Shown here: in pieces, positions 1 to 32,741 of the stretch
How the letters are laid out: the number at the start of each line of letters is the position of its first letter
How positions within the stretch are numbered: position 1 is the first letter of the stretch
Source: an uncultured Candidatus Saccharibacteria bacterium
GTDB lineage: Bacteria > Patescibacteriota > Minisyncoccia > Sungbacterales > HO2-52-23
Length of the DNA: 32,741 nucleotides
Assembly (NCBI GenBank): GCA_964357005.1
Contig: CAYHJX010000002.1
Coordinates: forward strand, 1 to 32,741
Reading direction: 5' to 3'
The notes under the pieces: generated by a model
Seen by the model: only the letters and a program-made list of their open reading frames with translations
Databases searched by the model: none
What the model was told of the DNA's origin: nothing
Program-made: the position numbers and the translations under genes

Positions 1-592
1 GGCACTTTTTTTTGTAAATTGCGTTTTGATCGATAATAATATTTTTTTTGGAGGCCGCCCGGCATAAAAAATGAAAGACGGCCGCGGCTATGACGGCTAC
101 CAATGTGGCAAAAAGAACCACGCGCGAAGCAGGCGAGTAGGGAAAGGAATATGAAAAGAGGATAAGGGATGAAAAGGAGAAAAACAATACAAGAACGACC
201 ATATCAAGAAGGCGCACGACCATAAGCGACGCAACAGAATCAGCGCCCGATACGCCAAGTTTCCGTTTTGCCATATAAAGATAGGAGAGTTCGCCTGATC
301 GAAACGGCAATACGTTATTCCAAAAACTATGAATTGCCGTAATCTGAAAAAGCGATGACCCCGATATCCCTTTCCCGAGAAAAAATTTGAAACGAAAAGC
401 TTTCACAAGGATTGCGAGCGTATAAGAAAAAAATACCACTGGAACAAAAAACCACCTCATGGAAAAAGCAGAAAATGCGGATCCTGCCTCTCCCCTATAT
501 TGCCAGAAAAGGAAAAAAATACCGACAAAAAAAAGAGCAGATACGCCCGCGCGAAACAGAAACCGCGGCGAAAACATACGAAAGGGGCCCAT
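1..592 (-). CDS. Partial integral membrane protein (3' end cut by window edge), LPG_synthase_TM / UPF0104 'flippase-like' family
   Basis: Absent from the supplied ORF track because it has no stop inside the window. Hand translation of the minus strand from ATG at 592 is open to base 1: MGPFRMFSPRFLFRAGVSALFFVGIFFLFWQY...AFRFKFFLGKGISGSSLFQITAIHSFWNNVLPFRSGELSYLYMAKRKLGVSGADSVASLMVVRLLDMVVLVLFF... It has several hydrophobic helices and the N-x-x-L-P-x-R-x-G-E signature of this family. It starts 31 nt after the stop of the upstream same-strand gene. Confidence 0.55.
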   Translation of the reverse strand, partial: MGPFRMFSPRFLFRAGVSALFFVGIFFLFWQYRGEAGSAFSAFSMRWFFVPVVFFSYTLAILVKAFRFKFFLGKGISGSSLFQITAIHSFWNNVLPFRSGELSYLYMAKRKLGVSGADSVASLMVVRLLDMVVLVLFFSFSSLILFSYSFPYSPASRVVLFATLVAVIAAAVFHFLCRAASKKNIIIDQNAIYKKKC

Positions 593-623
593 TAGTTCTT
601 TTTCAACGAATACCGATAACCTA

Positions 624-1640
624 TCATTTTTCACATTGACTCTCTCTGCCGCCATGGCTAACAGAATATTCAGCGGCAGAAAGGATTGATACGACATGAG
701 TGCCGAATACTCCGTCTGTCCGATTATGTTCGGGGGATACGCGAATCGAATCCACGAAAGCAGTACATGCCGCCCGCAACGGCTCGTCATCATACGTCAT
801 GCCCATAAGCGGCATCCACGATCCGCCTTTTGAATCGCACACTCTCACGTTTCGCATGCCAAAACTTCCTTCATATTCAACGACCTTCTCCTCGCCCGCA
901 AGGGTGACACGCGCGGCTTTCTCAATCGGATTACCGCGATACGACCCACCCTTCCACCCAAGAATTACTTTTGCAATAATCCCGTCCTTGAAATGTAATT
1001 CGCCTTCTGCAACAGAGAGAATGCCGCCATCCAAATACGAAAGACCGTGCATAGAAATTGAGTCGGGATATATGCCGAGCAGAAAAAGACACGATGCGAC
1101 TGCATGGGGCCCCGAATCCCATAATACGTCCGGCCCCTGCGGTTTTGGGCGCGCGCCGAGCCACTCGAAGGACACGGACTGCATAGGACCCAGATCGCCT
1201 TTTTGCACCATTTCCCGAAGGGCGAGAAACACTCCATCATAACAAAACGTGTGGTCAACAAAGAGGACACGATTTTTTTCCCGCGCGTGCTCGGAAAGCT
1301 GATGCGCTTCCCCGCTCGTTACTGCAAGCGGCTTTTCAACAAATACATGCATGCCCGCATCGAGCGCCTGCCGGGCAAGATCATAATGAGAATTCGGCGG
1401 CGTCGCAATAATAACCGCATCAAGATGTTTTTTCGCATCGGAAAGGAGTTCAGTCATCGAACTCGCTGGTGGTTCCAAGATCGCATATTGCGCACTCACG
1501 GTTTCGGCCAACGCACGATTTGCATCACAAAGCCGCACCACCGAAACAGCCGGCAATCCGTGAAAGAGCGGAATGAGCCGCGGGCCCCAATATCCGAGAC
1601 CCACGATCCCTATCCGAAGTATATTGGTGCAACGCGTCAT
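624..1640 (-). CDS. Gfo/Idh/MocA family NAD(P)-dependent sugar oxidoreductase
   Basis: 338-aa ORF. It has an N-terminal Rossmann motif RIGIVGLGYWG, followed by AVIIATPPNSHYDLARQALDAGMHVFVEKPLA (the family E-K-P box). Its start overlaps the stop of the upstream GT2 gene as ATGA at 1637-1640. Confidence 0.85.
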   Translation of the reverse strand: MTRCTNILRIGIVGLGYWGPRLIPLFHGLPAVSVVRLCDANRALAETVSAQYAILEPPASSMTELLSDAKKHLDAVIIATPPNSHYDLARQALDAGMHVFVEKPLAVTSGEAHQLSEHAREKNRVLFVDHTFCYDGVFLALREMVQKGDLGPMQSVSFEWLGARPKPQGPDVLWDSGPHAVASCLFLLGIYPDSISMHGLSYLDGGILSVAEGELHFKDGIIAKVILGWKGGSYRGNPIEKAARVTLAGEEKVVEYEGSFGMRNVRVCDSKGGSWMPLMGMTYDDEPLRAACTAFVDSIRVSPEHNRTDGVFGTHVVSILSAAEYSVSHGGRESQCEK

Positions 1641-2653
1641 TGAAATTCCTTTATAGTAAAACGCGGGGATGCCGCCGCATCAGTATATCGAGATAGGTTC
1701 CATCGCACGCTCACGCACGCCATGAACACCGCAGAGCACCCCACCGATGCAAGAATCCAAAAAACACTTCCTGTGCAGCCGAGCGCGGCAAAAACAACGC
1801 ACAAGAGAAGAGAAAACACCATGAAAGCAGAAACAAGAGACTTCATCCGCTTCGGCCCTTGAAGGATGAACGGAAGTGCCACCAAATCATTCAAAACAAC
1901 AAATATCCGTTTTATTCCATAATGCGACGATCCATAGAGACGCGTACGATCAACCACTTCAACCTCGGCAAATTCATTACTCTTTACTCCGAATATAACC
2001 GGAGAGAAACGATTCATGCCTCCCGGCGGCACATATTTTCCTTCAAGGACTTCACGCCGGTATGCCTTCATTCCGCACCCGCAATCGTGGACCGCTACGC
2101 CGCTTATTTTCGAAATCAGGAAATTTGCGACGACAGAGGGAAGAATGCGATCAAAAAACCCTCCGACGCGCCGGCGACGCCACCCGCTTACGACCCGATA
2201 CCCCTCATCAAGTTTTCGCACCATGTCAGGAATGAATGCGGGATCGTTTTGAAAGTCCCCATCAGTTGTTACAACGATATTTCCCCGCGCTTTTGAAACA
2301 CCTGCAAGGAGCGCCCAGTTCTCTCCGACATTTTTTGTGAGATCACAGTAGTGGAATAAAGGATCACTGGTTCGCAGTTTTTTCAAAATATCAATTGTCT
2401 TGTCGCTTGAGGCGTCGTTGACGAAAATAATTTCGTACGGCTTCCCCATATTCCCCATCGCCTCCTTTAGCGCACGATAGAGCGGCTCTGCATTCCCTTC
2501 TTCATTATGCATAGGCGCGACAATAGAAATTTCCGGACTCACCCCGTTACTTCTAGGATGCCTCTGTCTTGCGGCATGGGAAGAACGGAGCTTTAAATCA
2601 GCTCCTTGGGAGATACCCTGTCCTTTGGGGCTGGAAGTAACGGGGTTCGCCAT
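1637..2653 (-). CDS. GT2 glycosyltransferase, ArnC/GtrB/Dpm1-like polyprenyl-phosphate sugar synthase architecture
   Basis: 338-aa ORF. The GT-A core reads ISIVAPMHNEEGN..IIFVNDASSDKT..VVTTDGDFQNDP. Two C-terminal hydrophobic helices follow (LVSAFMVFSLLLCVVFAALG, FWILASVGCSAVFMACV). ATG at 2653 lies 9 nt after the DegT stop. Confidence 0.8.
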   Translation of the reverse strand: MANPVTSSPKGQGISQGADLKLRSSHAARQRHPRSNGVSPEISIVAPMHNEEGNAEPLYRALKEAMGNMGKPYEIIFVNDASSDKTIDILKKLRTSDPLFHYCDLTKNVGENWALLAGVSKARGNIVVTTDGDFQNDPAFIPDMVRKLDEGYRVVSGWRRRRVGGFFDRILPSVVANFLISKISGVAVHDCGCGMKAYRREVLEGKYVPPGGMNRFSPVIFGVKSNEFAEVEVVDRTRLYGSSHYGIKRIFVVLNDLVALPFILQGPKRMKSLVSAFMVFSLLLCVVFAALGCTGSVFWILASVGCSAVFMACVSVRWNLSRYTDAAASPRFTIKEFQ

Positions 2654-2662
2654 TGAGAAAAA

Positions 2663-3769
2663 TTATTTTCCAAAAAAAGACCGTACCGACTTGATTACGA
2701 ACCCTATTTCCTCGTTCGTCAATTCAGCAAACATCGGAAGGGCAAGATTCTCGCGCGCATACTGTTCCGCGCGGGGAAATGATCCTTGGGGGAATCCCGC
2801 ACGCTTCCATGCCTCCTGTTCGTGAAGCGCGTCAAGATAATAGATACCCGTATCAACTCCTTGATCCTTAAGATACGCTTGGAGTTCATCTCGACGTTTC
2901 GTGCGGATAATGGCTTGGTGGAACACCGGAACCCGACGAGGAGCATCAGGCATAAAGGAAATTGGAAGATCGGCGAGCTCGTTCCGGTAGCGCGCGTATA
3001 TATTCCTCCTTCGGGCGTTTCGTTCACCAAGGGTGCGTAATCCAATTCGGAGATATGCGGCATGCACTTCATCAAGACGGCTGTTTGTGCCGTACATTGT
3101 ATGCTTATATTTTTTTACTTGACCGTGAACCGGCAAAAATTTCACTTTCTCAAACAGTTCTTCACTCGCGGTCACAATACAACCCGCGTCTCCGATTGTG
3201 GATAAATTTTTTACTGGGCCGAGACTAAACGCATTGATTGCGCCGAATGTTCCCACCTTCTTCCCTTTGTATTCTGCCCCTTGCGCTTGAGATGCATCTT
3301 CGATAAAAGGAATACCTCGTGCGTCCGCAATTCGCCGTATCCCGTCGATATCACACGGCGCACCCAACAGATGCACAATAAGGATAGCTTTTGTCCGATT
3401 GGTGATCGCGCGCTCAAAACCCTCGAGGTCCGGCCCGTAATCCGTTTGAGACATGTCAACGAGTACCGGAGTTGCGCCAAGAGCGATGATTGGTTCGATA
3501 TCGGCGATAAACGCATTCGCATGCGTGATTATTTCGTCACCCGGCCCGACTCCCAGAGCCCGGAGACAAAGCCAGAACGCATCTGTCCCTGACGCAACAC
3601 CAAGAACATGCGATACGCCGAGGTAACGCGCAAACTCGTCTTCAAACCCTTGTTTATGAGGCCCGTTAAGAATTTTTCCGGAAAGCGCTATCTCTCGAAC
3701 AACCAGTATCCACTCATCCACTATCGTTCGTATGTAGCGCGTAAGATCTAATTGAGGAATTTTTGCCAT
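2663..3769 (-). CDS. DegT/DnrJ/EryC1/StrS family PLP-dependent sugar aminotransferase
   Basis: 368-aa ORF. Motifs: GVASGTDAFWLCLRALGVGPGDEIITHANAFIA, DASQAQGAEY, and FSLGPVKNLSTIGDAGCIV, where the PLP lysine is retained. That retained lysine marks it as an aminotransferase rather than an RfbH/E1-type dehydrase. Confidence 0.88.
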   Translation of the reverse strand: MAKIPQLDLTRYIRTIVDEWILVVREIALSGKILNGPHKQGFEDEFARYLGVSHVLGVASGTDAFWLCLRALGVGPGDEIITHANAFIADIEPIIALGATPVLVDMSQTDYGPDLEGFERAITNRTKAILIVHLLGAPCDIDGIRRIADARGIPFIEDASQAQGAEYKGKKVGTFGAINAFSLGPVKNLSTIGDAGCIVTASEELFEKVKFLPVHGQVKKYKHTMYGTNSRLDEVHAAYLRIGLRTLGERNARRRNIYARYRNELADLPISFMPDAPRRVPVFHQAIIRTKRRDELQAYLKDQGVDTGIYYLDALHEQEAWKRAGFPQGSFPRAEQYARENLALPMFAELTNEEIGFVIKSVRSFFGK

Positions 3770-3774
3770 AATTA

Positions 3775-3803
3775 TTGCAAAACAACCATCTATCTGTTAT
3801 TAT
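3775..3803 (+). promoter_or_regulatory. Candidate sigma70-type promoter for the methyltransferase / GT-C operon
   Basis: TTGCAA (3775-3780), 17-nt spacer, TATTAT (3798-3803). It sits 30 nt upstream of ATG 3834, inside the 64-bp divergent intergenic region. Confidence 0.4.
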
Positions 3804-3833
3804 CTATAACACAACAAAAAAGAAACGAGTAAC

Positions 3834-4460
3834 ATGGATTTTCTTTCCTTCCTTAAAAATCTGCCGCTCATCGACCTCGGCACGGGACACAAACGTCATT
3901 CGACAAAGAGTAAGCTCATCGGATACCGCCACGCGGCGGCATTTGCCTCTTCCGGAAAGACCGCGCTCGACATGGGTTGCGGAGACGGATTCTGGTCCGG
4001 CCGTCTCGCGAGCGCCGGATACGCCGTGACGTCGATCGACCTTGAAAAAAATTATCCGGCCGCAATAGCGGTCAACCTCGAAAACGGCCTTCCGTTTCCC
4101 GACAGATCATTTGACCTTGTATGGTCAACGGATGTTCTCGAGCACCTTCATACGCCTGTGCGCGCGGTCGCGGAAATCAAGCGCGTGCTCAAACCCGGCG
4201 GGCTCCTTACGCTCACAACCCCAAATTCGCACTTCTGGCTCTATCCCGTATTTCGGCTTTTCGGCTATACTCCAAACGATCTCCAAAATCAGGACCACAA
4301 ACAATTTTTTCATATCGATGACATAAAAAAACTTTTTCCGAGATCGCTTCTTTTTGGATTTTTCCCGTACGCAATCGCAAAATTCACAATTCGCCATCCA
4401 AAAGCCATTCACCATCTTTCCCCGACATTCGTAGTTGTTGCCGCAAGAGAGAATCTATGA
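3834..4460 (+). CDS. Class I SAM-dependent methyltransferase (Methyltransf_11-like)
   Basis: 208-aa ORF. SAM motif I is ALDMGCGDGFWSGRLA. It also has DLVWSTDVLEHL and KRVLKPGGLLTLTTPN. ATGA overlap with the next gene at 4457-4460. Confidence 0.75.
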   Translation: MDFLSFLKNLPLIDLGTGHKRHSTKSKLIGYRHAAAFASSGKTALDMGCGDGFWSGRLASAGYAVTSIDLEKNYPAAIAVNLENGLPFPDRSFDLVWSTDVLEHLHTPVRAVAEIKRVLKPGGLLTLTTPNSHFWLYPVFRLFGYTPNDLQNQDHKQFFHIDDIKKLFPRSLLFGFFPYAIAKFTIRHPKAIHHLSPTFVVVAARENL

Positions 4461-5905
4461 TCCCCAACTCAATAAAATATATCGTCGTCGGCGCAGTATG
4501 TGCGCGGCTTCTCCTGCTCGCAGGAATCCTCACTCATTCAGGAACCGAAGGCGTTTTTTTGCCTGATTCGCGCGGATTTTATCAAACCGCGGTAAACATC
4601 ACCGCGGGACACGGATTCTCGAGGGACGTAACGGCGCCGTTTCTTCCGAGCGCCCATTTTCCCCCGCTCTATCCGTTGCTTATTGCGGGATCGCTTACTC
4701 TCACCGGCTCAATACTCCCACTTATTATTCTACAAATAGTCCTTTCTTCGTTTATTCCCCTCATCATCTGGCGAATCGGCACGCTATTCACCGAGCGGCG
4801 AGCGCCTCCGCTTATCGCCGCCACTCTCTCTGCGTTTGAACCACTCATGATGCTTTGGAGCGTGGTACTACTTACCGACGTTCTGGCAACATTTCTCCTC
4901 CTTGCCGCGGTTCTTTTCTTCTGCCAATTCCTTACATCGCGTGCTATCCGGCATACGGCACTATCGGGACTGGTTCTTGGTGCTGCGGCGCTTACGCGTC
5001 CTGACGGCCAATTTCTTTTTCTTATTGCGACCGCCTATTTTCTTTCCGCACTACTCTACACACTGGCAAAAAAAACAAAAGAAGTATCCCTATGGCACGC
5101 GGGCAACCCAATTATTATCTCCGGCATTCTTTTTATCATTAGTTTTTATCTTGCGACCTCGCCCTGGCTTATCAGAAATTGGATACAATTCAAAACCACG
5201 AATGTTGCAACAACGGGCCTGCGGAATGTCTACGTGACGCTTGCGCCGGCTGTCATGTCCTTGAAGACCGGACGAACGTACGACGAAGAAACCAACATAC
5301 TGATTACGCGATTTTCCGAAACATACCATGTCGAGAAAAAAGAAATGTATGAAAATCCTGCCTACGGAAATCTTCTCGTCAAAGAAGGACTCGCGATACT
5401 CTTTAAGAACCCGAAAGAAACCACGGAAGTGTTTCTTATAAACATCAATGCGTTTTTTACCCAAGACCTTTACACCACGTACCTCCGGCATTTTGGCGTG
5501 ATCCCGCGATTTCCCTTTGATTTCTCGCCATCAGTGGTATTGCTCAAAGAGGGGCCGATCGTCCTTTGGCATATGATAGGGGATCAGATGGGACTCTATG
5601 CAATTATTCCCATTCTCGGACGGCTTCTGTGGATGGGTTTTACGATCCTTGGACTTTTCGGCGCGTACTCGGCACTGCGAAATCAAAAAGAACGAGCCAT
5701 TGGATTCGCACTGCTCTTCGTAATCGCTTATTTTGCGGCGTCAAGCATGGCCGCGGGATTTTCGGACTATGGACGGCACCGCTATCCGGCAAACGCTTTT
5801 ATCTTTCTTTTCGCGGGATATGGAATAGCGATCGTCGCCGACAAGATGAAAAGGAAACAGGAAAAACTATCAGAGAACATCACGCCGTTTTCACGTGCTC
5901 GATAA
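4457..5905 (+). CDS. Polytopic membrane glycosyltransferase, GT-C fold (ArnT / PMT_2 / GT39-like)
   Basis: 482-aa ORF with more than 10 hydrophobic helices. The first loop, FLPDSRGFYQTAVNITAGHGFSRD, resembles the acidic-residue loop of ArnT/PMT-type enzymes. The gene is co-transcribed with a methyltransferase and lies opposite an ArnC-like GT2 operon. Confidence 0.55.
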   Translation: MIPNSIKYIVVGAVCARLLLLAGILTHSGTEGVFLPDSRGFYQTAVNITAGHGFSRDVTAPFLPSAHFPPLYPLLIAGSLTLTGSILPLIILQIVLSSFIPLIIWRIGTLFTERRAPPLIAATLSAFEPLMMLWSVVLLTDVLATFLLLAAVLFFCQFLTSRAIRHTALSGLVLGAAALTRPDGQFLFLIATAYFLSALLYTLAKKTKEVSLWHAGNPIIISGILFIISFYLATSPWLIRNWIQFKTTNVATTGLRNVYVTLAPAVMSLKTGRTYDEETNILITRFSETYHVEKKEMYENPAYGNLLVKEGLAILFKNPKETTEVFLININAFFTQDLYTTYLRHFGVIPRFPFDFSPSVVLLKEGPIVLWHMIGDQMGLYAIIPILGRLLWMGFTILGLFGAYSALRNQKERAIGFALLFVIAYFAASSMAAGFSDYGRHRYPANAFIFLFAGYGIAIVADKMKRKQEKLSENITPFSRAR

Positions 5906-7784
5906 TGCGCTTTGCAAGCGAGTGAAAATCAAGCCCGTGCGCCGCAATCACCTCACTATTATGCCCGCACTTGGGGATCTCTTCTATTCCAAAAGAAACA
6001 ATGCGAGAATGGGACGGAAATGCTTTTGCGAGCGCGCCTGCAATCTGCACCCCTTGTCCGAGCGCCACATAATGGTCATCCAATGTGATAATTAGAGGAT
6101 GTGAAGCTGCTATATCCGAAAGCCATTTCTGATCAATCCGGTTGAGCCAGGGAAAATTTACAACTGCAACAGATACTTTTTCTTCCTCAAGAAGTTTTGC
6201 GGCTTTTAGAGCTTCAGTCGTCATAACCGGTCCATAACAAATTATAACTGCGTCTTTTCCTTTTTTTAAAAACGTTCCTTTTCCCAGCTCGAGTTCGTAA
6301 TCCTCCGGCAGAAAAAACGGGCATTCGTTTTGAATACTCACAAACCGGATATATGTTGAATCCGGATTTTTTTCAATTGCCCACCGTATTGCCATGCGAG
6401 CTTCTTTTTCGTTTGCGGGCTGGATAAGCGTAAGACCGGGAATAGATCCTAAAACCGATATGCCCCTGACTGACTGATGCGAATGACCGGGCATGCCCGG
6501 CAAAAGTCCAGCAAGCGAACCCACATACACAATTTTTGTTTTCTCGGTTGCGTTATTGTAAATATGCTCGTTTGCGCGCGTTGTTAGGAAACATTCAAAT
6601 GAATGAACAACCGGAATCATCCCTTGAAGCGCGAGTCCGCCCGCCATTGAAACCATATCTTGTTCCGCAATGCCGCATTCGATATAACGCTCGGGAAATT
6701 CTTTCTTAAACTGCAATAACCCCGTATCAAGAACAAGATCCGCATCCATCGCGACAACATTTGTATGTTCTTTCGCGATTTGTACGAGCTCATCCGCGTA
6801 TGCGGGAATAAGGCGCTCCCAATTTTGGCCGAGTGAAGAGACCGGCATTTCGGTTAATTCATATTCGAGTTCTTTTTGGCCAAGATCGCGGAGCTTCTCG
6901 TCTATGCGGTCAGAAATTTCCTTGACCGCCGATTGAAATTGTTCATAGGTCGGGGCGCCGGAATGGAATTTATAGAGGCCGTCATCGGCAAGCCGCGTCA
7001 TGAACGAAACGCCGGCGCCTTTCAGCGTATCCGCTATAACCACCTGTGGTCGGTCTGTGATGCTTTTTGCCCAATCAATCGCTTTTTTAATCTCCTGCAT
7101 GTCGTTCCCGTTTATCCGCATAACTTCCCAGCCAAATGCTTTAAATTTCTTTTCGATTTCGCCGAGATCAGACGTATCTTTCACATAGACATCTGATTGA
7201 ATTTTGTTGTGATCGACGATCACGGTAATCTCCGAAAACTTTCCGTTCACTGTTGGTTGGAGTGACTCCCAAATCTGCCCTTCCTGAAGTTCTCCGTCGC
7301 CAGTCAATACATAGATTCTTCCGGTTTTCCCTTGAAGCCGCTTTCCTTGTGCCATACCCCGCGCTTTTGAAATCCCCATTCCAAGAGATCCCGTATTCGT
7401 CACTAAATACGGGATCGAACGGTCCGGATGCCCCGGGAGACCTCCGAGACGGCGCAGTTTTTGCATCATATCAAACGGCAGCTTCCCGAGTCCAATTAAA
7501 ATCGCATAGAGCGCAGGCACGTCGTGGCCTTTTGAAGAAAAATAAATATCACCCGGATCCGCATGCTCTTCATTCGGATTCCGCATTTCTTCCGTCCAGA
7601 GCCATGTTGCAATATCCATACAACTCAACGTCGTCCCCGGGTGGCCCGAACCGGTATGCCGAATCATGAAAAGAGCGTTTATGCGAAACATATCCGCAAG
7701 AATCTCTGCACGCAAAAACGCATCCGAAACCGATTTCCGAACTCGTTCAATTTCCTTAAGCGGTACAAAATGAAGAGAAGGCAT
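5880..7784 (-). CDS. tkt: Transketolase, single-chain fusion of the N-terminal (TPP) and C-terminal (Pyr + C) halves
   Basis: Motifs: HTGSGHPGTTLSCMDI, FSSKGHDVPALYAIL, GHPDRS..TNTGSLGMGISKARGMA, VLTGDGELQEGQIWESL (TPP motif). The second half reads ECGIAEQDMVSMAGGLA..GHSHQS. I trimmed the track ORF (to 8006) back to ATG 7784 (MPSLHFVPLKEIE...). The 74 upstream residues are not protein-like, and an AGGAAG lies upstream of 7784. Confidence 0.85.
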   Translation of the reverse strand: MPSLHFVPLKEIERVRKSVSDAFLRAEILADMFRINALFMIRHTGSGHPGTTLSCMDIATWLWTEEMRNPNEEHADPGDIYFSSKGHDVPALYAILIGLGKLPFDMMQKLRRLGGLPGHPDRSIPYLVTNTGSLGMGISKARGMAQGKRLQGKTGRIYVLTGDGELQEGQIWESLQPTVNGKFSEITVIVDHNKIQSDVYVKDTSDLGEIEKKFKAFGWEVMRINGNDMQEIKKAIDWAKSITDRPQVVIADTLKGAGVSFMTRLADDGLYKFHSGAPTYEQFQSAVKEISDRIDEKLRDLGQKELEYELTEMPVSSLGQNWERLIPAYADELVQIAKEHTNVVAMDADLVLDTGLLQFKKEFPERYIECGIAEQDMVSMAGGLALQGMIPVVHSFECFLTTRANEHIYNNATEKTKIVYVGSLAGLLPGMPGHSHQSVRGISVLGSIPGLTLIQPANEKEARMAIRWAIEKNPDSTYIRFVSIQNECPFFLPEDYELELGKGTFLKKGKDAVIICYGPVMTTEALKAAKLLEEEKVSVAVVNFPWLNRIDQKWLSDIAASHPLIITLDDHYVALGQGVQIAGALAKAFPSHSRIVSFGIEEIPKCGHNSEVIAAHGLDFHSLAKRIIEHVKTA

Positions 7785-8054
7785 AGTGCAAGCACTTCCT
7801 ATAACAAAACAGGGCAGGTGATAGTTTCGATGAATGAGGATTCTTAACCAAAAAATGTGCTCAAGAATATACCTACAAGCATAAGGGAAACTGCGAAAAG
7901 TTTTTTCGCGATACGCTTTTCCGCAAGAATGCCGCCGCTTAAAAGGACTGCCCACAAAACTATATATGTGACGGATCATAATAAAAAACATTTTATAATC
8001 CTGCATGAATTATAACAAACGTTCTCTAACTGAAATAAACCCTACCATCTTATT

Positions 8055-8083
8055 TACGCTAAAGAAATATGCGATTTAGCGTA
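8055..8083. promoter_or_regulatory. Perfect 9-bp inverted repeat (possible operator) abutting the promoter -35
   Basis: TACGCTAAA (8055-8063), 11-nt spacer, TTTAGCGTA (8075-8083). It ends 7 nt upstream of the TTGACC -35 box. Confidence 0.3.
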
Positions 8084-8090
8084 CCAAAAC

Positions 8091-8119
8091 TTGACCTAAT
8101 TTTTAAATTATGTCATAAT
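8091..8119 (+). promoter_or_regulatory. Candidate sigma70-type promoter for the DMT transporter gene
   Basis: TTGACC (8091-8096), 17-nt spacer, CATAAT (8114-8119). A GGGAGGA Shine-Dalgarno follows at 8141-8147, 7 nt before ATG 8155. Confidence 0.5.
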
Positions 8120-8154
8120 CGATAAAGTTTTTTATCATCCGGGAGGAACAGGCA

Positions 8155-9264
8155 ATGGAGCACGTTGCCCTTATTCTCATGCTTGTTGCTACCTCATGGC
8201 AAGCCATACACGTGGTGCTTGGCGGCAAGGTCGTTAATCCGAATAAAAGGATCCTCACGATACAGGAAAGCATCTGGGTAGGTTCTGGAATCGCGTCGCT
8301 CTTTCTTTTCATAAATGCGGTAACATGGTGGCCGCAATTTGCGCTGGGAAACGGCATGAACGTCGGTCTCAAAAGGATAACGGAGATTTTCGTTATTGCA
8401 ATTTTCTGGACCGCGTTTTTTAACCTCTTCATCCAATACGCGAATCAAAGATCAAAAGAACTTGCACCAGTATCATACGTAGCCCCCTACCAGGGGATGA
8501 CACCGTTTCTGATCTCTTTTGCCTTTATCGTCTTCAAAGAATCGCTAAGTGCTGTCGCGTGGACGGGTATTGGAATCATTGCCTTCACCACGTACGTGCA
8601 CGGCAGAGACGATATGCCGCTCCGGATTCCAAGATCGTACCAAGAGGTAAAACAGTGGGGACTTCCCCTTACTCTCGCATGGCGGCTACCGAAAAACTAC
8701 CGTGAGCTTGCTGCACCCGACAGGGCAAAAGCAGAGAATATGCGCCAAGGCGTCCGGTGGGCAATACTAGCCGCAGTATTAGGCACATTCGGACTTATGG
8801 GAGACGGGCTCCTTGCGCGGCACGGAGACGCCGTACTAGGACTTTCAGCAAAATGGGGACTCGTGACAATATTTTATGCGTTCGTATATCCATACTGGAG
8901 ACGCATGCGAGGTATAGAGGCAAACCCCACAATACTGTTTGAGCCGCTCCGGCGGCGCATAGCGGGAAACTGGAAAACGGTACTCACATACGGGGTCTCG
9001 CTTGCACTTCTTGAGGTTCTCGTCGCAATTGCCTTCCGGGTGGCGCCAGTCGCGCACATCGGCAGCATGAAGCGATTCCACATTGTTCTTGTTGCAATCC
9101 TTGCGTGGGTTTTGCTTGGCGAGAAAAAGAAACGACGAATCGCAACTGCTATCGGATTCGGCGTCGGCACGTTCCTTCTCGGACTTGATCCTCACGCACA
9201 AGCCCATACGCTTAATACCGCCGAGGAATATCTCTTGGCCATCAGAGAATTTTTCTCCCGATAA
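8155..9264 (+). CDS. DMT-superfamily (EamA-like) membrane transporter, 5+5 helices
   Basis: 369-aa ORF. It has two blocks of five hydrophobic helices separated by a hydrophilic loop (HGRDDMPLRIPRSYQEVKQW..APDRAKAENMRQG). Each block ends in an EamA-like segment: FAFIVFKESLSAVAWTGIGIIAF and VAILAWVLLGEKKKRRIATAIGFGVGTFLLG. Confidence 0.5.
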   Translation: MEHVALILMLVATSWQAIHVVLGGKVVNPNKRILTIQESIWVGSGIASLFLFINAVTWWPQFALGNGMNVGLKRITEIFVIAIFWTAFFNLFIQYANQRSKELAPVSYVAPYQGMTPFLISFAFIVFKESLSAVAWTGIGIIAFTTYVHGRDDMPLRIPRSYQEVKQWGLPLTLAWRLPKNYRELAAPDRAKAENMRQGVRWAILAAVLGTFGLMGDGLLARHGDAVLGLSAKWGLVTIFYAFVYPYWRRMRGIEANPTILFEPLRRRIAGNWKTVLTYGVSLALLEVLVAIAFRVAPVAHIGSMKRFHIVLVAILAWVLLGEKKKRRIATAIGFGVGTFLLGLDPHAQAHTLNTAEEYLLAIREFFSR

Positions 9265-9268
9265 CGAA

Positions 9269-9307
9269 ATCCGCGCGCAGCAGCTTGCACGCGGATATTT
9301 TCATTTT
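9269..9307. terminator. Candidate bidirectional intrinsic terminator between convergent genes
   Basis: ATCCGCG (9269-9275) pairs with CGCGGAT (9290-9296), with a 14-nt loop. On the + strand ATTTTCATTTT follows. On the minus strand the same hairpin is followed by TTCGTTAT. It sits in the 57-bp gap between stops 9264 (+) and 9322 (-). Confidence 0.45.
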
Positions 9308-9321
9308 GGGAATCTCTTTCG

Positions 9322-10797
9322 TCACGCCCTTTCTGAATCGTAATCTATACTTATCTGCTTCCATTCAGAATAAAAATCAAGTGCTTGTGTTCCGGGCTCG
9401 CGCCAGCCGTTTCCGGAAAGCCCGACGCCGCCGAAGGGCATATGGGGCTCGGAACCGTGTGTTGGCCCATTTACGCGGACTACTCCTGCATGGTAGCGCC
9501 GCACGAATTCCTCGGCGCGATCGAGTGATGAGGTATGGATTGCGCCCGAGAGCTTGAATTTTGAATCATTCGCAAGGCGAATCGCTTCCTCCAAATTTTT
9601 TACGCGATATAGGACGACGACTGGCCCGAATACTTCTTTTTGCGAAATTTCGTCTTTCGGCGATACTCGTTCAAAAACCGTAGGCGCAATAAAATATCCG
9701 TTTTTATGCGCGTCGTCAGCGAGCCGCATGCCGCCTGCAAGGATCACGCCGCGCCGGCGTTTTGCTCCATCGATTGCGCGTAAAATTTCACGCATGCGCT
9801 TTTCGGAAATAATTGCGCCATAGTCGTCGGTATCCGCAGTGCCGACTTTTAGAGCGCTTACTTTCTGAAGAAAAAGTTTTTTGAACTTTTCATATACTCT
9901 TTCAAAAACGATTATGCGCGACGCGGCAGCGCATCGCTGACCTCCATCAACAAAAGCCGCGTCCACCGCCGTAGACACCGCTCGCTCCAAATCCGCGTCG
10001 TCGCACACCACAAAAGGATTTTTCCCTCCCGCTTCAATCGAAACTTTTGCGAGGCGCGATGCAGTTGCTTTCAAAATCTTTTCTCCGGTTGCGGTTGAGC
10101 CCGTAAGACTTACAAACTCAACGCGCGGATCCGCGACCAAGGGCGCGCCGACATCCGGCCCTGTTCCCTGGAGCACGGAAAGAACTCCCGCGGAAATCCC
10201 CACTTCCTTAAAAACCTTTGCATACCACACCGCGACATACGGAGTATATTCATGCGATTTCATAATAACAGCATTTCCGCACAGAAGCGCGGGAAAAAGT
10301 TTCCATGCGATTCCGGCCGCGGGATTGTTGTAGGGCGTGATAAGCGTGCCGATGCCAACGGGCTCGCGCACAAGAAATACTCGGCGATTCGGCACCGCCG
10401 TAGGAATGACTTCCCCAAAAAACCTTCTGCCTTCTCCTGCAAAGAAAAATCCGCATTCGATCGCGGCCTCCACCTCTCCCAAAGAATGTTTTTTCGATTT
10501 CCCGGATTCTAACGCAACAATTTCCGCAAGTTCCTCTTTTTGCTCTCGCATACGAAGCACCGCTTCTCTCAAGATTTTTGCGCGCTCTACAATAGAAATC
10601 TTAGACCATACATCATATCCTTTTTCTGCTGATCTGATTGCTTTTTCAACGTCTCGAACATTTCCTCGTGCAACCTGGGAAACAATCTCACCGGACGCCG
10701 GATTACATTTCAAAAAAAATTTCCCTCCGGAGGGTCGAACTTCCCGATTATCAATCCAATGAAAAACTTTCTTCGGGTAATGTGTCATATATATCAT
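9322..10797 (-). CDS. NAD(P)+-dependent aldehyde dehydrogenase family protein
   Basis: 491-aa ORF. Motifs: FPALLCGNAVIMKSHEYTP, SLTGSTATGEKI, VSIEAGGKNPFVV (the E-x-G-G-K glutamate box), and DGGQRCAAASRIIV (catalytic Cys context). TAATG stop/start overlap with the upstream GT2 at 10795-10799. Confidence 0.88.
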   Translation of the reverse strand: MIYMTHYPKKVFHWIDNREVRPSGGKFFLKCNPASGEIVSQVARGNVRDVEKAIRSAEKGYDVWSKISIVERAKILREAVLRMREQKEELAEIVALESGKSKKHSLGEVEAAIECGFFFAGEGRRFFGEVIPTAVPNRRVFLVREPVGIGTLITPYNNPAAGIAWKLFPALLCGNAVIMKSHEYTPYVAVWYAKVFKEVGISAGVLSVLQGTGPDVGAPLVADPRVEFVSLTGSTATGEKILKATASRLAKVSIEAGGKNPFVVCDDADLERAVSTAVDAAFVDGGQRCAAASRIIVFERVYEKFKKLFLQKVSALKVGTADTDDYGAIISEKRMREILRAIDGAKRRRGVILAGGMRLADDAHKNGYFIAPTVFERVSPKDEISQKEVFGPVVVLYRVKNLEEAIRLANDSKFKLSGAIHTSSLDRAEEFVRRYHAGVVRVNGPTHGSEPHMPFGGVGLSGNGWREPGTQALDFYSEWKQISIDYDSERA

Positions 10798-11711
10798 TAC
10801 TTCCTCTGAACGATTCGCTTCGCGAGCGAATACACTTCTGGAAAATCAAAAATGATGACGAAAGGAATAATATGTTTCAGAAATCGCGGATACGCATACA
10901 TTAAAAATCCAAACTTCCTCGTTACGGGAATTACGGGAGAACGGAGTATCCGATCAAAAACAATACGCGCATACCGGATATGCCTTGTCCGTTTCCCTCC
11001 TCCATAGGCCTTTCCAACCTCGGGATCATCTTTATAACGCTCTTTGATACTCTTTCGATACATCGTTTTTGAAAATAAAATATCGGGCGCCGAATAAAAA
11101 TGGGTGGAAAGAGCAGCTTCCGCGGCTATAACATGATCAAATTTAATACAGTCGGGATGAGGCCGCCGCATAATACTCTTAAGAAGCGCTGTACGGAAAA
11201 GGCCGAAACTAAGGAAGTAACTCACTTTCGGGCCAGGGAGCAATGCAAGCTTGAACACATCATAATATCCTAACCGCGTAATATCATACTTCCCAATAAA
11301 ATAGAACTCATCCATGAGTACTCCATCGTTGTATACGCGCCGGTAAGAACTCATCGCAACGCCATAATCCGGACGCGCATCAAGTGCCTTCTTCATGGTT
11401 TCAACATATGTCGGGGCCCACCAATCATCGTCGTACGCCCACATGAAATACTCACCCCGCGCCTCCTCGAGAACAAACCGGAAATTATGGAGCTGTCCCA
11501 TATTCTCTTCTTGTCGAATATACCGTACTCTCGGATCGCGCAAGGCATATTCTTTGCATATACGCTCTGTTTCGTCGTCCGAAGCATTATCCGACACAAT
11601 AACCTCTATATGCCGGTACGTTTGCGACAGTAATACATCAAAAATTCGCGGGAGGAACTGCGCACGATTGTATACCGGAAGTCCGATGCTTACAAATCCT
11701 TTAATCTTCAT
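10797..11711 (-). CDS. GT2 (GT-A fold) glycosyltransferase, soluble type
   Basis: 304-aa ORF. Motifs: VSIGLPVYNRAQFLPRIFDVLLSQTY..IEVIVSDNASDDETERIC..YIRQEENMG and FMWAYDDDWW (acidic DxD-type box). No C-terminal TM helices. Confidence 0.8.
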   Translation of the reverse strand: MKIKGFVSIGLPVYNRAQFLPRIFDVLLSQTYRHIEVIVSDNASDDETERICKEYALRDPRVRYIRQEENMGQLHNFRFVLEEARGEYFMWAYDDDWWAPTYVETMKKALDARPDYGVAMSSYRRVYNDGVLMDEFYFIGKYDITRLGYYDVFKLALLPGPKVSYFLSFGLFRTALLKSIMRRPHPDCIKFDHVIAAEAALSTHFYSAPDILFSKTMYRKSIKERYKDDPEVGKAYGGGKRTRHIRYARIVFDRILRSPVIPVTRKFGFLMYAYPRFLKHIIPFVIIFDFPEVYSLAKRIVQRK

Positions 11712-11714
11712 ATC

Positions 11715-12500
11715 CTACCTGATGCGTTTAAGAAATCCTCCGGGTGCCACGGTAACAAATAGCGACTTTTCTATTTTGTTGTCAATAATAAAATTCTTGT
11801 GTGCTTTTACAAATGCCCGCACTGCGGTCATCGGATTATTGCCGATGCCCCACGGGCGCTTTTTTGAATATTCTCGCGGCATGTATTCAACGATTGTATC
11901 ACATGCAACGATATAACTCCCTTTTGTCACAAACGGCGAGTAGAGTTCGAGCTCTTTCAAAACGTGATCATGCGTGTGGTTTGAATCAAGCAACACTAAA
12001 ACAGCTTTTGCTTCGCCGACTTCGCTACGCACGCGGGAAATAACATTCGGCGCTATTGATGACCCTTCAATAAGAGCAATGCGGCGAAATAGTGGGTGTT
12101 TCTCAATAAGCTTCCGATTGTGTCTTCGAATATCAATATCAATACCGATGACCTTTCCCGTTCCAAGAAGCTCACAAAGAGATGCATAAAAGACAAGAGA
12201 ACCGCCATGCGCGATTCCCGTCTCAACAATTACGTCGGGCCGAAGATTAAAGATCATATCCTGCATACGAATCATATCGTACGGATTCTGAATTGCCGGC
12301 ATGCCAAGCCAACGTACCTCGTAATCGAGTTTATTTCGAAGCGCAATCGTGAGCCACCGAATCGCTTCTTGTTTGAGCTTCCTTGTTTCCTTGCGTTTTC
12401 TCCGCAACACAAAACGGGATAGATGCTCGATCTCTTTTTGCGTCGGAAAATGGTATTTCTTAGCCACGGCGCAAAAATGAAACATAATCCTCAACCCCAT
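11715..12500 (-). CDS. Cephalosporin-hydroxylase (CmcI) family methyltransferase, sugar O-methyltransferase-like
   Basis: 261-aa ORF. Motifs: WLGMPAIQNPYDMIRMQDMIFNLRPDVIVETGIAHGGSLVFYASL..GKVIGIDIDIR and VLLDSNHTHDHV, characteristic of PF04989-type proteins. The start is uncertain: ATG 12500 or ATG 12485. Both overlap the 3' end of the upstream gene. Confidence 0.72.
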   Translation of the reverse strand: MGLRIMFHFCAVAKKYHFPTQKEIEHLSRFVLRRKRKETRKLKQEAIRWLTIALRNKLDYEVRWLGMPAIQNPYDMIRMQDMIFNLRPDVIVETGIAHGGSLVFYASLCELLGTGKVIGIDIDIRRHNRKLIEKHPLFRRIALIEGSSIAPNVISRVRSEVGEAKAVLVLLDSNHTHDHVLKELELYSPFVTKGSYIVACDTIVEYMPREYSKKRPWGIGNNPMTAVRAFVKAHKNFIIDNKIEKSLFVTVAPGGFLKRIR

Positions 12501-13329
12501 CCTGCCACGACGGCATCAAAATTCCGAAACCTTCCGCTTTGTGAGAATCAAGCACAGAATAGAGCGGCCTCCGAATACCAGTTGATTCCTCACCGCGCCT
12601 GACAGGAACAAGCTCCTTTTGTATATCCATACGGCGATACACTTCTTTCGCACATTCGTACCAGCTGCACGATCCGCGATTTGCAAGGTGATACAATCCG
12701 GGATCTGCCGATGTTTCCAAAAAAGATAATACCGCGCGAGCAAGATGGTCAGCGTATGTCGGATTTGCGAATTGGTCTTCGGCAACTTCAATTCGATCCT
12801 TTCCTTCTGCTTCCTTCAAAATATTTAAAACAAAATTTCCTTTTTGCGGACTTCCTATTTTCCCTCCGTAGAGTCCGTTTGTCCGAATAATGTATGCGCC
12901 TTCGGGATACATGCTTCTCGCACCATATTCCCCGGCAAGCTTCGTGATGCCGTACATTTGGAGCGGATTCGGAACATCATCTTCGGTGTATGGCGCATTC
13001 TTTCGGCCATCAAATACATAATCAGTGCTGAATGTGACAAACCGAATGCGATGCATCCTTGAGAGTTTCGCGAGATTCCGTACGGCAACGCAATTGACTG
13101 AAAAAGCTTTGACGGATTCTTTTTCGCACAAAGAAACCGCATTATATGCGGCGGTATTTATAAGAATATCCGGCTTTTCGTCCTTAGTCCTCTTCTCTGA
13201 AAGAACTTCATCCGTAATATCAAATTCCTCCCGATTGAAAGAAACTATTGAAAAACGGGAACCGCGACCAGCACGCTCAAAAGCACCCGCCAACTGCCCC
13301 CCTTTTCCAATGACAAGAATTTTTTTCAT
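12460..13329 (-). CDS. NDP-4-keto-6-deoxyhexose 4-reductase (RmlD / dTDP-4-dehydrorhamnose reductase family)
   Basis: I trimmed the start to ATG 13329 (MKKILVIGKGGQLAGAF...). That is 7 nt after the RmlC-like stop, whereas the track start 13449 would overlap that gene by 113 nt. Motifs: INTAAYNAV, FSTDYVFDG, PLQMYGITKLAGE (Y-x-x-x-K). Confidence 0.82.
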   Translation of the reverse strand: MKKILVIGKGGQLAGAFERAGRGSRFSIVSFNREEFDITDEVLSEKRTKDEKPDILINTAAYNAVSLCEKESVKAFSVNCVAVRNLAKLSRMHRIRFVTFSTDYVFDGRKNAPYTEDDVPNPLQMYGITKLAGEYGARSMYPEGAYIIRTNGLYGGKIGSPQKGNFVLNILKEAEGKDRIEVAEDQFANPTYADHLARAVLSFLETSADPGLYHLANRGSCSWYECAKEVYRRMDIQKELVPVRRGEESTGIRRPLYSVLDSHKAEGFGILMPSWQDGVEDYVSFLRRG

Positions 13330-13336
13330 GCATTTC

Positions 13337-13861
13337 TCAAAAAAGCGGCCATGACCCATCCTTTTCGCTCGCCAAAGGATGCTCGATTGGCCATGTGATT
13401 TGGAATACCGGATCGTTCCATCGGACTCCTGACGCGCATTCGGGAACATAGAACTCGGACATCAAATATTGAACCTCGCAATCATCGGTAAGCGTCTGAA
13501 AACCATGCGCAAAACCCCTTGGAATATAAAACAGTTTTTTCTCATCACCTTTCAGTTCTACTGCATACCATTTTCCAAACGTCGGCGAGCTATCTCGTAA
13601 GTCAAGCGCAACATCATAAATCGCTCCTTTCACGCACTGGACAATTTTATCCTCCTCCTTCGGAGGCCGCTGAAAATGCATTCCCCGGATAGTTCCCTTT
13701 TTTGCAGTAAAGGAGATACTCGCCTGTACAATGTCAAATCGGATGCCGTGTTTCTCAAATTCGTTCTTGCAAAAAATACGCGTAAAATATCCCCGGGGAT
13801 CTCCGCGGAGCTCCGACTCTATCACAAATAATCCGTTAAGTGGTGTAGATAAAAAAATCAT
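13337..13861 (-). CDS. NDP-4-keto-6-deoxyhexose 3,5-epimerase (RmlC cupin family)
   Basis: 174-aa ORF. Motifs: GDPRGYFTRIFCKNEF, GTIRGMHFQ, KIVQCVKGAIYDVALDLR, FYIPRGFAHGFQTL, VRWNDP. These are the canonical RmlC blocks. Confidence 0.88.
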   Translation of the reverse strand: MIFLSTPLNGLFVIESELRGDPRGYFTRIFCKNEFEKHGIRFDIVQASISFTAKKGTIRGMHFQRPPKEEDKIVQCVKGAIYDVALDLRDSSPTFGKWYAVELKGDEKKLFYIPRGFAHGFQTLTDDCEVQYLMSEFYVPECASGVRWNDPVFQITWPIEHPLASEKDGSWPLF

Positions 13862-13866
13862 CGACG

Positions 13867-15081
13867 CTAGACTATTTTTACTTTCGGGACAGGAATAATA
13901 AATTTTCCTCCTCTTCGGCGAAACAATTCCAATTCTTTCATGGCAAGCACTTCAGGATAAATATTCCAACAAAGGACGATAAGATAATCAGGATGCATTT
14001 CGGTAATCTTGTCGAGTCCAAACACTTTCATATGAGTCCCGGGCGTGTAGAGTCCTTGTTTTGCGGGAGATTTGTCAACAATATAGTCGAGGTAATTTTT
14101 CCCGATACCGAAATAATTAAGAAGTATATTTCCTTTTGCAGGCGCGCTGTATGCGGCAATCCTTTTCCCGGTACTCGTTAAGTCCTGCAGTAACGAAATA
14201 AGTTCTTTCCGTGCTTTTTCTGCTTTCGCGCGAATGAGCGAATATGTTTCACTTTTGTCGTATCCCCGATCATACTCTTGATGGAAGAATGACGTTAACC
14301 GTTCGCTCTCTGGAAATATCCCCTCATGCGAAACAAAAATCCTCACTGATCCGCCCTGCATATCTACCATATGGGCGTCGTAAAGCGCAAGACCCGCATG
14401 TGCGAAAAGATTCCTCAATGCGAGAAGCGAATAGTAAAATACATGTTCATGGTAAATCGTATCAAACTTGCCCTCGAAAAGACCTTCAATATAGGGAAAT
14501 TCAAATACCGCGGAGCCATGCGGCGCAAGGACGATTTTTACTCCCTCCACAAAATCACGGATCAAAGGAACATGGGCAAGCACGTTTACGCCGAAAAAAA
14601 GATCTGCCCGAATTCCTTTTTCGGAAAGCCGGCGTGCAAGGGCGGCGGTAAAAAATTCAGGAATCGTTTCAATTCCGCCTTTATTCGCAATCTTCGCAAT
14701 ATTTTCCGCCGGATCAATACCGAGTGTTCGCACGCAAAGCGCCTTGAATTCCCGCAAAAGCACGCCGTCATTACTTCCCGCCTCGACAACTAAATGATCT
14801 TTGGTGAGGCCAAATCGTTCCGAAAGGGTTGATGCGGTTTTCTTCGAATGCTCGACTACCGTGGCAGAGACAGACGATGCATAGAGGTATGTTCGAAAAA
14901 GTTCTTCCGGCGGGACGGCATCAACAAGCTGCACTAAAAAACAGGACGGGCAAAAGCCGACCTCCAATGGATATCTTTTTTCGTGTACCAGTTCTCTCTC
15001 GCCGAGAAACGAGTTTACAAGTGGCATCGTTCCGAGCGAGAAAAATGGAGTTATCTTCAATTCACACGATCGACAATCCAT
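13867..15081 (-). CDS. NDP-hexose C-methyltransferase (TylC3 / NovU-type; Zn-ribbon + class I SAM MT + C-MT C-terminal domain)
   Basis: I trimmed the start to ATG 15081 (MDCRSCELKITPFFSLGTMPLVNSFL..GFCPSCFLVQL, a C-x-x-C...C-x-x-C zinc-ribbon domain). That is 5 nt after the RfbG stop. The SAM core is LVVEAGSNDGVLL, and the C-terminal part ends VLCWNIYPEV. Confidence 0.78.
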   Translation of the reverse strand: MDCRSCELKITPFFSLGTMPLVNSFLGERELVHEKRYPLEVGFCPSCFLVQLVDAVPPEELFRTYLYASSVSATVVEHSKKTASTLSERFGLTKDHLVVEAGSNDGVLLREFKALCVRTLGIDPAENIAKIANKGGIETIPEFFTAALARRLSEKGIRADLFFGVNVLAHVPLIRDFVEGVKIVLAPHGSAVFEFPYIEGLFEGKFDTIYHEHVFYYSLLALRNLFAHAGLALYDAHMVDMQGGSVRIFVSHEGIFPESERLTSFFHQEYDRGYDKSETYSLIRAKAEKARKELISLLQDLTSTGKRIAAYSAPAKGNILLNYFGIGKNYLDYIVDKSPAKQGLYTPGTHMKVFGLDKITEMHPDYLIVLCWNIYPEVLAMKELELFRRRGGKFIIPVPKVKIV

Positions 15082-15086
15082 GGAAA

Positions 15087-16172
15087 TCAGGAGAAAAATG
15101 CTGCAATATTTTTTTCGACAAGCGCCTCTGGCGATGCATGGCCACCATAGTAGTCCGTATACCAATTGACAGTGGTTCGAATGGCATCATCAATAACAAA
15201 CCGCGGCCTCCACCCCAAAAGGTCTCGGGCGCGTGAGGAATCCAATGTAAGAACTGGGGCTTCTCGCAATGATGCATCGGGAACAACTTCATATTCGCCT
15301 TTCCCGAGAATCGAAAAAACCTTTTTTACAACATCCTCTACGGAAACGAAACTTTCTTCGCTCGGACCGAAATTCCACGCGCCAACCGCCTTTGTATCGC
15401 CGGTATACAAGAGTTGCGAAAGAAGAAGATAGCCATGGAGCGGCTCAAGAACATACTGCCAGGGACGGATGGAAAGCGGGTTTCGTATCACTACTTTTTC
15501 TTTCTTTTCGTACACCGATCGAAGAATATCCGGGAAAAGACGGTCTTTTCCCCAATCGCCACCTCCAATAACATTTCCCGCGCGGACCACGGCGCCGAGC
15601 GTCCGATGTGTTTTTCCAAAATTATCAGGATGAAAATACGACTCTATGTAGGCGTTCGCGGCAATATCTGCTGCGGCCTTGCTCGCGCTATACGGATCAT
15701 GGCCCCCCAAAGGATTATTCTCCTTATACGGATCTGTTCCTTGAGAATCGTCATAGACCTTATCGGTTGTCACAACAACAAACGCGCGAAGTGACCCCGC
15801 TCTTCGCGCCGCCTCAAGAACATTCACCGTTCCCATGACATTGGTGGAAAACGTGGCAAGCGGATCTCGATATCCTTCCCTCACAAGCGGCTGCGCGGCA
15901 AGATGAAAAATAATCTCCGGCTTTTCCTTACGGAGAATATCGTACACAGGAATAAAATCCCGTATGTCAGCAAAATGATTCCTTATGTTTTCTCTGAGGC
16001 CTACCAGATCAAATAAATTCGGAGTGGTGTCTGGAAGAAGCGAAATCCCGGAAACGTCTGCGCCCCATCGGTGCAACACAGAAGCGAGCCACCCCCCCTT
16101 AAAGCCGGTATGCCCGGTGATGAGAATTTTTTTCCGGGCGAAAAATTTTTTCAATTCATCCATAGACATCAT
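15087..16172 (-). CDS. rfbG: CDP-glucose 4,6-dehydratase
   Basis: Motifs: KILITGHTGFKGGWLASVLHRWGADVSGISL, PYSASKAAADIAANAY (Y-x-x-x-K), RAGNVIGGGDW. I chose ATG 16172 as the start because it forms an ATGA overlap with the rfbF stop. The track GTG start at 16190, or ATG at 16181, 16169 or 16163, are also possible. Confidence 0.88.
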   Translation of the reverse strand: MMSMDELKKFFARKKILITGHTGFKGGWLASVLHRWGADVSGISLLPDTTPNLFDLVGLRENIRNHFADIRDFIPVYDILRKEKPEIIFHLAAQPLVREGYRDPLATFSTNVMGTVNVLEAARRAGSLRAFVVVTTDKVYDDSQGTDPYKENNPLGGHDPYSASKAAADIAANAYIESYFHPDNFGKTHRTLGAVVRAGNVIGGGDWGKDRLFPDILRSVYEKKEKVVIRNPLSIRPWQYVLEPLHGYLLLSQLLYTGDTKAVGAWNFGPSEESFVSVEDVVKKVFSILGKGEYEVVPDASLREAPVLTLDSSRARDLLGWRPRFVIDDAIRTTVNWYTDYYGGHASPEALVEKNIAAFFS

Positions 16173-16936
16173 GCTTCCCATACTGCCCACGGCCGCCCCT
16201 CACCCCACAACCGATTTAAATCCTCCATTTCCGTATAGGTATCCATTGACTTCCAAAATCCGGTATGCTCATACACGGAAAGCTCGTTATCCTGTATGAG
16301 CCGTGGAAACGCATTTTCCATGGGCCCGGCATCAAAATAGTCAAATGCTTTTTTGCTAAACACCATGAATCCGCCGTTTACGTAGTCATTCACCATTGGT
16401 TTTTGCTGGAATCCAGTCGCGCGCCTCGACGATCGATCAATCGTGATGATACCGTATTTCGAATACGGATGCACCGCAGTAAGCGTCGCAAGCGTACCCT
16501 GATTTCTATGAAATCGAACAAGATCCTGAATATCAATGTCACCGACCGCGTCGCCGTACGTCACCATAAATTCATCCTCGGTGATATATTTTTTCGTTTG
16601 CAAAAGTCGCTCGCCTGTGATGGTTTCAAGCCCTGTATCCGCGAACGTAATTTTAAAATCGTCGAAATTGCCCGTATTATGGAAATCAATTTCATTCCGC
16701 GCGTGATGAAGAGTAAAATCGTTTGAAAATGCCCGATGATTCAGGAAATATTCCTTTACCATGTTTCCTTTATACCCAAGAGCAAGCACAAAGCGACTAA
16801 ACCCATAATGGGAGTAAATCTTCATAATATGCCAGAGCATGGGTCGCCCCCCAATTTCCACCATTGGTTTTGGCTTGAATTCTGTTTCTTCCTTCATGCG
16901 GGTTCCTCGCCCGCCGCAGAGAATAATTGTCTTCAT
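16169..16936 (-). CDS. rfbF: Glucose-1-phosphate cytidylyltransferase
   Basis: 255-aa ORF. MKTIILCGGRGTRMKEETEFKPKPMVEIGGRPMLWHIMKIYSHYGFSRFVLALGYKG and the C-terminal HTGFWKSMDTYTEMEDLNRLW match my memory of RfbF/DdhA closely. Size is also typical. Confidence 0.92.
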   Translation of the reverse strand: MKTIILCGGRGTRMKEETEFKPKPMVEIGGRPMLWHIMKIYSHYGFSRFVLALGYKGNMVKEYFLNHRAFSNDFTLHHARNEIDFHNTGNFDDFKITFADTGLETITGERLLQTKKYITEDEFMVTYGDAVGDIDIQDLVRFHRNQGTLATLTAVHPYSKYGIITIDRSSRRATGFQQKPMVNDYVNGGFMVFSKKAFDYFDAGPMENAFPRLIQDNELSVYEHTGFWKSMDTYTEMEDLNRLWGEGRPWAVWEA

Positions 16937-16970
16937 ATGATGTGAATGTTTGTATAAAGATTACTCATAT

Positions 16971-17801
16971 TTACCGTGCAGTCCACCCGCCATCGATAAT
17001 AAGTGTCGCGCCCGTCATATAGGAAGAGGCCGCATGGGAGGCGAGAAAAAGGATTGCGCCGTTATATTCGTGGGGTTCTGCCATACGCCCCACAATGGTT
17101 CGCTTTGCATACTCTTTTTCGAAAACACCGTCTTGATGCGCCCGAACGCCGCCGGGAACAAGCGTATTTACGCGGATGGGAATTTTCTTGCTGCCGCAAT
17201 ACTCCGCAAGCCACCGCGTGAAATTAAGAACTCCCGATTTCGCAACACTATACGCCACAGGTTTATAGAAATCTTCACCGCCCCGCCTTCGAAACTCGTA
17301 GAGCGACTGGTCCGGAGCAACTACTCCGTAGTGAGAGGATATATTAATGATGCTTCCCTTTTTGCCTGTTGGACCGATACGCCGGAGAAACTCTTGTGAT
17401 ACAAAAAACATTCCTTTCAAATGCGAATCAATCACCAGATCCCACGCTCCTTCGGGGTAGTCCTCAAACGGACCGTTGTCTTCGGCAGGCGCATCCGGCC
17501 GGATATCAATGCCTGCATTATTTATAAGAATTGTCGGAGTGCCCCATTTTTCCTCGACCTCATCAAAACCTCGTTTCACATCGCTCTTTTTTGTGATATC
17601 GACAATATGAAGCGATGTGCGCCTCGCATCAATGAGAGGAGAAACAATATGATTCATTGCATGTTTGATATCAAAAATCGCGACTCCGGCTCCGGCGCTG
17701 GAAAGCGCTTGTACATACTGACTACCCAATAACCCAAGACCCCCGGTAACCACGGCGACTTCTCCCGTAAGATCACAATATGGTGGAGCTGTCTGCTTCA
17801 T
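16971..17801 (-). CDS. Short-chain dehydrogenase/reductase (classical SDR)
   Basis: 276-aa ORF. Motifs: VAVVTGGLGLLGSQ (T-G-x3-G-x-G), INNAGI, ISSHYG, YSVAKSGVLNFTRWLA (Y-x-x-x-K), IRVNTLVPGG. Confidence 0.85.
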   Translation of the reverse strand: MKQTAPPYCDLTGEVAVVTGGLGLLGSQYVQALSSAGAGVAIFDIKHAMNHIVSPLIDARRTSLHIVDITKKSDVKRGFDEVEEKWGTPTILINNAGIDIRPDAPAEDNGPFEDYPEGAWDLVIDSHLKGMFFVSQEFLRRIGPTGKKGSIINISSHYGVVAPDQSLYEFRRRGGEDFYKPVAYSVAKSGVLNFTRWLAEYCGSKKIPIRVNTLVPGGVRAHQDGVFEKEYAKRTIVGRMAEPHEYNGAILFLASHAASSYMTGATLIIDGGWTAR

Positions 17802-17807
17802 ACAGAA

Positions 17808-18563
17808 TCAAGAAAAAAACTCATTAGGGTTTTCTTTCCACCTCTCCCAAAGTTTCTCTGCAATAAAGAAATCAATCGGAGCATCTATGTCAATCGCGCG
17901 CGCCTGCGGAATCACGTGATACTTCACCCGCTCGCCGGTAAGAGAGTTAAAATCTTTTATCACCCGTGTCCAACAAGCAATGACATTCGCCCGGAAATAT
18001 GCTTTCGCATAATTTTGACGGAGACCCGGAGTAACATCGCGACTGCTCTCGGTGATATAGGTGACAAGGCGCGCGCCACCCCCGCCGTCATCAATAATCT
18101 TCATGGCTTTATGGGGATGCTGGCGCGCTTCGGCAACAACAAGCGAAGAATGCGTATCTGTATCTTCAATAAGCCGCCCGATACACTGGTCAATATCGCC
18201 TGATGTCTGGAACGGAGTCGTCGGCACAAGGCGAAGAACGATGTCAGGCGCATACCCTTCATTTTTCTCAAGCCATCCGAGCGCATGGATAATATATTCA
18301 AGATCCGTCGAGTGGTCGCCGGCAATCTCTTTGGGGCGCAAAAAAGGAACCTCTGCTCCATACCGCCTCGCGATCGCGGCATATTTCTCGGAATCAGTCG
18401 AAACGATTACGCGATTCACGTACTGAGAATTTCGCGCGGCTTCAATAATCCACGCCATGAGGGGTTTGCCCCCAAGTTCTTTTATATTTTTATCAGGCAC
18501 CCCCCGTGAACCGGAACGCGCGCCAACAAGAGCCAAAATTTTAAGGTGGAGATTTCTATCCAT
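17808..18563 (-). CDS. Acylneuraminate (CMP-nonulosonate/ulosonate) cytidylyltransferase family, copy 1
   Basis: 251-aa ORF. Motifs: ALVGARSGSRGVPDKNIKELGGKPLMAWIIEAA..VIVSTDSEKYAAIARRYGAEVPFLRPKEIAGDHS, the CTP_transf_3 signature. There is no C-terminal esterase domain. Confidence 0.85.
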   Translation of the reverse strand: MDRNLHLKILALVGARSGSRGVPDKNIKELGGKPLMAWIIEAARNSQYVNRVIVSTDSEKYAAIARRYGAEVPFLRPKEIAGDHSTDLEYIIHALGWLEKNEGYAPDIVLRLVPTTPFQTSGDIDQCIGRLIEDTDTHSSLVVAEARQHPHKAMKIIDDGGGGARLVTYITESSRDVTPGLRQNYAKAYFRANVIACWTRVIKDFNSLTGERVKYHVIPQARAIDIDAPIDFFIAEKLWERWKENPNEFFS

Positions 18564-18614
18564 ACATTATATAACGATAAAACCGCATTCCTCGTTTTTT
18601 GGATGGCCCGGGAA

Positions 18615-19967
18615 TCAAATAAGCGAGTTGAGTGCGGCAAATACGCGCTCACCTGTTTTTCCGTCAATCGGCCCGACGAGATCCGATACGATCTGGGATC
18701 TCCCCTCTTTATGAAGCGCAGGATCGTGAAGATATCCCGTAACGGCATAGATCAATTCTGATTCAGTTTTGACCCTCCATACGCCTCCGGTCTTCTGGAC
18801 ATAGAGATAATGGGTCGTATGGTCAAGCGCAAACGAAAGACGGTTATGAAGAGGAACTTTCAAGTCGTCGGCTCCATTAAATCCAACAAGGACAACCGGC
18901 CTATTGAAAATTGCGGACTCAAGGGACATTGTAGATCCTAAATTTATGTTTACATCGGTCCAGCGCACAAGATTTAAAAGAAGCTTCATGTCTTCTTTTT
19001 GATACGTAAAGTTTTTTCCAAAATCGAGTATAGGCACTCCTTCGATCTTCTTGTCCGAACCCAAGGGATCAGTCGGATGCGCGCGCACCGCGAGAAGCGC
19101 ATGAGAAAACAACCCGCGCTCGCTTGCGCGCATAAGCATTTCAAGATGATCGGTATATGTTTCCTCGGCGAGAACAACCGTGGGAAGGCCTCCCGTATAA
19201 TACACAATCCACTTCTTTGTGGGGTCAAGTCCGATCATGCGCGCGGTTTCTTCCTTTGTCATGTGCCATGAAGAATCCCGATAGTGGGAAAACTGCGCAA
19301 ATCCGACTACCCGTATGCGCTCAGGAGAAACATCGTTCCACATGATTGCTTCGCGGCGCATAATTTCGTTTTGTACCAAGAGGATGTTGGGAATGATCCG
19401 CAAGAGCAATTTTGTGCTGAAATTGTCCCAGCTCCGCACCATGCCGACCGATGGAATACCCCTCCGTTTTGCCTGCTTTAAAAATATAGTATCCTCTTCA
19501 ATCATGAGCGACGGGGCAAATACCACATCGGGCCGATACCGATCAAAGTAGATCGCCCACACGCGATCTTCAAAAAAGAATCGGTATTCGATGAATCGCA
19601 GTATTTCCCGCCACACCTTTAGATGACCGAGAAACCAACAAAGACGCCTTCCCATAAACCCGGAAAAAGAACCCCCGCTCCGGTACGTTGCGAGCTGGCG
19701 AATCCACATGGATTCAGTCGGAATACTTGCAAGCGCGATCATGCGAAATATTTTTTTTGCGACTTGCCGATCCATTCCGAAATCCGGAACCGGTTCAACA
19801 ATACAGCGCTCATTCGCAAAATCTCTCCGATGGGTTTCCAAACTGTCTGGAGATACAAATACCACGAGCCGCACCGCAGGATCGTTCTTCACCAAGGAAT
19901 AAAAATCGCCCCGCAGGAAGTTTTTTACCTCCACATTATGAGGCGCGTTCAGAAAAAATGTCTTCAT
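18615..19967 (-). CDS. Unassigned GT-B-like protein, paralogue A of a three-member family (TagF / NeuC / sialyltransferase-like motifs)
   Basis: I trimmed the start to ATG 19967 (MKTFFLNAPH...), 4 nt after the NeuB-like stop. It is collinear with 24063..25433 and 26150..27547. Shared blocks: FDRYRPDVVF, AKRRGIPSVGMVRSWDNFS, LLVQNE, VVGF, GLDPTKK, RAHP (His codon 19077-19079), LGSTMSLESA, GPIDGKTGERV. Confidence 0.6.
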   Translation of the reverse strand: MKTFFLNAPHNVEVKNFLRGDFYSLVKNDPAVRLVVFVSPDSLETHRRDFANERCIVEPVPDFGMDRQVAKKIFRMIALASIPTESMWIRQLATYRSGGSFSGFMGRRLCWFLGHLKVWREILRFIEYRFFFEDRVWAIYFDRYRPDVVFAPSLMIEEDTIFLKQAKRRGIPSVGMVRSWDNFSTKLLLRIIPNILLVQNEIMRREAIMWNDVSPERIRVVGFAQFSHYRDSSWHMTKEETARMIGLDPTKKWIVYYTGGLPTVVLAEETYTDHLEMLMRASERGLFSHALLAVRAHPTDPLGSDKKIEGVPILDFGKNFTYQKEDMKLLLNLVRWTDVNINLGSTMSLESAIFNRPVVLVGFNGADDLKVPLHNRLSFALDHTTHYLYVQKTGGVWRVKTESELIYAVTGYLHDPALHKEGRSQIVSDLVGPIDGKTGERVFAALNSLI

Positions 19968-19971
19968 GCCA

Positions 19972-21069
19972 CTAGCGAGGCCAGTTGAGAGCGTCTTCCG
20001 GCAGATGGGTATCTTCTTCAATGTCTGCCTGCGCGACGCGACCAATCACATCATAGATCAAACTTGGTTTGATACCGTGACCCGGTCCTTTTACCGCAAG
20101 AAGATCGGCCGTGATTACTGTCCCGATGGGAATTCTTGTCCGCGCCACAATGCTTTTTGCGAGTTTCTCGCGAAGCGGTTTCAGCTCCGAATAAAATATC
20201 TTCTCTCCCGATCCTTTAATCTTCTCAACCATCCGAATCGACGCCACCAGCTCTTTGAATTGATGTGGTTCAAGCGATGCCGCGTGGTCCGATCCTTTCA
20301 TTGTTTTATCGAGGGTCAAATGTCTCTCGACAATCTGGGCGCTTCGGGAGACCGCAACGAGCGTGGGCAAAAGTCCCATTTCATGTCCGGAATATCCGAC
20401 TGGAAGAGGAGTAAACCGTTCGCGAAGCGCGCCCATAAAGCGGACGTCAATCTTATCGTCCGGACACGGATATAATGAAACACAGTGAAAAATAATAAGG
20501 CGATTATTGTGCCGCAAAATCGCGCCAACAGCATCATCAATCTCGTCAAGCGTACTCATGCCGGTCGACAGAAGAACCGGCTTCCCTTTTTTCGAAACAT
20601 ACTCGAGAAGCGGAACATTAATGACATCAGCTGAAGGAATCTTATACGCATCAACACCCAACCGCTCCATGAAATCGGCGCTCTTCGGGTCCCACACGCT
20701 TGCAAAAAAAAGAATCCCTCGCTCTTCGGCATAGCGCTTCAATTCCCGGTAGTCCGACTCTGAAAATTCAAGCTTATTTCGATGCTCTCCGTACGTGGGA
20801 GCAAATGCGTTAGGAGAGGCATAGGGCTTTTCTAATCCCTCTTTCGTTAAAATTTCATCGGTCGTCCGCTTCTGGAATTTTACCGCATCCGCGCCAGCAT
20901 CCTTTGCTGCACCAATAAGCTGCTTCGCAATAGCGACATCCCCATTGTGATTGATGCCAACTTCCGCTATGACAAATACCGGCTCCCCGGGTCCGACGTA
21001 CTGCGTTCCTATTTTTACCTTTGGAGGAAGACCTCGAAGGATTGTGTGTATTTTTTCCCTGATATTCAT
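19972..21069 (-). CDS. NeuB-family nonulosonate synthase with SAF domain; resembles the sugar-phosphate-condensing (animal NANS / KDN-9-P synthase) type
   Basis: 365-aa ORF. Motifs: PVFVIAEVGINHNGDVAIAKQLIGAAKDAGADAVKFQKR, then EKPYASPNAFAPTYGEHRNKLEFSESDYRELKRYAEERGILFFAS..GKPVLLSTGMS..VGYSGHE..VERHLTLDKTMKGSDHAASLEP. As far as I recall, these blocks track human NANS nearly column for column. The C-terminal SAF-like part reads KSIVARTRIPIGTVIT. Confidence 0.88.
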   Translation of the reverse strand: MNIREKIHTILRGLPPKVKIGTQYVGPGEPVFVIAEVGINHNGDVAIAKQLIGAAKDAGADAVKFQKRTTDEILTKEGLEKPYASPNAFAPTYGEHRNKLEFSESDYRELKRYAEERGILFFASVWDPKSADFMERLGVDAYKIPSADVINVPLLEYVSKKGKPVLLSTGMSTLDEIDDAVGAILRHNNRLIIFHCVSLYPCPDDKIDVRFMGALRERFTPLPVGYSGHEMGLLPTLVAVSRSAQIVERHLTLDKTMKGSDHAASLEPHQFKELVASIRMVEKIKGSGEKIFYSELKPLREKLAKSIVARTRIPIGTVITADLLAVKGPGHGIKPSLIYDVIGRVAQADIEEDTHLPEDALNWPR

Positions 21070-21178
21070 GCTTTGGTTTTCTGCTCTTGTATAATAAAAC
21101 AGAGGGCGCAGAGAAAAGGTTTTCGGTGGCGCTTATTCAGCATGCATGTGCGCCTTCTCATGCATACGCTATACGCTC

Positions 21179-21763
21179 CTATTCATTTATTTTAGCCAAA
21201 AGCCGCAGCCCGTCCACAATGGTACGCGAATCATTCAATGCATTGTGCGGAGGGCGGACAAGCGCTTCCCCAAACGCGGTTACAATCGTGCCGCTTGTAT
21301 AGGAATACGCCGGAATTCCTCGCGCATCGAACAGAGCACGTATATCTTTGAATCGCATACGATCAAATGGAAATGGGATTTCACAAAGCCGGCAATTTTC
21401 CTCCAACACTTCGGCATCTGATCCGAACGAATAAAGATCATGCGTTCCTGCCCAGGAAAAAAATCGTGTTATCGCATCAGAAAAATCAACGCCTTCGTGA
21501 TCAATTGTATGCTGCGTAATACCGGTAAGACGAGAAAAATAATCTGAAAGTTCTGGATTTCTTTTTGGTTTTATAAAGACATCAAACGAGGCCTTTTCTG
21601 AATAGACCCGGGTATCAAGAAGTACTGCGCCGATCTGGACAATCTCACGGTATTCCCCGGGCCTCTTCCATTTCGCTTCCCGACTGCCTTCCCATGCAGT
21701 ATACTCCGTGTCAAAAACGACAATAGTCGGAGATGAAAAAAGGAGAGCGGGCGTCATTCTCAC
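21179..21763 (-). CDS. DEDDh 3'-5' exonuclease domain protein (KapD / ERI-1-like)
   Basis: 194-aa ORF. Exo I is VVFDTEYT (D-x-E). Then EIVQIGAV. The Exo II-like block is YSFGSDAEVLEENC. Exo III is HNALNDSRTI (H-x4-D). The start is either GTG 21763 or ATG 21757. Confidence 0.7.
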   Translation of the reverse strand: MRMTPALLFSSPTIVVFDTEYTAWEGSREAKWKRPGEYREIVQIGAVLLDTRVYSEKASFDVFIKPKRNPELSDYFSRLTGITQHTIDHEGVDFSDAITRFFSWAGTHDLYSFGSDAEVLEENCRLCEIPFPFDRMRFKDIRALFDARGIPAYSYTSGTIVTAFGEALVRPPHNALNDSRTIVDGLRLLAKINE

Positions 21764-21772
21764 ACAAGGGTA

Positions 21773-22339
21773 TTAGCGAAGCGAAAGAGTAAGAACATCA
21801 ACCCCTTTTGCTTCAAGAATCACATTTGCAAGATCACGAATTGCGCCGTCTCCTCCGTTTCGCTTTGCTATGAAGTGAACTCGCTTTTTTATGGTGTCTT
21901 CGGCCTGCTGTGGAGCCGCGGCAAGTCCGACTTTTCCGAGAATCTCATAGTCAGAAAGATCATCGCCCATATATGCACATTCGTCCCAGAGAATTCCATT
22001 CGCCTCAAGCCACGCGCCGAGAGAAACGACTTTATCTTTACCCTGCGGACCAGTAAAAATTCCCACCGGAGGCCAGCGGCCTTCACGAACCGACGGAAGC
22101 TCATTTAATTTCTTTCCTACTGCCTCGACAAAACCGGTTTTCTCGCCGCTCACAAACGCAATGAACACTCCCGCGTCTCGAAGAAGCGAAATTCCTTGTC
22201 CGTCAACGTGGCTCCTTTCTTTCAGCACCTCGCCCCGATCAGGATCCATAAACACCCTTCCGGTAAAAAGCACACCGTCGCCATCAAACGCAACTGCTCG
22301 AATTTTTTTTGCACGCCTAGTAAGCTCTACGCTTGCCAT
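21773..22339 (-). CDS. HAD-IIIA phosphatase of the KdsC type (ulosonate/nonulosonate-phosphate phosphatase)
   Basis: 188-aa ORF. Motifs: AVAFDGDGVLF (D-x-D nucleophile motif), HVDGQGISLLRDAGVFIAFVSGEK, GPQGKDKV, AYMGDDLSDYEILGKVGLAAAPQQAED. These are the four HAD motifs in KdsC order. It overlaps the upstream cytidylyltransferase gene by 13 nt. Confidence 0.85.
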   Translation of the reverse strand: MASVELTRRAKKIRAVAFDGDGVLFTGRVFMDPDRGEVLKERSHVDGQGISLLRDAGVFIAFVSGEKTGFVEAVGKKLNELPSVREGRWPPVGIFTGPQGKDKVVSLGAWLEANGILWDECAYMGDDLSDYEILGKVGLAAAPQQAEDTIKKRVHFIAKRNGGDGAIRDLANVILEAKGVDVLTLSLR

Positions 22340-23097
22340 GATTCTTTTCCTTTTTCTTGTAAAGATCGAATCACTTCTTCAGCCCATCGAAGCTCTTTTA
22401 TCGAATCAATGTCAATATCGCGCCACTCCTGAAATACCAAAGGTAAAATCCTAGTTCCACTCATGGAATTTCTTTTTACAATTACTTCGGGCCGGACAAC
22501 ATCAACATACCCTGAATGCCGATGCACTTTTGGAAGGAGCTGCCGAGGCATATTAAACGCCTCCGGGTACTTCTGAAATACGTCCGGATACACGCTTGTC
22601 AAAAGCGGTTTCAGAAATTTTTCTCCTTCATCCAGCATATACATTTTAAACGGAGTATGGAGCGGAGAGCACACCGAACGCACTGACGTCGCATCAGGAT
22701 TTTCCAAAAGCAGTTGAATTCCTGTATCGATATCCGCAGATGATTTAAGAGGCGTTGTCGGACGGAGATGAACCACCGCATCTGGCTCGTATCCTTCTTT
22801 CTCTTTAAGAAATGTAAGCGCATGCTGAAACACCGGCAAATCAGGAGTCGAGTCCTGGGCTAATTCTTTGGGGCGCATAAAAGGCACTTCCACGTCCAAT
22901 TTCCGCGCTATACTGGCAATCTTTTCATTGTCGGTTGAAATAATCAAGCGCGAAATAAGCCGCGAATGCTGTGCGGCCATAACCGTGTAGTATAGAAGTG
23001 GCTTTCCCGCGCAAGGATAAATATTTTTCTCCGGAATCGATTTCGAATCCCCCCGCGCAAGAATTACCCCAAGGACTTCTTTCCTTTTCCCCGCCAT
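22327..23097 (-). CDS. Acylneuraminate cytidylyltransferase family, copy 2
   Basis: 256-aa ORF. Motifs: GVILARGDSKSIPEKNIYPCAGKPLLYYTVMAA..LIISTDNEKIASIARKLDVEVPFMRPKELAQDST. It is collinear with copy 1 at 17808..18563 but clearly diverged from it. Confidence 0.85.
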   Translation of the reverse strand: MAGKRKEVLGVILARGDSKSIPEKNIYPCAGKPLLYYTVMAAQHSRLISRLIISTDNEKIASIARKLDVEVPFMRPKELAQDSTPDLPVFQHALTFLKEKEGYEPDAVVHLRPTTPLKSSADIDTGIQLLLENPDATSVRSVCSPLHTPFKMYMLDEGEKFLKPLLTSVYPDVFQKYPEAFNMPRQLLPKVHRHSGYVDVVRPEVIVKRNSMSGTRILPLVFQEWRDIDIDSIKELRWAEEVIRSLQEKGKESWQA

Positions 23098-23144
23098 ATA
23101 TACCTATAACGTGGAAAATAAAAAGAAAGTCAATAATCGAGAGA

Positions 23145-23170
23145 CCAAAAAAGCGAGCCAAGGGCCCGCT
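23145..23170 (-). terminator. Candidate intrinsic terminator directly after the 264-aa membrane protein gene
   Basis: The minus-strand transcript reads AGCGGGCC-CTT-GGCTCGCT: an 8-bp GC-rich stem with 1 mismatch (plus-strand arms 23152-23159 and 23163-23170). TTTTTGG follows. The hairpin begins at the base after the TAG stop (23171-23173). Confidence 0.45.
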
Positions 23171-23965
23171 CTAGATTACACGTAAAACCTTAAACTGTTC
23201 GTAATACTCATACATGCCCCAGTACCAAAGATAGATCGCGTTTCCGACAAGCACATTGAATCCGAGACCGGCGTTACGCAGCCACCATTCGAAACTTCCA
23301 AATCCGCCGTGAAGCATAATGCTTGCCCAAAACCATATAACAAGTGCGTTTGAAAAAATACCCTTAAGGAAAAAAGATCGAGGATAGTGCACGCCCTTCG
23401 TACGGATGGTTTCCAGGTCGAGAAGAATCCAGCGAAATACAATCACAGTAGCCACAATCGCGCTTATCACCTCAAACCCCCAACCAGGGCCAAATAGCGA
23501 ATAATCCAGTTGGCGCAAAAATCCGATAAGAAGCCCAAGGAAAACCGCACACGCTGAAAAAAGAATTCGTGCGATTACTGCACTCGCTGTGAGTTTCCAG
23601 TATGACCTCAATCCCTCGCCGATCTGCCATCCGATAACCGAGAGAAGCAGGAGTTGCATCCAAAACCAACTCTGGCTTACGCCGCCGATCATCCATGCGC
23701 CAACATTAATAGAAAGAAGCAACGCCCAATGGATGAAATCGTATATGCGAGCTTCGATATTTACCTTCTCGCCATCACGAATGGCAAGTAACAAATCGAA
23801 CTGTCCTGAAAGAATCACGAGAATACCAACCGGAGGAATCCAAAACGCAATCGCATGAAAAGTAACGAAACTCCATATCTTCTCAACAGAAACGATGACG
23901 TATATACAAAGGACAATAAGCCCACTCCAGTATGCAGAGCTGAGCACGCGTTTTACTGTTTGCAC
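23171..23965 (-). CDS. Hypothetical polytopic membrane protein (about 8 helices), no family recognised
   Basis: 264-aa ORF with a GTG start at 23965, preceded by GGGAGGGG. It is Trp-rich and hydrophobic (…WFWMQLLLLSVIGWQIG…, …ALVIWFWASIMLHGGFGSFEWW…). I could not find a diagnostic motif. Confidence 0.6.
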   Translation of the reverse strand: MQTVKRVLSSAYWSGLIVLCIYVIVSVEKIWSFVTFHAIAFWIPPVGILVILSGQFDLLLAIRDGEKVNIEARIYDFIHWALLLSINVGAWMIGGVSQSWFWMQLLLLSVIGWQIGEGLRSYWKLTASAVIARILFSACAVFLGLLIGFLRQLDYSLFGPGWGFEVISAIVATVIVFRWILLDLETIRTKGVHYPRSFFLKGIFSNALVIWFWASIMLHGGFGSFEWWLRNAGLGFNVLVGNAIYLWYWGMYEYYEQFKVLRVI

Positions 23966-23994
23966 GAGGCCCCTCCCGGAAACGAACTGAAAGC

Positions 23995-24023
23995 ATCATA
24001 TAATAAAACTATCTAGCCGTCAA
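23995..24023 (-). promoter_or_regulatory. Candidate internal sigma70-type promoter for the membrane protein gene
   Basis: On the minus strand: TTGACG (24023-24018), 17-nt spacer, TATGAT (24000-23995). It lies in the 97-bp gap, one of the largest within the gene train, about 30 nt upstream of GTG 23965. Confidence 0.4.
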
Positions 24024-24062
24024 TGGACAACAAAAATACAACCGGATCGCCATTCGAATATC

Positions 24063-25433
24063 TCATTTTTGAATAAGCGTATGTACTGCATCGGCAATAC
24101 GCTTCCCCGAATCTCCTTCGTAAGGAGCAAGAAATTCTTTTATGAGGCACGTGCGCCCGTCTGCATCCTTCCGGGGGTTCTCCAAATATGCGTTGATTGC
24201 TTCCGCAAGTGCGCCTTCGCTGTCTGCGGCCCGAACACCGCCGGTTGCCATCATGGCTTCATAGTGCGTGTAGTGATGCCGGAACCGCCGCGCCGATATC
24301 CAATAGTTCACGCGTGTTTTTTCAAATGCGGCTGATAGTGCCGGCTTGCCGAGCGCAACCGCATCAAGCGCCATGGTGGATCCGGACGTAATCACCATCT
24401 CGCTATGAACAATTGAATTTACCAGATGCTTCATTTCCTCTTCCCCCATCTCCCAACTATCCACCTGGGAGGAAAGATATACTGCATTGCGATCAGGTAT
24501 GACGTGGCGGAATGACTTCATCCGCTCGAGCGGGCTTTGAAACGCGGGATGCGCGCGAAATACCATAACAAGATCCTGCGGAATTTTTTTTGATTCGACA
24601 AGCGCCTCAAACACATCCGCAATCTCGCCCTCTTTTGGGAATAAAAAGTCGCCCATAGCGCCAAACAAAATCATTCGTTTTTTCGGATCAATGCCGAGTT
24701 TTTGCAAAAATGCATCACGCGGCAAAATCCATTCGTTCCTGAAATACCAATCATTTTGCGGAAATCCGACCACTTCAAACATCTCCGGCATCAAAAAATG
24801 ATATGTCATTCCCATTCGCTTTAAATACTCATTTTGCAAAAGCATTCGGTCGGGCACTACGCGCAAAAACCCGTGCGACGTGAAATTATCCCATCCGCGG
24901 AGCATCGCAATTGTAGGAATTTTGCGACGCTTGGCCTCGCGAAGCATCGCGACATCAATTTCCGGATGAATTGCAACGGTTGAAAACAAAAGATCGGGCC
25001 CATAGCGATCAAAAAGCGCCCGCACTGTCGGAAGCTGCTTTCGCATAAGTTCTATCCGGCGAACAAGCACTTGAATAGTTTTTGATCTGCCGAATGCGTG
25101 CCACAAGAATCGCTTGAACATAAGCGCGAGAAAACTTCCGCCGTCATGTCTCTGGCGCATCTGATTGAAGGTTGTTGTTCCGGTTTGGAATGCGTTTCGC
25201 GAAATAAATGCAAGCGCTTTCTCGAGAAATCCCGGCGCGACATACGGAAGTTCTTCAACCGTTATATCCTTCCCGAAAAATTCTTTTGCATACTGCTCCT
25301 TTTTCAAAGATGCGGTAACCAGTACAATGCGGAAATTTCTTTCCGCATTGATGTAATTCCAAAAAGATCCGCGAAGCACGTTTCGTGCGGCAGACGCCTC
25401 TGGAACAGTAATAAAGATTGTTTTCTTCGGCAC
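24063..25433 (-). CDS. Unassigned GT-B-like protein, paralogue B
   Basis: 456-aa ORF with a GTG start 4 nt after the upstream stop. Blocks: FDRYGPDLLF, AKRRKIPTIAMLRGWDNFTS, LLQNEYL, VVGFPQNDWY, GIDPKKRMILFGAMG, FRAHP (His codon 24549-24551), ITSGSTMALDAVALGKP, YLENPRKDADGR, APYEGDSGKRI. Confidence 0.6.
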   Translation of the reverse strand: MPKKTIFITVPEASAARNVLRGSFWNYINAERNFRIVLVTASLKKEQYAKEFFGKDITVEELPYVAPGFLEKALAFISRNAFQTGTTTFNQMRQRHDGGSFLALMFKRFLWHAFGRSKTIQVLVRRIELMRKQLPTVRALFDRYGPDLLFSTVAIHPEIDVAMLREAKRRKIPTIAMLRGWDNFTSHGFLRVVPDRMLLQNEYLKRMGMTYHFLMPEMFEVVGFPQNDWYFRNEWILPRDAFLQKLGIDPKKRMILFGAMGDFLFPKEGEIADVFEALVESKKIPQDLVMVFRAHPAFQSPLERMKSFRHVIPDRNAVYLSSQVDSWEMGEEEMKHLVNSIVHSEMVITSGSTMALDAVALGKPALSAAFEKTRVNYWISARRFRHHYTHYEAMMATGGVRAADSEGALAEAINAYLENPRKDADGRTCLIKEFLAPYEGDSGKRIADAVHTLIQK

Positions 25434-25437
25434 AAAG

Positions 25438-26121
25438 TCAGCTCTTCTTGATTACAAAATATTTTCTTGCTTTTTCGTCATAATCAATGCGGTACGGCGT
25501 CCCTCGAAAGAATTCATCAATTGCTTTTGTGGCTCCGGGCCATCGGGGACTTTTGTATTCGTCGAACAAGATTACGCCCCCGTTGGCAACTTGTGGAAAG
25601 AATTTCTTAAGCACCGCGCGATACGACTCATAGAGATCCACATCAATATGCAACAGTGCAATGGGGCCGCCATCGTACGAATCAACCGTATTCTCAAAAA
25701 ATCCCTTAACGAGCCTCACGTTCTTTGTGAGAAATACGGGGGAAATCCTCGCGGTCATCAAAATCTGCTTAATATCGTCAATTGATGTCCCTGACCATTC
25801 TCCTTTCTTTGGATTACGGACACTATCGTCTTCTTTTGCTGGTTCGGGAAAACCCTCAAACGAATCAAAACCCCACACCATGCGATTCCGCCCCTCCATT
25901 TCAGCAAACGAAGAAAGGAATAAAAATGTTGTCCCTCTCCCTACTCCGCATTCAACAATAGCCCCATCGACAGCTCGGATATTCTCATACATCTTTCCCA
26001 TATACAGAATCTGCGTGATTCGCCGTACCGTAAGGGGAATTTCCTTTTCGGAACTTTTTTTCACATCATATCCAAATGCACCAATAACTTTCTTGATTAT
26101 CTTTTTTAGCATCATACGCAC
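25438..26121 (-). CDS. TylF / macrocin-O-methyltransferase family SAM-dependent (sugar) O-methyltransferase
   Basis: 227-aa ORF. Motifs: GAIVECGVGRGTTFLFLSS, VWGFDSFEGFPEP, LLHIDVDLYESYRAVLKKFFPQVANGGVILFDEY. These are the metal-binding D-x-D and SAM motifs typical of the TylF/NovP class. Confidence 0.8.
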   Translation of the reverse strand: MRMMLKKIIKKVIGAFGYDVKKSSEKEIPLTVRRITQILYMGKMYENIRAVDGAIVECGVGRGTTFLFLSSFAEMEGRNRMVWGFDSFEGFPEPAKEDDSVRNPKKGEWSGTSIDDIKQILMTARISPVFLTKNVRLVKGFFENTVDSYDGGPIALLHIDVDLYESYRAVLKKFFPQVANGGVILFDEYKSPRWPGATKAIDEFFRGTPYRIDYDEKARKYFVIKKS

Positions 26122-26149
26122 ATCGTATTGTTACATGGAAACCGCATCA

Positions 26150-27547
26150 TTACACCAATGAAAGAATAAAATGTGTCAGCCGCTCGGACGATTTTCCATC
26201 AAAGGGCTCGATAAACCGCTCTCGGATGCAATCCCGCCCCCCGAGATCCTTTTGGGGATTTTCCAAGTAGGTACGTATTGCATCCGCTAACTCACGCTCG
26301 GAATGCGGGCGCCGCATGCCGCCGCAGTTTCCCACTTCTTCCCAGTCAAAACACATGCCTCCATGAACTTTCGCTAAATAACGCCCGTAGGGAAACTTTT
26401 TTCTCCCTTCAAACGCAAACGCTATGACCGGCTTTCCAAACGCAATAGCATCGAGAATAATCGTTCCCGATGTGGTAAGCAACAACTCGCTATGATACAA
26501 AGAATTTATTTGGTGAGAAATATCAGACAAATCTTCTTTTGGTTGTCCGGCGCGCGGGATCTTGCTTGCGCGCACTTCATCCGCAACCACATGGCGCAAT
26601 GGCTTCAGACGGCTCAACGAAAAATTGTAATACGGGTGGTTACGAAAAATAAATACGAGATCGGATGGCAACACGCCCTTCTCGACCATATCATCGAGCA
26701 TCTCGGCAAGAGAAACCTCCAACTCATGCAAAATTCCGCCTACCGCGCCAAACAGTATAACCCGTTTCGAAGAATCTATTCCAAATCGTTTTAAAAATTC
26801 ATCACGGGGCGCCAATAGCTCTTTATCCGCATACCAATCATAGTGCGGAAAACCAGTGATAACAACTCTGTCCGCGGGGAAAAAATTATATTGCACGGCC
26901 ATTTCCTTAACATACATGCTGGGAACAACCATATAATCCGGATGCATCAACATGAAACCAATGTTGCTTAACGCGTCCCACCCGCGAATACCCGCAATCG
27001 TCTTAATTCTTCTGCGTTTAGCTTCACAAAGCACAGGTACGTCATATGACGTACTCGCAATATTGGTACTTAAAACAAGTACGGGATTATATCTATCAAA
27101 AATTTCTATAATATACTTATAAGCAGGAATATGCGACACTCGCTCGCGCACAATTCTCTGAATTATCCTCGCAAGGGGCCGCCAAGTTCCAAACGTATAG
27201 GCAATGATCCTGTGCAACACTATACGATAGAGCGGCACACGGGAAATGTGACGCTCTACAAGGCGATGCCATGCGCGACTCAACTTTTGATGAAACGCCG
27301 AGCGGGAAAGAGAAATTAACATCTCAAAATATTTGGAGGTTTTCACTCGGGGAATAGCGACTATGTCTGCACCTGCGCCCCCGAATTCCGATCGGTATCC
27401 GGCTTCTTCCGCTTTCGAGACAATCAAAACGACTTTCACATCCGGGCGTTTTGCAAGCTCTGCCACAAAACCGCTCCGCAAAAAATATCGCGGTATCATC
27501 GGTCCTCCTGCAGTAGAAATAAAAATAACCTTTTTTTGTGTATCCAT
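26150..27547 (-). CDS. Unassigned GT-B-like protein, paralogue C
   Basis: 465-aa ORF with ATG 4 nt after the ABC gene stop. Blocks: FDRYNPVLVLS, AKRRRIKTIAGIRGWDALS, ITGFPHYDWY, GIDSSKRVILFGAVG, FRNHP (His codon 26636-26638), TTSGTIILDAIAFGKP, YLENPQKDLGGR, EPFDGKSSERL. Confidence 0.6.
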   Translation of the reverse strand: MDTQKKVIFISTAGGPMIPRYFLRSGFVAELAKRPDVKVVLIVSKAEEAGYRSEFGGAGADIVAIPRVKTSKYFEMLISLSRSAFHQKLSRAWHRLVERHISRVPLYRIVLHRIIAYTFGTWRPLARIIQRIVRERVSHIPAYKYIIEIFDRYNPVLVLSTNIASTSYDVPVLCEAKRRRIKTIAGIRGWDALSNIGFMLMHPDYMVVPSMYVKEMAVQYNFFPADRVVITGFPHYDWYADKELLAPRDEFLKRFGIDSSKRVILFGAVGGILHELEVSLAEMLDDMVEKGVLPSDLVFIFRNHPYYNFSLSRLKPLRHVVADEVRASKIPRAGQPKEDLSDISHQINSLYHSELLLTTSGTIILDAIAFGKPVIAFAFEGRKKFPYGRYLAKVHGGMCFDWEEVGNCGGMRRPHSERELADAIRTYLENPQKDLGGRDCIRERFIEPFDGKSSERLTHFILSLV

Positions 27548-27551
27548 TTCT

Positions 27552-29354
27552 TTACACTGATAATGCGGATCTTTTCACATGATATGCTTTATAAAAATTT
27601 GATTGTGGATCCTCAAGGAGCTTTCGCGGATTACCTTCTTCTATAATCCTGCCGCCGTGAAGCACGTATACCCTGTCAGCATCCAGTACCGTTGATAAAC
27701 GGTGCGCAATCATAATGACCGTTACTTTCCCATGAAGCTGCTGAAGCGCTTTCTGAATGAGTGATTCTGATTCATTATCCAAAGCGCTCGTTGCCTCATC
27801 AAGGACAAGAATCTCGGGGTGATGCGCAAGCTCCCGTGCAAGCACAATCCGTTGTCGCTGTCCCGCCGAAAGCATAATACCACGATCTCCCACCATAGTA
27901 TCAAGACCATCGGGAAGCGACTGAACATATTCGTAGATATGCGCTTCTTTTACGGCATTCTCGATATCGGTTTCTCCAATCCCTGTACGATAAAAAAGAA
28001 TATTGTTTCTGATAGTGTCATTCAAGAGAAAAATATCCTGCGGTACATATCCAAGATGCATCCGCCATTCCCGTACCCCTATGGAAGAAATATCTTTGCC
28101 GTCAATCATGATTTCTCCCTTCTCGGGAGTAAAAAGACGAAGCAAAAGATCAACTAATGATGTCTTTCCTACGCCTGAAGGGCCCACCACTGCAATCGTA
28201 TCTCCCTTATGAACGGTTATCTGAATTCCTGAAAGCACCGGTGGTCCACTGTGATAAGAAAAAAATAAATCTCGGAATTCAAGCTCATTTTGAAACGAGA
28301 AGGGTTCGTCTCCAAGATCATGTTCTCGATATTTTCTCAATGAATCCATAAGATAAATAATATCTGCGGTATGGGGCAGCAAATCAGAGATGGTATGGAG
28401 CGATCGCTGTATTGACTCCACGTCAACAAAAATTTTATGTATCAAATAAATAGTTGCGATAAGTGCTGCAAGATTAAATCCGGGAGTTCTATAGGACAAC
28501 ACGAAAATGACCGTGATGAAAACAAAACTTATCGGCTGGATGAATGCAGCGCTTGACGCCCGGAGCATGTAGCTTCTTATATTGAGCCGGCGCAGTATCG
28601 CAAGCAATTCCGCGGTCTTTTCCCGGACCCCATTTTCAACTGCTGCAGCCTTTACCACTTTCATGCCGATGACATGCTCACTTAAGTGTTGTGAGGCGTC
28701 TTTTTCAACCTGGTTCACGCGGTACGCCGCCGCTTTTGCAATTTTTCCAAGCGGGAGAAGCAAAATAAGGAGGAGTATTCCCCCGCCCATAGTGATAAGC
28801 GTGATATTCGGCGAAATATTCACTGAAACCAAAAAATACATACATACCGTCGTAAGGGCTAAAATAGCGTGTCCAAACGACATGAAAAGCGCGGCGCCCT
28901 GATCCACACCTCGGATAAAAGCGCTCTGGATATATCCGAGTTTCTGCCGCAATAAAAATCGCCATTCTGCTACGAGCGCCAACGAAAAAAGCTCCTCCCG
29001 CATATGGCGCTTATAGTCAGTAACAATTTTAGTGCGCACGTAGCTAAAAAGAAGAATGGCACATGCTTTAAAAATAAAAAGTGCTACCATAAAACTTAAA
29101 AGTGATGTCACGCTCAATGGAAACGGAAGGTATCCGTTGATAGCGATGATTAATCGAGACTAGAAATTATCGCTTGCGTGGACGCTTCCTCCAGCGATGA
29201 GGGAAAACAAAGGGATCATCGCGCTAATGCTCACACTTTCGAAAAGTCCGCCTAAAAACCCCAATACCACCATAACTGCAATCCTCCCCTTATATCTCCC
29301 GAAGGCGCGATAAAATATATAGAAATTTTTTGACGCTTTAATCCGCTCAATCAT
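27552..29354 (-). pseudogene. MsbA-type ABC exporter (fused TMD-NBD) interrupted by a single in-frame TAG at 29160-29162
   Basis: Track ORFs 29160..29375 (TM1: GRIAVMVVLGFLGGLFESVSISAMIPLF) and 27552..29117 (TM2-6 plus NBD: Walker A GPSGVGKTS, signature LSAGQRQR, Walker B ILVLDEATSALD, H-loop IAHRLS) are in the same frame. Only TAG separates them, followed by 14 sense codons (SRLIIAINGYLPFP). The joined length of about 600 aa is typical. The likely start is ATG 29354. Confidence 0.7.
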
Positions 29355-30711
29355 GATTTTTGAGAAAATGATCAAGAAAACGAAAAAATCTTTCGGCGTT
29401 TTTTCCGTCTAATGCTGAATATTTTTCTTCGATGAATTTTCGCAGATTTGAATTTTTCTTCCACCTCTGTTGTTCTCCGGGAATCTTCGTACCATAGTCG
29501 AGATACTTATGTAACATACCAACAAGCATCTCTCTGTTATAAGCAATCTCGTGAAAAGTACTTGTTGCGGGACTTAACAACGCTGCCTCTTCCATGCGGC
29601 GTCCCGAACTCAAACCAAGATCGCTCGCCTCCGCCCACCACGGCACCACAACAGCAACATCTGCAATAAGCGCATCGAGGCAAGACGTTGAATTAAACCC
29701 TACAAGCACCCGGGGACGCTTTGCGAGAAAATACTCCATTGGTCCGGTTACTACCTGAAAATCAGGAAATGACCTTTTGATAGTAACTATCTCGCGTACG
29801 TCTCGACATTTTATCGTGATATGCGTTCGCAGAATTTCATCCCTATAGAGCGCTTGAAGGACCTCGCGCCAAAGAGTTGCTGCGCCGTACGAAGGATCTT
29901 GAAATGCTGCAACAAGAATAAATGGCTCTTCTTGATTTTGACCCGCCTCGGGCGACTCGGAAATTTCAACAAGACGGTCAACGCGTGGACAGCCAGTTAC
30001 GAACGATTGCGATGCGGTTACAGCACGAGCAGCAATAAAAACATCCTTTGCGTACTCGTTATAAAATAATACCGCATCGCCATCATAGCGAAACTGCGCT
30101 TTTGTGTATATTTCCACTGTTTCCTCTTTATAGAATTTCGAGTAGATGATTGATTCCTTATAGAGCGAAACGAACACTCCGCCGCACTTTTGTATGGCAA
30201 AAACCCATGGATATTCCTGAGCATAATCAATGAGTCCGGTCAAAATAACGCGGACACGAATACCTGTTTGCTTCTCGATAAAATACATTATGCCTTCATA
30301 TATGCGTACCATTCGCTCTGTAAATTCGCGATAGTGATTCCGATGGGCGTAAAATCCCGTCTGAACAGCAAATCCAGCAGGCCACACGGCTTTCGTAAGA
30401 AGTGCACGGACGAAACTGGGGTACGACAGTATGGTATACGAAAGGTGATGCGCTTTTTGGTATTGCCGCAAAGCATCTTTGTCATCGTTAAAAATACGCC
30501 GATCCATTGCCAAAAGAACGACCCCAGAAGACGGACGCGCGCACTCTTCACGATTATTAGAAATAACAAGAAAGGCAATGAGTCGAGAGATTGCGGAATC
30601 AAGATGCAACCACCATAAAATCCGCACTCCGTACACCAAAAGGGTCTGTTTTGCAACGGGACGCAACAGACCCTTGAAAAAAGAAATGACTCTTGTAGAT
30701 ATGCGTTTCAC
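29347..30711 (-). CDS. Hypothetical protein, distant relative of paralogues A-C (GT-B-like) lacking the H-P motif
   Basis: 454-aa ORF with a GTG start at 30711. Its blocks occur in the same order as in A-C: VILTGLIDYAQEYPWVFAIQKCGGVFVSLYKE corresponds to ..AKRR.IP...R.WDN. DAVLFYNEYAKDVF...FVTGCPRVDRL corresponds to LLQNE...VVGFPQND. VLVGFNSTSCLDALIADVAVVV corresponds to ITSGSTMALDAVALGKP. Confidence 0.45.
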   Translation of the reverse strand: MKRISTRVISFFKGLLRPVAKQTLLVYGVRILWWLHLDSAISRLIAFLVISNNREECARPSSGVVLLAMDRRIFNDDKDALRQYQKAHHLSYTILSYPSFVRALLTKAVWPAGFAVQTGFYAHRNHYREFTERMVRIYEGIMYFIEKQTGIRVRVILTGLIDYAQEYPWVFAIQKCGGVFVSLYKESIIYSKFYKEETVEIYTKAQFRYDGDAVLFYNEYAKDVFIAARAVTASQSFVTGCPRVDRLVEISESPEAGQNQEEPFILVAAFQDPSYGAATLWREVLQALYRDEILRTHITIKCRDVREIVTIKRSFPDFQVVTGPMEYFLAKRPRVLVGFNSTSCLDALIADVAVVVPWWAEASDLGLSSGRRMEEAALLSPATSTFHEIAYNREMLVGMLHKYLDYGTKIPGEQQRWKKNSNLRKFIEEKYSALDGKNAERFFRFLDHFLKNHD

Positions 30712-30726
30712 TAAAATCGCGAAAGC

Positions 30727-31800
30727 CTAGACGATTAAATCCCATGCAAGGGGCGTGCCGCGTTCAATATCTTTTGCAGCGGCTTTCCCGATAATTTCTT
30801 CATAGTGCTTGGTATGAAGGCCGTTTGCGGGACGAATGGAGCGCGCGTTTTCTTTCGTGAATACCTCTCCTTTTTTCATATCCTTCACGACAAACAGTGA
30901 TCTTCTAAAACGCGTATTGTATCGTTCCTGTTCAGTCGCCGGTCCGTAGTGCGGCGCGCCGAGCATTGTTTCGTGCTTTCGTATGGTAGCAACCATTTCC
31001 TGTAACTCCTGTGGTTCGATGGAAAACTTCGCGTCAGGACCGCCGTCGCTCCTTCGCAGAATAAAATGCTTTTCAATAATTGCGGCGCCGTGCGCCGCCG
31101 CAATAATAGGAATCTCAATGCCGCCATTATTATCAGAAAACCCCGCCACCACGCCGAATCGTTCCTCAATATCCCGCATTGTTTTTAAATGCATAACCGA
31201 AGGATCGGGGTCTCCGGTGTAACCTGTCACACAATGCAAAATCGCAATTTCTTTGGCGCCGTTTTCACGCAGTGTTTTCAGCGCAAGTTCAATATCTTCA
31301 AGCGATGCGTATCCGATAGACATAATAACCGGCTTCCCGGTCCGTGCGATTTTTCTTAAAAGGGTTACGTCATTCACTTCGTATGACGCAACTTTGTAGC
31401 AAGGGACATCCATTGATTCAAGCAGATCAACTGCCGTCTCATCAAAGGGTGTTGAAAATAAAAAAATCCCTATTTCGTCGGCAATTTTTTTTAGTTTTGG
31501 CTGCCAATCCCACGGTGTATATGCTGTTTGATACAGCTCGTATAGCGTCTTCCCTTTCCAATCGTCAGGATTATCCTTCCCGCCAACCAAAAACCATTCT
31601 TTATTGGAATCAATCGTTATTGTATCCGGCGTATATGTTTGCAGTTTAACTGCGTCTGCCCCTGCTTCTTTTGCGGCCTTAATCATTGCGACCGCCTCAT
31701 CATATTTTTGATGGTGATTTGCAGATACCTCTGCCACAATAAAGCAAGGTTTCCCTTGTCCAATCTCGCGCCCGCCAATGTGAATCAGGGATGTTTTCAT
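30727..31800 (-). CDS. pseI: NeuB-family nonulosonate synthase, pseudaminic acid synthase (PseI)-like
   Basis: 357-aa ORF. Motifs: KPCFIVAEVSANHHQKYDEAVAMIKAAKEAGADAVKLQTYTPDTITIDS..LYELYQTAYTPWDW..FSTPFDETAVDLLE..YKVASYEVND..GFSDNN..IIEKHFIL..DAKFSIEP..RSLFVVKDMKKGEVFTKENARSIRPANGLH. It follows my recollection of Campylobacter PseI block by block, including the ...QTYTPD... and ...RS[IV]RP..GL motifs. Confidence 0.82.
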   Translation of the reverse strand: MKTSLIHIGGREIGQGKPCFIVAEVSANHHQKYDEAVAMIKAAKEAGADAVKLQTYTPDTITIDSNKEWFLVGGKDNPDDWKGKTLYELYQTAYTPWDWQPKLKKIADEIGIFLFSTPFDETAVDLLESMDVPCYKVASYEVNDVTLLRKIARTGKPVIMSIGYASLEDIELALKTLRENGAKEIAILHCVTGYTGDPDPSVMHLKTMRDIEERFGVVAGFSDNNGGIEIPIIAAAHGAAIIEKHFILRRSDGGPDAKFSIEPQELQEMVATIRKHETMLGAPHYGPATEQERYNTRFRRSLFVVKDMKKGEVFTKENARSIRPANGLHTKHYEEIIGKAAAKDIERGTPLAWDLIV

Positions 31801-31810
31801 AATTCATAAA

Positions 31811-32518
31811 CTATCTCCGCCAATATACCAGCTCAAACGCTTCCGCAAGAGGAAACCCCGACTGTCCCCCTCGTACTTTCGCGAGCGCCTCAAGATATTC
31901 TTTTGATCGAGGGTGGGGAAACACCCGAATCTCCCCGGTATACTCTTTCATGGCGTCCCATTTTTTTTGAAATAATTTCTTATCAAGAGCAACAAATACA
32001 TTAGGGCTAAAAATGTCCTTACCGAAACTCCATTCTGTTGAAGAAGGTATTTCAGACGCAAATACTTGCTCAAGCGGCAGAGAATGTGCGGGTAGTGGTC
32101 GAACTGCGGCCTCAATAGCTTCACGAGTCCTTCGATGGTCAATATTTACATCAGAATAATGATGCGTATAAATAATGGTCGGTTTCAATTCCTGCATAAC
32201 CTCTTCAATCGTATGCACAATATCTAAAAGAGACACAGAATCGAACTTGTTATCGGGAAAATCTTTTAAAATAAGACGCTCAACTCCCAGTGCCTTATTT
32301 GCACGCCTCGCGTCCTTTTTTAGTTGCTCCAAAATCCTGGTCTTTTCAATTTCCGAAAGCCCGGCCCGCGCCCGCACTCCCTCCCCAAGAATCAAAACCC
32401 AGACACGGTCTCCCGCGGCCGCGTGCTTTGCAATAGTGCCTCCGCATCCCAAAACCTCATCATCGGGATGCGCCACAACCACAAGAATTCTTTTTTTTCG
32501 ATCAGCTTTTTTCTTCAT
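31811..32518 (-). CDS. PIG-L / LmbE family N-acetyl-sugar deacetylase
   Basis: 235-aa ORF. ILVVVAHPDDEVLGCGGTIAKH is the zinc-binding A-H-P-D-D-E signature. A second block, HHYSDVNIDHRRT, follows. Confidence 0.85.
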   Translation of the reverse strand: MKKKADRKKRILVVVAHPDDEVLGCGGTIAKHAAAGDRVWVLILGEGVRARAGLSEIEKTRILEQLKKDARRANKALGVERLILKDFPDNKFDSVSLLDIVHTIEEVMQELKPTIIYTHHYSDVNIDHRRTREAIEAAVRPLPAHSLPLEQVFASEIPSSTEWSFGKDIFSPNVFVALDKKLFQKKWDAMKEYTGEIRVFPHPRSKEYLEALAKVRGGQSGFPLAEAFELVYWRR

Positions 32519-32741
32519 GAAGTTTACCCTTAATTAGAACGCGGGCAGAGACGGTATTGTTTTTAAATTCGGCATCCGTAAACTCCAGCCGGTTGCCATT
32601 GTATTCAATAAACGCCCTTGGATATCCTTCCGCATCAAGCATCCGAATGAAATCGTATAGTTTTTTCGAGGTTAGATTTTTCGGGATTTCGCTCTCTTCG
32701 GACCTGCGCCTTTTAAAAAGAACGACTTTCCCTTTCTGCGG
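32502..32741 (-). CDS. Partial CDS (5' end outside window); C-terminal 79 aa, possibly a sugar N-formyltransferase-like protein
   Basis: Absent from the ORF track. Hand translation from base 32741 gives PQKGKVVLFKRRRSEESEIPKNLTSKKLYDFIRMLDAEGYPRAFIEYNGNRLEFTDAEFKNNTVSARVLIKGKLHEEKS, with a TGA stop at 32504-32502. The pattern PQ..(x)..RR.pE.S.I...........YDFIRML.A.GYP.AF resembles the end of the formyltransferase catalytic domain (remembered pattern only). It overlaps the PIG-L start by 17 nt. Confidence 0.35.
   Translation of the reverse strand, partial: PQKGKVVLFKRRRSEESEIPKNLTSKKLYDFIRMLDAEGYPRAFIEYNGNRLEFTDAEFKNNTVSARVLIKGKLHEEKS

What the first reader, a model, noticed from the sequence alone, without database searches (positions are those of the whole stretch)
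9322..32741. 23-kb co-directional gene train in which every recognisable sugar-activating enzyme is a cytidylyltransferase
From the right window edge down to 9322, about 24 genes lie on the minus strand. Most junctions are 0-15 nt gaps or overlaps. The only nucleotidyltransferases present are RfbF (CTP:Glc-1-P, 16169..16936) and two NeuA-like CMP-sugar synthetases (17808..18563 and 22327..23097). I see no RmlA, GalU, ManC or GlmU type enzyme.

The transferase complement is one soluble GT2 plus the four HP/TagF-like proteins. Export appears to go through an MsbA-like ABC protein. I see no Wzx, Wzy or Wzz, and no initiating phosphoglycosyltransferase.

A glycoconjugate assembled only from CDP- and CMP-activated building blocks (a C-methyl deoxyhexose plus two different nonulosonic acids, O-methylated) is not a standard O-antigen, capsule or teichoic acid layout. 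The acceptor is open: lipid, protein such as pilin, flagellin or S-layer, or wall polymer.
Basis: inference. Interest (0 to 1): 0.75.

Follow-up and report, generated by a model that had tools for sequence, protein, structure and literature searches.

The report
Sialic-acid-like surface glycan locus, CPR bacterium
This stretch is a large gene cluster from a tiny, uncultured (Patescibacteria/CPR-type) bacterium. It most likely builds a methylated surface sugar chain rich in sialic-acid-like sugars, using an uncharacterised family of transferases that is widespread in these organisms.

Summary
From 9322 to the contig end, 24 genes lie on the minus strand. The only nucleotidyltransferases are an RfbF-like enzyme and two CMP-nonulosonate (NulO) synthetase-like enzymes. 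No Wzx, Wzy, Wzz or phosphoglycosyltransferase is present.

- NulOs are always CMP-activated.
- The window is a whole 32.7-kb contig that cuts the pseudaminic acid (Pse) module.
- The left part encodes families that normally act on UDP-sugars.

The real signal is a conserved module of Patescibacteria. It consists of TagF-fold GT-B proteins (three paralogues plus one remote relative), CMP-synthetases, a NeuB-type synthase with an adjacent phosphatase, and an ABC or Wzx flippase. All four TagF-like proteins hit best, but far below cut-off, the NCBIfam model named after BFO_1060, the strain 92A2 counterpart of the Tannerella forsythia Pse/Leg transferase.

Best model: CMP-NulO transferases build a lipid-linked, O-methylated glycan. 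It also carries a CDP-derived 3-C-methyl-6-deoxyhexose and is then flipped outward. Acceptor and initiating enzyme remain unknown.

The ABC gene carries an in-frame TAG. I rate this a new variant of a known kind, of moderate interest.

The parts
32520..32741 (-). C-terminal fragment of an Fmt-like formyltransferase, cut by the contig end. Probably tailors an amino-NulO precursor.
   Evidence: Pfam Formyl_trans_C_2, E 2e-22. Formyltransferases also lie next to the PseI homologue in L018 and upstream of the TagF-like gene in L006.
31811..32518 (-). PIG-L family de-N-acetylase.
   Evidence: Pfam PIG-L, E 1e-29. Only weak BshB-like NCBIfam hits. A PIG-L gene also lies in the PseI-containing locus L018.
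30727..31800 (-). Pseudaminic acid synthase PseI.
   Evidence: TIGR03586 PseI, 432 bits against a cut-off of 340.
29347..30711 (-). Remote TagF-fold relative (454 aa). Candidate pseudaminic acid transferase.
   Evidence: No Pfam hit. hhalign against the TagF-like family: 97.8 %, E 6.8e-13 over 294 columns. Best NCBIfam hit BFO_1060 family, E 1.6e-5. Homologues lie just downstream of PseG-PseI-PseH genes in L015, L036 and L037.
27552..29354 (-). MsbA/PglK/HepA-type ABC exporter (6 TM + NBD), interrupted by an in-frame TAG at 29162-29160.
   Evidence: ABC_membrane + ABC_tran; HepA/MsbA/PglK models, all below cut-off. The N-terminal 64 codons align with full-length homologues of 583-597 aa.
26150..27547 (-). 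TagF-like GT-B paralogue C (465 aa). Candidate CMP-NulO transferase.
   Evidence: Glyphos_transf 44.7 bits. BFO_1060 family, E 1e-8. 34 % identical to paralogue B. Fused to a B-type module in P0158.
25438..26121 (-). TylF-type O-methyltransferase.
   Evidence: Pfam TylF, E 9e-28. A 52 % identical copy holds the same position in L007, and a 54 % copy lies upstream of the TagF-like gene in L012.
24063..25433 (-). TagF-like GT-B paralogue B (456 aa). Candidate CMP-NulO transferase.
   Evidence: Glyphos_transf 22.7 bits. BFO_1060 family, E 5e-8. AF2 model pLDDT 92 with a GT-B fold. Next to CTP_transf_3 in about 18 of 27 related loci.
23171..23965 (-). Orphan polytopic membrane protein (264 aa), function unknown.
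   Evidence: 5 hydrophobic segments. AF2 pLDDT 88, helical bundle of about 8 long helices. No significant PDB match. 21 homologues; the only named one is a Nealsonbacteria (CPR) MAG protein. Two examined homologues lie inside NulO clusters. Bracketed by promoter-like and terminator-like sites.
22327..23097 (-). CMP-NulO synthetase-like cytidylyltransferase (CTPb).
   Evidence: CTP_transf_3. PseF best hit, 121 bits, below cut-off. Follows the TagF_B-type gene in most related loci.
21773..22339 (-). KdsC/YrbI-type HAD phosphatase. Inferred ulosonate-phosphate phosphatase.
   Evidence: KdsC and KDN-9-P phosphatase models, below cut-off. PDB KdsC and BT1713-type hits. Replaced by His_Phos_1 phosphatases beside or near the CMP-synthetase/NeuB pair in L007, L010 and L019.
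21179..21763 (-). KapD/RNase_T-like DEDD exonuclease. Role in the locus unknown.
   Evidence: Pfam RNase_T; KapD model below cut-off. A 55 % identical copy lies in L010.
19972..21069 (-). NeuB-type NulO synthase (NeuBx). Inferred NulO-9-phosphate synthase.
   Evidence: NeuB + SAF. TIGR03569 329 bits, below the 400 cut-off. 55-75 % identical copies in L004, L007, L008, L010, L011, L013, L014, L021 and L031.
18615..20045 (-). TagF-like GT-B paralogue A. The true start is probably M27, near 19967. Candidate CMP-NulO transferase.
   Evidence: blastp to paralogue B, E 9e-57. BFO_1060 family, E 1e-8. The ABC-TagF_A-CTPa order recurs in L001, L006, L010, L021 and L024.
17808..18563 (-). CMP-NulO synthetase-like cytidylyltransferase (CTPa).
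   Evidence: CTP_transf_3. PseF best hit, 134 bits, below cut-off. Fused to an SDR in L001.
16971..17801 (-). SDR oxidoreductase, partner of CTPa. PtmA-like from my own knowledge of model PRK09186.
   Evidence: adh_short_C2. Best NCBIfam hit PRK09186. A CTP-SDR pair in L036 and a fusion in L001.
16169..16936 (-). Glucose-1-phosphate cytidylyltransferase-like (RfbF).
   Evidence: TIGR02623 275 bits, full length, cut-off 300.
15087..16190 (-). CDP-glucose 4,6-dehydratase.
   Evidence: TIGR02622 429 bits against a cut-off of 278.
13867..15165 (-). Sugar 3-C-methyltransferase (TcaB9/MtmC/KijD1 type).
   Evidence: Methyltransf_13 and Methyltransf_14. PDB 4rv9, E 6e-78.
13337..13861 (-). RmlC-type 3,5-epimerase.
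   Evidence: TIGR01221 184 bits against a cut-off of 156.
12460..13449 (-). RmlD-type 4-ketoreductase. The true start is probably near residue 40.
   Evidence: TIGR01214 253 bits against a cut-off of 224.
11715..12500 (-). CmcI/rhamnosyl-type O-methyltransferase.
   Evidence: Pfam RMNT_CmcI, E 2e-83.
10797..11711 (-). GT2 glycosyltransferase without membrane helices. Candidate transferase for the CDP-hexose.
   Evidence: Glycos_transf_2. No predicted TM segment. TuaG/PglI/WcaA-like, below cut-off.
9322..10797 (-). Aldehyde dehydrogenase.
   Evidence: Aldedh, E 7e-144. Contiguous with SDR and transketolase-like homologues in L004.
5880..8006 (-). Transketolase-like ThDP enzyme (708 aa). Linked elsewhere to the SDR and the aldehyde dehydrogenase.
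   Evidence: Transketolase_N, Transket_pyr and Transketolase_C domains. A 55 % identical copy follows the aldehyde dehydrogenase in L004.
4457..5905 (+). GT-C (PMT_2/ArnT-like) membrane glycosyltransferase. Candidate extracytoplasmic transferase.
   Evidence: PMT_2. About 9 hydrophobic segments. GT-C genes recur near TagF-like genes in L011/L019, L014 and L020.
624..3769 (-). DegT aminotransferase (2663-3769), ArnC-like polyprenyl-phosphate GT2 with C-terminal TM helices (1637-2653) and GFO/IDH/MocA oxidoreductase (624-1640).
   Evidence: Pfam and NCBIfam; TM segments. DegT and GFO precede the TagF_B-type gene in L006, L010, L023, L025 and L028.

Best explanation
The contig comes from a Patescibacteria (CPR, Parcubacteria-like) genome. 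It carries a modular locus for a lipid-linked, heavily methylated surface glycan rich in nonulosonic acids (NulOs).

**Shown by tool results**
- The gene families.
- The relationship among the paralogues.
- The conserved neighbourhoods in related loci.

**Inferred from those**
1. *Donor supply, three branches.*
   - (a) Glc-1-P goes to CDP-Glc, then to the 4-keto-6-deoxy form. This is 3-C-methylated, 3,5-epimerised and 4-reduced, giving a CDP-6-deoxy-3-C-methyl-L-hexose. It is O-methylated by the CmcI-type enzyme.
   - (b) A NeuB-type synthase condenses PEP with a phosphorylated hexose. An adjacent phosphatase removes the phosphate. CTPb then makes the CMP-NulO. This is a Kdn-like or animal-like "9-phosphate" route.
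   - (c) This is a pseudaminic acid branch (PseI with de-N-acetylase and formyltransferase tailoring). Its early genes lie beyond the contig end.
2. *Assembly.* The four TagF-fold GT-B proteins act as CMP-NulO transferases, not polyol-phosphate transferases. The 454-aa protein is the Pse-specific one. Paralogues B and C work as a pair. The soluble GT2 adds the C-methyl hexose.
3. *Export.* The finished lipid-linked glycan is flipped by the PglK/MsbA-type ABC exporter. Related loci use a Wzx-type flippase instead.
4. *Attachment.* The acceptor (protein or wall polymer) is not identified. The nearby GT-C enzyme is the only candidate for this step.
For: **Origin.** The window is a complete 32,741-bp NCBI contig. 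Named relatives of its orphan proteins are nearly all Patescibacteria: Sungiibacteriota, Yonath-, Adler- and Nealsonbacteria, and 'Saccharibacteria' MAGs.

**TagF-like proteins.**
- Three are paralogues. The fourth is related at profile level.
- The AF2 model has pLDDT 92.4 and a GT-B fold.
- The family profile hits the TarL structure at E 8e-5.
- All four hit best the BFO_1060 glycosyltransferase model. BFO_1060 is listed as the strain 92A2 counterpart of the genetically supported T. forsythia Pse/Leg transferase (PMC5420450).

**Neighbourhood.**
- About 18 of 27 independent related loci have CTP_transf_3 next to the TagF-like gene, often with the NeuB-type synthase.
- Homologues of the 454-aa protein lie just downstream of PseG-PseI-PseH in three loci.
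- B+C-type and A+A-type tandem fusions exist, and so does a TagF-methyltransferase fusion.

**Phosphorylated intermediate.** The phosphatase beside or near the CMP-synthetase/NeuB pair is HAD/KdsC-type in the window, L001 and L004. It is His_Phos_1 in L007, L010 and L019.

**Lipid-linked intermediate.** A flippase sits next to the TagF-like gene. It is ABC-type in the window, L001, L006, L007, L010, L021 and L024, and Wzx-type in L004, L019 and L020. L018, retrieved through the 264-aa membrane protein, also carries an ABC exporter.

**CDP-hexose branch.** Shown.
Against: - No biochemical data exist for any member of this family.
- The BFO_1060 hits score 24-35 bits against a cut-off of 200.
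- The D/E-D/E-G sialyltransferase motif is absent. The HP motif is absent from the 454-aa protein.
- B. subtilis SpsB, a TagB-domain protein next to legionaminic acid genes, is not needed for Leg transfer (PMC7439481). Neighbourhood is therefore not proof.
- No initiating transferase or ligase was found in the window or in any related locus.
- The ABC gene has an in-frame stop in this assembly.
- CTPa has no obvious dedicated synthase.
- The substrate of the NeuB-type synthase is unknown.
- The CDP-hexose and Pse blocks are not conserved with the core, so they may feed a different product.
Confidence: 0.62

Rival explanations
1. The train is a glycan island. Several independent modules (CDP-hexose block, core NulO block, Pse block, Und-P-aminosugar/GT-C block) feed different glycoconjugates, not one product.
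For: - The CDP-hexose genes are absent from the related loci, apart from C-methyltransferase homologues in L020 and L027. PseI/PIG-L/formyltransferase do not occur in the loci retrieved through the TagF-like query.
- The CDP-hexose block lies between SDR and aldehyde dehydrogenase genes that are contiguous in L004.
- There are gaps of 51-109 nt, and a promoter-like and a terminator-like site flank the 264-aa membrane protein gene.
- In L020 a C-methyltransferase sits with its own small GT2 and GT-C.
Against: - Every gene but one (the DEDD exonuclease) fits glycan synthesis or export.
- Most junctions are 15 nt or less.
- Only one exporter is present.
- DegT and GFO genes from the left block are directly adjacent to the TagF-like gene in five other loci.
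Confidence: 0.25
2. The TagF-like proteins are ordinary teichoic-acid-type enzymes. They transfer glycerol- or ribitol-phosphate from CDP-alditols, and the NulO genes only decorate that polymer.
For: - Pfam Glyphos_transf hits for two paralogues.
- The profile hits TarL.
- Public annotation calls them 'CDP-glycerol glycerophosphotransferase family'.
Against: - No TagD, TarD, TarI or TarJ-type gene occurs in the window or in any annotated related locus.
- The Pfam scores are marginal (22.7 and 44.7 bits), and two of the four proteins have none.
- The constant partner is CTP_transf_3, not a CDP-alditol enzyme.
- The best NCBIfam model is the NulO-transferase family.
Confidence: 0.05
3. The TagF-like proteins use the CDP-6-deoxyhexose as a sugar-phosphate donor and build a phosphodiester-linked polymer. 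This would be a truly "CDP-driven" glycan.
For: TagF-fold enzymes transfer the phosphate-bearing moiety of CDP donors (established knowledge). The window carries a CDP-hexose pathway next to paralogue A.
Against: The RfbF/RfbG/RmlC/RmlD genes are absent from all other loci that carry the same TagF-like family. A dedicated GT2 sits at the end of the CDP-hexose block.
Confidence: 0.04
4. The TagF-like proteins glycosylate a protein (for example a pilin or S-layer protein) directly in the cytoplasm, as Maf proteins do for flagellin, with no lipid carrier.
For: - No initiating phosphoglycosyltransferase or ligase was found in any locus.
- All four proteins lack convincing membrane helices.
Against: - A flippase (ABC or Wzx) is the most constant non-biosynthetic neighbour.
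- No candidate substrate protein gene lies in the loci.
- The closest known relatives act on a lipid-linked oligosaccharide (PMC5420450).
Confidence: 0.06

Closest known systems
[quoted passage not shown]
   Same: - Soluble GT-B/TagB-like proteins of about 450 aa.
- Encoded beside NulO synthesis genes and a methyltransferase.
- An HP motif is present in three of the four window proteins.
- This is the best NCBIfam model for all four (PMC5420450).
   Different: - Scores are 24-35 bits against a cut-off of 200, so these are not members.
- There is no D/E-D/E-G motif.
- There are four copies instead of one.
- The host is a Patescibacteria-type organism, not Bacteroidota.
- The flippase is an adjacent ABC exporter.
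Bacillus subtilis sps locus (SpsA GT2, SpsB TagB-like, SpsC-G legionaminic acid genes, SpsI-L rhamnose genes)
   Same: It combines a TagB-like protein, a GT2, a NeuB-type synthase, a CMP-synthetase and RmlC/RmlD-type 6-deoxyhexose genes in one co-directional cluster (PMC7439481; the locus composition is from my own knowledge).
   Different: - The sps locus uses dTDP-rhamnose (RmlA/RmlB), not a CDP-hexose.
- It has one TagB-like gene.
- SpsB was shown not to be required for Leg transfer.
- It has no exporter gene.
Wall teichoic acid pathway (TagB/TagF or TarL with the TagGH ABC transporter)
   Same: GT-B TagF-fold enzymes use cytidine-nucleotide donors on a lipid-linked acceptor at the cytoplasmic face. 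An ABC transporter then exports the product (established knowledge; TarL hit).
   Different: - The donors here are inferred to be CMP-ulosonic acids, not CDP-alditols.
- No TagD, TarIJ, TagO or TagA is present.
- The ABC protein is a type IV MsbA/PglK-like half-transporter, not the ABC-2 TagGH type.
9-phosphate NulO routes: Bacteroides thetaiotaomicron Kdn-9-P synthase and phosphatase (BT1714/BT1713), and animal Neu5Ac-9-P synthase and phosphatase
   Same: A NeuB-type synthase lies in the same block as a KdsC-family phosphatase and a CMP-synthetase.
   Different: - The substrate is not known.
- Both the synthase and the phosphatase score below the curated cut-offs.
- In some relatives the phosphatase belongs to an unrelated family, His_Phos_1.
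CDP-vinelose (CDP-6-deoxy-3-C-methyl-2-O-methyl-L-talose) of Azotobacter vinelandii (own knowledge; no paper in the held library)
   Same: It is a CDP-linked, 3-C-methylated, O-methylated 6-deoxy-L-hexose. That is exactly the product class expected from RfbF, RfbG, a 3-C-methyltransferase, RmlC, RmlD and an O-methyltransferase.
   Different: No gene cluster for vinelose is known to me, so this is a chemical analogy only. The stereochemistry and O-methyl position here are not determinable from sequence.
Campylobacter PglK / Helicobacter Wzk-type ABC flippases of lipid-linked oligosaccharides
   Same: The same ABC_membrane + ABC_tran half-transporter architecture. A PglK model is among the top hits.
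   Different: - All models score far below cut-off.
- No PglB, PglL or WaaL-type transferase lies in the window.
- The gene is interrupted by TAG in this assembly.

Membership tests
BFO_1060 family NulO glycosyltransferase (NCBIfam NF046086) | Whole-protein score at or above the curated cut-off (200 bits). | tested here: not met
   32.4, 34.7, 34.5 and 24.2 bits for 24063, 26150, 18615 and 29347. It is the best model for all four, but only as a remote hit.
BFO_1060 family NulO glycosyltransferase (NCBIfam NF046086) | Bacterial sialyltransferase HP motif and D/E-D/E-G motif, as reported for Tanf_01245. | tested here: inconclusive
   An R-x-H-P motif is present in three paralogues and in 18 of 21 family members. 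It is absent from the 454-aa protein. No D/E-D/E-G motif occurs in any of the four.
BFO_1060 family NulO glycosyltransferase (NCBIfam NF046086) | Encoded next to CMP-NulO biosynthesis genes. | tested here: met
   CTP_transf_3 is adjacent in about 18 of 27 related loci. Homologues of the 454-aa protein lie just downstream of PseG-PseI-PseH.
BFO_1060 family NulO glycosyltransferase (NCBIfam NF046086) | Transfer of Pse or Leg from the CMP donor (genetic or enzymatic proof). | not testable with these tools
   This needs enzyme assays or mutants.
TagB/TagF CDP-glycerol glycerophosphotransferase (Pfam PF04464) | Pfam gathering score reached. | tested here: inconclusive
   26150: 44.7 bits. 24063: 22.7 bits against a cut-off of 22.1. 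18615 and 29347: no hit.
TagB/TagF CDP-glycerol glycerophosphotransferase (Pfam PF04464) | GT-B two-Rossmann fold. | tested here: met
   AF2 pLDDT 92.4. Foldseek top hits are GT-B enzymes and epimerases with TM about 0.55. The profile hits TarL 8va1 at E 8e-5.
TagB/TagF CDP-glycerol glycerophosphotransferase (Pfam PF04464) | Co-occurring CDP-glycerol or CDP-ribitol supply genes (TagD, TarD, TarI, TarJ). | tested here: not met
   None is present in the window or in the annotated related loci.
Pseudaminic acid pathway | PseI synthase. | tested here: met
   TIGR03586, 432 bits against a cut-off of 340.
Pseudaminic acid pathway | PseB, PseC, PseH, PseG and PseF. | tested here: not met
   - None of these passes a model in the window.
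- The DegT at 2663-3769 scores 211 against the PseC cut-off of 423.
- Both CTP_transf_3 proteins score below the PseF cut-off.
- The contig ends 0.9 kb upstream of PseI, so absence is not informative.
CDP-hexose pathway (RfbF/RfbG) | Glucose-1-P cytidylyltransferase and CDP-glucose 4,6-dehydratase. | tested here: met
   The dehydratase scores 429 against a cut-off of 278. The cytidylyltransferase scores 275 against 300, is full length, and its next best model has 88 bits. The pair is adjacent with a 22-nt overlap.
Wzx/Wzy-dependent O-antigen or capsule locus | Wzx flippase, Wzy polymerase, Wzz and an initiating WecA/WbaP-type transferase. | tested here: not met
   No Polysacc_synt, Wzy_C, Wzz, Bac_transf or Glycos_transf_4 domain occurs in any window ORF of 90 aa or more.
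ABC-exporter-dependent lipid-linked glycan pathway (PglK/MsbA type) | Intact ABC_membrane + ABC_tran half-transporter. | tested here: inconclusive
   The domains are present and align over the full length with homologues. Codon 65 is TAG, and TAG is a normal stop for 8 of 30 window genes.

The most novel reading that the evidence does not exclude
Patescibacteria have tiny genomes and a Gram-positive-like envelope. They may make an anionic wall or surface polymer whose backbone is built from CMP-activated nonulosonic acids. The builders would be a large, dedicated radiation of TagF-fold enzymes: paired or fused modules giving alternating linkages, fed by a minimal three-enzyme "9-phosphate" NulO route. 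This would be a functional analogue of teichoic acid or polysialic acid and a new class of bacterial cell-envelope polymer.
Probability: 0.2. Interest if true: 0.75.

Novelty: new variant of a known kind. Interest (0 to 1): 0.5.

Why it matters
**Transferase gap.** Very few transferases for bacterial nonulosonic acids are known. Here is a family of at least 2,300 clusters at 50 % identity (E ≤ 1e-30) that is systematically tied to CMP-NulO synthesis genes. It is a concrete, testable source of such enzymes.

**CPR biology.** CPR bacteria are thought to live attached to host cells, and their surface chemistry is almost unknown. Spending more than 20 kb on a methylated, NulO-rich glycan would be a large investment if this genome is as small as that of its closed relative (923 kb). 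It suggests the glycan matters for attachment or for evading hosts and phages.

**Pathway leads.** The locus also points to a bacterial 9-phosphate NulO route and to genes for a CDP-linked 3-C-methyl sugar.

Tried and rejected
- **Extending the contig.** Exact-protein look-ups of the PIG-L protein and of P0001 found nothing on record. The window is the full contig.
- **Naming the organism.** The cluster look-up gave no names or accessions.
- **PDB sequence searches** for the TagF-like protein, the 454-aa protein and the 264-aa protein found nothing useful.
- **First genome scan.** A closer alignment worked.
- **The 264-aa membrane protein.**
  - The fold search gave no significant match, only weak SWEET/PQ-loop likeness.
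  - No homologue was found in the TagF-centred loci.
- **Literature.**
  - Searches for NulOs in Patescibacteria/CPR found nothing relevant.
  - A search for vinelose found nothing.
- **RNA genes.** Rfam and tRNA scans of the window were empty.
- **Initiating phosphoglycosyltransferase.** A search across ten annotated related loci found none.
- **Considered and rejected.**
  - Recoding of TAG: TAG ends 8 of 30 genes here.
  - A canonical teichoic acid locus: there are no CDP-alditol genes.

Full report
**1. What is in the sequence**

The window has 30 complete ORFs that correspond to recognisable genes, plus one cut at the right edge. 27 of the 30 are on the minus strand, and GC skew is negative throughout.

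From the right edge to 9322 the minus-strand series runs in this order:
- a formyltransferase fragment
- a PIG-L deacetylase
- PseI (TIGR03586, 432 bits against a cut-off of 340)
- a 454-aa protein with no Pfam hit
- an ABC exporter
- TagF-like protein C
- a TylF O-methyltransferase
- TagF-like protein B
- a 264-aa membrane protein
- a CMP-synthetase-like protein (CTPb)
- a KdsC-type HAD phosphatase
- a DEDD exonuclease
- a NeuB-type synthase
- TagF-like protein A
- a second CMP-synthetase-like protein (CTPa)
- an SDR
- an RfbF-like protein
- CDP-glucose 4,6-dehydratase
- a 3-C-methyltransferase
- RmlC
- RmlD
- a CmcI-type O-methyltransferase
- a GT2 without membrane helices
- an aldehyde dehydrogenase

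Of the 23 junctions, 17 are overlaps or gaps of 15 nt or less. The others are 28-109 nt.

No Wzx, Wzy, Wzz or phosphoglycosyltransferase domain is present.

Three corrections apply:
- The ABC gene starts at 29354 and has an in-frame TAG at 29162-29160. This codon aligns with V, P or I in full-length homologues, and TAG is an ordinary stop in 8 of 30 window genes.
- Only three of the "four" TagF-like proteins are paralogues by blastp. The fourth is a remote relative (hhalign 97.8 %, E 6.8e-13).
- The window is a complete 32,741-bp contig, so the right end truncates the Pse module.

**2. Where it comes from, and what is conserved**

The TagF-like protein B has 136 relatives in the word-indexed search (E ≤ 0.001, 120 listed). 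Nearly all are unnamed. The named ones are Sungiibacteriota and an unclassified 'bacterium' MAG. The genome scan returned loci from MAGs labelled:
- Sungiibacteriota, Yonathbacteria and Adlerbacteria
- Saccharibacteria (six)
- Gammaproteobacteria (two)

Sungiibacteriota belong to the Parcubacteria group of Patescibacteria.

A profile search of 1.84 billion representatives finds 2,305 clusters at E ≤ 1e-30 and 5,542 at E ≤ 1e-10. This is a large, uncharacterised family.

I compared all window proteins with 35 related loci by tblastn. Recurrent sub-modules emerge:
- [TagF_B - CTPb - phosphatase - NeuB-type synthase].
- [ABC - TagF_A - CTPa, sometimes with an SDR]. CTPa and the SDR are fused in the closed Sungiibacteriota genome (L001).
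- [DegT - GFO - TagF_B] in five loci. This links the left end of the window (624-3769) to the same system.

L007 repeats almost the whole core order of the window.

The RfbF/RfbG/RmlC/RmlD genes do not recur in any related locus. Only C-methyltransferase homologues appear, in L020 and L027. PseI, PIG-L and formyltransferase recur only in loci found through the 264-aa membrane protein (L017, L018). In L004 the SDR, aldehyde dehydrogenase and transketolase-like genes are contiguous. In the window the 6.1-kb CDP-hexose block sits between the SDR and the aldehyde dehydrogenase. The locus is therefore modular.

**3. What the TagF-like proteins are**

- The AF2 model of protein B is confident (pLDDT 92.4, pTM 0.90) and has a GT-B fold.
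- The family profile reaches the TarL structure (E 8e-5).
- Pfam Glyphos_transf is marginal or absent.
- All four proteins hit best the NCBIfam model "BFO_1060 family glycosyltransferase" (E 1e-8 to 2e-5, far below cut-off).

BFO_1060 is listed with Tanf_01245 among the candidate NulO transferases of T. forsythia strains. Tanf_01245 and TFUB4_00887 are about 445 aa, carry a TagB domain, and are needed to add the terminal Pse or Leg derivative to the O-glycan (PMC5420450).

Three of the four window proteins keep an R-x-H-P motif. None has D/E-D/E-G.

Homologues of the 454-aa protein lie just downstream of PseG-PseI-PseH in three unrelated contigs. In the window the protein follows PseI. This makes it the best candidate for a Pse transferase.

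Some metagenomic members are tandem fusions (C-type + B-type, or A + A). One is fused to a methyltransferase. This argues that the paralogues cooperate and that methylation is coupled to transfer.

A caution: B. subtilis SpsB is also TagB-like and lies beside Leg genes, yet it is dispensable for Leg transfer (PMC7439481).

**4. Donor pathways**

*CDP branch.*
- The RfbF-like protein scores 275 against a cut-off of 300, over its full length. The adjacent dehydratase scores 429 against 278.
- The C-methyltransferase is closest to sugar 3-C-methyltransferases MtmC, KijD1 and TcaB9 (E 6e-78).
- RmlC and RmlD pass their models.
- The predicted product is a CDP-6-deoxy-3-C-methyl-L-hexose that is then O-methylated. 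From my own knowledge this is chemically the class of CDP-vinelose.

*Core NulO branch.*
- The NeuB-type synthase is below the NeuB cut-off. It is 55-75 % identical to copies in nine other loci.
- A phosphatase lies beside or near the CMP-synthetase/NeuB pair: KdsC-type HAD in the window, L001 and L004, but the unrelated His_Phos_1 in L007, L010 and L019.
- Replacement by a non-homologous phosphatase at the same place is good evidence for a phosphorylated ulosonate intermediate.
- Neither NeuC nor a kinase is present in the window. I therefore favour a Kdn-like product made from a hexose-6-phosphate. This is inference.

*Pse branch.* PseI is present with de-N-acetylase and formyltransferase tailoring. 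PseB, PseC, PseG, PseH and perhaps PseF are expected beyond the contig end.

*CTPa-SDR pair.* The same pair lies beside NeuB and NeuC in L036. Its substrate in the window is open.

**5. Export and attachment**

The gene next to the TagF-like genes is an ABC half-transporter in the window, L001, L006, L007, L010, L021 and L024. It is a Wzx-type flippase in L004, L019 and L020. L018 also carries an ABC exporter. Two unrelated flippase types in the same place argue for a lipid-linked intermediate made in the cytoplasm.

No initiating phosphoglycosyltransferase or ligase was found in any locus. One exception is a Wzy_C-TPR protein at the edge of L018.

GT-C enzymes (PMT, PMT_2, YfhO, GT87) with small GT2 partners recur nearby. 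The window has an ArnC-like GT2 at 1637-2653 and a PMT_2 protein at 4457-5905. They are the only candidates for an outside transfer step, but they could equally serve a separate single-sugar decoration.

**6. Transcription units**

The strongest promoter-like match (10 of 12) is at 24023-23995. The strongest terminator-like hairpin is at 23172-23150. Together they bracket the 264-aa membrane protein gene. Promoter-like sites overall are no more frequent than in shuffled sequence, so this is only a hint. Together with the 51-109-nt gaps, the train probably holds several transcription units.

**7. Verdict**

The emphasis on "cytidylyl-only" is partly an artefact of NulO chemistry, contig truncation and reliance on housekeeping UDP-GlcNAc.

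What is interesting is the conserved Patescibacteria module: multiple TagF-fold candidate NulO transferases, a phosphatase-dependent NulO route, and an adjacent flippase.

This is a new variant of a known kind, namely NulO glycoconjugate loci with TagB-like transferases. It is not a new category. Interest is about 0.5. It would be higher if the product proves to be a NulO-based wall polymer.

Noticed in passing
window 29160-29162 (within 27552-29354, minus strand): There is an in-frame TAG at codon 65 of the ABC exporter. Homologues have V, P or I there and are intact at 583-597 aa. It is either a nonsense mutation, which would leave an exporter lacking TM1 at best, or an assembly error.
   Followed up: partly
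window 23171-23965 (minus strand): An orphan 264-aa polytopic membrane protein.
- It has 21 homologues; the only named one is from a CPR (Nealsonbacteria) MAG.
- Two examined homologues lie inside NulO clusters (L017, L018).
- The AF2 model is confident, with no significant structural match and only weak SWEET/PQ-loop likeness.
- It appears to have its own promoter-like and terminator-like sites.
   Followed up: partly
window 21179-21763 (minus strand); L010 17617-18192: A KapD/RNase_T-like DEDD exonuclease sits between the NeuB-type synthase and the phosphatase. A 55 % identical copy lies just downstream of TagF_A in L010. No role in glycan synthesis is evident.
   Followed up: no
window 16971-17801, 9322-10797, 5880-8006; L004 9115-13304: The SDR, aldehyde dehydrogenase and a 708-aa transketolase-like protein are contiguous in L004 (64, 49 and 55 % identity). 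In the window they are separated by the CDP-hexose block and an EamA-like gene. They may form a conserved trio that makes a substituent or precursor. Their function is unexplained.
   Followed up: partly
P0158, P0159, P0253 (metagenome proteins): Tandem fusions of about 900 aa join two TagF-like modules (C-type + B-type; A + A). An 846-aa protein fuses a TagF-like module to a methyltransferase.
   Followed up: partly
L007 10303-10944; L010 12550-13182; L019 13924-14538: His_Phos_1 phosphatases lie beside or near the CMP-synthetase/NeuB pair in these loci. The window has a KdsC-type HAD phosphatase in that block instead. This is a non-orthologous replacement.
   Followed up: yes
L006 18182-20317: A 711-aa fusion of a pyruvate-kinase barrel, a PUA-like domain and ATP-sulfurylase lies directly after the CTPa homologue. 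This hints at sulfation or local PEP supply in a related locus.
   Followed up: no
window 1-620: There is no intact ORF here. The plus strand is purine-rich (AT skew about 0.23) and holds only short ORF fragments. It may be a decayed gene or a non-coding contig end.
   Followed up: no
window 8155-9264 (plus strand): A membrane protein with about 7 hydrophobic segments and a weak EamA-like signal lies on the opposite strand between the transketolase-like gene and the train. A clear EamA transporter follows the TagF_B homologue in L006.
   Followed up: no

What the first reader, a model, noticed from the sequence alone, without database searches (positions are those of the whole stretch)
12460..16936. 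CDP-linked (not dTDP-linked) C-methyl 6-deoxyhexose pathway: noviose/vinelose-like gene set
Five consecutive genes encode Glc-1-P cytidylyltransferase (rfbF), CDP-glucose 4,6-dehydratase (rfbG), a TylC3/NovU-type NDP-hexose C-methyltransferase, an RmlC-type 3,5-epimerase and an RmlD-type 4-ketoreductase. The enzyme set matches dTDP-noviose biosynthesis (NovV/T/W/U/S). It also covers the early steps of mycarose-type 3-C-methyl sugars. Here, however, it is wired to CDP-glucose, and no RmlA/RmlB is present.

CDP-hexose pathways are classically associated with 3,6-dideoxyhexoses, which need RfbH/E1 and E3. Both are absent here. A CmcI-type methyltransferase follows immediately at 11715..12500, and a TylF/NovP-type O-methyltransferase lies at 25438..26121.

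The only CDP-activated C-methyl, O-methyl 6-deoxyhexose I recall is CDP-vinelose (6-deoxy-3-C-methyl-2-O-methyl-L-talose) from Azotobacter. To my knowledge its genes are not established. This block is a plausible genetic solution for such a sugar.
Basis: partly seen in the sequence, partly recalled or inferred. Interest (0 to 1): 0.7.

Follow-up and report, generated by a model that had tools for sequence, protein, structure and literature searches.

The report
CDP-linked 3-C-methyl-L-deoxyhexose sugar operon
Five tightly packed genes, plus an O-methyltransferase and a glycosyltransferase beside them, most likely build a rare branched (C-methyl) 6-deoxy-L-sugar on a CDP carrier; this extends the already characterised Bacillus cereus CDP-cereose pathway rather than being a new kind of chemistry.

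Summary
On the minus strand, 12460-16936 holds a glucose-1-phosphate cytidylyltransferase (RfbF), a CDP-glucose 4,6-dehydratase (RfbG), a TylC3-family sugar C-methyltransferase, an RmlC-type epimerase and an RmlD-type 4-ketoreductase. The genes are separated by 7 bases or fewer, or overlap. A CmcI-type methyltransferase and a GT2 glycosyltransferase follow directly. The window has no RmlA, RmlB, E1 or E3.

The set is not a chance neighbourhood:
- Ten species-level genomes, mostly Patescibacteria, carry the same five genes in the same order, and eight of them also carry the CmcI gene.
- The C-methyltransferase falls in a clade of cytidylyltransferase-linked enzymes (bootstrap 95/100). That clade includes a Bacillus operon laid out like the B. 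cereus CDP-cereose operon.
- The RmlC homologue falls in a clade linked to RfbF and the C-methyltransferase, apart from RmlA-linked RmlCs (192/200).

It also missed that Sinorhizobium meliloti carries a comparable set with LPS phenotypes. The new element here is the L-series extension. The predicted product is CDP-3-C-methyl-L-rhamnose or its 4-epimer (the vinelose skeleton), probably 2-O-methylated.

The vinelose link is chemically coherent but untested. A 5-C (noviose-like) route is not excluded. I rate this a new variant of a known kind, of moderate interest.

The parts
16169..16936 (-). Glucose-1-phosphate cytidylyltransferase (RfbF/DdhA type), 255 aa. Step 1: Glc-1-P + CTP gives CDP-glucose.
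   Evidence: TIGR02623 gives 275 bits, just under the cut-off of 300. It aligns end to end with 1tzf, E 4e-65. It is 44% identical to the first gene of the Bacillus cereose-type operon in L081. Homologues lie next to 25 of 27 close C-methyltransferase loci.
15087..16178 (-). CDP-glucose 4,6-dehydratase (RfbG/DdhB type), about 363 aa. Step 2: gives CDP-4-keto-6-deoxy-D-glucose.
   Evidence: TIGR02622 gives 429 bits against a cut-off of 278. It scores 338 bits against 1wvg/1rkx and 83 bits against the best dTDP-glucose dehydratase. The TTDK and YSASK motifs are visible in the translation. It was called as 363 aa on the twin contig.
13867..15081 (-). SAM-dependent NDP-hexose C-methyltransferase (TylC3/TcaB9/MtmC family), 404 aa. 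Step 3: most likely 3-C-methylation of the CDP-4-ketosugar.
   Evidence: It has PF08421 and PF08484. MtmC (4rv9) matches at E 6e-78, with the CxxC...CxxC zinc motif and the FDTIYHEH motif conserved. It falls in the cytidylyltransferase-linked clade with the Bacillus, S. meliloti and Brachyspira enzymes, bootstrap 95/100. The 404-aa form is the one on record.
13337..13861 (-). RmlC-type cupin epimerase, 174 aa. Step 4: C5 epimerisation of the 3-C-methyl 4-ketosugar (C3 is then quaternary), giving the L-lyxo 4-ketosugar.
   Evidence: TIGR01221 gives 184 bits against a cut-off of 156. His62, Lys72, Tyr132 and Asp168 are invariant in the alignment with E. coli RfbC. Its clade is linked to RfbF and the C-methyltransferase and spans several phyla, separate from RmlA-linked RmlCs, bootstrap 192/200.
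12460..13329 (-). RmlD-type NAD(P)H 4-ketoreductase, 289 aa. Step 5: gives CDP-6-deoxy-3-C-methyl-L-hexose (manno by default, talo possible).
   Evidence: TIGR01214 gives 253 bits against a cut-off of 224. The start at Met41 of the long ORF is confirmed by the 289-aa protein on record. The STDYVF and YGITK (YxxxK) motifs align with E. coli RfbD. It is present in 12 of 27 close loci.
11715..12500 (-). CmcI / rhamnosyl O-methyltransferase family protein. Probable O-methylation of the new sugar; position 2 is inferred from the family.
   Evidence: PF04989 matches with E 2e-83 and NF045824 (rhamnosyl O-methyltransferase) with E 8e-28, below its cut-off. It is syntenic in 15 of 27 close loci. It is 48% identical to the S. 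meliloti cephalosporin-hydroxylase-family protein that I map by gene order to SMb21425.
10797..11711 (-). GT2 glycosyltransferase. Candidate transferase for the C-methyl sugar.
   Evidence: PF00535 matches with E 2e-29. Homologues (28-46% identical) lie downstream of the CmcI gene in eight related loci. They follow it within about 300 bases in L005, L017, L019, L028 and L029, and at 0.8-1.8 kb in L021, L026 and L032.
9269..9296 (-). Terminator-like hairpin that probably ends the minus-strand transcription unit.
   Evidence: It is the strongest terminator-like site in 9000-18800 (11 pairs, 7 G-C) and sits just after the ALDH gene at 9322-10797. This is a pattern match only.

Best explanation
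The five genes form one operon-encoded pathway that makes a CDP-activated 6-deoxy-3-C-methyl-L-hexose.

Proposed steps:
1. RfbF makes CDP-glucose.
2. RfbG makes CDP-4-keto-6-deoxy-D-glucose.
3. The C-methyltransferase deprotonates C3 next to the 4-keto group and adds a methyl from SAM. As in the B. cereus CDP-cereose route, this inverts the C3 hydroxyl.
4. The RmlC-type enzyme can now only epimerise C5. The product is the 3-C-methyl analogue of 4-keto-L-rhamnose.
5. The RmlD-type enzyme reduces C4. The product is CDP-3-C-methyl-L-rhamnose or, if hydride comes from the other face, the L-talo epimer.
6. The adjacent CmcI-family methyltransferase most likely O-methylates it, probably at O2, either on the nucleotide sugar or after transfer.
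7. The adjacent GT2 transfers it into a surface glycan. The rest of the contig builds that glycan from nonulosonic acids and other sugars.

Shown here: the enzyme family assignments, the CDP-type first two steps, catalytic residues and motifs conserved where I checked them (RfbG, the C-methyltransferase, RmlC, RmlD), the recurrent synteny, and the co-clustering of the C-methyltransferase and RmlC with cytidylyltransferase-linked relatives.

Inferred: the carbon that is methylated, the order of steps 3 and 4, the C4 stereochemistry, the O-methylation position and the acceptor.
For: -
- The genes are tightly packed on one strand.
- E. coli RmlA finds nothing in the window, and RmlB finds only RfbG at 27%. 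Within 10 kb of the close relatives the only RmlA/RmlB-type genes are in L037 (both) and L041 (an RmlB-type dehydratase).
- RmlA appears next to the distant C-methyltransferases of Myxococcales, which group with MtmC.
- Ten species-level genomes repeat the five-gene set.
- The C-methyltransferase clade that is linked to cytidylyltransferases has bootstrap 95/100 and contains the Bacillus homologue of the cereose operon.
- The RmlC clade linked to RfbF and the C-methyltransferase spans Patescibacteria, Rhizobiales, Brachyspira, Legionellaceae, Omnitrophota and Balneolaceae. It is separate from RmlA-linked RmlCs, 192/200.
- The characterised CDP-cereose/cillose enzymes are listed in PMC7725333.
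- S. meliloti has rfbF-rfbG-C-methyltransferase and, 8 kb away, CmcI-SDR-acyltransferase-rfbC.
- In S. meliloti, ddhB and smb21425 mutants have altered LPS, and ddhA, ddhB, smb21425-27 and rmlC mutants are polymyxin-sensitive (PMC5539429).
- 3-C-methyl-rhamnose is a known O-antigen sugar (PMC7203242).
Against: - There is no biochemical evidence for any of these proteins.
- The RmlC and RmlD homologues pass NCBI's equivalog cut-offs for the dTDP enzymes, and their best solved relatives are canonical dTDP-rhamnose enzymes. Sequence alone does not show CDP specificity.
- RfbF is slightly below its curated cut-off.
- The contig is only 32.7 kb, so RmlA and RmlB could lie elsewhere in the genome.
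- No 5-C-methyltransferase (NovU, CloU) was available for the tree, so 3-C versus 5-C rests on proximity to the Bacillus enzyme.
- The related loci were all found through the C-methyltransferase, so the trees have a biased sample.
- The RmlD clade contains almost only uncultured, mostly Patescibacteria, genomes and may reflect taxonomy.
Confidence: 0.6

Rival explanations
1. There are two pathways side by side. RmlC, RmlD and the CmcI-type rhamnosyl O-methyltransferase serve ordinary dTDP-L-rhamnose (and 2-O-methyl-rhamnose), with RmlA and RmlB encoded off-contig. RfbF, RfbG and the C-methyltransferase make a separate D-series CDP sugar, as in B. cereus.
For: RmlC and RmlD exceed the dTDP equivalog cut-offs, and their closest solved structures are true RmlC and RmlD. 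The CmcI family is annotated as rhamnosyl O-methyltransferase. The contig is short.
Against: - The CDP branch would then lack a 4-ketoreductase. The window has no homologue of the Bacillus Q81B30-type reductase. The neighbouring classical SDR at 16971-17801 is not conserved with the cassette.
- RmlC and RmlD recur directly after the C-methyltransferase. Among the close loci, only L037 (RmlA and RmlB) and L041 (an RmlB-type dehydratase) have such genes within 10 kb.
- The RmlC clade follows the cytidylyltransferase and C-methyltransferase across phyla and is separate from RmlA-linked RmlCs, 192/200.
Confidence: 0.13
2. The route is a noviose-like 5-C-methyl one on CDP. The RmlC-type enzyme first epimerises C3, the methyltransferase methylates C5, and the RmlD-type enzyme reduces C4. 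The product would be CDP-5-C-methyl-L-rhamnose.
For: The enzyme family set is the same as NovW/NovU/NovS (established knowledge). In one relative (L002) the cassette is followed by a carbamoyltransferase and a TylF-type O-methyltransferase, the decorations seen on noviose.
Against: The methyltransferase sits in the clade that contains the Bacillus homologue of the only characterised CDP-dependent enzyme, which is a 3-C-methyltransferase. All solved relatives are 3-C enzymes. The gene order matches methylate-then-epimerise. NovU was not in the comparison, so this is not excluded.
Confidence: 0.12
3. The nucleotide carrier is not CDP. The RfbF-like enzyme, which is below its family cut-off, activates glucose-1-phosphate with another NTP, and the downstream enzymes follow.
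For: The TIGR02623 score of 275 is under the curated 300. A subset of related cassettes pair the same transferase with a different, shorter dehydratase of about 314 aa.
Against: RfbF aligns end to end with the CTP-specific Salmonella enzyme 1tzf, E 4e-65, and the next best structure scores only 74 bits. The partner dehydratase is unambiguously of the CDP-glucose type. RfbF is 44% identical to the Bacillus operon's first gene.
Confidence: 0.05

Closest known systems
CDP-cereose / CDP-cillose pathway of Bacillus cereus ATCC 14579 (Q81B33, Q81B32, Q81B31, Q81B30; Li et al. 2017, J Biol Chem 292:7636; listed in PMC7725333)
   Same: The first three steps match: a glucose-1-phosphate cytidylyltransferase, a CDP-glucose 4,6-dehydratase and a TylC3-family C-methyltransferase acting on the CDP-4-ketosugar. 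The window's proteins are 44%, 43% and 41% identical to a Bacillus operon of the same layout. The methyltransferases share a clade.
   Different: Bacillus goes straight to an SDR 4-reductase (Q81B30 type) and makes D-gulo/D-allo sugars. The window has no such reductase. It inserts an RmlC-type epimerase and an RmlD-type reductase instead, which predicts an L-series product. It also adds a CmcI-type O-methyltransferase.
dTDP-L-mycarose and dTDP-L-nogalose type routes (3-C-methyltransferase such as TylC3, then a 5-epimerase such as TylK, then a 4-ketoreductase) - from my own knowledge of these pathways
   Same: The chemical logic and the enzyme families are the same: 3-C-methylation of a 4-ketosugar, C5 epimerisation by an RmlC homologue, then 4-ketoreduction. 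Nogalose is a permethylated 3-C-methyl-L-rhamnose, the skeleton predicted here.
   Different: Those routes are dTDP-linked (RmlA/RmlB), belong to actinomycete antibiotic clusters, and mycarose is 2-deoxygenated. Here the carrier is CDP, the 2-hydroxyl is kept, and the setting is a cell-surface glycan island.
Sinorhizobium meliloti pSymB ddhA-ddhB-SMb21418 plus SMb21425-SMb21428 (rmlC)
   Same: The components are RfbF, RfbG, C-methyltransferase, RmlC and a CmcI-family protein, 39-48% identical to the window's. There is genetic evidence for a role in LPS and in polymyxin/NCR247 tolerance (PMC5539429).
   Different: The genes are split into two loci 8 kb apart. The reductase is an unrelated 280-aa SDR, 21% identical to the window's RmlD. 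An acyltransferase is present. I found no report of the sugar's structure. Assigning the CmcI-family gene to SMb21425 is my inference from gene order.
   Same: The carrier is CDP and the sugar is 6-deoxy, 3-C-methyl, L-series and O-methylated. The predicted intermediate (L-lyxo-4-ulose) can give the talo configuration.
   Different: An RmlD-type reductase by default predicts L-manno, not L-talo. No Azotobacter sequence could be examined, and the paper library has no hit for 'vinelose'.
dTDP-L-noviose pathway (NovV/T/W/U/S)
   Same: It uses the same five enzyme families in the abstract sense.
   Different: It is dTDP-linked and methylates C5. The window's methyltransferase groups with 3-C enzymes.

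Membership tests
CDP-3-C-methyl-6-deoxyhexose (cereose-type) pathway | A glucose-1-phosphate cytidylyltransferase starts the pathway. | tested here: met
   TIGR02623 gives 275 bits, slightly under the cut-off of 300. 1tzf matches at E 4e-65 over the full length. It is 44% identical to the Bacillus operon gene.
CDP-3-C-methyl-6-deoxyhexose (cereose-type) pathway | A CDP-glucose 4,6-dehydratase is present. | tested here: met
   TIGR02622 gives 429 bits against 278. It scores 338 bits against 1wvg/1rkx.
CDP-3-C-methyl-6-deoxyhexose (cereose-type) pathway | The C-methyltransferase belongs to the same lineage as the characterised CDP-dependent enzyme. | tested here: met
   It shares a clade with the Bacillus homologue (L081), bootstrap 95/100. 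I did not verify that L081 is identical to Q81B31; only the operon layout and the protein lengths match.
CDP-3-C-methyl-6-deoxyhexose (cereose-type) pathway | A Q81B30-type 4-reductase acts directly after methylation, giving a D-gulo/D-allo product. | tested here: not met
   The Bacillus reductase finds no homologue in the window by tblastn. An RmlC-type epimerase and an RmlD-type reductase take that place.
CDP-3-C-methyl-6-deoxyhexose (cereose-type) pathway | Methylated CDP-hexose products have been demonstrated. | not testable with these tools
   This needs enzyme assays with LC-MS and NMR.
dTDP-L-rhamnose pathway (RmlABCD) | RmlA thymidylyltransferase and RmlB dTDP-glucose dehydratase are present. 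| tested here: not met
   E. coli RmlA has no hit in the window, and RmlB hits only RfbG at 27%. They could still lie off-contig.
dTDP-L-rhamnose pathway (RmlABCD) | RmlC and RmlD sequence family membership. | tested here: met
   TIGR01221 gives 184 against 156 and TIGR01214 gives 253 against 224. However, the RmlC falls outside the RmlA-linked clade, 192/200.
3,6-dideoxyhexose pathways (abequose, tyvelose, ascarylose) | E1 (RfbH/AscC) dehydrase and E3 (AscD) reductase are present. | tested here: not met
   No large ORF carries these families. The DegT protein at 2663-3769 scores 153 bits against RfbH (cut-off 423) and scores higher against ArnB and PseC models, though below their cut-offs too.
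Noviose-type 5-C-methyl pathway (NovWUS) | The C-methyltransferase is of the 5-C (NovU/CloU) lineage. | not tested
The nearest characterised relatives are all 3-C enzymes.
Noviose-type 5-C-methyl pathway (NovWUS) | The carrier is dTDP. | tested here: not met
   The first two enzymes are of the CDP type.
L-mycarose/L-nogalose type logic (3-C-methylation, 5-epimerisation, 4-reduction) | A C-methyltransferase, an RmlC-family epimerase and a 4-ketoreductase are encoded together. | tested here: met
   The three are consecutive genes, in that order, with catalytic residues conserved.
L-mycarose/L-nogalose type logic (3-C-methylation, 5-epimerisation, 4-reduction) | Methylation occurs at C3 and the product is L-configured. 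| not testable with these tools
   This needs product NMR.

The most novel reading that the evidence does not exclude
The cassette (RfbF, RfbG, C-methyltransferase, RmlC-type, RmlD-type, CmcI-type methyltransferase) is the genetic basis for CDP-6-deoxy-3-C-methyl-2-O-methyl-L-hexoses. That would be CDP-vinelose or its 4-epimer, a nucleotide sugar known since the 1960s with no assigned genes. On this reading the cassette also defines CDP-specific lineages of RmlC and RmlD, which Patescibacteria, rhizobia and Brachyspira use for their surface glycans.
Probability: 0.3. Interest if true: 0.6.

Novelty: new variant of a known kind. Interest (0 to 1): 0.42.

Why it matters
If confirmed, this would add an L-series branch to the small set of known CDP-sugar pathways. 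The 2020 census in PMC7725333 lists seven with established pathways: 6-deoxygulose, ascarylose, abequose, paratose, tyvelose, cereose and cillose.

It would also show that RmlC- and RmlD-type enzymes annotated as dTDP-rhamnose enzymes can belong to a CDP route. That affects automated annotation, because both proteins pass the dTDP equivalog cut-offs.

It would give a candidate gene set for vinelose-type sugars and for the 3-C-methyl-rhamnose seen in some O-antigens.

It would point to a surface sugar that recurs in ultra-small groundwater Patescibacteria, whose envelopes are barely characterised. S. meliloti offers a tractable organism in which to test the idea.

Tried and rejected
- A literature search for 'vinelose' gave no paper. 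Searches for 'CDP-3-C-methyl', for 'CDP-4-keto-6-deoxy' with 'C-methyl', and for '3-C-methyl' with '6-deoxy' and 'cytidylyltransferase' also gave none.
- The key paper, Li et al. 2017 (PMC5418060), and Campbell et al. 2003 (PMC161594) are not held. I relied on papers that cite them and on the PMC7725333 supplement.
- The Azotobacter vinelandii genome could not be reached. A paper search for Azotobacter with the cytidylyltransferase returned two papers that did not look relevant from title and abstract, and I did not open them.
- I could not name the source organism. The cluster look-up returned no names or accessions. The only clue is the twin ENA contig from the Hainich H41 groundwater 0.1 um fraction, together with mostly Patescibacteria relatives.
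- The promoter scan was uninformative: 13 sites found against 13.3 expected.
- I considered and rejected a role for the TylF-type methyltransferase at 25438-26121 in this sugar. It lies 9 kb away between TagF-like genes, and only three distinct related loci (L002, L013, L051) have weak homologues, 28-31% identical.
- I considered and rejected the classical SDR at 16971-17801 as the pathway reductase, because it is not conserved with the cassette.
- I did not use structure prediction or fold search, because sequence-level assignments were unambiguous.

Full report
**What is in the window**

The window is one whole 32.7-kb metagenome-assembled contig. An ENA twin contig comes from the 0.1-um fraction of Hainich well H41 groundwater. 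From 32518 down to 9322, every long ORF lies on the minus strand.

- RfbF, 16169-16936. TIGR02623 gives 275 bits, just under the cut-off of 300. It aligns over its full length with the Salmonella cytidylyltransferase 1tzf at E 4e-65, and the next structure scores only 74 bits.
- RfbG, 15087-16178. TIGR02622 gives 429 bits against 278. It scores 338 bits against the CDP-glucose dehydratases 1wvg and 1rkx, and 83 bits against the best dTDP-glucose dehydratase. The TTDK and YSASK motifs are present.
- C-methyltransferase, 13867-15081. It is a 404-aa protein with the PF08421 zinc domain and the PF08484 domain. Its best solved relatives are the sugar 3-C-methyltransferases MtmC, KijD1 and TcaB9, and the FDTIYHEH motif is conserved.
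- RmlC-type epimerase, 13337-13861. TIGR01221 gives 184 bits against 156. His62, Lys72, Tyr132 and Asp168 are invariant.
- RmlD-type reductase, 12460-13329. TIGR01214 gives 253 bits against 224. The real start is Met41 of the long ORF, which gives the 289-aa protein on record. The STDYVF and YxxxK motifs are present.

Neighbouring genes are separated by 7 bases or fewer, or overlap. A CmcI / rhamnosyl-O-methyltransferase family gene (11715-12500, PF04989, E 2e-83) and a GT2 gene (10797-11711) follow directly. The strongest terminator-like hairpin in the region sits after the next gene, at 9296-9269.

**Checking the negative claims**

E. coli RmlA finds nothing in the window. RmlB finds only RfbG, at 27% identity. 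No ORF carries E1 or E3 families. The one DegT-family protein scores well below the RfbH cut-off and scores higher against ArnB and PseC models.

**Is the gene set more than a chance neighbourhood?**

A profile of the C-methyltransferase found 74 loci in one genome per species. I ran tblastn of the window's proteins against those loci. Among the 27 close relatives (C-methyltransferase at least 48% identical) with enough flanking DNA:

| Gene | Loci with it, same strand, within 9 kb |
|---|---|
| RfbF | 25 |
| RfbG-like dehydratase | 20 |
| RmlC | 20 |
| RmlD | 12 |
| CmcI-type gene | 15 |

Among all 42 close loci, ten genomes carry the complete five-gene set, and eight of those also carry CmcI. 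A GT2 homologue lies downstream of CmcI in eight related loci, within about 300 bases in five of them. Nearly all of these genomes are Patescibacteria (Staskawicz-, Lipton-, Magasanik-, Falkow-, Gottesmanbacteria and Paceibacterota).

A canonical RmlA occurs only in L037 and next to distant C-methyltransferases (36-39% identical) from Myxococcales. An RmlB-type dehydratase (39-40% identical to E. coli RmlB) lies in L037 and L041.

**Trees**

In a neighbour-joining tree of the C-methyltransferases, one clade holds the enzymes that sit next to a cytidylyltransferase. It contains the window, the Patescibacteria group, Bacillus, S. meliloti, Brachyspira, Rhizobium and Legionellaceae. It separates from MtmC and the RmlA-linked enzymes with bootstrap 95/100.

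The RmlC homologues behave the same way. Those linked to RfbF and the C-methyltransferase form a clade that spans several phyla. The RmlA-linked ones (E. coli and three Myxococcales loci) split off with 192/200.

The RmlD homologues also separate from RmlA-linked ones. That clade is almost entirely uncultured, mostly Patescibacteria, so taxonomy may explain it.

These are distance trees on a sample that was chosen through the C-methyltransferase, and should be read with that in mind.

**What is already known**

A CDP-linked 3-C-methyl-6-deoxyhexose route has in fact been worked out in Bacillus cereus ATCC 14579. The census paper PMC7725333 treats CDP-cereose and CDP-cillose as sugars with established pathways that differ only in the last C4-reductase step. 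Its supplement lists Q81B33 (cytidylyltransferase, 255 aa), Q81B32 (CDP-glucose 4,6-dehydratase, 351 aa), Q81B31 (nucleotide-sugar C-methyltransferase, 407 aa) and Q81B30 (CDP-6-deoxyhexose 4-reductase, 302 aa) among its reference enzymes. The source is Li et al. 2017, J Biol Chem 292:7636 (reference seen). The paper itself is not held, so further details are from my recollection.

A Bacillus chromosome in the plasmid collection (L081) has four consecutive ORFs of 255, 359, 407 and 307 aa. The window's first three enzymes are 44%, 43% and 41% identical to the first three of them. The window has no homologue of the fourth, the Bacillus reductase.

The same combination is annotated in cultured bacteria:
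- S. meliloti pSymB carries rfbF-rfbG-C-methyltransferase. Eight kb away it carries a CmcI-family gene, an SDR, an acyltransferase and rfbC.
- In S. meliloti, ddhB and smb21425 mutants have altered LPS. Mutants in ddhA, ddhB, smb21425-27 and rmlC are less competitive under polymyxin B (PMC5539429).
- Rhizobium sp. Y9 and the Brachyspira hyodysenteriae plasmid carry related sets.

**Mechanism**

Steps 1 and 2 give CDP-4-keto-6-deoxy-D-glucose.

In the Bacillus route the methyltransferase produces a sugar that ends as 3-C-methyl-6-deoxy-gulose or -allose. This means the C3 hydroxyl is inverted relative to glucose. The inference follows from the product names and is my own.

If the window's enzyme does the same, C3 becomes quaternary and the RmlC-type enzyme can only invert C5. 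The product then has the L-lyxo configuration. That is the 3-C-methyl analogue of 4-keto-L-rhamnose, the natural substrate shape for an RmlD-type reductase.

Reduction gives CDP-3-C-methyl-L-rhamnose, or the L-talo epimer if the hydride comes from the other face.

This is the logic of the dTDP-L-mycarose and L-nogalose routes, moved to CDP and keeping the 2-hydroxyl (own knowledge).

From my own knowledge, the characterised mycobacterial member of the CmcI family methylates O2 of a rhamnosyl residue. A 2-O-methyl derivative is therefore the likeliest final form. That would be vinelose if the configuration is talo, or its 4-epimer if manno.

3-C-methyl-rhamnose itself is known in O-antigens of Burkholderia andropogonis and Azorhizobium caulinodans (PMC7203242).

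**Rivals**

1. RmlC and RmlD may be ordinary dTDP-rhamnose enzymes, with RmlA and RmlB off-contig. Their HMM scores and closest structures favour this. Against it, the CDP branch would lack a reductase, the synteny recurs almost always without RmlA or RmlB, and the RmlC clade tracks the cytidylyltransferase.
2. The route may be a noviose-like 5-C-methylation. It is not excluded, because no NovU-type sequence was available. The nearest characterised enzymes are all 3-C.
3. The carrier may be a different nucleotide. This is unlikely given.

**Verdict**

The chemistry is an extension of a characterised pathway rather than a new kind. The vinelose link stays an attractive but untested hypothesis.

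Noticed in passing
window 17808-23097 and 30727-32518: The contig carries two nonulosonic-acid modules. One has a pseudaminic acid synthase above its cut-off (30727-31800, TIGR03586, 432 bits) next to a PIG-L deacetylase (31811-32518). The other has a second NeuB-like synthase (19972-21069), a KdsC / Kdn-9-phosphate-phosphatase-like HAD protein (21773-22339) and two PseF-like cytidylyltransferases (17808-18563 and 22327-23097)..
   Followed up: partly
window 24063-29117: Two TagF-like (Glyphos_transf) proteins flank the TylF-type methyltransferase, and a fused ABC exporter lies upstream. This suggests a teichoic-acid-like or capsule-like polymer. The TylF gene probably belongs to that polymer, not to the C-methyl sugar.
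   Followed up: no
window 624-8006: A fused transketolase-like protein of 708 aa has an N-terminal extension of about 100 aa (5880-8006). It sits in the glycan island near a DegT aminotransferase (2663-3769), a GFO/IDH/MocA oxidoreductase (624-1640), a GT2, a methyltransferase and a PMT_2 membrane protein. It may serve a two-carbon branched or amino sugar.
   Followed up: no
window 8155-9264 (+), 18615-20045, 23171-23965, 29347-30711: Four long ORFs (264-476 aa) inside the glycan island have no Pfam match. The two that were also scanned against NCBIfam (18615-20045 and 29347-30711) have no match there either.
   Followed up: no
L002 9067-10011, also L004, L007, L008, L009, L014, L015, L020, L027, L028, L031, L038: In a subset of the Patescibacteria cassettes, RfbG is replaced by a shorter dehydratase of about 314 aa. 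It is only 29-37% identical to RfbG and 26-33% to E. coli RmlB, yet the cytidylyltransferase beside it (where the contig includes it) is still 47-65% identical to the window's. This may be a third class of NDP-glucose 4,6-dehydratase.
   Followed up: partly
L002 8324-19463 (Paceibacterota, 813-kb contig): Here the cassette lacks the RmlD type and has a 357-aa SDR instead. A carbamoyltransferase, a hexapeptide acyltransferase and a TylF-type methyltransferase follow, which are noviose-like decorations.
   Followed up: no
L082 6524-10209 (Brachyspira hyodysenteriae 33-kb plasmid): The gene order is rfbF, radical SAM protein, RmlC-family protein, C-methyltransferase. This is a CDP-linked C-methyl sugar set with an extra radical SAM enzyme on the plasmid of a pig pathogen.
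   Followed up: no
L079 7148-10221 and L084 11543-14369 (S. meliloti pSymB): S. meliloti has a split version of the pathway. Mutants in ddhA, ddhB, smb21425-27 and rmlC are less competitive under polymyxin B, and ddhB and smb21425 mutants have altered LPS (PMC5539429). I found no report that names the sugar.
   Followed up: partly
window 9322-10797: An aldehyde dehydrogenase gene overlaps the GT2 stop codon by one base and is the last gene before the terminator-like hairpin. It is not conserved in the related cassettes.
   Followed up: no

Follow-up and report, generated by a model that had tools for sequence, protein, structure and literature searches.

Our analyses suggest that three paralogous genes on the minus strand of the window, the whole stretch of 32,741 nucleotides studied here, probably code for GT-B glycosyltransferases that depend on CMP-nonulosonates as donors and act on different acceptors. 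These genes, A (18615..19967, 450 aa), B (24063..25433, 456 aa) and C (26150..27547, 465 aa), together with a very distant fourth homologue, D, most likely decorate a surface glycan with nine-carbon sugars resembling sialic acid, instead of synthesising teichoic acid. They belong to a large, CPR-centred and uncharacterised family, for which this functional reading is putative.

The three open reading frames lie where a previous sequence-only reading had placed them, and its claim that they are collinear over their whole length is confirmed. All BLASTP alignments between them run from end to end and are significant (A/B, 28% identity, E 2e-58; B/C, 34%, E 1e-87; A/C, 23%, E 3e-27), making A, B and C full-length paralogues. 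Several of the shared blocks then listed are indeed present in all copies, namely FDRY.P at residues 141, 141 and 150, AKRR.I(P/K), G(I/L)D..K+, the C-terminal P.(D/E)G....R(I/V/L), and an H-P pair at residues 297, 295 and 304, with the His codons correctly located within RAHP in A (19074-19085) and B (24546-24557) and RNHP in C (26633-26644). Others are less uniform than described: LLxQNE is exact in A only (LLQNE in B, VVPSMY in C), V.GFPxxDWY in B only (ITGFPHYDWY in C, VVGFAQFSHY in A), SG(S/T)..LDA...GKP is exact in C and nearly so in B but reads GSTMSLESAIFNRP in A, and YLENP.KD..GR is exact in B and C only. Likewise, the H-P pair is invariant among A, B and C but not across the family, where the position carries His in only 47 of 131 members, within a conserved R-x-x-P pattern; this His is confined to certain subfamilies or clades (the His type, to which each of the three proteins belongs). 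The earlier reading overlooked a W-D motif invariant in the three proteins (W180-D181 in A, 19425-19430; W181-D182 in B, 24888-24893; W190-D191 in C, 26975-26980; all on the minus strand). Its Trp is found in 131/131 family members and its Asp, nearly invariant, in 129/131, with K/R-G following five residues on.

The family comprises about 3,000 clusters (50% identity, E<=1e-30), nearly all from CPR/Patescibacteria, often with two to four copies per locus and including two-copy tandem fusions. The search with B found 136 homologues, and the nearest relatives of A are the A-type copies of loci L001, L002 and L041. A full-length member (WP_147885260.1; hhalign 100%, E 9e-43) is encoded on a plasmid of Rhizobium sp. 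WL3, downstream of neuC and an acylneuraminate cytidylyltransferase gene. A, B and C belong to no characterised family, so that calling them unassigned was essentially right, if slightly overstated, given that some homologues are publicly annotated as ‘CDP-glycerol glycerophosphotransferase family protein’. Among curated families, NF046086 (BFO_1060, NCBIfam) comes closest, and 56 of 59 members of our family match it (best E 6e-18). However, the scores of 24-35 bits (35 for A) are far below its 200-bit cut-off, so that A, B and C are not members and function is carried over a long distance.

In agreement with the GT-B-like fold proposed earlier, the AF2 model of B (pLDDT 96.2, pTM 0.93) has only GT-B proteins as top Foldseek matches, and we confidently predict this fold for B. 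The best matches are WecB/MnaA/NeuC UDP-GlcNAc 2-epimerases (E 5e-14, TM 0.52-0.58), and the top 50 are UDP-sugar enzymes that include MshA and OleD. The N-terminal half carries a strongly basic helical insertion (residues about 63-146) with a net charge of +7, +10 and +13 in A, B and C, respectively; across the family, its mean charge is +8.4 versus -1.3 for the remainder of the protein. No conserved His, and hence no counterpart of the catalytic base of TagF, occurs within the N-terminal 200 residues of the family.

A to D are interleaved with genes for nonulosonate synthesis and activation, all on the minus strand. They include a pseudaminic acid synthase, PseI (30727..31800; TIGR03586, 432 bits for a cut-off of 340.25; PF03102 NeuB plus SAF), and a second NeuB-family synthase of NeuB/Leg/Kdn type (19972..21069; PF03102, 268.6 bits), whose 329 bits against TIGR03569 fall below the cut-off of 399.65 and leave its finer type unassignable. 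Two PF02348 cytidylyltransferases resemble CMP-nonulosonate synthetases, one directly downstream of A (17808..18563; 81.5 bits, and 134.5 bits to PseF, below cut-off) and the other at 22327..23097 (61 bits, and 121 bits to PseF, below cut-off). They are accompanied by a KdsC- or Kdn-9-P-phosphatase-like HAD phosphatase (21773..22339; 89 bits to NF007019 and 80 to NF058599, each below cut-off). A TylF-type O-methyltransferase (25438..26121; PF05711, 97.7 bits), with homologues in 10 related loci, lies between C and B. An ABC exporter of MsbA/PglK/HepA type (27552..29375; PF00664 and PF00005; HepA 303, MsbA 284 and PglK 251 bits, all below cut-off) appears to be split into a TM1 fragment (29160-29375) and the remainder (27552-29117), the upstream ORF of 71 aa being in a different frame; the orthologous exporter arrangement occurs in L001, L002, L041 and L049. 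The same operon-like cluster contains a CDP-glucose pathway leading to a CDP-6-deoxyhexose (12460-16936).

The fourth paralogue, D (29347..30711, minus strand, 454 aa), which the sequence-only reading did not mention, is a very divergent GT-B homologue recognised by hhalign and AF2. Its family (A4) aligns with that of the other copies (A1) over 296 columns (98.3%, E 2.3e-14), and its model (pLDDT 85) has TagF 3l7k as the match of highest TM-score (0.52) among the 50 listed. D bears a hydrophobic helical region at its N-terminus, lacks the W-D and H-P motifs, and has only 13 homologues among 5.8 billion proteins searched.

The gene neighbourhood in 84 related loci carrying family members, 38 of them of at least 18 kb, strongly backs the previous proposal of CMP-donor transferases. 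Of these loci, 57 contain a homologue of NeuB and/or of a PF02348-type cytidylyltransferase, 40 of them both; such a gene is directly adjacent to a family gene (<=200 bp) in 33 loci, and one or the other occurs in 31 of the 38 longer loci; neither was within reach in 27 of the 84, many of which are truncated. The His of the H-P motif tracks this linkage: 23 of 44 His-type members adjoin NeuB or the cytidylyltransferase versus 9 of 84 others (Fisher p 7e-7, uncorrected for phylogeny), and in the same loci only 1 of 22 GT2 genes does so. Minimal four-gene modules, family-NeuA-NeuB-NeuC in L004 and family-NeuA-HAD-HisPhos-NeuB in L003, hold no other transferase, which makes the transferase the sole step missing.

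We propose that A, B and C would be cytoplasmic and would use CMP-activated nonulosonic acids. The C-terminal domain would bind the CMP moiety, with the R-x-H-P strand end, the S/T-S/T loop and the C-terminal D-G-x-x-x-x-R helix probably positioned as the conserved motifs of TagF. The invariant Asp of W-D, at the end of the fifth strand of the N-domain, may be the catalytic base acting on the acceptor hydroxyl, by analogy with bacterial sialyltransferases and in contrast to the His base of TagF; for B, the candidate residue is D182, as suggested by conservation and strand topology. The basic insertion would let the enzyme dock to the membrane or to a lipid-linked acceptor that is anionic. The paralogues would differ in acceptor or linkage, working in series on a single glycan that would then be O-methylated and exported through the adjacent ABC exporter.

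Several observations run against this interpretation, among them the 27 loci mentioned above, the Foldseek ranking, which puts UDP-GlcNAc 2-epimerases and not transferases first, and the number of transferase candidates in the window, four for just two evident nonulosonate pathways. The excess of paralogues, the generic GT-B fold with MshA and OleD among its matches, the SpsB precedent discussed below, and the Q/Y/T subfamilies, none of whose 36 members directly adjoins NeuB or the cytidylyltransferase, would also fit ordinary GT-B enzymes using UDP-, dTDP- or CDP-hexoses. A to C might, for example, build the acceptor chain while D or an enzyme encoded outside the window adds the nonulosonate, co-localisation reflecting nothing more than a shared glycan cluster. 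We consider this doubtful, as the sole relatives detectable at the sequence level (TagF/TarL, BFO_1060) release CMP, and both the minimal modules and the different adjacency of His-type and GT2 genes argue against it. Rather less probable are TagF/TagB-type phosphotransferases that would transfer alditol-P or sugar-P from CDP-glycerol, CDP-ribitol or the CDP-6-deoxyhexose made in the cluster to an ABC-exported, teichoic-acid-like phosphodiester polymer. Such polymers are plausible in CPR bacteria, which are monoderms, the tandem fusions recall multi-domain TagF-like capsule polymerases, and the CDP-glucose pathway is at hand. The TagF resemblance noted earlier is real for the C-terminal half: C exceeds the PF04464 gathering threshold (44.7 bits), B does so marginally (22.7 versus 22.1), and residues 194-456 of B align with 329-562 of TarL (TarL/TarF profile, hhalign 98.5%, E 3.2e-15). 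However, A has no PF04464 match, the homology stops at that half, and the C-domain His is far from universal. Moreover, the His of W-H-G is invariant in a TagF-family sample (n=7) in which each gene shown with its neighbours adjoins TarI/IspD/TagD, whereas TagD or TarI/IspD-type cytidylyltransferases occur in 0/84 of our loci and RfbF (glucose-1-P cytidylyltransferase) in only 7/84. These counts, with the missing N-domain His, run counter to the CDP-donor, phosphodiester part of the sequence-only reading. The N-terminal half, with its invariant W-D and basic insertion, led us to reject a plain TagF identity.

The same reading had alternatively seen in at least one copy a NeuC/PseG-type nucleotide-sugar hydrolase, otherwise absent from the window, which ends just past pseI and in which neither NeuC nor PseG was seen; a LegG-type hydrolase or a 2-epimerase falls under the same explanation. 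The epimerase resemblance itself is supported by the best Foldseek matches and by an alignment with E. coli WecB that spans the two domains and takes in the C-terminal DG....RI helix (hhalign 92%, E 6e-7). Yet none of A, B and C matches PF02350 at E<=1, the positions of the WecB catalytic residues D95/E117/E131 are non-acidic (x/R169/N183), and a separate bona fide WecB/NeuC-like gene exists in 27 related loci, among them L004, the Rhizobium locus and L041, whose layout resembles that of the window. The upstream Pse genes probably lie beyond the contig end, and a single pathway step would hardly call for the two to four divergent paralogues that a locus carries (three or four here). A NeuC/PseG-type role is thus unlikely, and we regard this explanation as highly improbable.

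Among known systems, the CDP-glycerol/ribitol phosphotransferases TagF/TarL/TarF/TagB (PF04464; PDB 3L7I-M, 8VA1) share with A, B and C a homologous C-terminal Rossmann domain, with the G-x-P-x-x-D linker, the (K/R)-x-H-P strand end, the S-S/T...(K/R)-P loop and the C-terminal D-G-x-(S/A)-(S/G)-x-R-(V/I) helix. TarL 8va1 ranks first in a sequence profile search of the PDB (E 2.6e-5), and the alignment brings the GxPxxD, HP and S-S/T..KP motifs into register. This nucleotide-binding domain would be common to both because both release CMP, as predicted for our family. By contrast, the N-terminal (acceptor) domain is different: hhalign gave no alignment of the N-domains with the TarL/TarF profile, W-D stands in place of W-H-G, and the second His is not kept across the family, whose partners are NeuB and PF02348 genes instead of TagD/TarI/TarJ. 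The WecB/MnaA/NeuC epimerases (PF02350) are the best structural matches, and W129 of WecB aligns with the invariant Trp, but they differ in their catalytic acids and NeuC in co-occurring with the family. The GT52 and GT80 sialyltransferases rely on a CMP-ulosonate as donor, an Asp as base and the His of an HP motif. The same chemistry as proposed here likens the family to GT38, GT52, GT80, GT99, GT107, GT118 and GT140, none of which gave a Pfam match at E<=1 or appeared among the top 50 Foldseek matches. Four of these families, GT99, GT107, GT118 and GT140, are of the retaining type, use an Asp as nucleophile and have a modified fold (PMC12887879), and the likeness does not bear on the stereochemistry of A, B and C. 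Distant homology (hhalign 96.6%, E 6e-10) links the family to the SpsB-like ‘spore coat polysaccharide’ TagB-domain proteins of Bacillales, which are encoded beside Pse/Leg genes. SpsB of B. subtilis, which adjoins the CMP-Leg pathway, had been proposed as a nonulosonate transferase; its deletion leaves Leg on the spores (PMC7439481), showing that guilt by association of this kind can fail. This caveat is tempered by the distance of the SpsB-like Peribacillus protein (WP_201225787.1), which has Q-H-G where our family has W-D. Finally, the BFO_1060/Tanf_01245/TFUB4_00887 proteins of Tannerella forsythia are TagB-like transferases of Pse/Leg derivatives. They differ in length (a 365-position model versus about 455 aa) and in a reported D/E-D/E-G motif instead of W-D; the basic insertion, near confinement to CPR and common occurrence in two to four copies per locus also set our family apart. 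They share, however, the GT-B/TagB-like nature, the HP motif, the lack of transmembrane segments and the location beside CMP-nonulosonate synthesis genes, and when the founding members Tanf_01245 and TFUB4_00887 are knocked out, the Tannerella O-glycan loses Pse or Leg (PMC5420450).

The three proteins encoded on the minus strand of the window (one entire NCBI contig, 32.7 kb) at 18615-19967 (A), 24063-25433 (B) and 26150-27547 (C) are best read as putative CMP-nonulosonate-dependent glycosyltransferases. They are true full-length homologues, as had been proposed by eye in the sequence-only reading, with BLASTP matches for all three pairs (A and B, 28% identity, E 2e-58; B and C, 34%, E 1e-87; A and C, 23%, E 3e-27). 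The His codons and most of the motif positions given in that reading were also correct, although some of the blocks said to be shared by all three are common to just one or two of them. No names for these proteins were found in public sources. The AF2 model of B, built from 59 sequences, is confident (pLDDT 96.2, pTM 0.93) and bears out the proposed GT-B fold, with two Rossmann-like domains, an inter-domain cleft and a five-helix insertion at residues 69-144. Foldseek retrieved 327 PDB matches to this model at E<=1e-3, and the best 50 of the 327 are all GT-B proteins, GT-B glycosyltransferases among them. A phmmer search of C against PDB sequences returned chance matches to RIO2 kinase only. 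A fourth, very distant paralogue, D (29347-30711, minus strand), lies directly downstream of pseI and has no BLASTP match to A, B or C. The profile of its rare family (13 homologues found) aligns with that of the A/B/C family over 296 columns with 98.3% probability (E 2.3e-14; hhalign). D lacks the W-D and H-P motifs, has an N-terminus with a hydrophobic helical region and weakly matches TIGR04396, 'surface carbohydrate biosynthesis protein'; its AF2 model (pLDDT 85) has a GT-B fold and, among the 50 structural matches listed, TagF has the highest TM-score.

When 1.84 billion representatives were searched with a profile, 3,061 clusters of the A/B/C family were retrieved at E<=1e-30, rising to 6,635 at E<=1e-10. 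A locus scan, restricted to one genome per species and using 19 closer sequences as query, confirmed 116 stretches and retrieved 80 loci, almost all of them from CPR bacteria (Patescibacteria), including Sung-, Harrison-, Yanofsky-, Campbell-, Zambryski-, Azam-, Giovannoni-, Komeili- and Uhrbacteria as well as Paceibacterota; a few of the MAGs carry the labels Bacteriovorax, Acidimicrobiales or Gammaproteobacteria. Together with four exact look-ups, these make up the 84 related loci (L001-L084), whose 131 family members were used for motif counts. In the numbering of B, W181 is invariant (131/131) and D182 is present in 129 of the 131; R125, P146, G223, P225, D228, R293, P296, S/T352-353, P364, H390, R427, G440 and R445 are also highly conserved. 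The H-P motif that had been called invariant does have its His in A, B and C, but the residue at this position (295) varies across the 131 members (H in 47, P in 45, Q in 18, Y in 11 and T in 7). It is clade-specific, and loci with several copies usually hold mixed classes. Because the His is not conserved family-wide, being absent from most members, we rejected it as a universal catalytic acid. The helical insertion is strongly basic: its charge is +7, +10 and +13 in A, B and C, respectively, and averages +8.4 over the family, compared with -1.3 for the remaining residues. Natural fusions of two copies occur in single proteins of 897–944 aa (P0121-P0125 of our representative library) and one copy is fused to a Methyltransf_23 domain (P0192); besides this methyltransferase, the fusion proteins contain no informative extra domain.

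A-D lie in a surface-glycan cluster that encodes two or more nonulosonate pathways. Between 9.3 and 32.5 kb nearly all genes lie on the minus strand, separated by gaps of a few bases, and A-D are interleaved with genes for nonulosonate synthesis, a TylF O-methyltransferase (25438-26121) and an MsbA/PglK/HepA-like ABC exporter (main ORF 27552-29117). The synthesis genes code for a pseudaminic acid synthase scoring above the PseI cut-off (30727-31800), a second NeuB-family synthase (19972-21069), two PF02348 cytidylyltransferases similar to CMP-nonulosonate synthetases (17808-18563 and 22327-23097) and a KdsC/Kdn-9-P-phosphatase-like HAD protein (21773-22339), all on the minus strand like the TylF and exporter genes. 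The exporter region (27552-29375, minus strand) seems split: the 71-aa ORF (29160-29375) that encodes its first transmembrane helix and the main ORF of 521 aa are in different frames. The orthologue in the Sungiibacteriota locus L001 has 597 aa, and the split reflects a frameshift or else an error of assembly. The genes of the KdsC-like phosphatase and the second NeuB-family synthase are separated by that of a KapD-like DEDD 3'-5' exonuclease of the RNase_T family (21179-21763, minus strand), which has no obvious role in glycan synthesis. The space between B and the second cytidylyltransferase holds a 264-aa apparently hydrophobic ORF (23171-23965, minus strand) that matched nothing in Pfam or NCBIfam and may act on the glycan as a polymerase, a ligase or an acyltransferase. 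Downstream, at lower coordinates, there are a CDP-glucose-derived C-methyl-6-deoxyhexose pathway, GT2 enzymes, an aminotransferase and an ArnC-like GT2 with a GT-C (PMT_2). A fused 708-aa transketolase-like ThDP enzyme (5880-8006, minus strand) and an aldehyde dehydrogenase (9322-10797, minus strand) flank the CDP-glucose, C-methyltransferase, 3,5-epimerase and reductase genes, an arrangement that may point to branched-chain deoxysugar synthesis. ORF 8155-9264 was considered as a family member and rejected as unrelated. A second sugar module (624-5905), with a GFO/IDH/MocA oxidoreductase, an ArnC-like polyprenyl-phosphate GT2, a DegT aminotransferase, a methyltransferase and a PMT_2-type GT-C, resembles an Arn-like pathway in which a lipid-linked aminosugar modifies an extracytoplasmic acceptor.

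Similar partners recur in the related loci. A NeuB or PF02348 homologue is encoded in 57 of the 84 (31 of the 38 that reach at least 18 kb) and both in 40, and in 33 a family gene lies at most 200 bp from one of them; glucose-1-P cytidylyltransferase occurs in seven. Minimal modules consist of family-NeuA-NeuB-NeuC (L004) or family-NeuA-HAD-HisPhos-NeuB (L003). The number of copies per locus is one in 41, two in 19, three in 23 and four in a single locus, and family genes directly adjoin one another in 22. We rejected the ABC exporter as a general partner of the family, as it was found in only 4 of the 84 loci. The complete genome of Sungiibacteriota CP066690 contains copies of the A, B and C types alongside the HAD, ABC exporter and cytidylyltransferase genes; because it has all three types with shared partner genes, the triplication is old and not a local event. 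One copy of this genome (L001, 11371-12771) reads W-T for W-D and R-P-Q-P for R-x-H-P, and from these substitutions it may be catalytically inactive or follow another mechanism. Among the fetched loci it is the nearest relative of C, tied with B-type copies, and the B-type copy of CP066690 reads R-P-Y-P. Outside the CPR, a plasmid of the cultivable Rhizobium sp. WL3 (NZ_CP042825.1, 632582-633976; L093, 8599-9993) codes for a full-length member annotated as 'hypothetical protein' (WP_147885260.1; hhalign 100%, E 9e-43), whose gene immediately follows neuC and a gene for an acylneuraminate cytidylyltransferase, with a NeuB-family gene nearby. Two more Rhizobium hypothetical proteins showed no confident relation to the family.

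That A, B and C might instead be TagF-type phosphotransferases is suggested by PF04464 (Glyphos_transf), the sole Pfam family that they match: against a gathering threshold of 22.1 bits, C scores 44.7 and B a marginal 22.7, A gives no match, and the matches span only profile positions of about 134-366 of 367. Among solved proteins, TarL, a ribitol-phosphate polymerase, is the best relative by sequence profile (E 2.6e-5), and a profile of seven plasmid-borne TarL/TarF/TagF-family proteins aligns with the family at 98.5% (E 3.2e-15; hhalign). The confident alignment with TarL is limited to the C-terminal half (B 194-456 against TarL 329-562). In hhalign, homology of TagF type was not found across both Rossmann domains, and an extension forced into the N-domain had near-zero confidence; since this extension (-mact 0.01) is unreliable, we can only infer the equivalence of W-D and W-H. 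The family loop corresponding to the W-H-G of TagF reads S-W-D-N-x-T-x-(K/R)-G. The His of W-H-G, the N-domain catalytic residue (H444 in TagF), is invariant in the seven-sequence TagF sample (H300 of TarL), but within residues 1-200 of the 131 family members there is no mainly-His column, the most His-rich being column 12 (47/131). The C-domain His of A, B and C aligns with the KMHP of TarL, the TagF equivalent of which (H584, 'MH') contacts the donor phosphate; as a family trait it is confined to the 47 His-type members. Control TagF-family genes adjoin CDP-glycerol or CDP-ribitol synthesis genes (of the TagD and TarI/TarJ types), and no TarI- or TagD-like ORF occurs in any of the 84 related loci. 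Thus, catalytic His, N-domain and gene partners contradict the phosphotransferase explanation, which we regard as improbable, and a plain TagF/TagB placement did not hold.

The sequence-only reading had also considered that one or more copies could be NeuC/PseG-type hydrolases. UDP-GlcNAc 2-epimerases do top the PDB matches of B (E about 5e-14, TM 0.52-0.58), and E. coli WecB aligns across both domains (92%, moderate confidence; hhalign). However, of the WecB catalytic residues, the acids D95, E117 and E131 fall on a variable residue, R169 and N183, respectively, and H213 alone finds a counterpart, H295. PF02350 (Epimerase_2) did not match A, B or C at E<=1, TIGR03568 (NeuC) is touched by only 2 of 59 relatives (E about 3e-4), a separate WecB/NeuC-like gene is present in 27 related loci, and the number of copies does not fit a hydrolase, so that we consider this alternative very improbable. 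Because the C-terminal half matches TarL/TagF and WecB matches without its acids, the family lies between PF04464 and PF02350 within the GT-B clan. The Pfam scan of A-D gave no match at E<=1 to GT38, GT42, GT52, GT80 or KpsC/KpsS (PF05159). Finally, the proteins might be ordinary NDP-sugar GT-B enzymes that are merely co-localised with nonulosonate genes. This is unlikely, though less so for the non-His subfamilies. Genes of His-type members adjoin a NeuB or cytidylyltransferase gene in 23 of 44 cases, those of P-type in 8 of 45 and those of Q/Y/T-type in none of 36 (His-type versus the rest, Fisher p 7e-7, a value not corrected for phylogeny). Among GT2 genes of the related loci, 1 of 22 is so placed.

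We favour CMP-nonulosonate transfer because the nucleotide-binding domain is common to CMP-releasing enzymes, because the only curated relatives are the Tannerella Pse/Leg transferases, validated by knock-out (PMC5420450), and because the genes are linked to CMP-nonulosonate and not to CDP-alditol synthesis. In such enzymes, Asp182 would be the catalytic base, R293, H295 and S352/T353 would be ligands of the CMP phosphate, and the basic insertion may offer a membrane- or acceptor-binding surface. The paralogues might act serially on one lipid-linked glycan, which the ABC exporter would then flip.

The cell surfaces of CPR bacteria mediate host attachment, and to our knowledge their chemistry is almost unknown; we know of no nonulosonate coat described for these ultrasmall episymbionts, and our literature searches yielded no paper joining nonulosonic acid with transferase and TagF, or nonulosonic acid with CPR. 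As a wider reading, which as a whole is tentative, CPR bacteria may broadly hold an expanded enzyme family derived from a TagF-like ancestor, in which a two-His phosphotransferase site would have been rebuilt around the invariant W-D for nonulosonate transfer from CMP donors. The two to four diverged copies per locus and the two-copy fusions might then represent an assembly line for oligo- or poly-nonulosonate surface glycans, here with methylated Pse and a second nonulosonate, and the subfamilies with P, Q, T or Y for His could be mechanistically distinct transferases or non-catalytic partners. The family, several thousand clusters now annotated as 'hypothetical' or 'CDP-glycerol glycerophosphotransferase', is likely a case of systematic mis-annotation. 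Nonulosonate transfer, if true, would correct this and provide many new candidate transferases, a prediction testable in Rhizobium sp. WL3 because this cultivable bacterium has a family member. Multi-copy clusters of such transferases would predict acidic, sialic-acid-like surface glycans across the CPR, and the N-domain, where His appears to have given way to Asp beside a conserved CMP-binding C-domain, would make the family a clear case of a phosphotransferase scaffold turned glycosyltransferase.

For Pse, Leg and other nonulosonic acids of this kind in bacteria, few transferases are known (PMC5420450). TagB-like nonulosonate transferases are already known as a kind, though thinly documented; the proteins here fell outside TagF, BFO_1060 and Epimerase_2 and form a distinct, large family that is centred on the CPR and marked by a W-D signature of its own. 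In Tannerella, deletion of a BFO_1060-family gene strips the glycan of its nonulosonate (PMC5420450). Against the curated profile of that family (NF046086, cut-off 200 bits), A, B, C and D score 35.0, 32.4, 34.7 and 24.2 bits, all below the cut-off, and the best match among 59 relatives has E 6e-18. Bacillus subtilis provides an important caveat to the reading of the family as nonulosonate transferases: its TagB-like SpsB adjoins the CMP-Leg pathway yet is dispensable for spore Leg (PMC7439481). The family is only distantly related to an SpsB-like protein of Peribacillus, which has Q-H-G in place of a W-D signature, its Q-H-G being aligned five residues past W-D, over the K/R-G of the family. 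The family resembles BFO_1060 genes in having CMP-Pse/Leg synthesis genes as neighbours, both in the window and in 57 of the 84 related loci, and shares with TagF a CMP-binding domain, and its N-domain is its own.

What the first reader, a model, noticed from the sequence alone, without database searches (positions are those of the whole stretch)
19972..23097. Animal-type (sugar-phosphate) nonulosonate synthase paired with a KdsC-type phosphatase and its own cytidylyltransferase
The NeuB homologue at 19972..21069 matches the vertebrate NANS / Bacteroides KDN-9-P synthase style more closely than classical bacterial NeuB. Examples are the blocks EKPY.S....YGEH...LEFS...YREL.RYAEE and LDKT.KGSDH.ASLEP. 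This is a by-memory alignment.

Two genes upstream lies a KdsC-family HAD phosphatase (21773..22339), which overlaps a NeuA-like cytidylyltransferase (22327..23097). The known precedent for NeuB-like + KdsC-like + CMP-synthetase is the KDN route in Bacteroides thetaiotaomicron: Man-6-P + PEP gives KDN-9-P, then KDN, then CMP-KDN. The vertebrate NANS/NANP logic is analogous.

This predicts a 9-phosphate route to KDN or Neu5Ac. It would run in parallel to a separate Pse-type synthase in the same operon.
Basis: partly seen in the sequence, partly recalled or inferred. Interest (0 to 1): 0.65.

Follow-up and report, generated by a model that had tools for sequence, protein, structure and literature searches.

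The report
Animal-type sialic acid module in CPR bacterium
A tiny-celled candidate-phyla-radiation bacterium carries a gene set that most likely makes a sialic-acid-type sugar (probably KDN) by the phosphorylated route used by animals and Bacteroides, and the same module turns out to be common in uncultured bacteria and archaea.

Summary
ORF 19972..21069(-) is a NeuB+SAF synthase. It is 42% identical to human NANS over 341 residues with one gap (289 bits), against 31% for N. meningitidis NeuB (165 bits) and 33% for Bacteroides BT1714 (186 bits).

A neighbour-joining tree puts it with all four characterised sugar-6-phosphate enzymes (human and mouse NANS, BT1714, Prymnesium Kdn-9-P synthetase). 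NeuB, SpsE and PseI fall outside (300/300 bootstraps). It carries the clade signatures KFQKR, TYGEHR..LE, KGSDH, Asp148 for NmNeuB Glu134, and Gly328 for NmNeuB Arg314.

The 188-aa HAD protein at 21773..22339(-) has intact catalytic motifs. It has Glu in the motif SGEK, as BT1713 does at Glu56, where true KdsC has Arg. It lacks the BT1713 Arg64 equivalent and has a 14-residue insertion.

Among 36 related loci, 21 have a phosphatase within 3.5 kb of the synthase. Three unrelated phosphatase types fill this role, which argues that dephosphorylation belongs to the pathway.

PMI-like cupins sit in some relatives' modules, once fused to the phosphatase. No ManNAc-supply genes were seen. Both points favour KDN over Neu5Ac, but the sugar is not shown.

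The host is a Patescibacteria bacterium, so a KDO/LPS role is unlikely.

The parts
19972..21069 (-). NANS-type (sugar-6-phosphate) nonulosonate-9-phosphate synthase, 365 aa, NeuB TIM-barrel plus SAF domain
   Evidence: Pfam NeuB 268.6 and SAF 38.1 bits. NCBIfam NeuB_NnaB 329 bits, below the 399.65 cut-off, as are NANS (302) and BT1714 (239). 42% identity and 289 bits to human NANS. Groups with the sugar-6-P enzymes in 300/300 bootstraps. Matches 12 of 16 clade-specific positions.
21773..22339 (-). KdsC-fold (type C0 HAD) phosphatase, 188 aa; proposed nonulosonate-9-phosphate phosphatase. Belongs to a divergent CPR subfamily with a 14-aa insertion (ELPSVREGRWPPVG).
   Evidence: KdsC/YrbI models 87-89 bits and BT KDN-9-P phosphatase model 80 bits, all below cut-off. 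Best PDB match 3mn1, 87 bits. Intact DGDGV, SGEK, K and GDDLSD motifs. Glu at the BT1713 Glu56 position, no Arg64 equivalent. A phosphatase lies within 3.5 kb of the synthase in 21 of 36 related loci.
22327..23097 (-). CMP-nonulosonate synthetase (CT2), 256 aa; overlaps the phosphatase start by 13 nt
   Evidence: PF02348 61 bits; PseF model 121 bits, below the 205 cut-off. CTs upstream of phosphatase-synthase in the closest relatives are CT2-type, 44-68% identical.
21179..21763 (-). DEDD (RNase_T / KapD-like) 3'-5' exonuclease-like ORF lying between phosphatase and synthase. Probably a passenger gene, not part of the pathway.
   Evidence: PF00929 56.5 bits, KapD 53 bits. No homologue in any related locus compared.
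18615..19967 (-). TagF-like / BFO_1060-like glycosyltransferase; proposed CMP-nonulosonate-dependent transferase. The likely ATG at 19967 is 4 nt after the synthase stop.
   Evidence: NCBIfam BFO_1060_trans 34.5 bits, weak. This GT family is within 3.5 kb of the synthase in 19 of 36 relatives, typically as GT-CT-phosphatase-synthase. Start inferred.
17808..18563 (-). Second CMP-nonulosonate synthetase (CT1), 251 aa; 36% identical to CT2
   Evidence: PF02348 81.5 bits, PseF model 134 bits below the 205 cut-off. The same synthase-GT-CT1 order occurs in L005. CT1-type is the only nearby CT in L018, L019, L022 and L027.
16971..17801 (-). Short-chain dehydrogenase adjacent to CT1. A recurrent neighbour of the module.
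   Evidence: adh_short_C2 132 bits; NF006619 148 bits below the 255 cut-off. An SDR lies within 3.5 kb of the synthase in 7 of 36 relatives.
30727..31800 (-). Pseudaminic acid synthase PseI: the second, classical nonulosonate synthase of the cluster
   Evidence: TIGR03586 PseI 432 bits, above the 340 cut-off. 269 bits to C. jejuni PseI, PDB 8h2c.
24063..27547 (-). Two more TagF-like glycosyltransferases (24063..25433 and 26150..27547) flanking a TylF-type O-methyltransferase (25438..26121)
   Evidence: Glyphos_transf 22.7 and 44.7 bits; TylF 97.7 bits.
27552..29117 (-). MsbA/PglK-like ABC exporter
   Evidence: ABC_tran and ABC_membrane; HepA/MsbA/PglK models 250-303 bits, below cut-offs.
23150..23172 (-). 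Terminator-like hairpin (10 bp stem) between the upstream membrane-protein gene and CT2. Possibly marks the start of a separate CT2-phosphatase-exo-synthase-GT transcription unit.
   Evidence: The scan as a whole is not above shuffled expectation (11 sites against 7.9 +/- 3.1), so this is only a hint.

Best explanation
The window comes from a Patescibacteria (CPR) bacterium. It holds a cell-surface glycan island with a complete make-activate-transfer module for a sialic-acid-type sugar, run through a 9-phosphate intermediate.

**Proposed steps (all inferred; no step has been assayed):**
1. The NANS-type synthase (19972..21069) condenses PEP with a hexose-6-phosphate. Most likely this is mannose-6-phosphate, giving KDN-9-P. 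Less likely it is ManNAc-6-P, giving Neu5Ac-9-P.
2. The KdsC-fold HAD phosphatase (21773..22339) removes the 9-phosphate.
3. The translationally coupled cytidylyltransferase CT2 (22327..23097) forms the CMP-sugar.
4. The TagF-like transferase immediately downstream of the synthase (18615..19967) adds the sugar to a surface glycoconjugate. That product is further methylated and exported by the neighbouring methyltransferase and ABC exporter.

A separate PseI (30727..31800) and a second cytidylyltransferase (CT1) supply pseudaminic acid in parallel.

**Shown:** family membership, clade placement, signature residues, conserved synteny and the recurrent phosphatase.

**Inferred:** the phosphorylated substrate, which sugar is made, the phosphatase's substrate, and which cytidylyltransferase serves which synthase.
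For: **Synthase**
- 42% identity and 289 bits to verified human NANS, against 165 bits to NmNeuB.
- Neighbour-joining split {NmNeuB, SpsE, CjPseI, window PseI} | {human and mouse NANS, BT1714, P. parvum Kdn-9-PS, window, 24 relatives} in 300/300 bootstraps.
- Shared motifs KFQKR, TYGEH[RK]xxLE and KG[ST]DH.
- 12 of 16 positions that separate phospho-type from non-phospho-type enzymes match the phospho type. These include the added basic residues K49, K67, H96, R97 and K258.
- Asp148 replaces NmNeuB Glu134, and Gly328 replaces Arg314. These are the two differences that PMC8208679 notes for eukaryotic and archaeal synthases, with Glu134 lying near the expected phosphate position.
- Like NANS, BT1714 and the P. 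parvum enzyme, it scores below the NCBIfam NeuB cut-off, which NmNeuB essentially meets.

**Phosphatase**
- Catalytic motifs are intact.
- Every synthase-linked KdsC-like protein has Glu at the BT1713 Glu56 position. The KdsC-type PDB sequences have Arg.

**Context in 36 unique relatives with synthase >=51% identical**
- 21 have a phosphatase within 3.5 kb: 13 KdsC-like, 6 His_Phos_1, 4 HAD-IA.
- With both flanks >=3.5 kb available, the figure is 15 of 20.
- 24 phosphatase hits fall among 235 near genes, against 2 among 188 genes more than 5 kb away.
- L007 and L008 have KdsC-like copies with a degenerate DxD motif, and both also carry a His_Phos_1 gene.
- L029 has a CT+KdsC fusion.

**KDN rather than Neu5Ac**
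- PMI-like cupins sit beside the synthase in L019-L022. In L035 one is fused to the phosphatase.
- No NeuC, ROK or NanE gene is in the window or in the sampled neighbours.

**Host**
- All named hits to the window's transketolase are CPR bacteria.
Against: - No enzyme of this prokaryotic clade, apart from BT1714, has been assayed.
- The phosphatase falls below the cut-offs of both the KdsC and the BT1713 models, so HMMs do not discriminate.
- It lacks the equivalent of BT1713 Arg64, the carboxylate-binding Arg recalled from Lu 2009 and Daughtry 2013.
- The window itself has no PMI-like cupin.
- The nearest characterised enzyme, NANS, mainly makes Neu5Ac-9-P.
- The residue aligned with human Met42, the KDN determinant named in the title of Hao 2006 cited in PMC6200933, is Ala. 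That is uninformative.
- 15 of 36 relatives show no phosphatase nearby.
- The tree has only four non-phospho outgroups and no LegI, and it uses neighbour-joining only.
- An unrelated exonuclease-like gene interrupts the module.
- Two cytidylyltransferases flank the synthase, so the CT assignment rests on synteny alone.
Confidence: 0.72

Rival explanations
1. The route and gene roles are the same, but the substrate is ManNAc-6-phosphate. The product would then be Neu5Ac, true animal-type sialic acid, rather than KDN.
For: Overall similarity is highest to animal NANS (289 bits), whose main activity is Neu5Ac-9-P synthesis, and not to the KDN-specific BT1714 (186 bits) or P. parvum enzyme (157 bits). 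YSGHE and ASLEP are shared with NANS but not with BT1714. The phosphatase chemistry would be identical.
Against: [quoted passage not shown] PMI-like cupins, one fused to the phosphatase, point to Man-6-P in relatives. Human NANS also makes KDN-9-P (Hao 2006 and Nakata 2000, as cited in PMC6200933 and PMC8208679).
Confidence: 0.2
2. The synthase is an ordinary non-phosphorylated NeuB/LegI-type enzyme. The HAD protein would then be an unrelated housekeeping phosphatase (KDO-8-P or another) that merely lies nearby.
For: Its best NCBIfam model is NeuB_NnaB (329 bits). The phosphatase scores slightly higher on KdsC models (87-89 bits) than on the BT KDN-9-P phosphatase model (80 bits). 15 of 36 relatives lack a nearby phosphatase.
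Against: The synthase is below the NeuB equivalog cut-off, as are NANS and BT1714. It separates from NmNeuB, SpsE and PseI in 300/300 bootstraps. It lacks NmNeuB Arg314, shown essential for ManNAc-using NeuB (Joseph 2013, cited in PMC8208679). Three non-homologous phosphatase families recur in the same slot. The phosphatase has Glu where KdsC has Arg. The host is a CPR bacterium, a group without LPS or KDO by established knowledge, and no kdsA or kdsB is in the window.
Confidence: 0.04
3. The synthase uses some other 6-phosphorylated hexose, for example a differently configured or aminated sugar phosphate. It would yield a so-far-undescribed nonulosonate, later tailored by the recurrent SDR and methyltransferases.
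For: An SDR (7 of 36 loci) and methyltransferases (18 loci in cluster 3; TylF in 5) recur in the module. The phosphatase subfamily is divergent, with an insertion and no Arg64 equivalent. Two distinct CT types associate with this synthase clade.
Against: There is no positive evidence for any particular alternative substrate. All characterised clade members use Man-6-P or ManNAc-6-P. O-methylated KDN is known in bacterial polysaccharides (own knowledge), so the tailoring genes are compatible with KDN.
Confidence: 0.08

Closest known systems
Bacteroides thetaiotaomicron CMP-KDN pathway (BT1714 KDN-9-P synthase, BT1713 KDN-9-P phosphatase; Wang et al. 2008, as cited in PMC6200933)
   Same: It is a bacterial cluster with a NeuB+SAF synthase adjacent to a KdsC-fold C0 HAD phosphatase (L085). 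It belongs to the same synthase clade, with TYGEH and KG[ST]D motifs and no Arg314. The phosphatase has Glu in the motif (S/T)GEK.
   Different: The synthases are only 33% identical (186 bits). BT1714 groups with Flavobacteriales (97% bootstrap), not with the CPR group. The window phosphatase has a 14-aa insertion, lacks the Arg64 equivalent, and scores 80 bits against the 180 cut-off of the BT1713 model. The host is a CPR bacterium and the module includes a TagF-like transferase.
Animal sialic acid pathway: NANS (Neu5Ac-9-P / KDN-9-P synthase), NANP, CMAS
   Same: NANS is the nearest characterised synthase: 42% identity over the full length with one gap, and shared KFQK, TYGEH(K/R)xLEF, YSGHE and KGSDHxASLEP. 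The logic is the same: synthase, then phosphatase, then CMP activation. The window phosphatase also matches the KdsC-like C-terminal domain of mouse CMAS (3ewi, 68 bits). Relatives have CT+KdsC fusions analogous to CMAS (L029).
   Different: The phosphatase is of KdsC type, not NANP type. Even the HAD-IA phosphatases of relatives show no specific similarity to the recalled human NANP sequence. There is no GNE-like epimerase/kinase. The genes are arranged as a prokaryotic operon. The position of animals within the clade is unresolved.
[quoted passage not shown]
   Same: It is a characterised Man-6-P-specific member of the same clade, with the TYGAHR and WKGTDHAASLEP motifs.
   Different: The algal enzyme lacks the SAF domain (312 aa) and has no identified dedicated phosphatase. 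It is 37% identical over 262 aa.
Classical bacterial NeuB / PseI / LegI (N. meningitidis NeuB 1XUZ; C. jejuni PseI 8H2C)
   Same: It has the same fold and the same PEP- and metal-binding residues (E36, K64, K143, H229, E248, H250 by alignment).
   Different: It has Asp for Glu134, Gly for Arg314 and extra basic residues. Scores are 165 bits (NeuB) and 117 bits (PseI), and the enzymes fall on the other side of a 100% bootstrap split.

Membership tests
NeuB superfamily (PEP-condensing nonulosonate synthases) | NeuB TIM-barrel domain plus C-terminal SAF/antifreeze-like domain, with metal- and PEP-binding residues conserved | tested here: met
   PF03102 268.6 bits and PF08666 38.1 bits. Equivalents of NmNeuB E25, K53, K129, H215, E234 and H236 are present as E36, K64, K143, H229, E248 and H250.
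Sugar-6-phosphate-type synthases (NANS / KDN-9-P synthase clade) | Phylogenetic grouping with characterised sugar-6-P-using enzymes, to the exclusion of free-sugar-using NeuB and PseI | tested here: met
   The split was recovered in 300/300 neighbour-joining bootstraps, with human and mouse NANS, BT1714 and P. parvum Kdn-9-PS on the window's side. Caveat: only four outgroups, and no LegI.
Sugar-6-phosphate-type synthases (NANS / KDN-9-P synthase clade) | Clade signature residues: KFQK(R), TYG(E/A)H(K/R)xxLE, KG(S/T)D, and loss of NmNeuB Arg314 | tested here: met
   All are present in the window protein. 12 of 16 discriminating columns match the phospho type. D148 replaces NmNeuB E134 and is invariant in 35 family members.
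Sugar-6-phosphate-type synthases (NANS / KDN-9-P synthase clade) | Catalytic use of Man-6-P and/or ManNAc-6-P with release of a 9-phosphorylated product | not testable with these tools
   This needs enzymology. It is supported only indirectly, by recurrent adjacent phosphatases.
Classical NeuB (NCBIfam TIGR03569 equivalog) | Score at or above the curated cut-off of 399.65 bits | tested here: not met
   The window scores 329.3 bits. NmNeuB, as a truncated PDB-derived sequence, scores 399.5; NANS scores 302 and BT1714 scores 239.
KDN-9-P phosphatase (BT1713 type; NCBIfam NF058599) | Type C0 HAD fold with the four catalytic motifs (DxD, S/T, K, GDDxxD) | tested here: met
   The motifs FDGDGV, VSGEK, GKDK and GDDLSD are aligned with BT1713 and with KdsC structures.
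KDN-9-P phosphatase (BT1713 type; NCBIfam NF058599) | Glu at the BT1713 Glu56 position, where KdsC has Arg. This is the lineage marker recalled from Lu 2009 and Daughtry 2013; the papers are not held. | tested here: met
   The window has SGEK. All 20 synthase-linked homologues from the window and related loci in the alignment have Glu. 3mn1, 7t35 and 4nav have Arg.
KDN-9-P phosphatase (BT1713 type; NCBIfam NF058599) | Conserved carboxylate-binding Arg (BT1713 Arg64; recalled from the same papers) | tested here: not met
   The window-type subfamily has Val, Ala or another residue at that column and a 14-aa insertion just after it. The compact subgroup keeps the Arg.
KDN-9-P phosphatase (BT1713 type; NCBIfam NF058599) | Score at or above the equivalog cut-off of 180 bits | tested here: not met
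   It scores 79.9 bits. It also falls below KdsC NF007019 (89.3 against 208) and TIGR01670 (86.7 against 106.95).
CMP-nonulosonate synthetases (PF02348) | CTP_transf_3 domain and adjacency to a nonulosonate synthase | tested here: met
   CT2 scores 61.3 bits and CT1 81.5 bits. Both are below the PseF equivalog cut-off. Synteny with the synthase is seen in 24 of 36 relatives. Sugar specificity is not testable here.

The most novel reading that the evidence does not exclude
The window may represent a large, largely unrecognised prokaryotic clade of animal-type (9-phosphate) sialic acid synthases. At least 582 species-level genomes carry it: CPR bacteria, Chloroflexota, several archaeal phyla, Desulfovibrionaceae and Bacteroidota. 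In this clade the dephosphorylation step would have been reinvented at least three times.

This would contradict the published view that no bacterial synthases group with eukaryotic NanS. It would also leave open that the eukaryotic NANS/CMAS-type pathway descends from such a prokaryotic module, and that ultra-small episymbiotic bacteria coat themselves with KDN or Neu5Ac made the 'animal' way.
Probability: 0.3. Interest if true: 0.7.

Novelty: new member of a known kind. Interest (0 to 1): 0.5.

Why it matters
The phosphorylated route to sialic acids is usually presented as an animal trait with one bacterial exception, Bacteroides KDN. A large 2021 phylogeny (PMC8208679) reported no bacterial synthases grouping with eukaryotic NanS.

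This window and its relatives suggest otherwise. The NANS-type route appears to be a common, modular surface-glycan pathway in uncultured lineages, including host-dependent CPR bacteria and archaea.

It offers three things:
- concrete enzymes to assay for KDN or Neu5Ac production;
- a natural experiment in non-orthologous phosphatase replacement;
- candidate residues for phosphate recognition in NANS, for which no full-length structure was found in the PDB search.

It also bears on annotation. These genes are currently labelled generic 'N-acetylneuraminate synthase family', 'SpsE' or 'KdsC'.

Tried and rejected
**HMM classification of the phosphatase.** The KdsC and BT1713 models score about equally and all fall below cut-off. 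This does not discriminate.

**Human NANS Met42 determinant of KDN activity.** The window has Ala and the position varies across the family. It is uninformative.

**Are the HAD-IA phosphatases of relatives NANP-like?** There is no significant similarity to the human NANP sequence. That sequence was recalled and not verified.

**Is the exonuclease-like ORF part of the module?** No homologue was found in any related locus, so it is treated as a passenger.

**Operon boundaries from promoter and terminator scans.** Counts are not above shuffled expectation. Only one good hairpin was found, upstream of CT2.

**Primary papers.** Attempts to read Wang 2008, Hao 2006, Lu 2009 and Daughtry 2013 failed because they are not held. 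One PMC id guessed from memory returned an unrelated paper. Statements about BT1713 Glu56 and Arg64 therefore rest on my memory of those papers.

**Direct look-up of BT1713's genomic locus.** It was solved through the cluster representative P0140, giving L085.

**Position of animal NANS inside the clade.** Unresolved; tested groupings have 2-22% bootstrap. No claim is made about the direction of transfer.

**ManNAc-supply genes.** Pfam scans of about 30 unannotated neighbours in relatives found none. They found methyltransferases, GT2, aminotransferase, GFO/IDH oxidoreductases, a polysialyltransferase-like GT and a pyruvyl transferase.

Full report
**1. What is in the sequence**

From about 9.3 kb to the end of the window, all long ORFs lie on the minus strand. 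The three ORFs of the finding are real and sit at the stated coordinates.

- **Synthase, 19972..21069.** It encodes 365 aa with NeuB and SAF domains (268.6 and 38.1 bits).
- **Phosphatase, 21773..22339.** It encodes a 188-aa KdsC-family HAD protein.
- **Cytidylyltransferase CT2, 22327..23097.** It encodes a 256-aa CTP_transf_3 protein, and its stop overlaps the phosphatase start by 13 nt.
- **Exonuclease-like ORF, 21179..21763.** This DEDD/RNase_T-type ORF lies between phosphatase and synthase.

The surrounding island contains:
- a true PseI (30727..31800; 432 bits against a 340 cut-off);
- a PIG-L deacetylase;
- an MsbA/PglK-like ABC exporter;
- a TylF O-methyltransferase;
- four TagF/BFO_1060-like glycosyltransferases;
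- a second cytidylyltransferase (CT1, 17808..18563) next to an SDR;
- a CDP-glucose-based deoxysugar pathway.

**2. Is the synthase 'animal-type'?**

I checked my recollection of human NANS by exact look-up. It is SIAS_HUMAN / NP_061819.2. I then recovered two further characterised enzymes.

- **BT1714.** This is the 346-aa NeuB+SAF gene immediately upstream of a 99%-identical BT1713 in L085. It is named sialic acid synthase [B. thetaiotaomicron].
- **P. parvum Kdn-9-P synthetase.** I took it from the supplement of PMC6200933 and confirmed it as a P. parvum protein.

BLASTP scores for the window synthase:

| Subject | Identity | Bits |
|---|---|---|
| human NANS | 41.6% (341 aa, one gap) | 289 |
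| mouse NANS | not noted | 283 |
| BT1714 | 32.9% | 186 |
| N. meningitidis NeuB | 31.0% | 165 |
| P. parvum enzyme (no SAF domain) | 37.4% | 157 |
| the window's own PseI | not noted | 147 |
| B. subtilis SpsE | not noted | 144 |
| C. jejuni PseI | not noted | 117 |

In a MAFFT alignment, all four characterised sugar-6-phosphate enzymes, the window protein and 24 relatives share K(F)QK(R), TYG(E/A)H(K/R)xxLE and KG(S/T)D. NeuB, SpsE and PseI lack these motifs. In addition, the window shares YSGHE and ASLEP with NANS.

Sixteen alignment columns separate the four phospho-type enzymes from the four non-phospho references. The window matches the phospho type at 12 of them, including the added basic residues K49, K67, H96, R97 and K258.

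Two further differences stand out. The residue aligned with NmNeuB Glu134 is Asp148, which is invariant in 35 family members. The residue aligned with Arg314 is Gly328. PMC8208679 singles out exactly these two positions as differing in eukaryotic and archaeal synthases. It notes that Glu134 lies near where the ManNAc-6-P phosphate would sit, and that Arg314 is essential in ManNAc-using NeuB.

A neighbour-joining bootstrap of 300 replicates recovers one split in 100% of replicates. On one side are NmNeuB, SpsE, CjPseI and the window PseI. On the other are all NANS-like sequences. BT1714 groups with Flavobacteriales (97%). The position of animal NANS inside the clade is unresolved.

Against NCBIfam's NeuB model (cut-off 399.65), the scores are: NmNeuB 399.5, window 329, NANS 302, BT1714 239, and relatives 325-365.

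The protein is NANS-like. By overall score it is barely closer to BT1714 than to classical NeuB.

**3. The phosphatase**

HMM scores do not discriminate. The KdsC models give 87-89 bits and the BT1713 model gives 80 bits, all below cut-off. The catalytic motifs are intact.

I aligned the window protein with BT1713, three KdsC-type PDB sequences, and every KdsC-like protein found in the related loci. Every synthase-linked protein has Glu at the BT1713 Glu56 position, in motif 2 (S/T)xE. The KdsC references have Arg there. From my memory of Lu 2009 and Daughtry 2013, Glu56 is the marker of the KDN-9-P phosphatase lineage. Those papers are not held, so this is recalled rather than checked.

The window protein belongs to a CPR-specific subgroup. 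This subgroup has a 14-residue insertion (LPSVxxGxWPP) and lacks the equivalent of BT1713 Arg64. It is therefore not a member of the BT1713 equivalog. I treat it as a divergent relative that probably does the same job.

**4. Comparative context**

The synthase family is large.
- Homologues at 63-80% identity come mostly from Patescibacteria MAGs.
- A scan of one genome per GTDB species found 582 relatives.
- The best 80 span Patescibacteria, Chloroflexota, several archaeal phyla, Desulfovibrionaceae and Flavobacteriales.

I called ORFs in all loci and compared them. Among 36 unique loci whose synthase is >=51% identical:
- 24 have a cytidylyltransferase within 3.5 kb;
- 19 have a TagF-like GT within 3.5 kb;
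- 21 have a phosphatase within 3.5 kb.

The usual gene order is GT - CT - phosphatase - synthase.

The phosphatase slot is filled by three unrelated families:
- KdsC-type HAD, 13 loci;
- histidine phosphatase His_Phos_1, 6 loci (first seen in L001; Pfam 107.6 bits);
- HAD-IA type, 4 loci.

Where both flanks are at least 3.5 kb, 15 of 20 loci have a phosphatase. Phosphatase hits account for 24 of 235 near genes, against 2 of 188 genes more than 5 kb away.

In L007 and L008 the KdsC-like copy has a degenerate DxD motif (FPSIGV, FDSYGV), and a His_Phos_1 gene sits beside it. L029 has a CT+KdsC fusion.

This non-orthologous displacement is the strongest indirect evidence that the synthase product is phosphorylated. 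In the closest relatives, the CT upstream of phosphatase-synthase is CT2-type (44-68% identical). The synthase-GT-CT1 order of the window recurs in L005.

**5. Which sugar?**

Small cupins lie next to the synthase in L019, L020, L021 (two copies) and L022. Their only family hits are to the mannose-6-phosphate isomerase domain: PF01050 at 25.4 bits in L019, and the C-terminal PMI part of TIGR01479. These hits are weak.

In the Methanophagaceae locus L035, such a cupin is fused to the KdsC-type phosphatase. That locus reads polysialyltransferase-like GT - CT - synthase - phosphatase/cupin.

No UDP-GlcNAc 2-epimerase, ROK kinase or NanE was found in the window or among about 30 sampled neighbours.

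This favours Man-6-P and therefore KDN. However, the window has no such cupin, the PMI hits are weak, and the nearest characterised enzyme is primarily a Neu5Ac-9-P synthase. I put KDN at roughly 2:1 over Neu5Ac.

**6. Host and the KDO rival**

All named relatives of the window's transketolase are CPR bacteria: Sungbacteria, Harrisonbacteria, Kaiserbacteria, Giovannonibacteria and Curtissbacteria. By established knowledge these organisms lack an outer membrane and LPS. The window has no kdsA or kdsB. A KDO-8-P role for the phosphatase is therefore unlikely.

**7. Comparison with what is known, and novelty**

The pathway logic is already known in three systems:
- B. thetaiotaomicron (KDN);
- animals (NANS/NANP/CMAS);
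- P. parvum (PMC6200933).

The window is a new member of this kind in a new lineage. Its synthase is unusually close to animal NANS, and its phosphatase belongs to a divergent subfamily.

I found no paper linking nonulosonic acids with Patescibacteria. PMC8208679 states that no bacterial synthases grouped with eukaryotic NanS. The size and breadth of the prokaryotic NANS-type clade, and the three-fold phosphatase replacement, are the parts a specialist might find new. Neither is biochemically demonstrated.

**8. Limits**

- The tree uses neighbour-joining only.
- There are only four non-phospho outgroups, and no LegI.
- No structural model with coordinates was available to place the basic residues.
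- The Glu56 and Arg64 roles come from memory.
- ORFs in the related loci were called by a simple longest-ORF rule.
- The substrate, the product and the CT assignment are inferences.

Noticed in passing
window 21179..21763 (-): A DEDDh-type 3'-5' exonuclease-like gene (RNase_T 56.5 bits; KapD-like 53 bits) sits between the phosphatase and the synthase. The motifs FDTEYT and HNALND look intact by eye. It is 9 nt after the phosphatase stop. No homologue occurs in any related locus compared. Its role in a sugar operon is unexplained.
   Followed up: partly
window 11715..16936 (-): A CDP-hexose pathway lies here: glucose-1-P cytidylyltransferase (275 bits, cut-off 300.25), CDP-glucose 4,6-dehydratase (428 bits, passes its cut-off), a sugar C-methyltransferase (PF08421/PF08484), an RmlC-like epimerase, an RmlD-like reductase and a CmcI-type O-methyltransferase. 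Together they predict a C- and O-methylated CDP-6-deoxyhexose (branched-chain sugar) in a CPR bacterium.
   Followed up: no
L042, L048, L050-L058, L064, L067-L069, L072-L081 (Desulfovibrionaceae and relatives), synthase near 10001..11050 where the full flank was fetched: NANS-like synthases 42-50% identical to the window's have a quite different conserved context. A winged-helix (MarR-like) protein of about 210 aa lies immediately upstream. A 316-331-aa gene lies downstream, and in some loci it is a CheW-receiver protein. Usually there is no cytidylyltransferase or phosphatase nearby. The function of this orphan synthase is unexplained.
   Followed up: partly
L035:8012-8872 (+) and L035:5168-6271 (+) (Candidatus Methanophagaceae archaeon): A single 286-aa protein fuses a KdsC-type phosphatase (TIGR01670 182 bits; BT KDN-9-P phosphatase model 169 against a 180 cut-off) to a PMI-like cupin. 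The same module has an alpha-2,8-polysialyltransferase-like gene (PF07388, 40 bits). This looks like an archaeal KDN or sialic acid polymer locus.
   Followed up: partly
L007:7140-7691, L008:8468-9040 and the adjacent His_Phos_1 genes: These KdsC-like copies have lost one or both catalytic Asp residues (FPSIGV, FDSYGV), and each sits beside a histidine-phosphatase gene. This looks like phosphatase replacement caught in progress.
   Followed up: partly
window 16971..18563 (-); also L015, L018, L083, L059, L044, L039: An SDR, with best NCBIfam hit NF006619 (PRK09186), recurs next to a CMP-nonulosonate synthetase and the NANS-like synthase. From memory, this pairing resembles Campylobacter ptmA-ptmB. 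In L018 the SDR and CT hits fall in one called ORF. Its role in the pathway is unknown.
   Followed up: partly
window 5880..8006 (-): The transketolase ORF is probably over-extended at its 5' end. Homologues of 620-650 aa cover only about 89% of the 708-aa ORF. Its 3' end overlaps the convergent PMT_2 gene (4457..5905) by 26 nt.
   Followed up: no
window 23171..23965 (-) and 29347..30711 (-): The first is a 264-aa multi-pass membrane protein with no family match. The region has an unusual AT skew (0.26). The second is a 454-aa protein with only faint TagF/BFO_1060-like and 'surface carbohydrate biosynthesis' hits. It may be a fourth transferase of the island.
   Followed up: partly
window 32522..32741 (-): An open reading frame (79 codons, ending ...ARVLIKGKLHEEKS*) runs in from the window edge just upstream of the PIG-L gene. 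The rest of the Pse pathway (PseB, PseC, PseG, PseH) may lie beyond the window.
   Followed up: no

What the first reader, a model, noticed from the sequence alone, without database searches (positions are those of the whole stretch)
27552..29375. Single in-frame amber codon splits the only exporter gene of the locus
The two track ORFs are in the same reading frame (29375-29117 = 258 nt). One TAG at 29160-29162 separates them. The 14 codons after it (SRLIIAINGYLPFP) continue a sensible TM1-TM2 loop into the rest of the ABC transmembrane domain. Without the upstream 65-70 residues the exporter would lack TM1.

TAG is a genuine stop elsewhere in the window. It terminates the NANS-like gene at 19972-19974, the membrane protein gene at 23171-23173 and the PseI-like gene at 30727-30729. 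Global TAG reassignment is therefore unlikely.

Remaining options are a very recent nonsense mutation (no other decay is visible), a sequencing or assembly error, a population polymorphism or phase-type switch of glycan export, or local read-through.
Basis: seen in the sequence. Interest (0 to 1): 0.6.

Follow-up and report, generated by a model that had tools for sequence, protein, structure and literature searches.

The report
Lone stop codon in exporter gene
One TAG stop codon does interrupt an otherwise perfect lipid/glycan exporter gene in this small groundwater bacterial genome, but it looks like an ordinary one-base error or fresh mutation, not a special way of reading the code.

Summary
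On the minus strand, one TAG (29162-29160) splits a 600-codon MsbA/PglK-type ABC half-transporter gene. The likely start is ATG 29354 and the stop is TAA 27552-27554.

- **Gene normally unbroken:** the Pfam membrane domain runs across the stop. Seven database homologues and 12 orthologues in related genomes are uninterrupted (about 590-630 aa).
- **Position of the stop:** in an AlphaFold model it sits in the outer loop between TM1 (helix 9-53) and TM2 (82-127).
- **No other decay:** the protein keeps 79 of 85 positions that are invariant in homologues, within the range of intact homologues.
- **TAG is not recoded:** it ends 135 of 651 long ORFs. RF1 is present, and no tRNA has a CUA anticodon. 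No repeat at the site would allow phase switching.
- **Same defect elsewhere in this genome:** two other genes of this 865-kb, 111-contig genome assembled from a metagenome (MAG) carry the same kind of clean in-frame stop. One is the single-copy murA (TAA, where close homologues have Glu). The other is a BcrAD-type ATPase (TAG). No frameshift-split gene turned up in a comparable screen.

I therefore favour a base-call or consensus error, or a rare allele caught by a low-coverage assembly (about 0.55). A genuine recent null allele comes next (about 0.33). Leaky read-through or re-initiation is a minor option.

Interest is low.

The parts
27552..29354 (-). Whole interrupted gene: a 600-codon fused TMD-NBD ABC exporter (type IV, MsbA/PglK-like half-transporter). 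Starts at ATG 29354 and ends at TAA 27552-27554.
   Evidence: Pfam ABC_membrane 47-288 and ABC_tran 374-523 on the read-through product. 12 orthologues and 7 homologues of 568-628 aa align end to end. Foldseek best matches are MsbA, TM 0.73-0.77.
29160..29162 (-). In-frame TAG (codon 65). Context is TTC TAG TCT: -1 base C, +4 base T.
   Evidence: The homologous column is Ile or Val in 10 of 11 homologues. TTG (Leu) to TAG is the simplest one-base path; this is inference.
29163..29354 (-). 5' fragment of 64 codons. It encodes the N-terminal elbow and TM1 (model helix 9-53) plus the start of the outer loop.
   Evidence: AlphaFold2 model, hydropathy. It retains conserved L31, G32, E39, P48 and S51. 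This 64-aa product is on record only from this contig.
27552..29159 (-). 3' part: rest of the outer loop, TM2-TM6 and the ATPase domain, with Walker A GPSGVGKT, signature LSAGQ, Walker B ILVLDE and H-loop AHRL. The first in-frame start codons after the TAG are TTG 29117, GTG 29111 and ATG 29090.
   Evidence: The 512-aa product from ATG 29090 is on record only from this contig.
29347..30711 (-). Upstream 454-aa gene with no Pfam match. Its TGA stop overlaps the exporter's ATG, consistent with translational coupling. A homologue lies upstream of the exporter in locus L010.
   Evidence: 37% identity over 364 aa in L010.
26150..27547 (-). Downstream TagF-like glycerophosphotransferase (465 aa). 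It is a conserved neighbour of the exporter in related genomes.
   Evidence: Pfam Glyphos_transf. tblastn finds it directly after the exporter gene in L003, L004, L005, L008, L010 and L011.

Best explanation
The gene is a normal, conserved MsbA/PglK-type ABC half-transporter. It belongs to a surface-glycopolymer gene train containing two NeuB synthases, two CMP-sugar cytidylyltransferases and two TagF-like polymerases.

The TAG is a single unprogrammed base difference, most simply TTG to TAG. It most likely does not represent the working allele of the population. It is either a base-call or consensus error, or a rare read variant taken up by a low-coverage single-sample short-read assembly.

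If the error reading is right, cells make the full 600-aa exporter and nothing unusual happens at this codon.

Shown here: the stop is in the record, the gene is otherwise intact, orthologues are continuous, TAG is an ordinary terminator in this genome, and the same MAG has other clean in-frame stops.

Inferred: that the base is wrong or unrepresentative.
For: (1) No decay besides the stop. 79 of 85 columns invariant in 11 homologues are kept, inside the 1-8% deviation range of intact homologues. All ATPase motifs are present.

(2) The same MAG has at least two more single in-frame stops in otherwise intact genes. One is murA at G000:C5:5384-5386 (TAA). The other is a BcrAD_BadFG ATPase at C50:404-406 (TAG). 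Each has one Pfam domain match running across the stop.

(3) murA is single-copy here and intact in 19 of 19 relatives that have it. A true murA-null dominant genotype is therefore unlikely. Its TAA column is Glu in the four closest homologues, so GAA to TAA is one G-to-T change.

(4) Only substitutions are seen. A comparable screen for frameshift-split genes gave 26 candidates. The eight best were scanned in Pfam and none is a split gene.

(5) The MAG is fragmented: 111 contigs, 7.4% contamination. The only independent contig of this population is a 1.6-kb piece named cov_3. The project that this contig's name and sample point to used per-sample metaSPAdes assemblies of Illumina reads (PMC8672522).

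(6) Recoding is excluded.
Against: No independent assembly covers the site. The base is therefore neither confirmed nor refuted.

Illumina plus metaSPAdes consensus is usually accurate. Three nonsense errors would imply tens of substitution errors across 865 kb.

Surface-glycan loci are common targets of real loss-of-function. The one independent contig shows a real or apparent structural difference just downstream, at 27097, so strain variation exists in this locus.

My in-frame-stop and frameshift screens are rough and give lower bounds only.
Confidence: 0.55

Rival explanations
1. Genuine, very recent nonsense mutation carried by this strain, either fixed or at high frequency. The exporter is a fresh pseudogene. 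Translation ends after 64 residues, and the glycopolymer made by the locus is no longer exported, or is exported by another transporter.
For: The TAG is in the deposited consensus. All orthologues are intact, so this would be a lineage-specific loss. Surface-polysaccharide loci often vary between strains, and contig L001 departs from the window at 27097, inside the next gene. Other ABC half-transporters exist in the genome, for example on C5.
Against: There is no second lesion and no relaxed conservation. The rest of the 20-kb gene train is intact. The ABC plus TagF-like module is conserved across the family. The same MAG also shows a stop in its only murA, which is hard to accept as a real dominant genotype and suggests that such stops in this assembly are not trustworthy. 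No frameshift pseudogenes were found, although real gene decay usually produces them too.
Confidence: 0.33
2. The stop is real but tolerated ('pseudo-pseudogene'). One route is low-level near-cognate read-through of UAG, for example by tRNA-Gln(CUG). The other is termination followed by re-initiation at TTG 29117, GTG 29111 or ATG 29090. Either would give enough full-length or two-piece transporter.
For: In Salmonella pseudogenes, read-through mostly involves UAG and is favoured by C at -1 (PMC9122581). Here -1 is C. tRNA-Gln(CUG) is present. Start codons lie 15, 17 and 24 codons after the stop. Most genes of this train lack a Shine-Dalgarno and seem coupled, so re-initiation without one is not excluded.
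Against: The +4 base is U, which is rare among read-through cases in that study (12.5%). RF1 is present. Such read-through gives low protein levels. A product starting at 29117 or 29090 lacks TM1, and no orthologue is naturally split. The murA stop is TAA, not UAG.
Confidence: 0.07
3. Programmed recoding: TAG is reassigned or site-specifically decoded (suppressor tRNA, pyrrolysine-like or code-15-like reading) in this organism.
For: Two of the three in-frame stops found in the MAG are TAG.
Against: TAG terminates 135 of 651 long ORFs. ORFs ending in TAG are not followed by longer open frames than those ending in TAA or TGA (medians 21, 19 and 20 codons). Both NeuB genes end at TAG exactly where their last domain ends. 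No tRNA with a CUA anticodon was found among about 45 tRNAs. A prfA (RF1) gene is present at 420 bits. The third in-frame stop is TAA.
Confidence: 0.02
4. Phase-variable switch of glycan export (a contingency locus).
For: The locus makes a surface glycopolymer, a class that is often phase-variable in other bacteria (general knowledge).
Against: The site has no homopolymer or short tandem repeat (GATAATTTCTAGTCTCGA). A nonsense substitution is not reversible at high frequency.
Confidence: 0.02

Closest known systems
MsbA (lipid A-core flippase) and PglK/Wzk (lipid-linked oligosaccharide flippases): type IV ABC exporter half-transporters
   Same: Same architecture: about 600 aa, an N-terminal six-helix membrane domain (PF00664) fused to an ATPase domain (PF00005). 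The model superposes on MsbA at TM 0.73-0.77 over about 590 columns. PglK is rank 43 with the highest identity, 27%. The gene sits in a glycan-synthesis cluster, as pglK does.
   Different: Sequence identity is only 21-27%. The substrate is unknown. The neighbours are TagF-like polymerases and nonulosonic-acid genes rather than LPS or N-glycosylation genes. In this record the gene is cut by a TAG after TM1.
Ordinary nonsense pseudogenes, and 'pseudo-pseudogenes' of Salmonella (PMC9122581)
   Same: A single in-frame stop in a gene whose orthologues are intact. UAG with C at -1 is the context most often read through at low level in that study.
   Different: Here the DNA base itself is unverified. 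It comes from a metagenome bin, not an isolate. The +4 base is U. No expression data exist.
Consensus or base errors in low-coverage short-read metagenome bins
   Same: Isolated substitutions create stops in otherwise perfect, conserved and even essential genes (murA), with no indels, in a fragmented bin with 7% contamination.
   Different: This is not demonstrated here. No reads or coverage values for this contig could be examined.

Membership tests
Type IV ABC exporter (ABCB/MsbA/PglK-like half-transporter) | ABC transmembrane domain (PF00664) N-terminal to an ABC ATPase domain (PF00005) in one polypeptide | tested here: met
   ABC_membrane 64.6 bits (cut-off 28), ABC_tran 103.8 bits (cut-off 25). 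This holds only when the TAG is read through.
Type IV ABC exporter (ABCB/MsbA/PglK-like half-transporter) | Walker A, Q-loop, signature LSGGQ-like motif, Walker B and H-loop all present | tested here: met
   GPSGVGKT, LSAGQRQR, ILVLDEATS and AHRL fall in columns invariant across homologues.
Type IV ABC exporter (ABCB/MsbA/PglK-like half-transporter) | Six long TM helices with the domain-swapped exporter fold | tested here: met
   AlphaFold2 model with mean pLDDT 73. Foldseek gives MsbA E 1.9e-37, TM 0.73/0.76. The dimer and domain swap were not modelled.
Type IV ABC exporter (ABCB/MsbA/PglK-like half-transporter) | Uninterrupted reading frame | tested here: not met
   One TAG at codon 65. All 12 orthologues have none.
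Stop-codon reassignment or programmed TAG decoding | TAG not used, or rarely used, as a terminator | tested here: not met
   135 of 651 long ORFs end in TAG. Domain ends coincide with TAG in both NeuB genes.
Stop-codon reassignment or programmed TAG decoding | A tRNA with a CUA anticodon (suppressor or pylT) | tested here: not met
   ARAGORN on the whole MAG found none. The MAG is about 93% complete, so absence is not absolute.
Stop-codon reassignment or programmed TAG decoding | Loss of release factor 1 | tested here: not met
   prfA match at G000:C11:13484-14509, 420 bits, no internal stops.
Decaying pseudogene | Several lesions and/or relaxed conservation | tested here: not met
   A single lesion. 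6 of 85 deviations at invariant columns, within the range of intact homologues.
Phase-variable contingency gene | Simple-sequence repeat or invertible element at the switch site | tested here: not met
   No repeat around 29160-29162.
Naturally split gene (TM1 peptide plus remainder) | The same split conserved in orthologues, with its own start signal | tested here: not met
   0 of 12 orthologues and 0 of 7 homologues are split. There is no start codon for 14 codons after the stop and no Shine-Dalgarno.

The most novel reading that the evidence does not exclude
All three in-frame stops of this Sungbacteria-like genome (exporter TAG, BcrAD TAG, murA TAA) are real and fixed. The organism would then live with them because termination is leaky enough, or re-initiation efficient enough, to supply working protein. 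That would make it a reduced-genome symbiont that tolerates nonsense codons even in its only murA.
Probability: 0.04. Interest if true: 0.6.

Novelty: already known. Interest (0 to 1): 0.12.

Why it matters
It matters mainly for annotation. The gene should be read as one 600-aa MsbA/PglK-type exporter, flagged as 'internal stop, unverified', not as a 64-aa ORF plus a truncated transporter.

It should not be used as evidence that this bacterium has lost glycan export or reads TAG differently.

The wider point is a caution. This MAG carries several clean nonsense codons, including one in its only murA. Single-codon oddities in it need read support before any biology is built on them.

[quoted passage not shown] It combines two nonulosonic-acid synthases and two TagF-like polymerases with a conserved ABC exporter. 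That interest does not depend on the stop codon.

Tried and rejected
- **Independent assemblies of the site:**
  - A 56-nt pattern with NNN at the codon found nothing in genome contigs or metagenome contigs.
  - Exact look-ups of the 64-aa, 512-aa and 521-aa products and of the NeuB neighbour found nothing outside this contig.
  - Six possible one-base 'sense' versions (L, Q, Y, W, K, E) are not on record.
  - A 151-aa N-terminal query found no fragments.
  - The one independent contig (L001) stops 566 nt short of the TAG.
- **Independent copies of murA:** none closer than 72% identity.
- **Strain duplicates inside the MAG:** none.
- **TAG recoding:** rejected.
- **Naturally split gene:** rejected.
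- **Phase variation:** rejected, no repeat at the site.
- **Frameshift-split genes as a sign of general decay:** 26 candidates, with the eight best scanned in Pfam. None was split.
- **Earlier scan notes on this genome:** nothing on stops.
Full report
**What is in the sequence.**
On the minus strand the window reads GAT AAT TTC TAG TCT CGA, with the TAG at 29162-29160. Upstream of it an open frame runs back to TTG 29375. Downstream the same frame stays open to TAA 27554-27552.

The true start is almost certainly ATG 29354, for two reasons. It overlaps the TGA stop of the upstream 454-aa gene (29349-29347). It also lines up with the N-termini of the homologues: MIERIK here against MLKKIK in the closest one. 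Read through, the product is 600 aa.

**Is it one gene?**
Yes.
- Pfam gives one ABC_membrane match over residues 47-288, running across the stop at residue 65, plus ABC_tran at 374-523.
- A search of 5.8 billion proteins returned seven homologues of 568-600 aa, at 36-55% identity over the searched N-terminal region, and they align from the first residues onward.
- A six-frame search of 40 related genomes found clear orthologues in 12. Eleven have open frames of 587-628 aa and one is a 489-aa partial. None has an internal stop. The window's copy is the only one with '1 TAG'.
That scenario was orthologues that begin at the TTG, with a separate small ORF upstream.

**Where the stop falls.**
An AlphaFold2 model was built from the alignment, with TAG read as Leu only for the purpose of folding. 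Its mean pLDDT is 73. It shows:
- a long first helix at 9-53 (TM1);
- a poorly ordered loop with a short helix at 64-75;
- TM2 at 82-127.

Residue 65 therefore lies in the outer TM1-TM2 loop. A product starting at 29117 or 29090 would lack TM1.

Foldseek places the model with type IV ABC exporters. MsbA is best (E 1.9e-37, TM 0.73-0.77). PglK is at rank 43 with the highest identity, 27%. A sequence search of the PDB gives only general ABCB-type matches.

**Context.**
The gene sits in a long minus-strand train that contains:
- a PIG-L deacetylase;
- two NeuB-type nonulosonic-acid synthases and two CMP-sugar cytidylyltransferases;
- two TagF-like glycerophosphotransferases;
- TylF-like, CmcI-like and C-methyltransferases;
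- RmlC and RmlD homologues and a GT2 glycosyltransferase.

No other ABC, Wzx or similar exporter domain was found. Two membrane proteins have no family match, at 23171-23965 and 8155-9264.

The pairing of the exporter with a TagF-like gene directly downstream recurs in loci L003, L004, L005, L008, L010 and L011. The unknown 454-aa upstream gene has a 37%-identical counterpart in L010. The exporter is therefore a conserved part of a glycopolymer module. By analogy with MsbA and PglK it probably flips or exports a lipid-linked polymer. That role is inferred, not shown.

**Is TAG read differently here?**
No.
- Across the 865-kb genome, 135 of 651 long ORFs end in TAG.
- The open frame that follows a TAG terminator is no longer than after TAA or TGA. 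Medians are 21, 19 and 20 codons.
For both NeuB genes, the last domain ends 1-4 residues before the TAG.
- ARAGORN finds about 45 tRNAs and none with a CUA anticodon.
- A prfA (RF1) gene is present at 420 bits, and prfB shows its usual internal TGA.
- There is no homopolymer or short repeat at the site, so slipped-strand phase variation is out.

**Is the gene decaying?**
No. Of 85 alignment columns invariant in 11 homologues, the window's protein keeps 79. Leave-one-out values for the intact homologues range from 1 to 7 deviations, so the window's 6 is ordinary. All ATPase motifs are intact. The change is therefore either very recent or not real.

**Can the base be verified?**
Not with what was open to me.
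- A pattern search with NNN at the codon found nothing in two collections.
- The 64-aa and 512-aa products are on record only from this contig. Six one-base 'sense' versions of the full protein are not on record.
- No N-terminal fragments exist in other assemblies.
- One independent contig of the same population is 100% identical to window 27097-28594 but ends 566 nt before the TAG. This is L001, from ENA assembly ERZ1292625, named Hain_H41_01um_R1 ... cov_3.
- That name ties the population to the Hainich groundwater study. There, each filter replicate was assembled separately from Illumina reads with metaSPAdes (PMC8672522). That the window's bin comes from the same project is an inference.

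**The rest of the genome changes the picture.**
I screened the whole MAG for single stops with long open frames on both sides and no nearby start codon. Of 23 candidates, three are true split genes:
- this exporter;
- murA at G000:C5:5384-5386 (TAA);
- a BcrAD_BadFG ATPase at C50:404-406 (TAG).

In each of the two extra cases, one Pfam domain match runs straight across the stop.

murA is single-copy in this genome. It is intact in all 19 relatives that have it. Its TAA column is Glu in the four closest homologues, so one G-to-T change in GAA explains it. A population whose main genotype lacks its only murA is hard to credit.

A matching screen for frameshift-split genes gave 26 candidates. I scanned the eight most gene-like in Pfam. 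In every case with a recognisable upstream domain, that domain ends before the junction, so none is a split gene.

The pattern is therefore several isolated substitutions to stop codons, of more than one stop type, without indels. They occur in a fragmented bin of 111 contigs with 7.4% contamination, from a population seen at about 3x depth in at least one sample. That fits point noise better than locus-specific biology. Point noise here means base-call or consensus errors, or rare reads taken into the path. Both screens are rough and give lower bounds.

**Weighing.**
- Error or unrepresentative allele: about 0.55.
- Genuine fresh null allele: about 0.33. Surface-glycan loci do lose function. 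L001 departs from the window inside the next gene at 27097, so strain variation or chimerism exists right here.
- Tolerated stop through leaky read-through or re-initiation: about 0.07. UAG with C at -1 is the favoured context in Salmonella pseudogenes, but U at +4 is not (PMC9122581). In-frame starts lie 15-24 codons downstream, and most genes of this train lack a Shine-Dalgarno anyway.
- Programmed recoding and phase variation: about 0.02 each.

**Verdict.**
However, the feature is ordinary: one unverified nonsense codon in a metagenome bin that contains others like it. The gene should be annotated as a single MsbA/PglK-type exporter with an internal stop pending read support.

Noticed in passing
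G000:C5:5384-5386 (minus strand; murA spans about C5:4718-6007): The only murA of the genome carries an in-frame TAA. One EPSP_synthase domain match (19-431) runs across it. 19 relatives have intact murA. The four closest homologues have Glu at that column, so the simplest change is GAA to TAA.
   Followed up: yes
G000:C50:404-406 (plus strand): A BcrAD_BadFG-type ATPase gene is split by an in-frame TAG, with the domain match (90-341) running across the stop. This contig has the weakest tetranucleotide fit of the three (0.93), so its membership of the bin is less certain.
   Followed up: partly
window 27097 (L001 positions 1499-1632): The independent contig L001 (Hain_H41_01um_R1, cov 3) is 100% identical to window 27097-28594. 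It then switches to unrelated sequence with a terminator-like hairpin, about 150 codons into the TagF-like gene. This is either a structural strain variant or a chimeric low-coverage contig.
   Followed up: partly
window 17808-32518: The locus has two NeuB-family synthases (19972-21069 and 30727-31800) and two CMP-sugar cytidylyltransferases (17808-18563 and 22327-23097), next to two TagF-like polymerases. This suggests a teichoic-acid-like polymer carrying nonulosonic acids in a CPR bacterium.
   Followed up: partly
window 29347-30711 and 18615-20045: Two large soluble proteins (454 and 476 aa) have no Pfam match. The 454-aa protein is conserved directly upstream of the exporter in L010 (37% identity) and its stop overlaps the exporter's start.
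   Followed up: partly
G000 genome-wide tRNA scan (contig not recorded): ARAGORN predicts a tRNA-Ile with anticodon TAT in addition to two tRNA-Ile(GAT). No tRNA with a CUA anticodon was found.
   Followed up: no
G000:C3:13264-14268: The RF2-like gene shows one internal TGA, as expected for the well-known programmed +1 frameshift of prfB.
   Followed up: no
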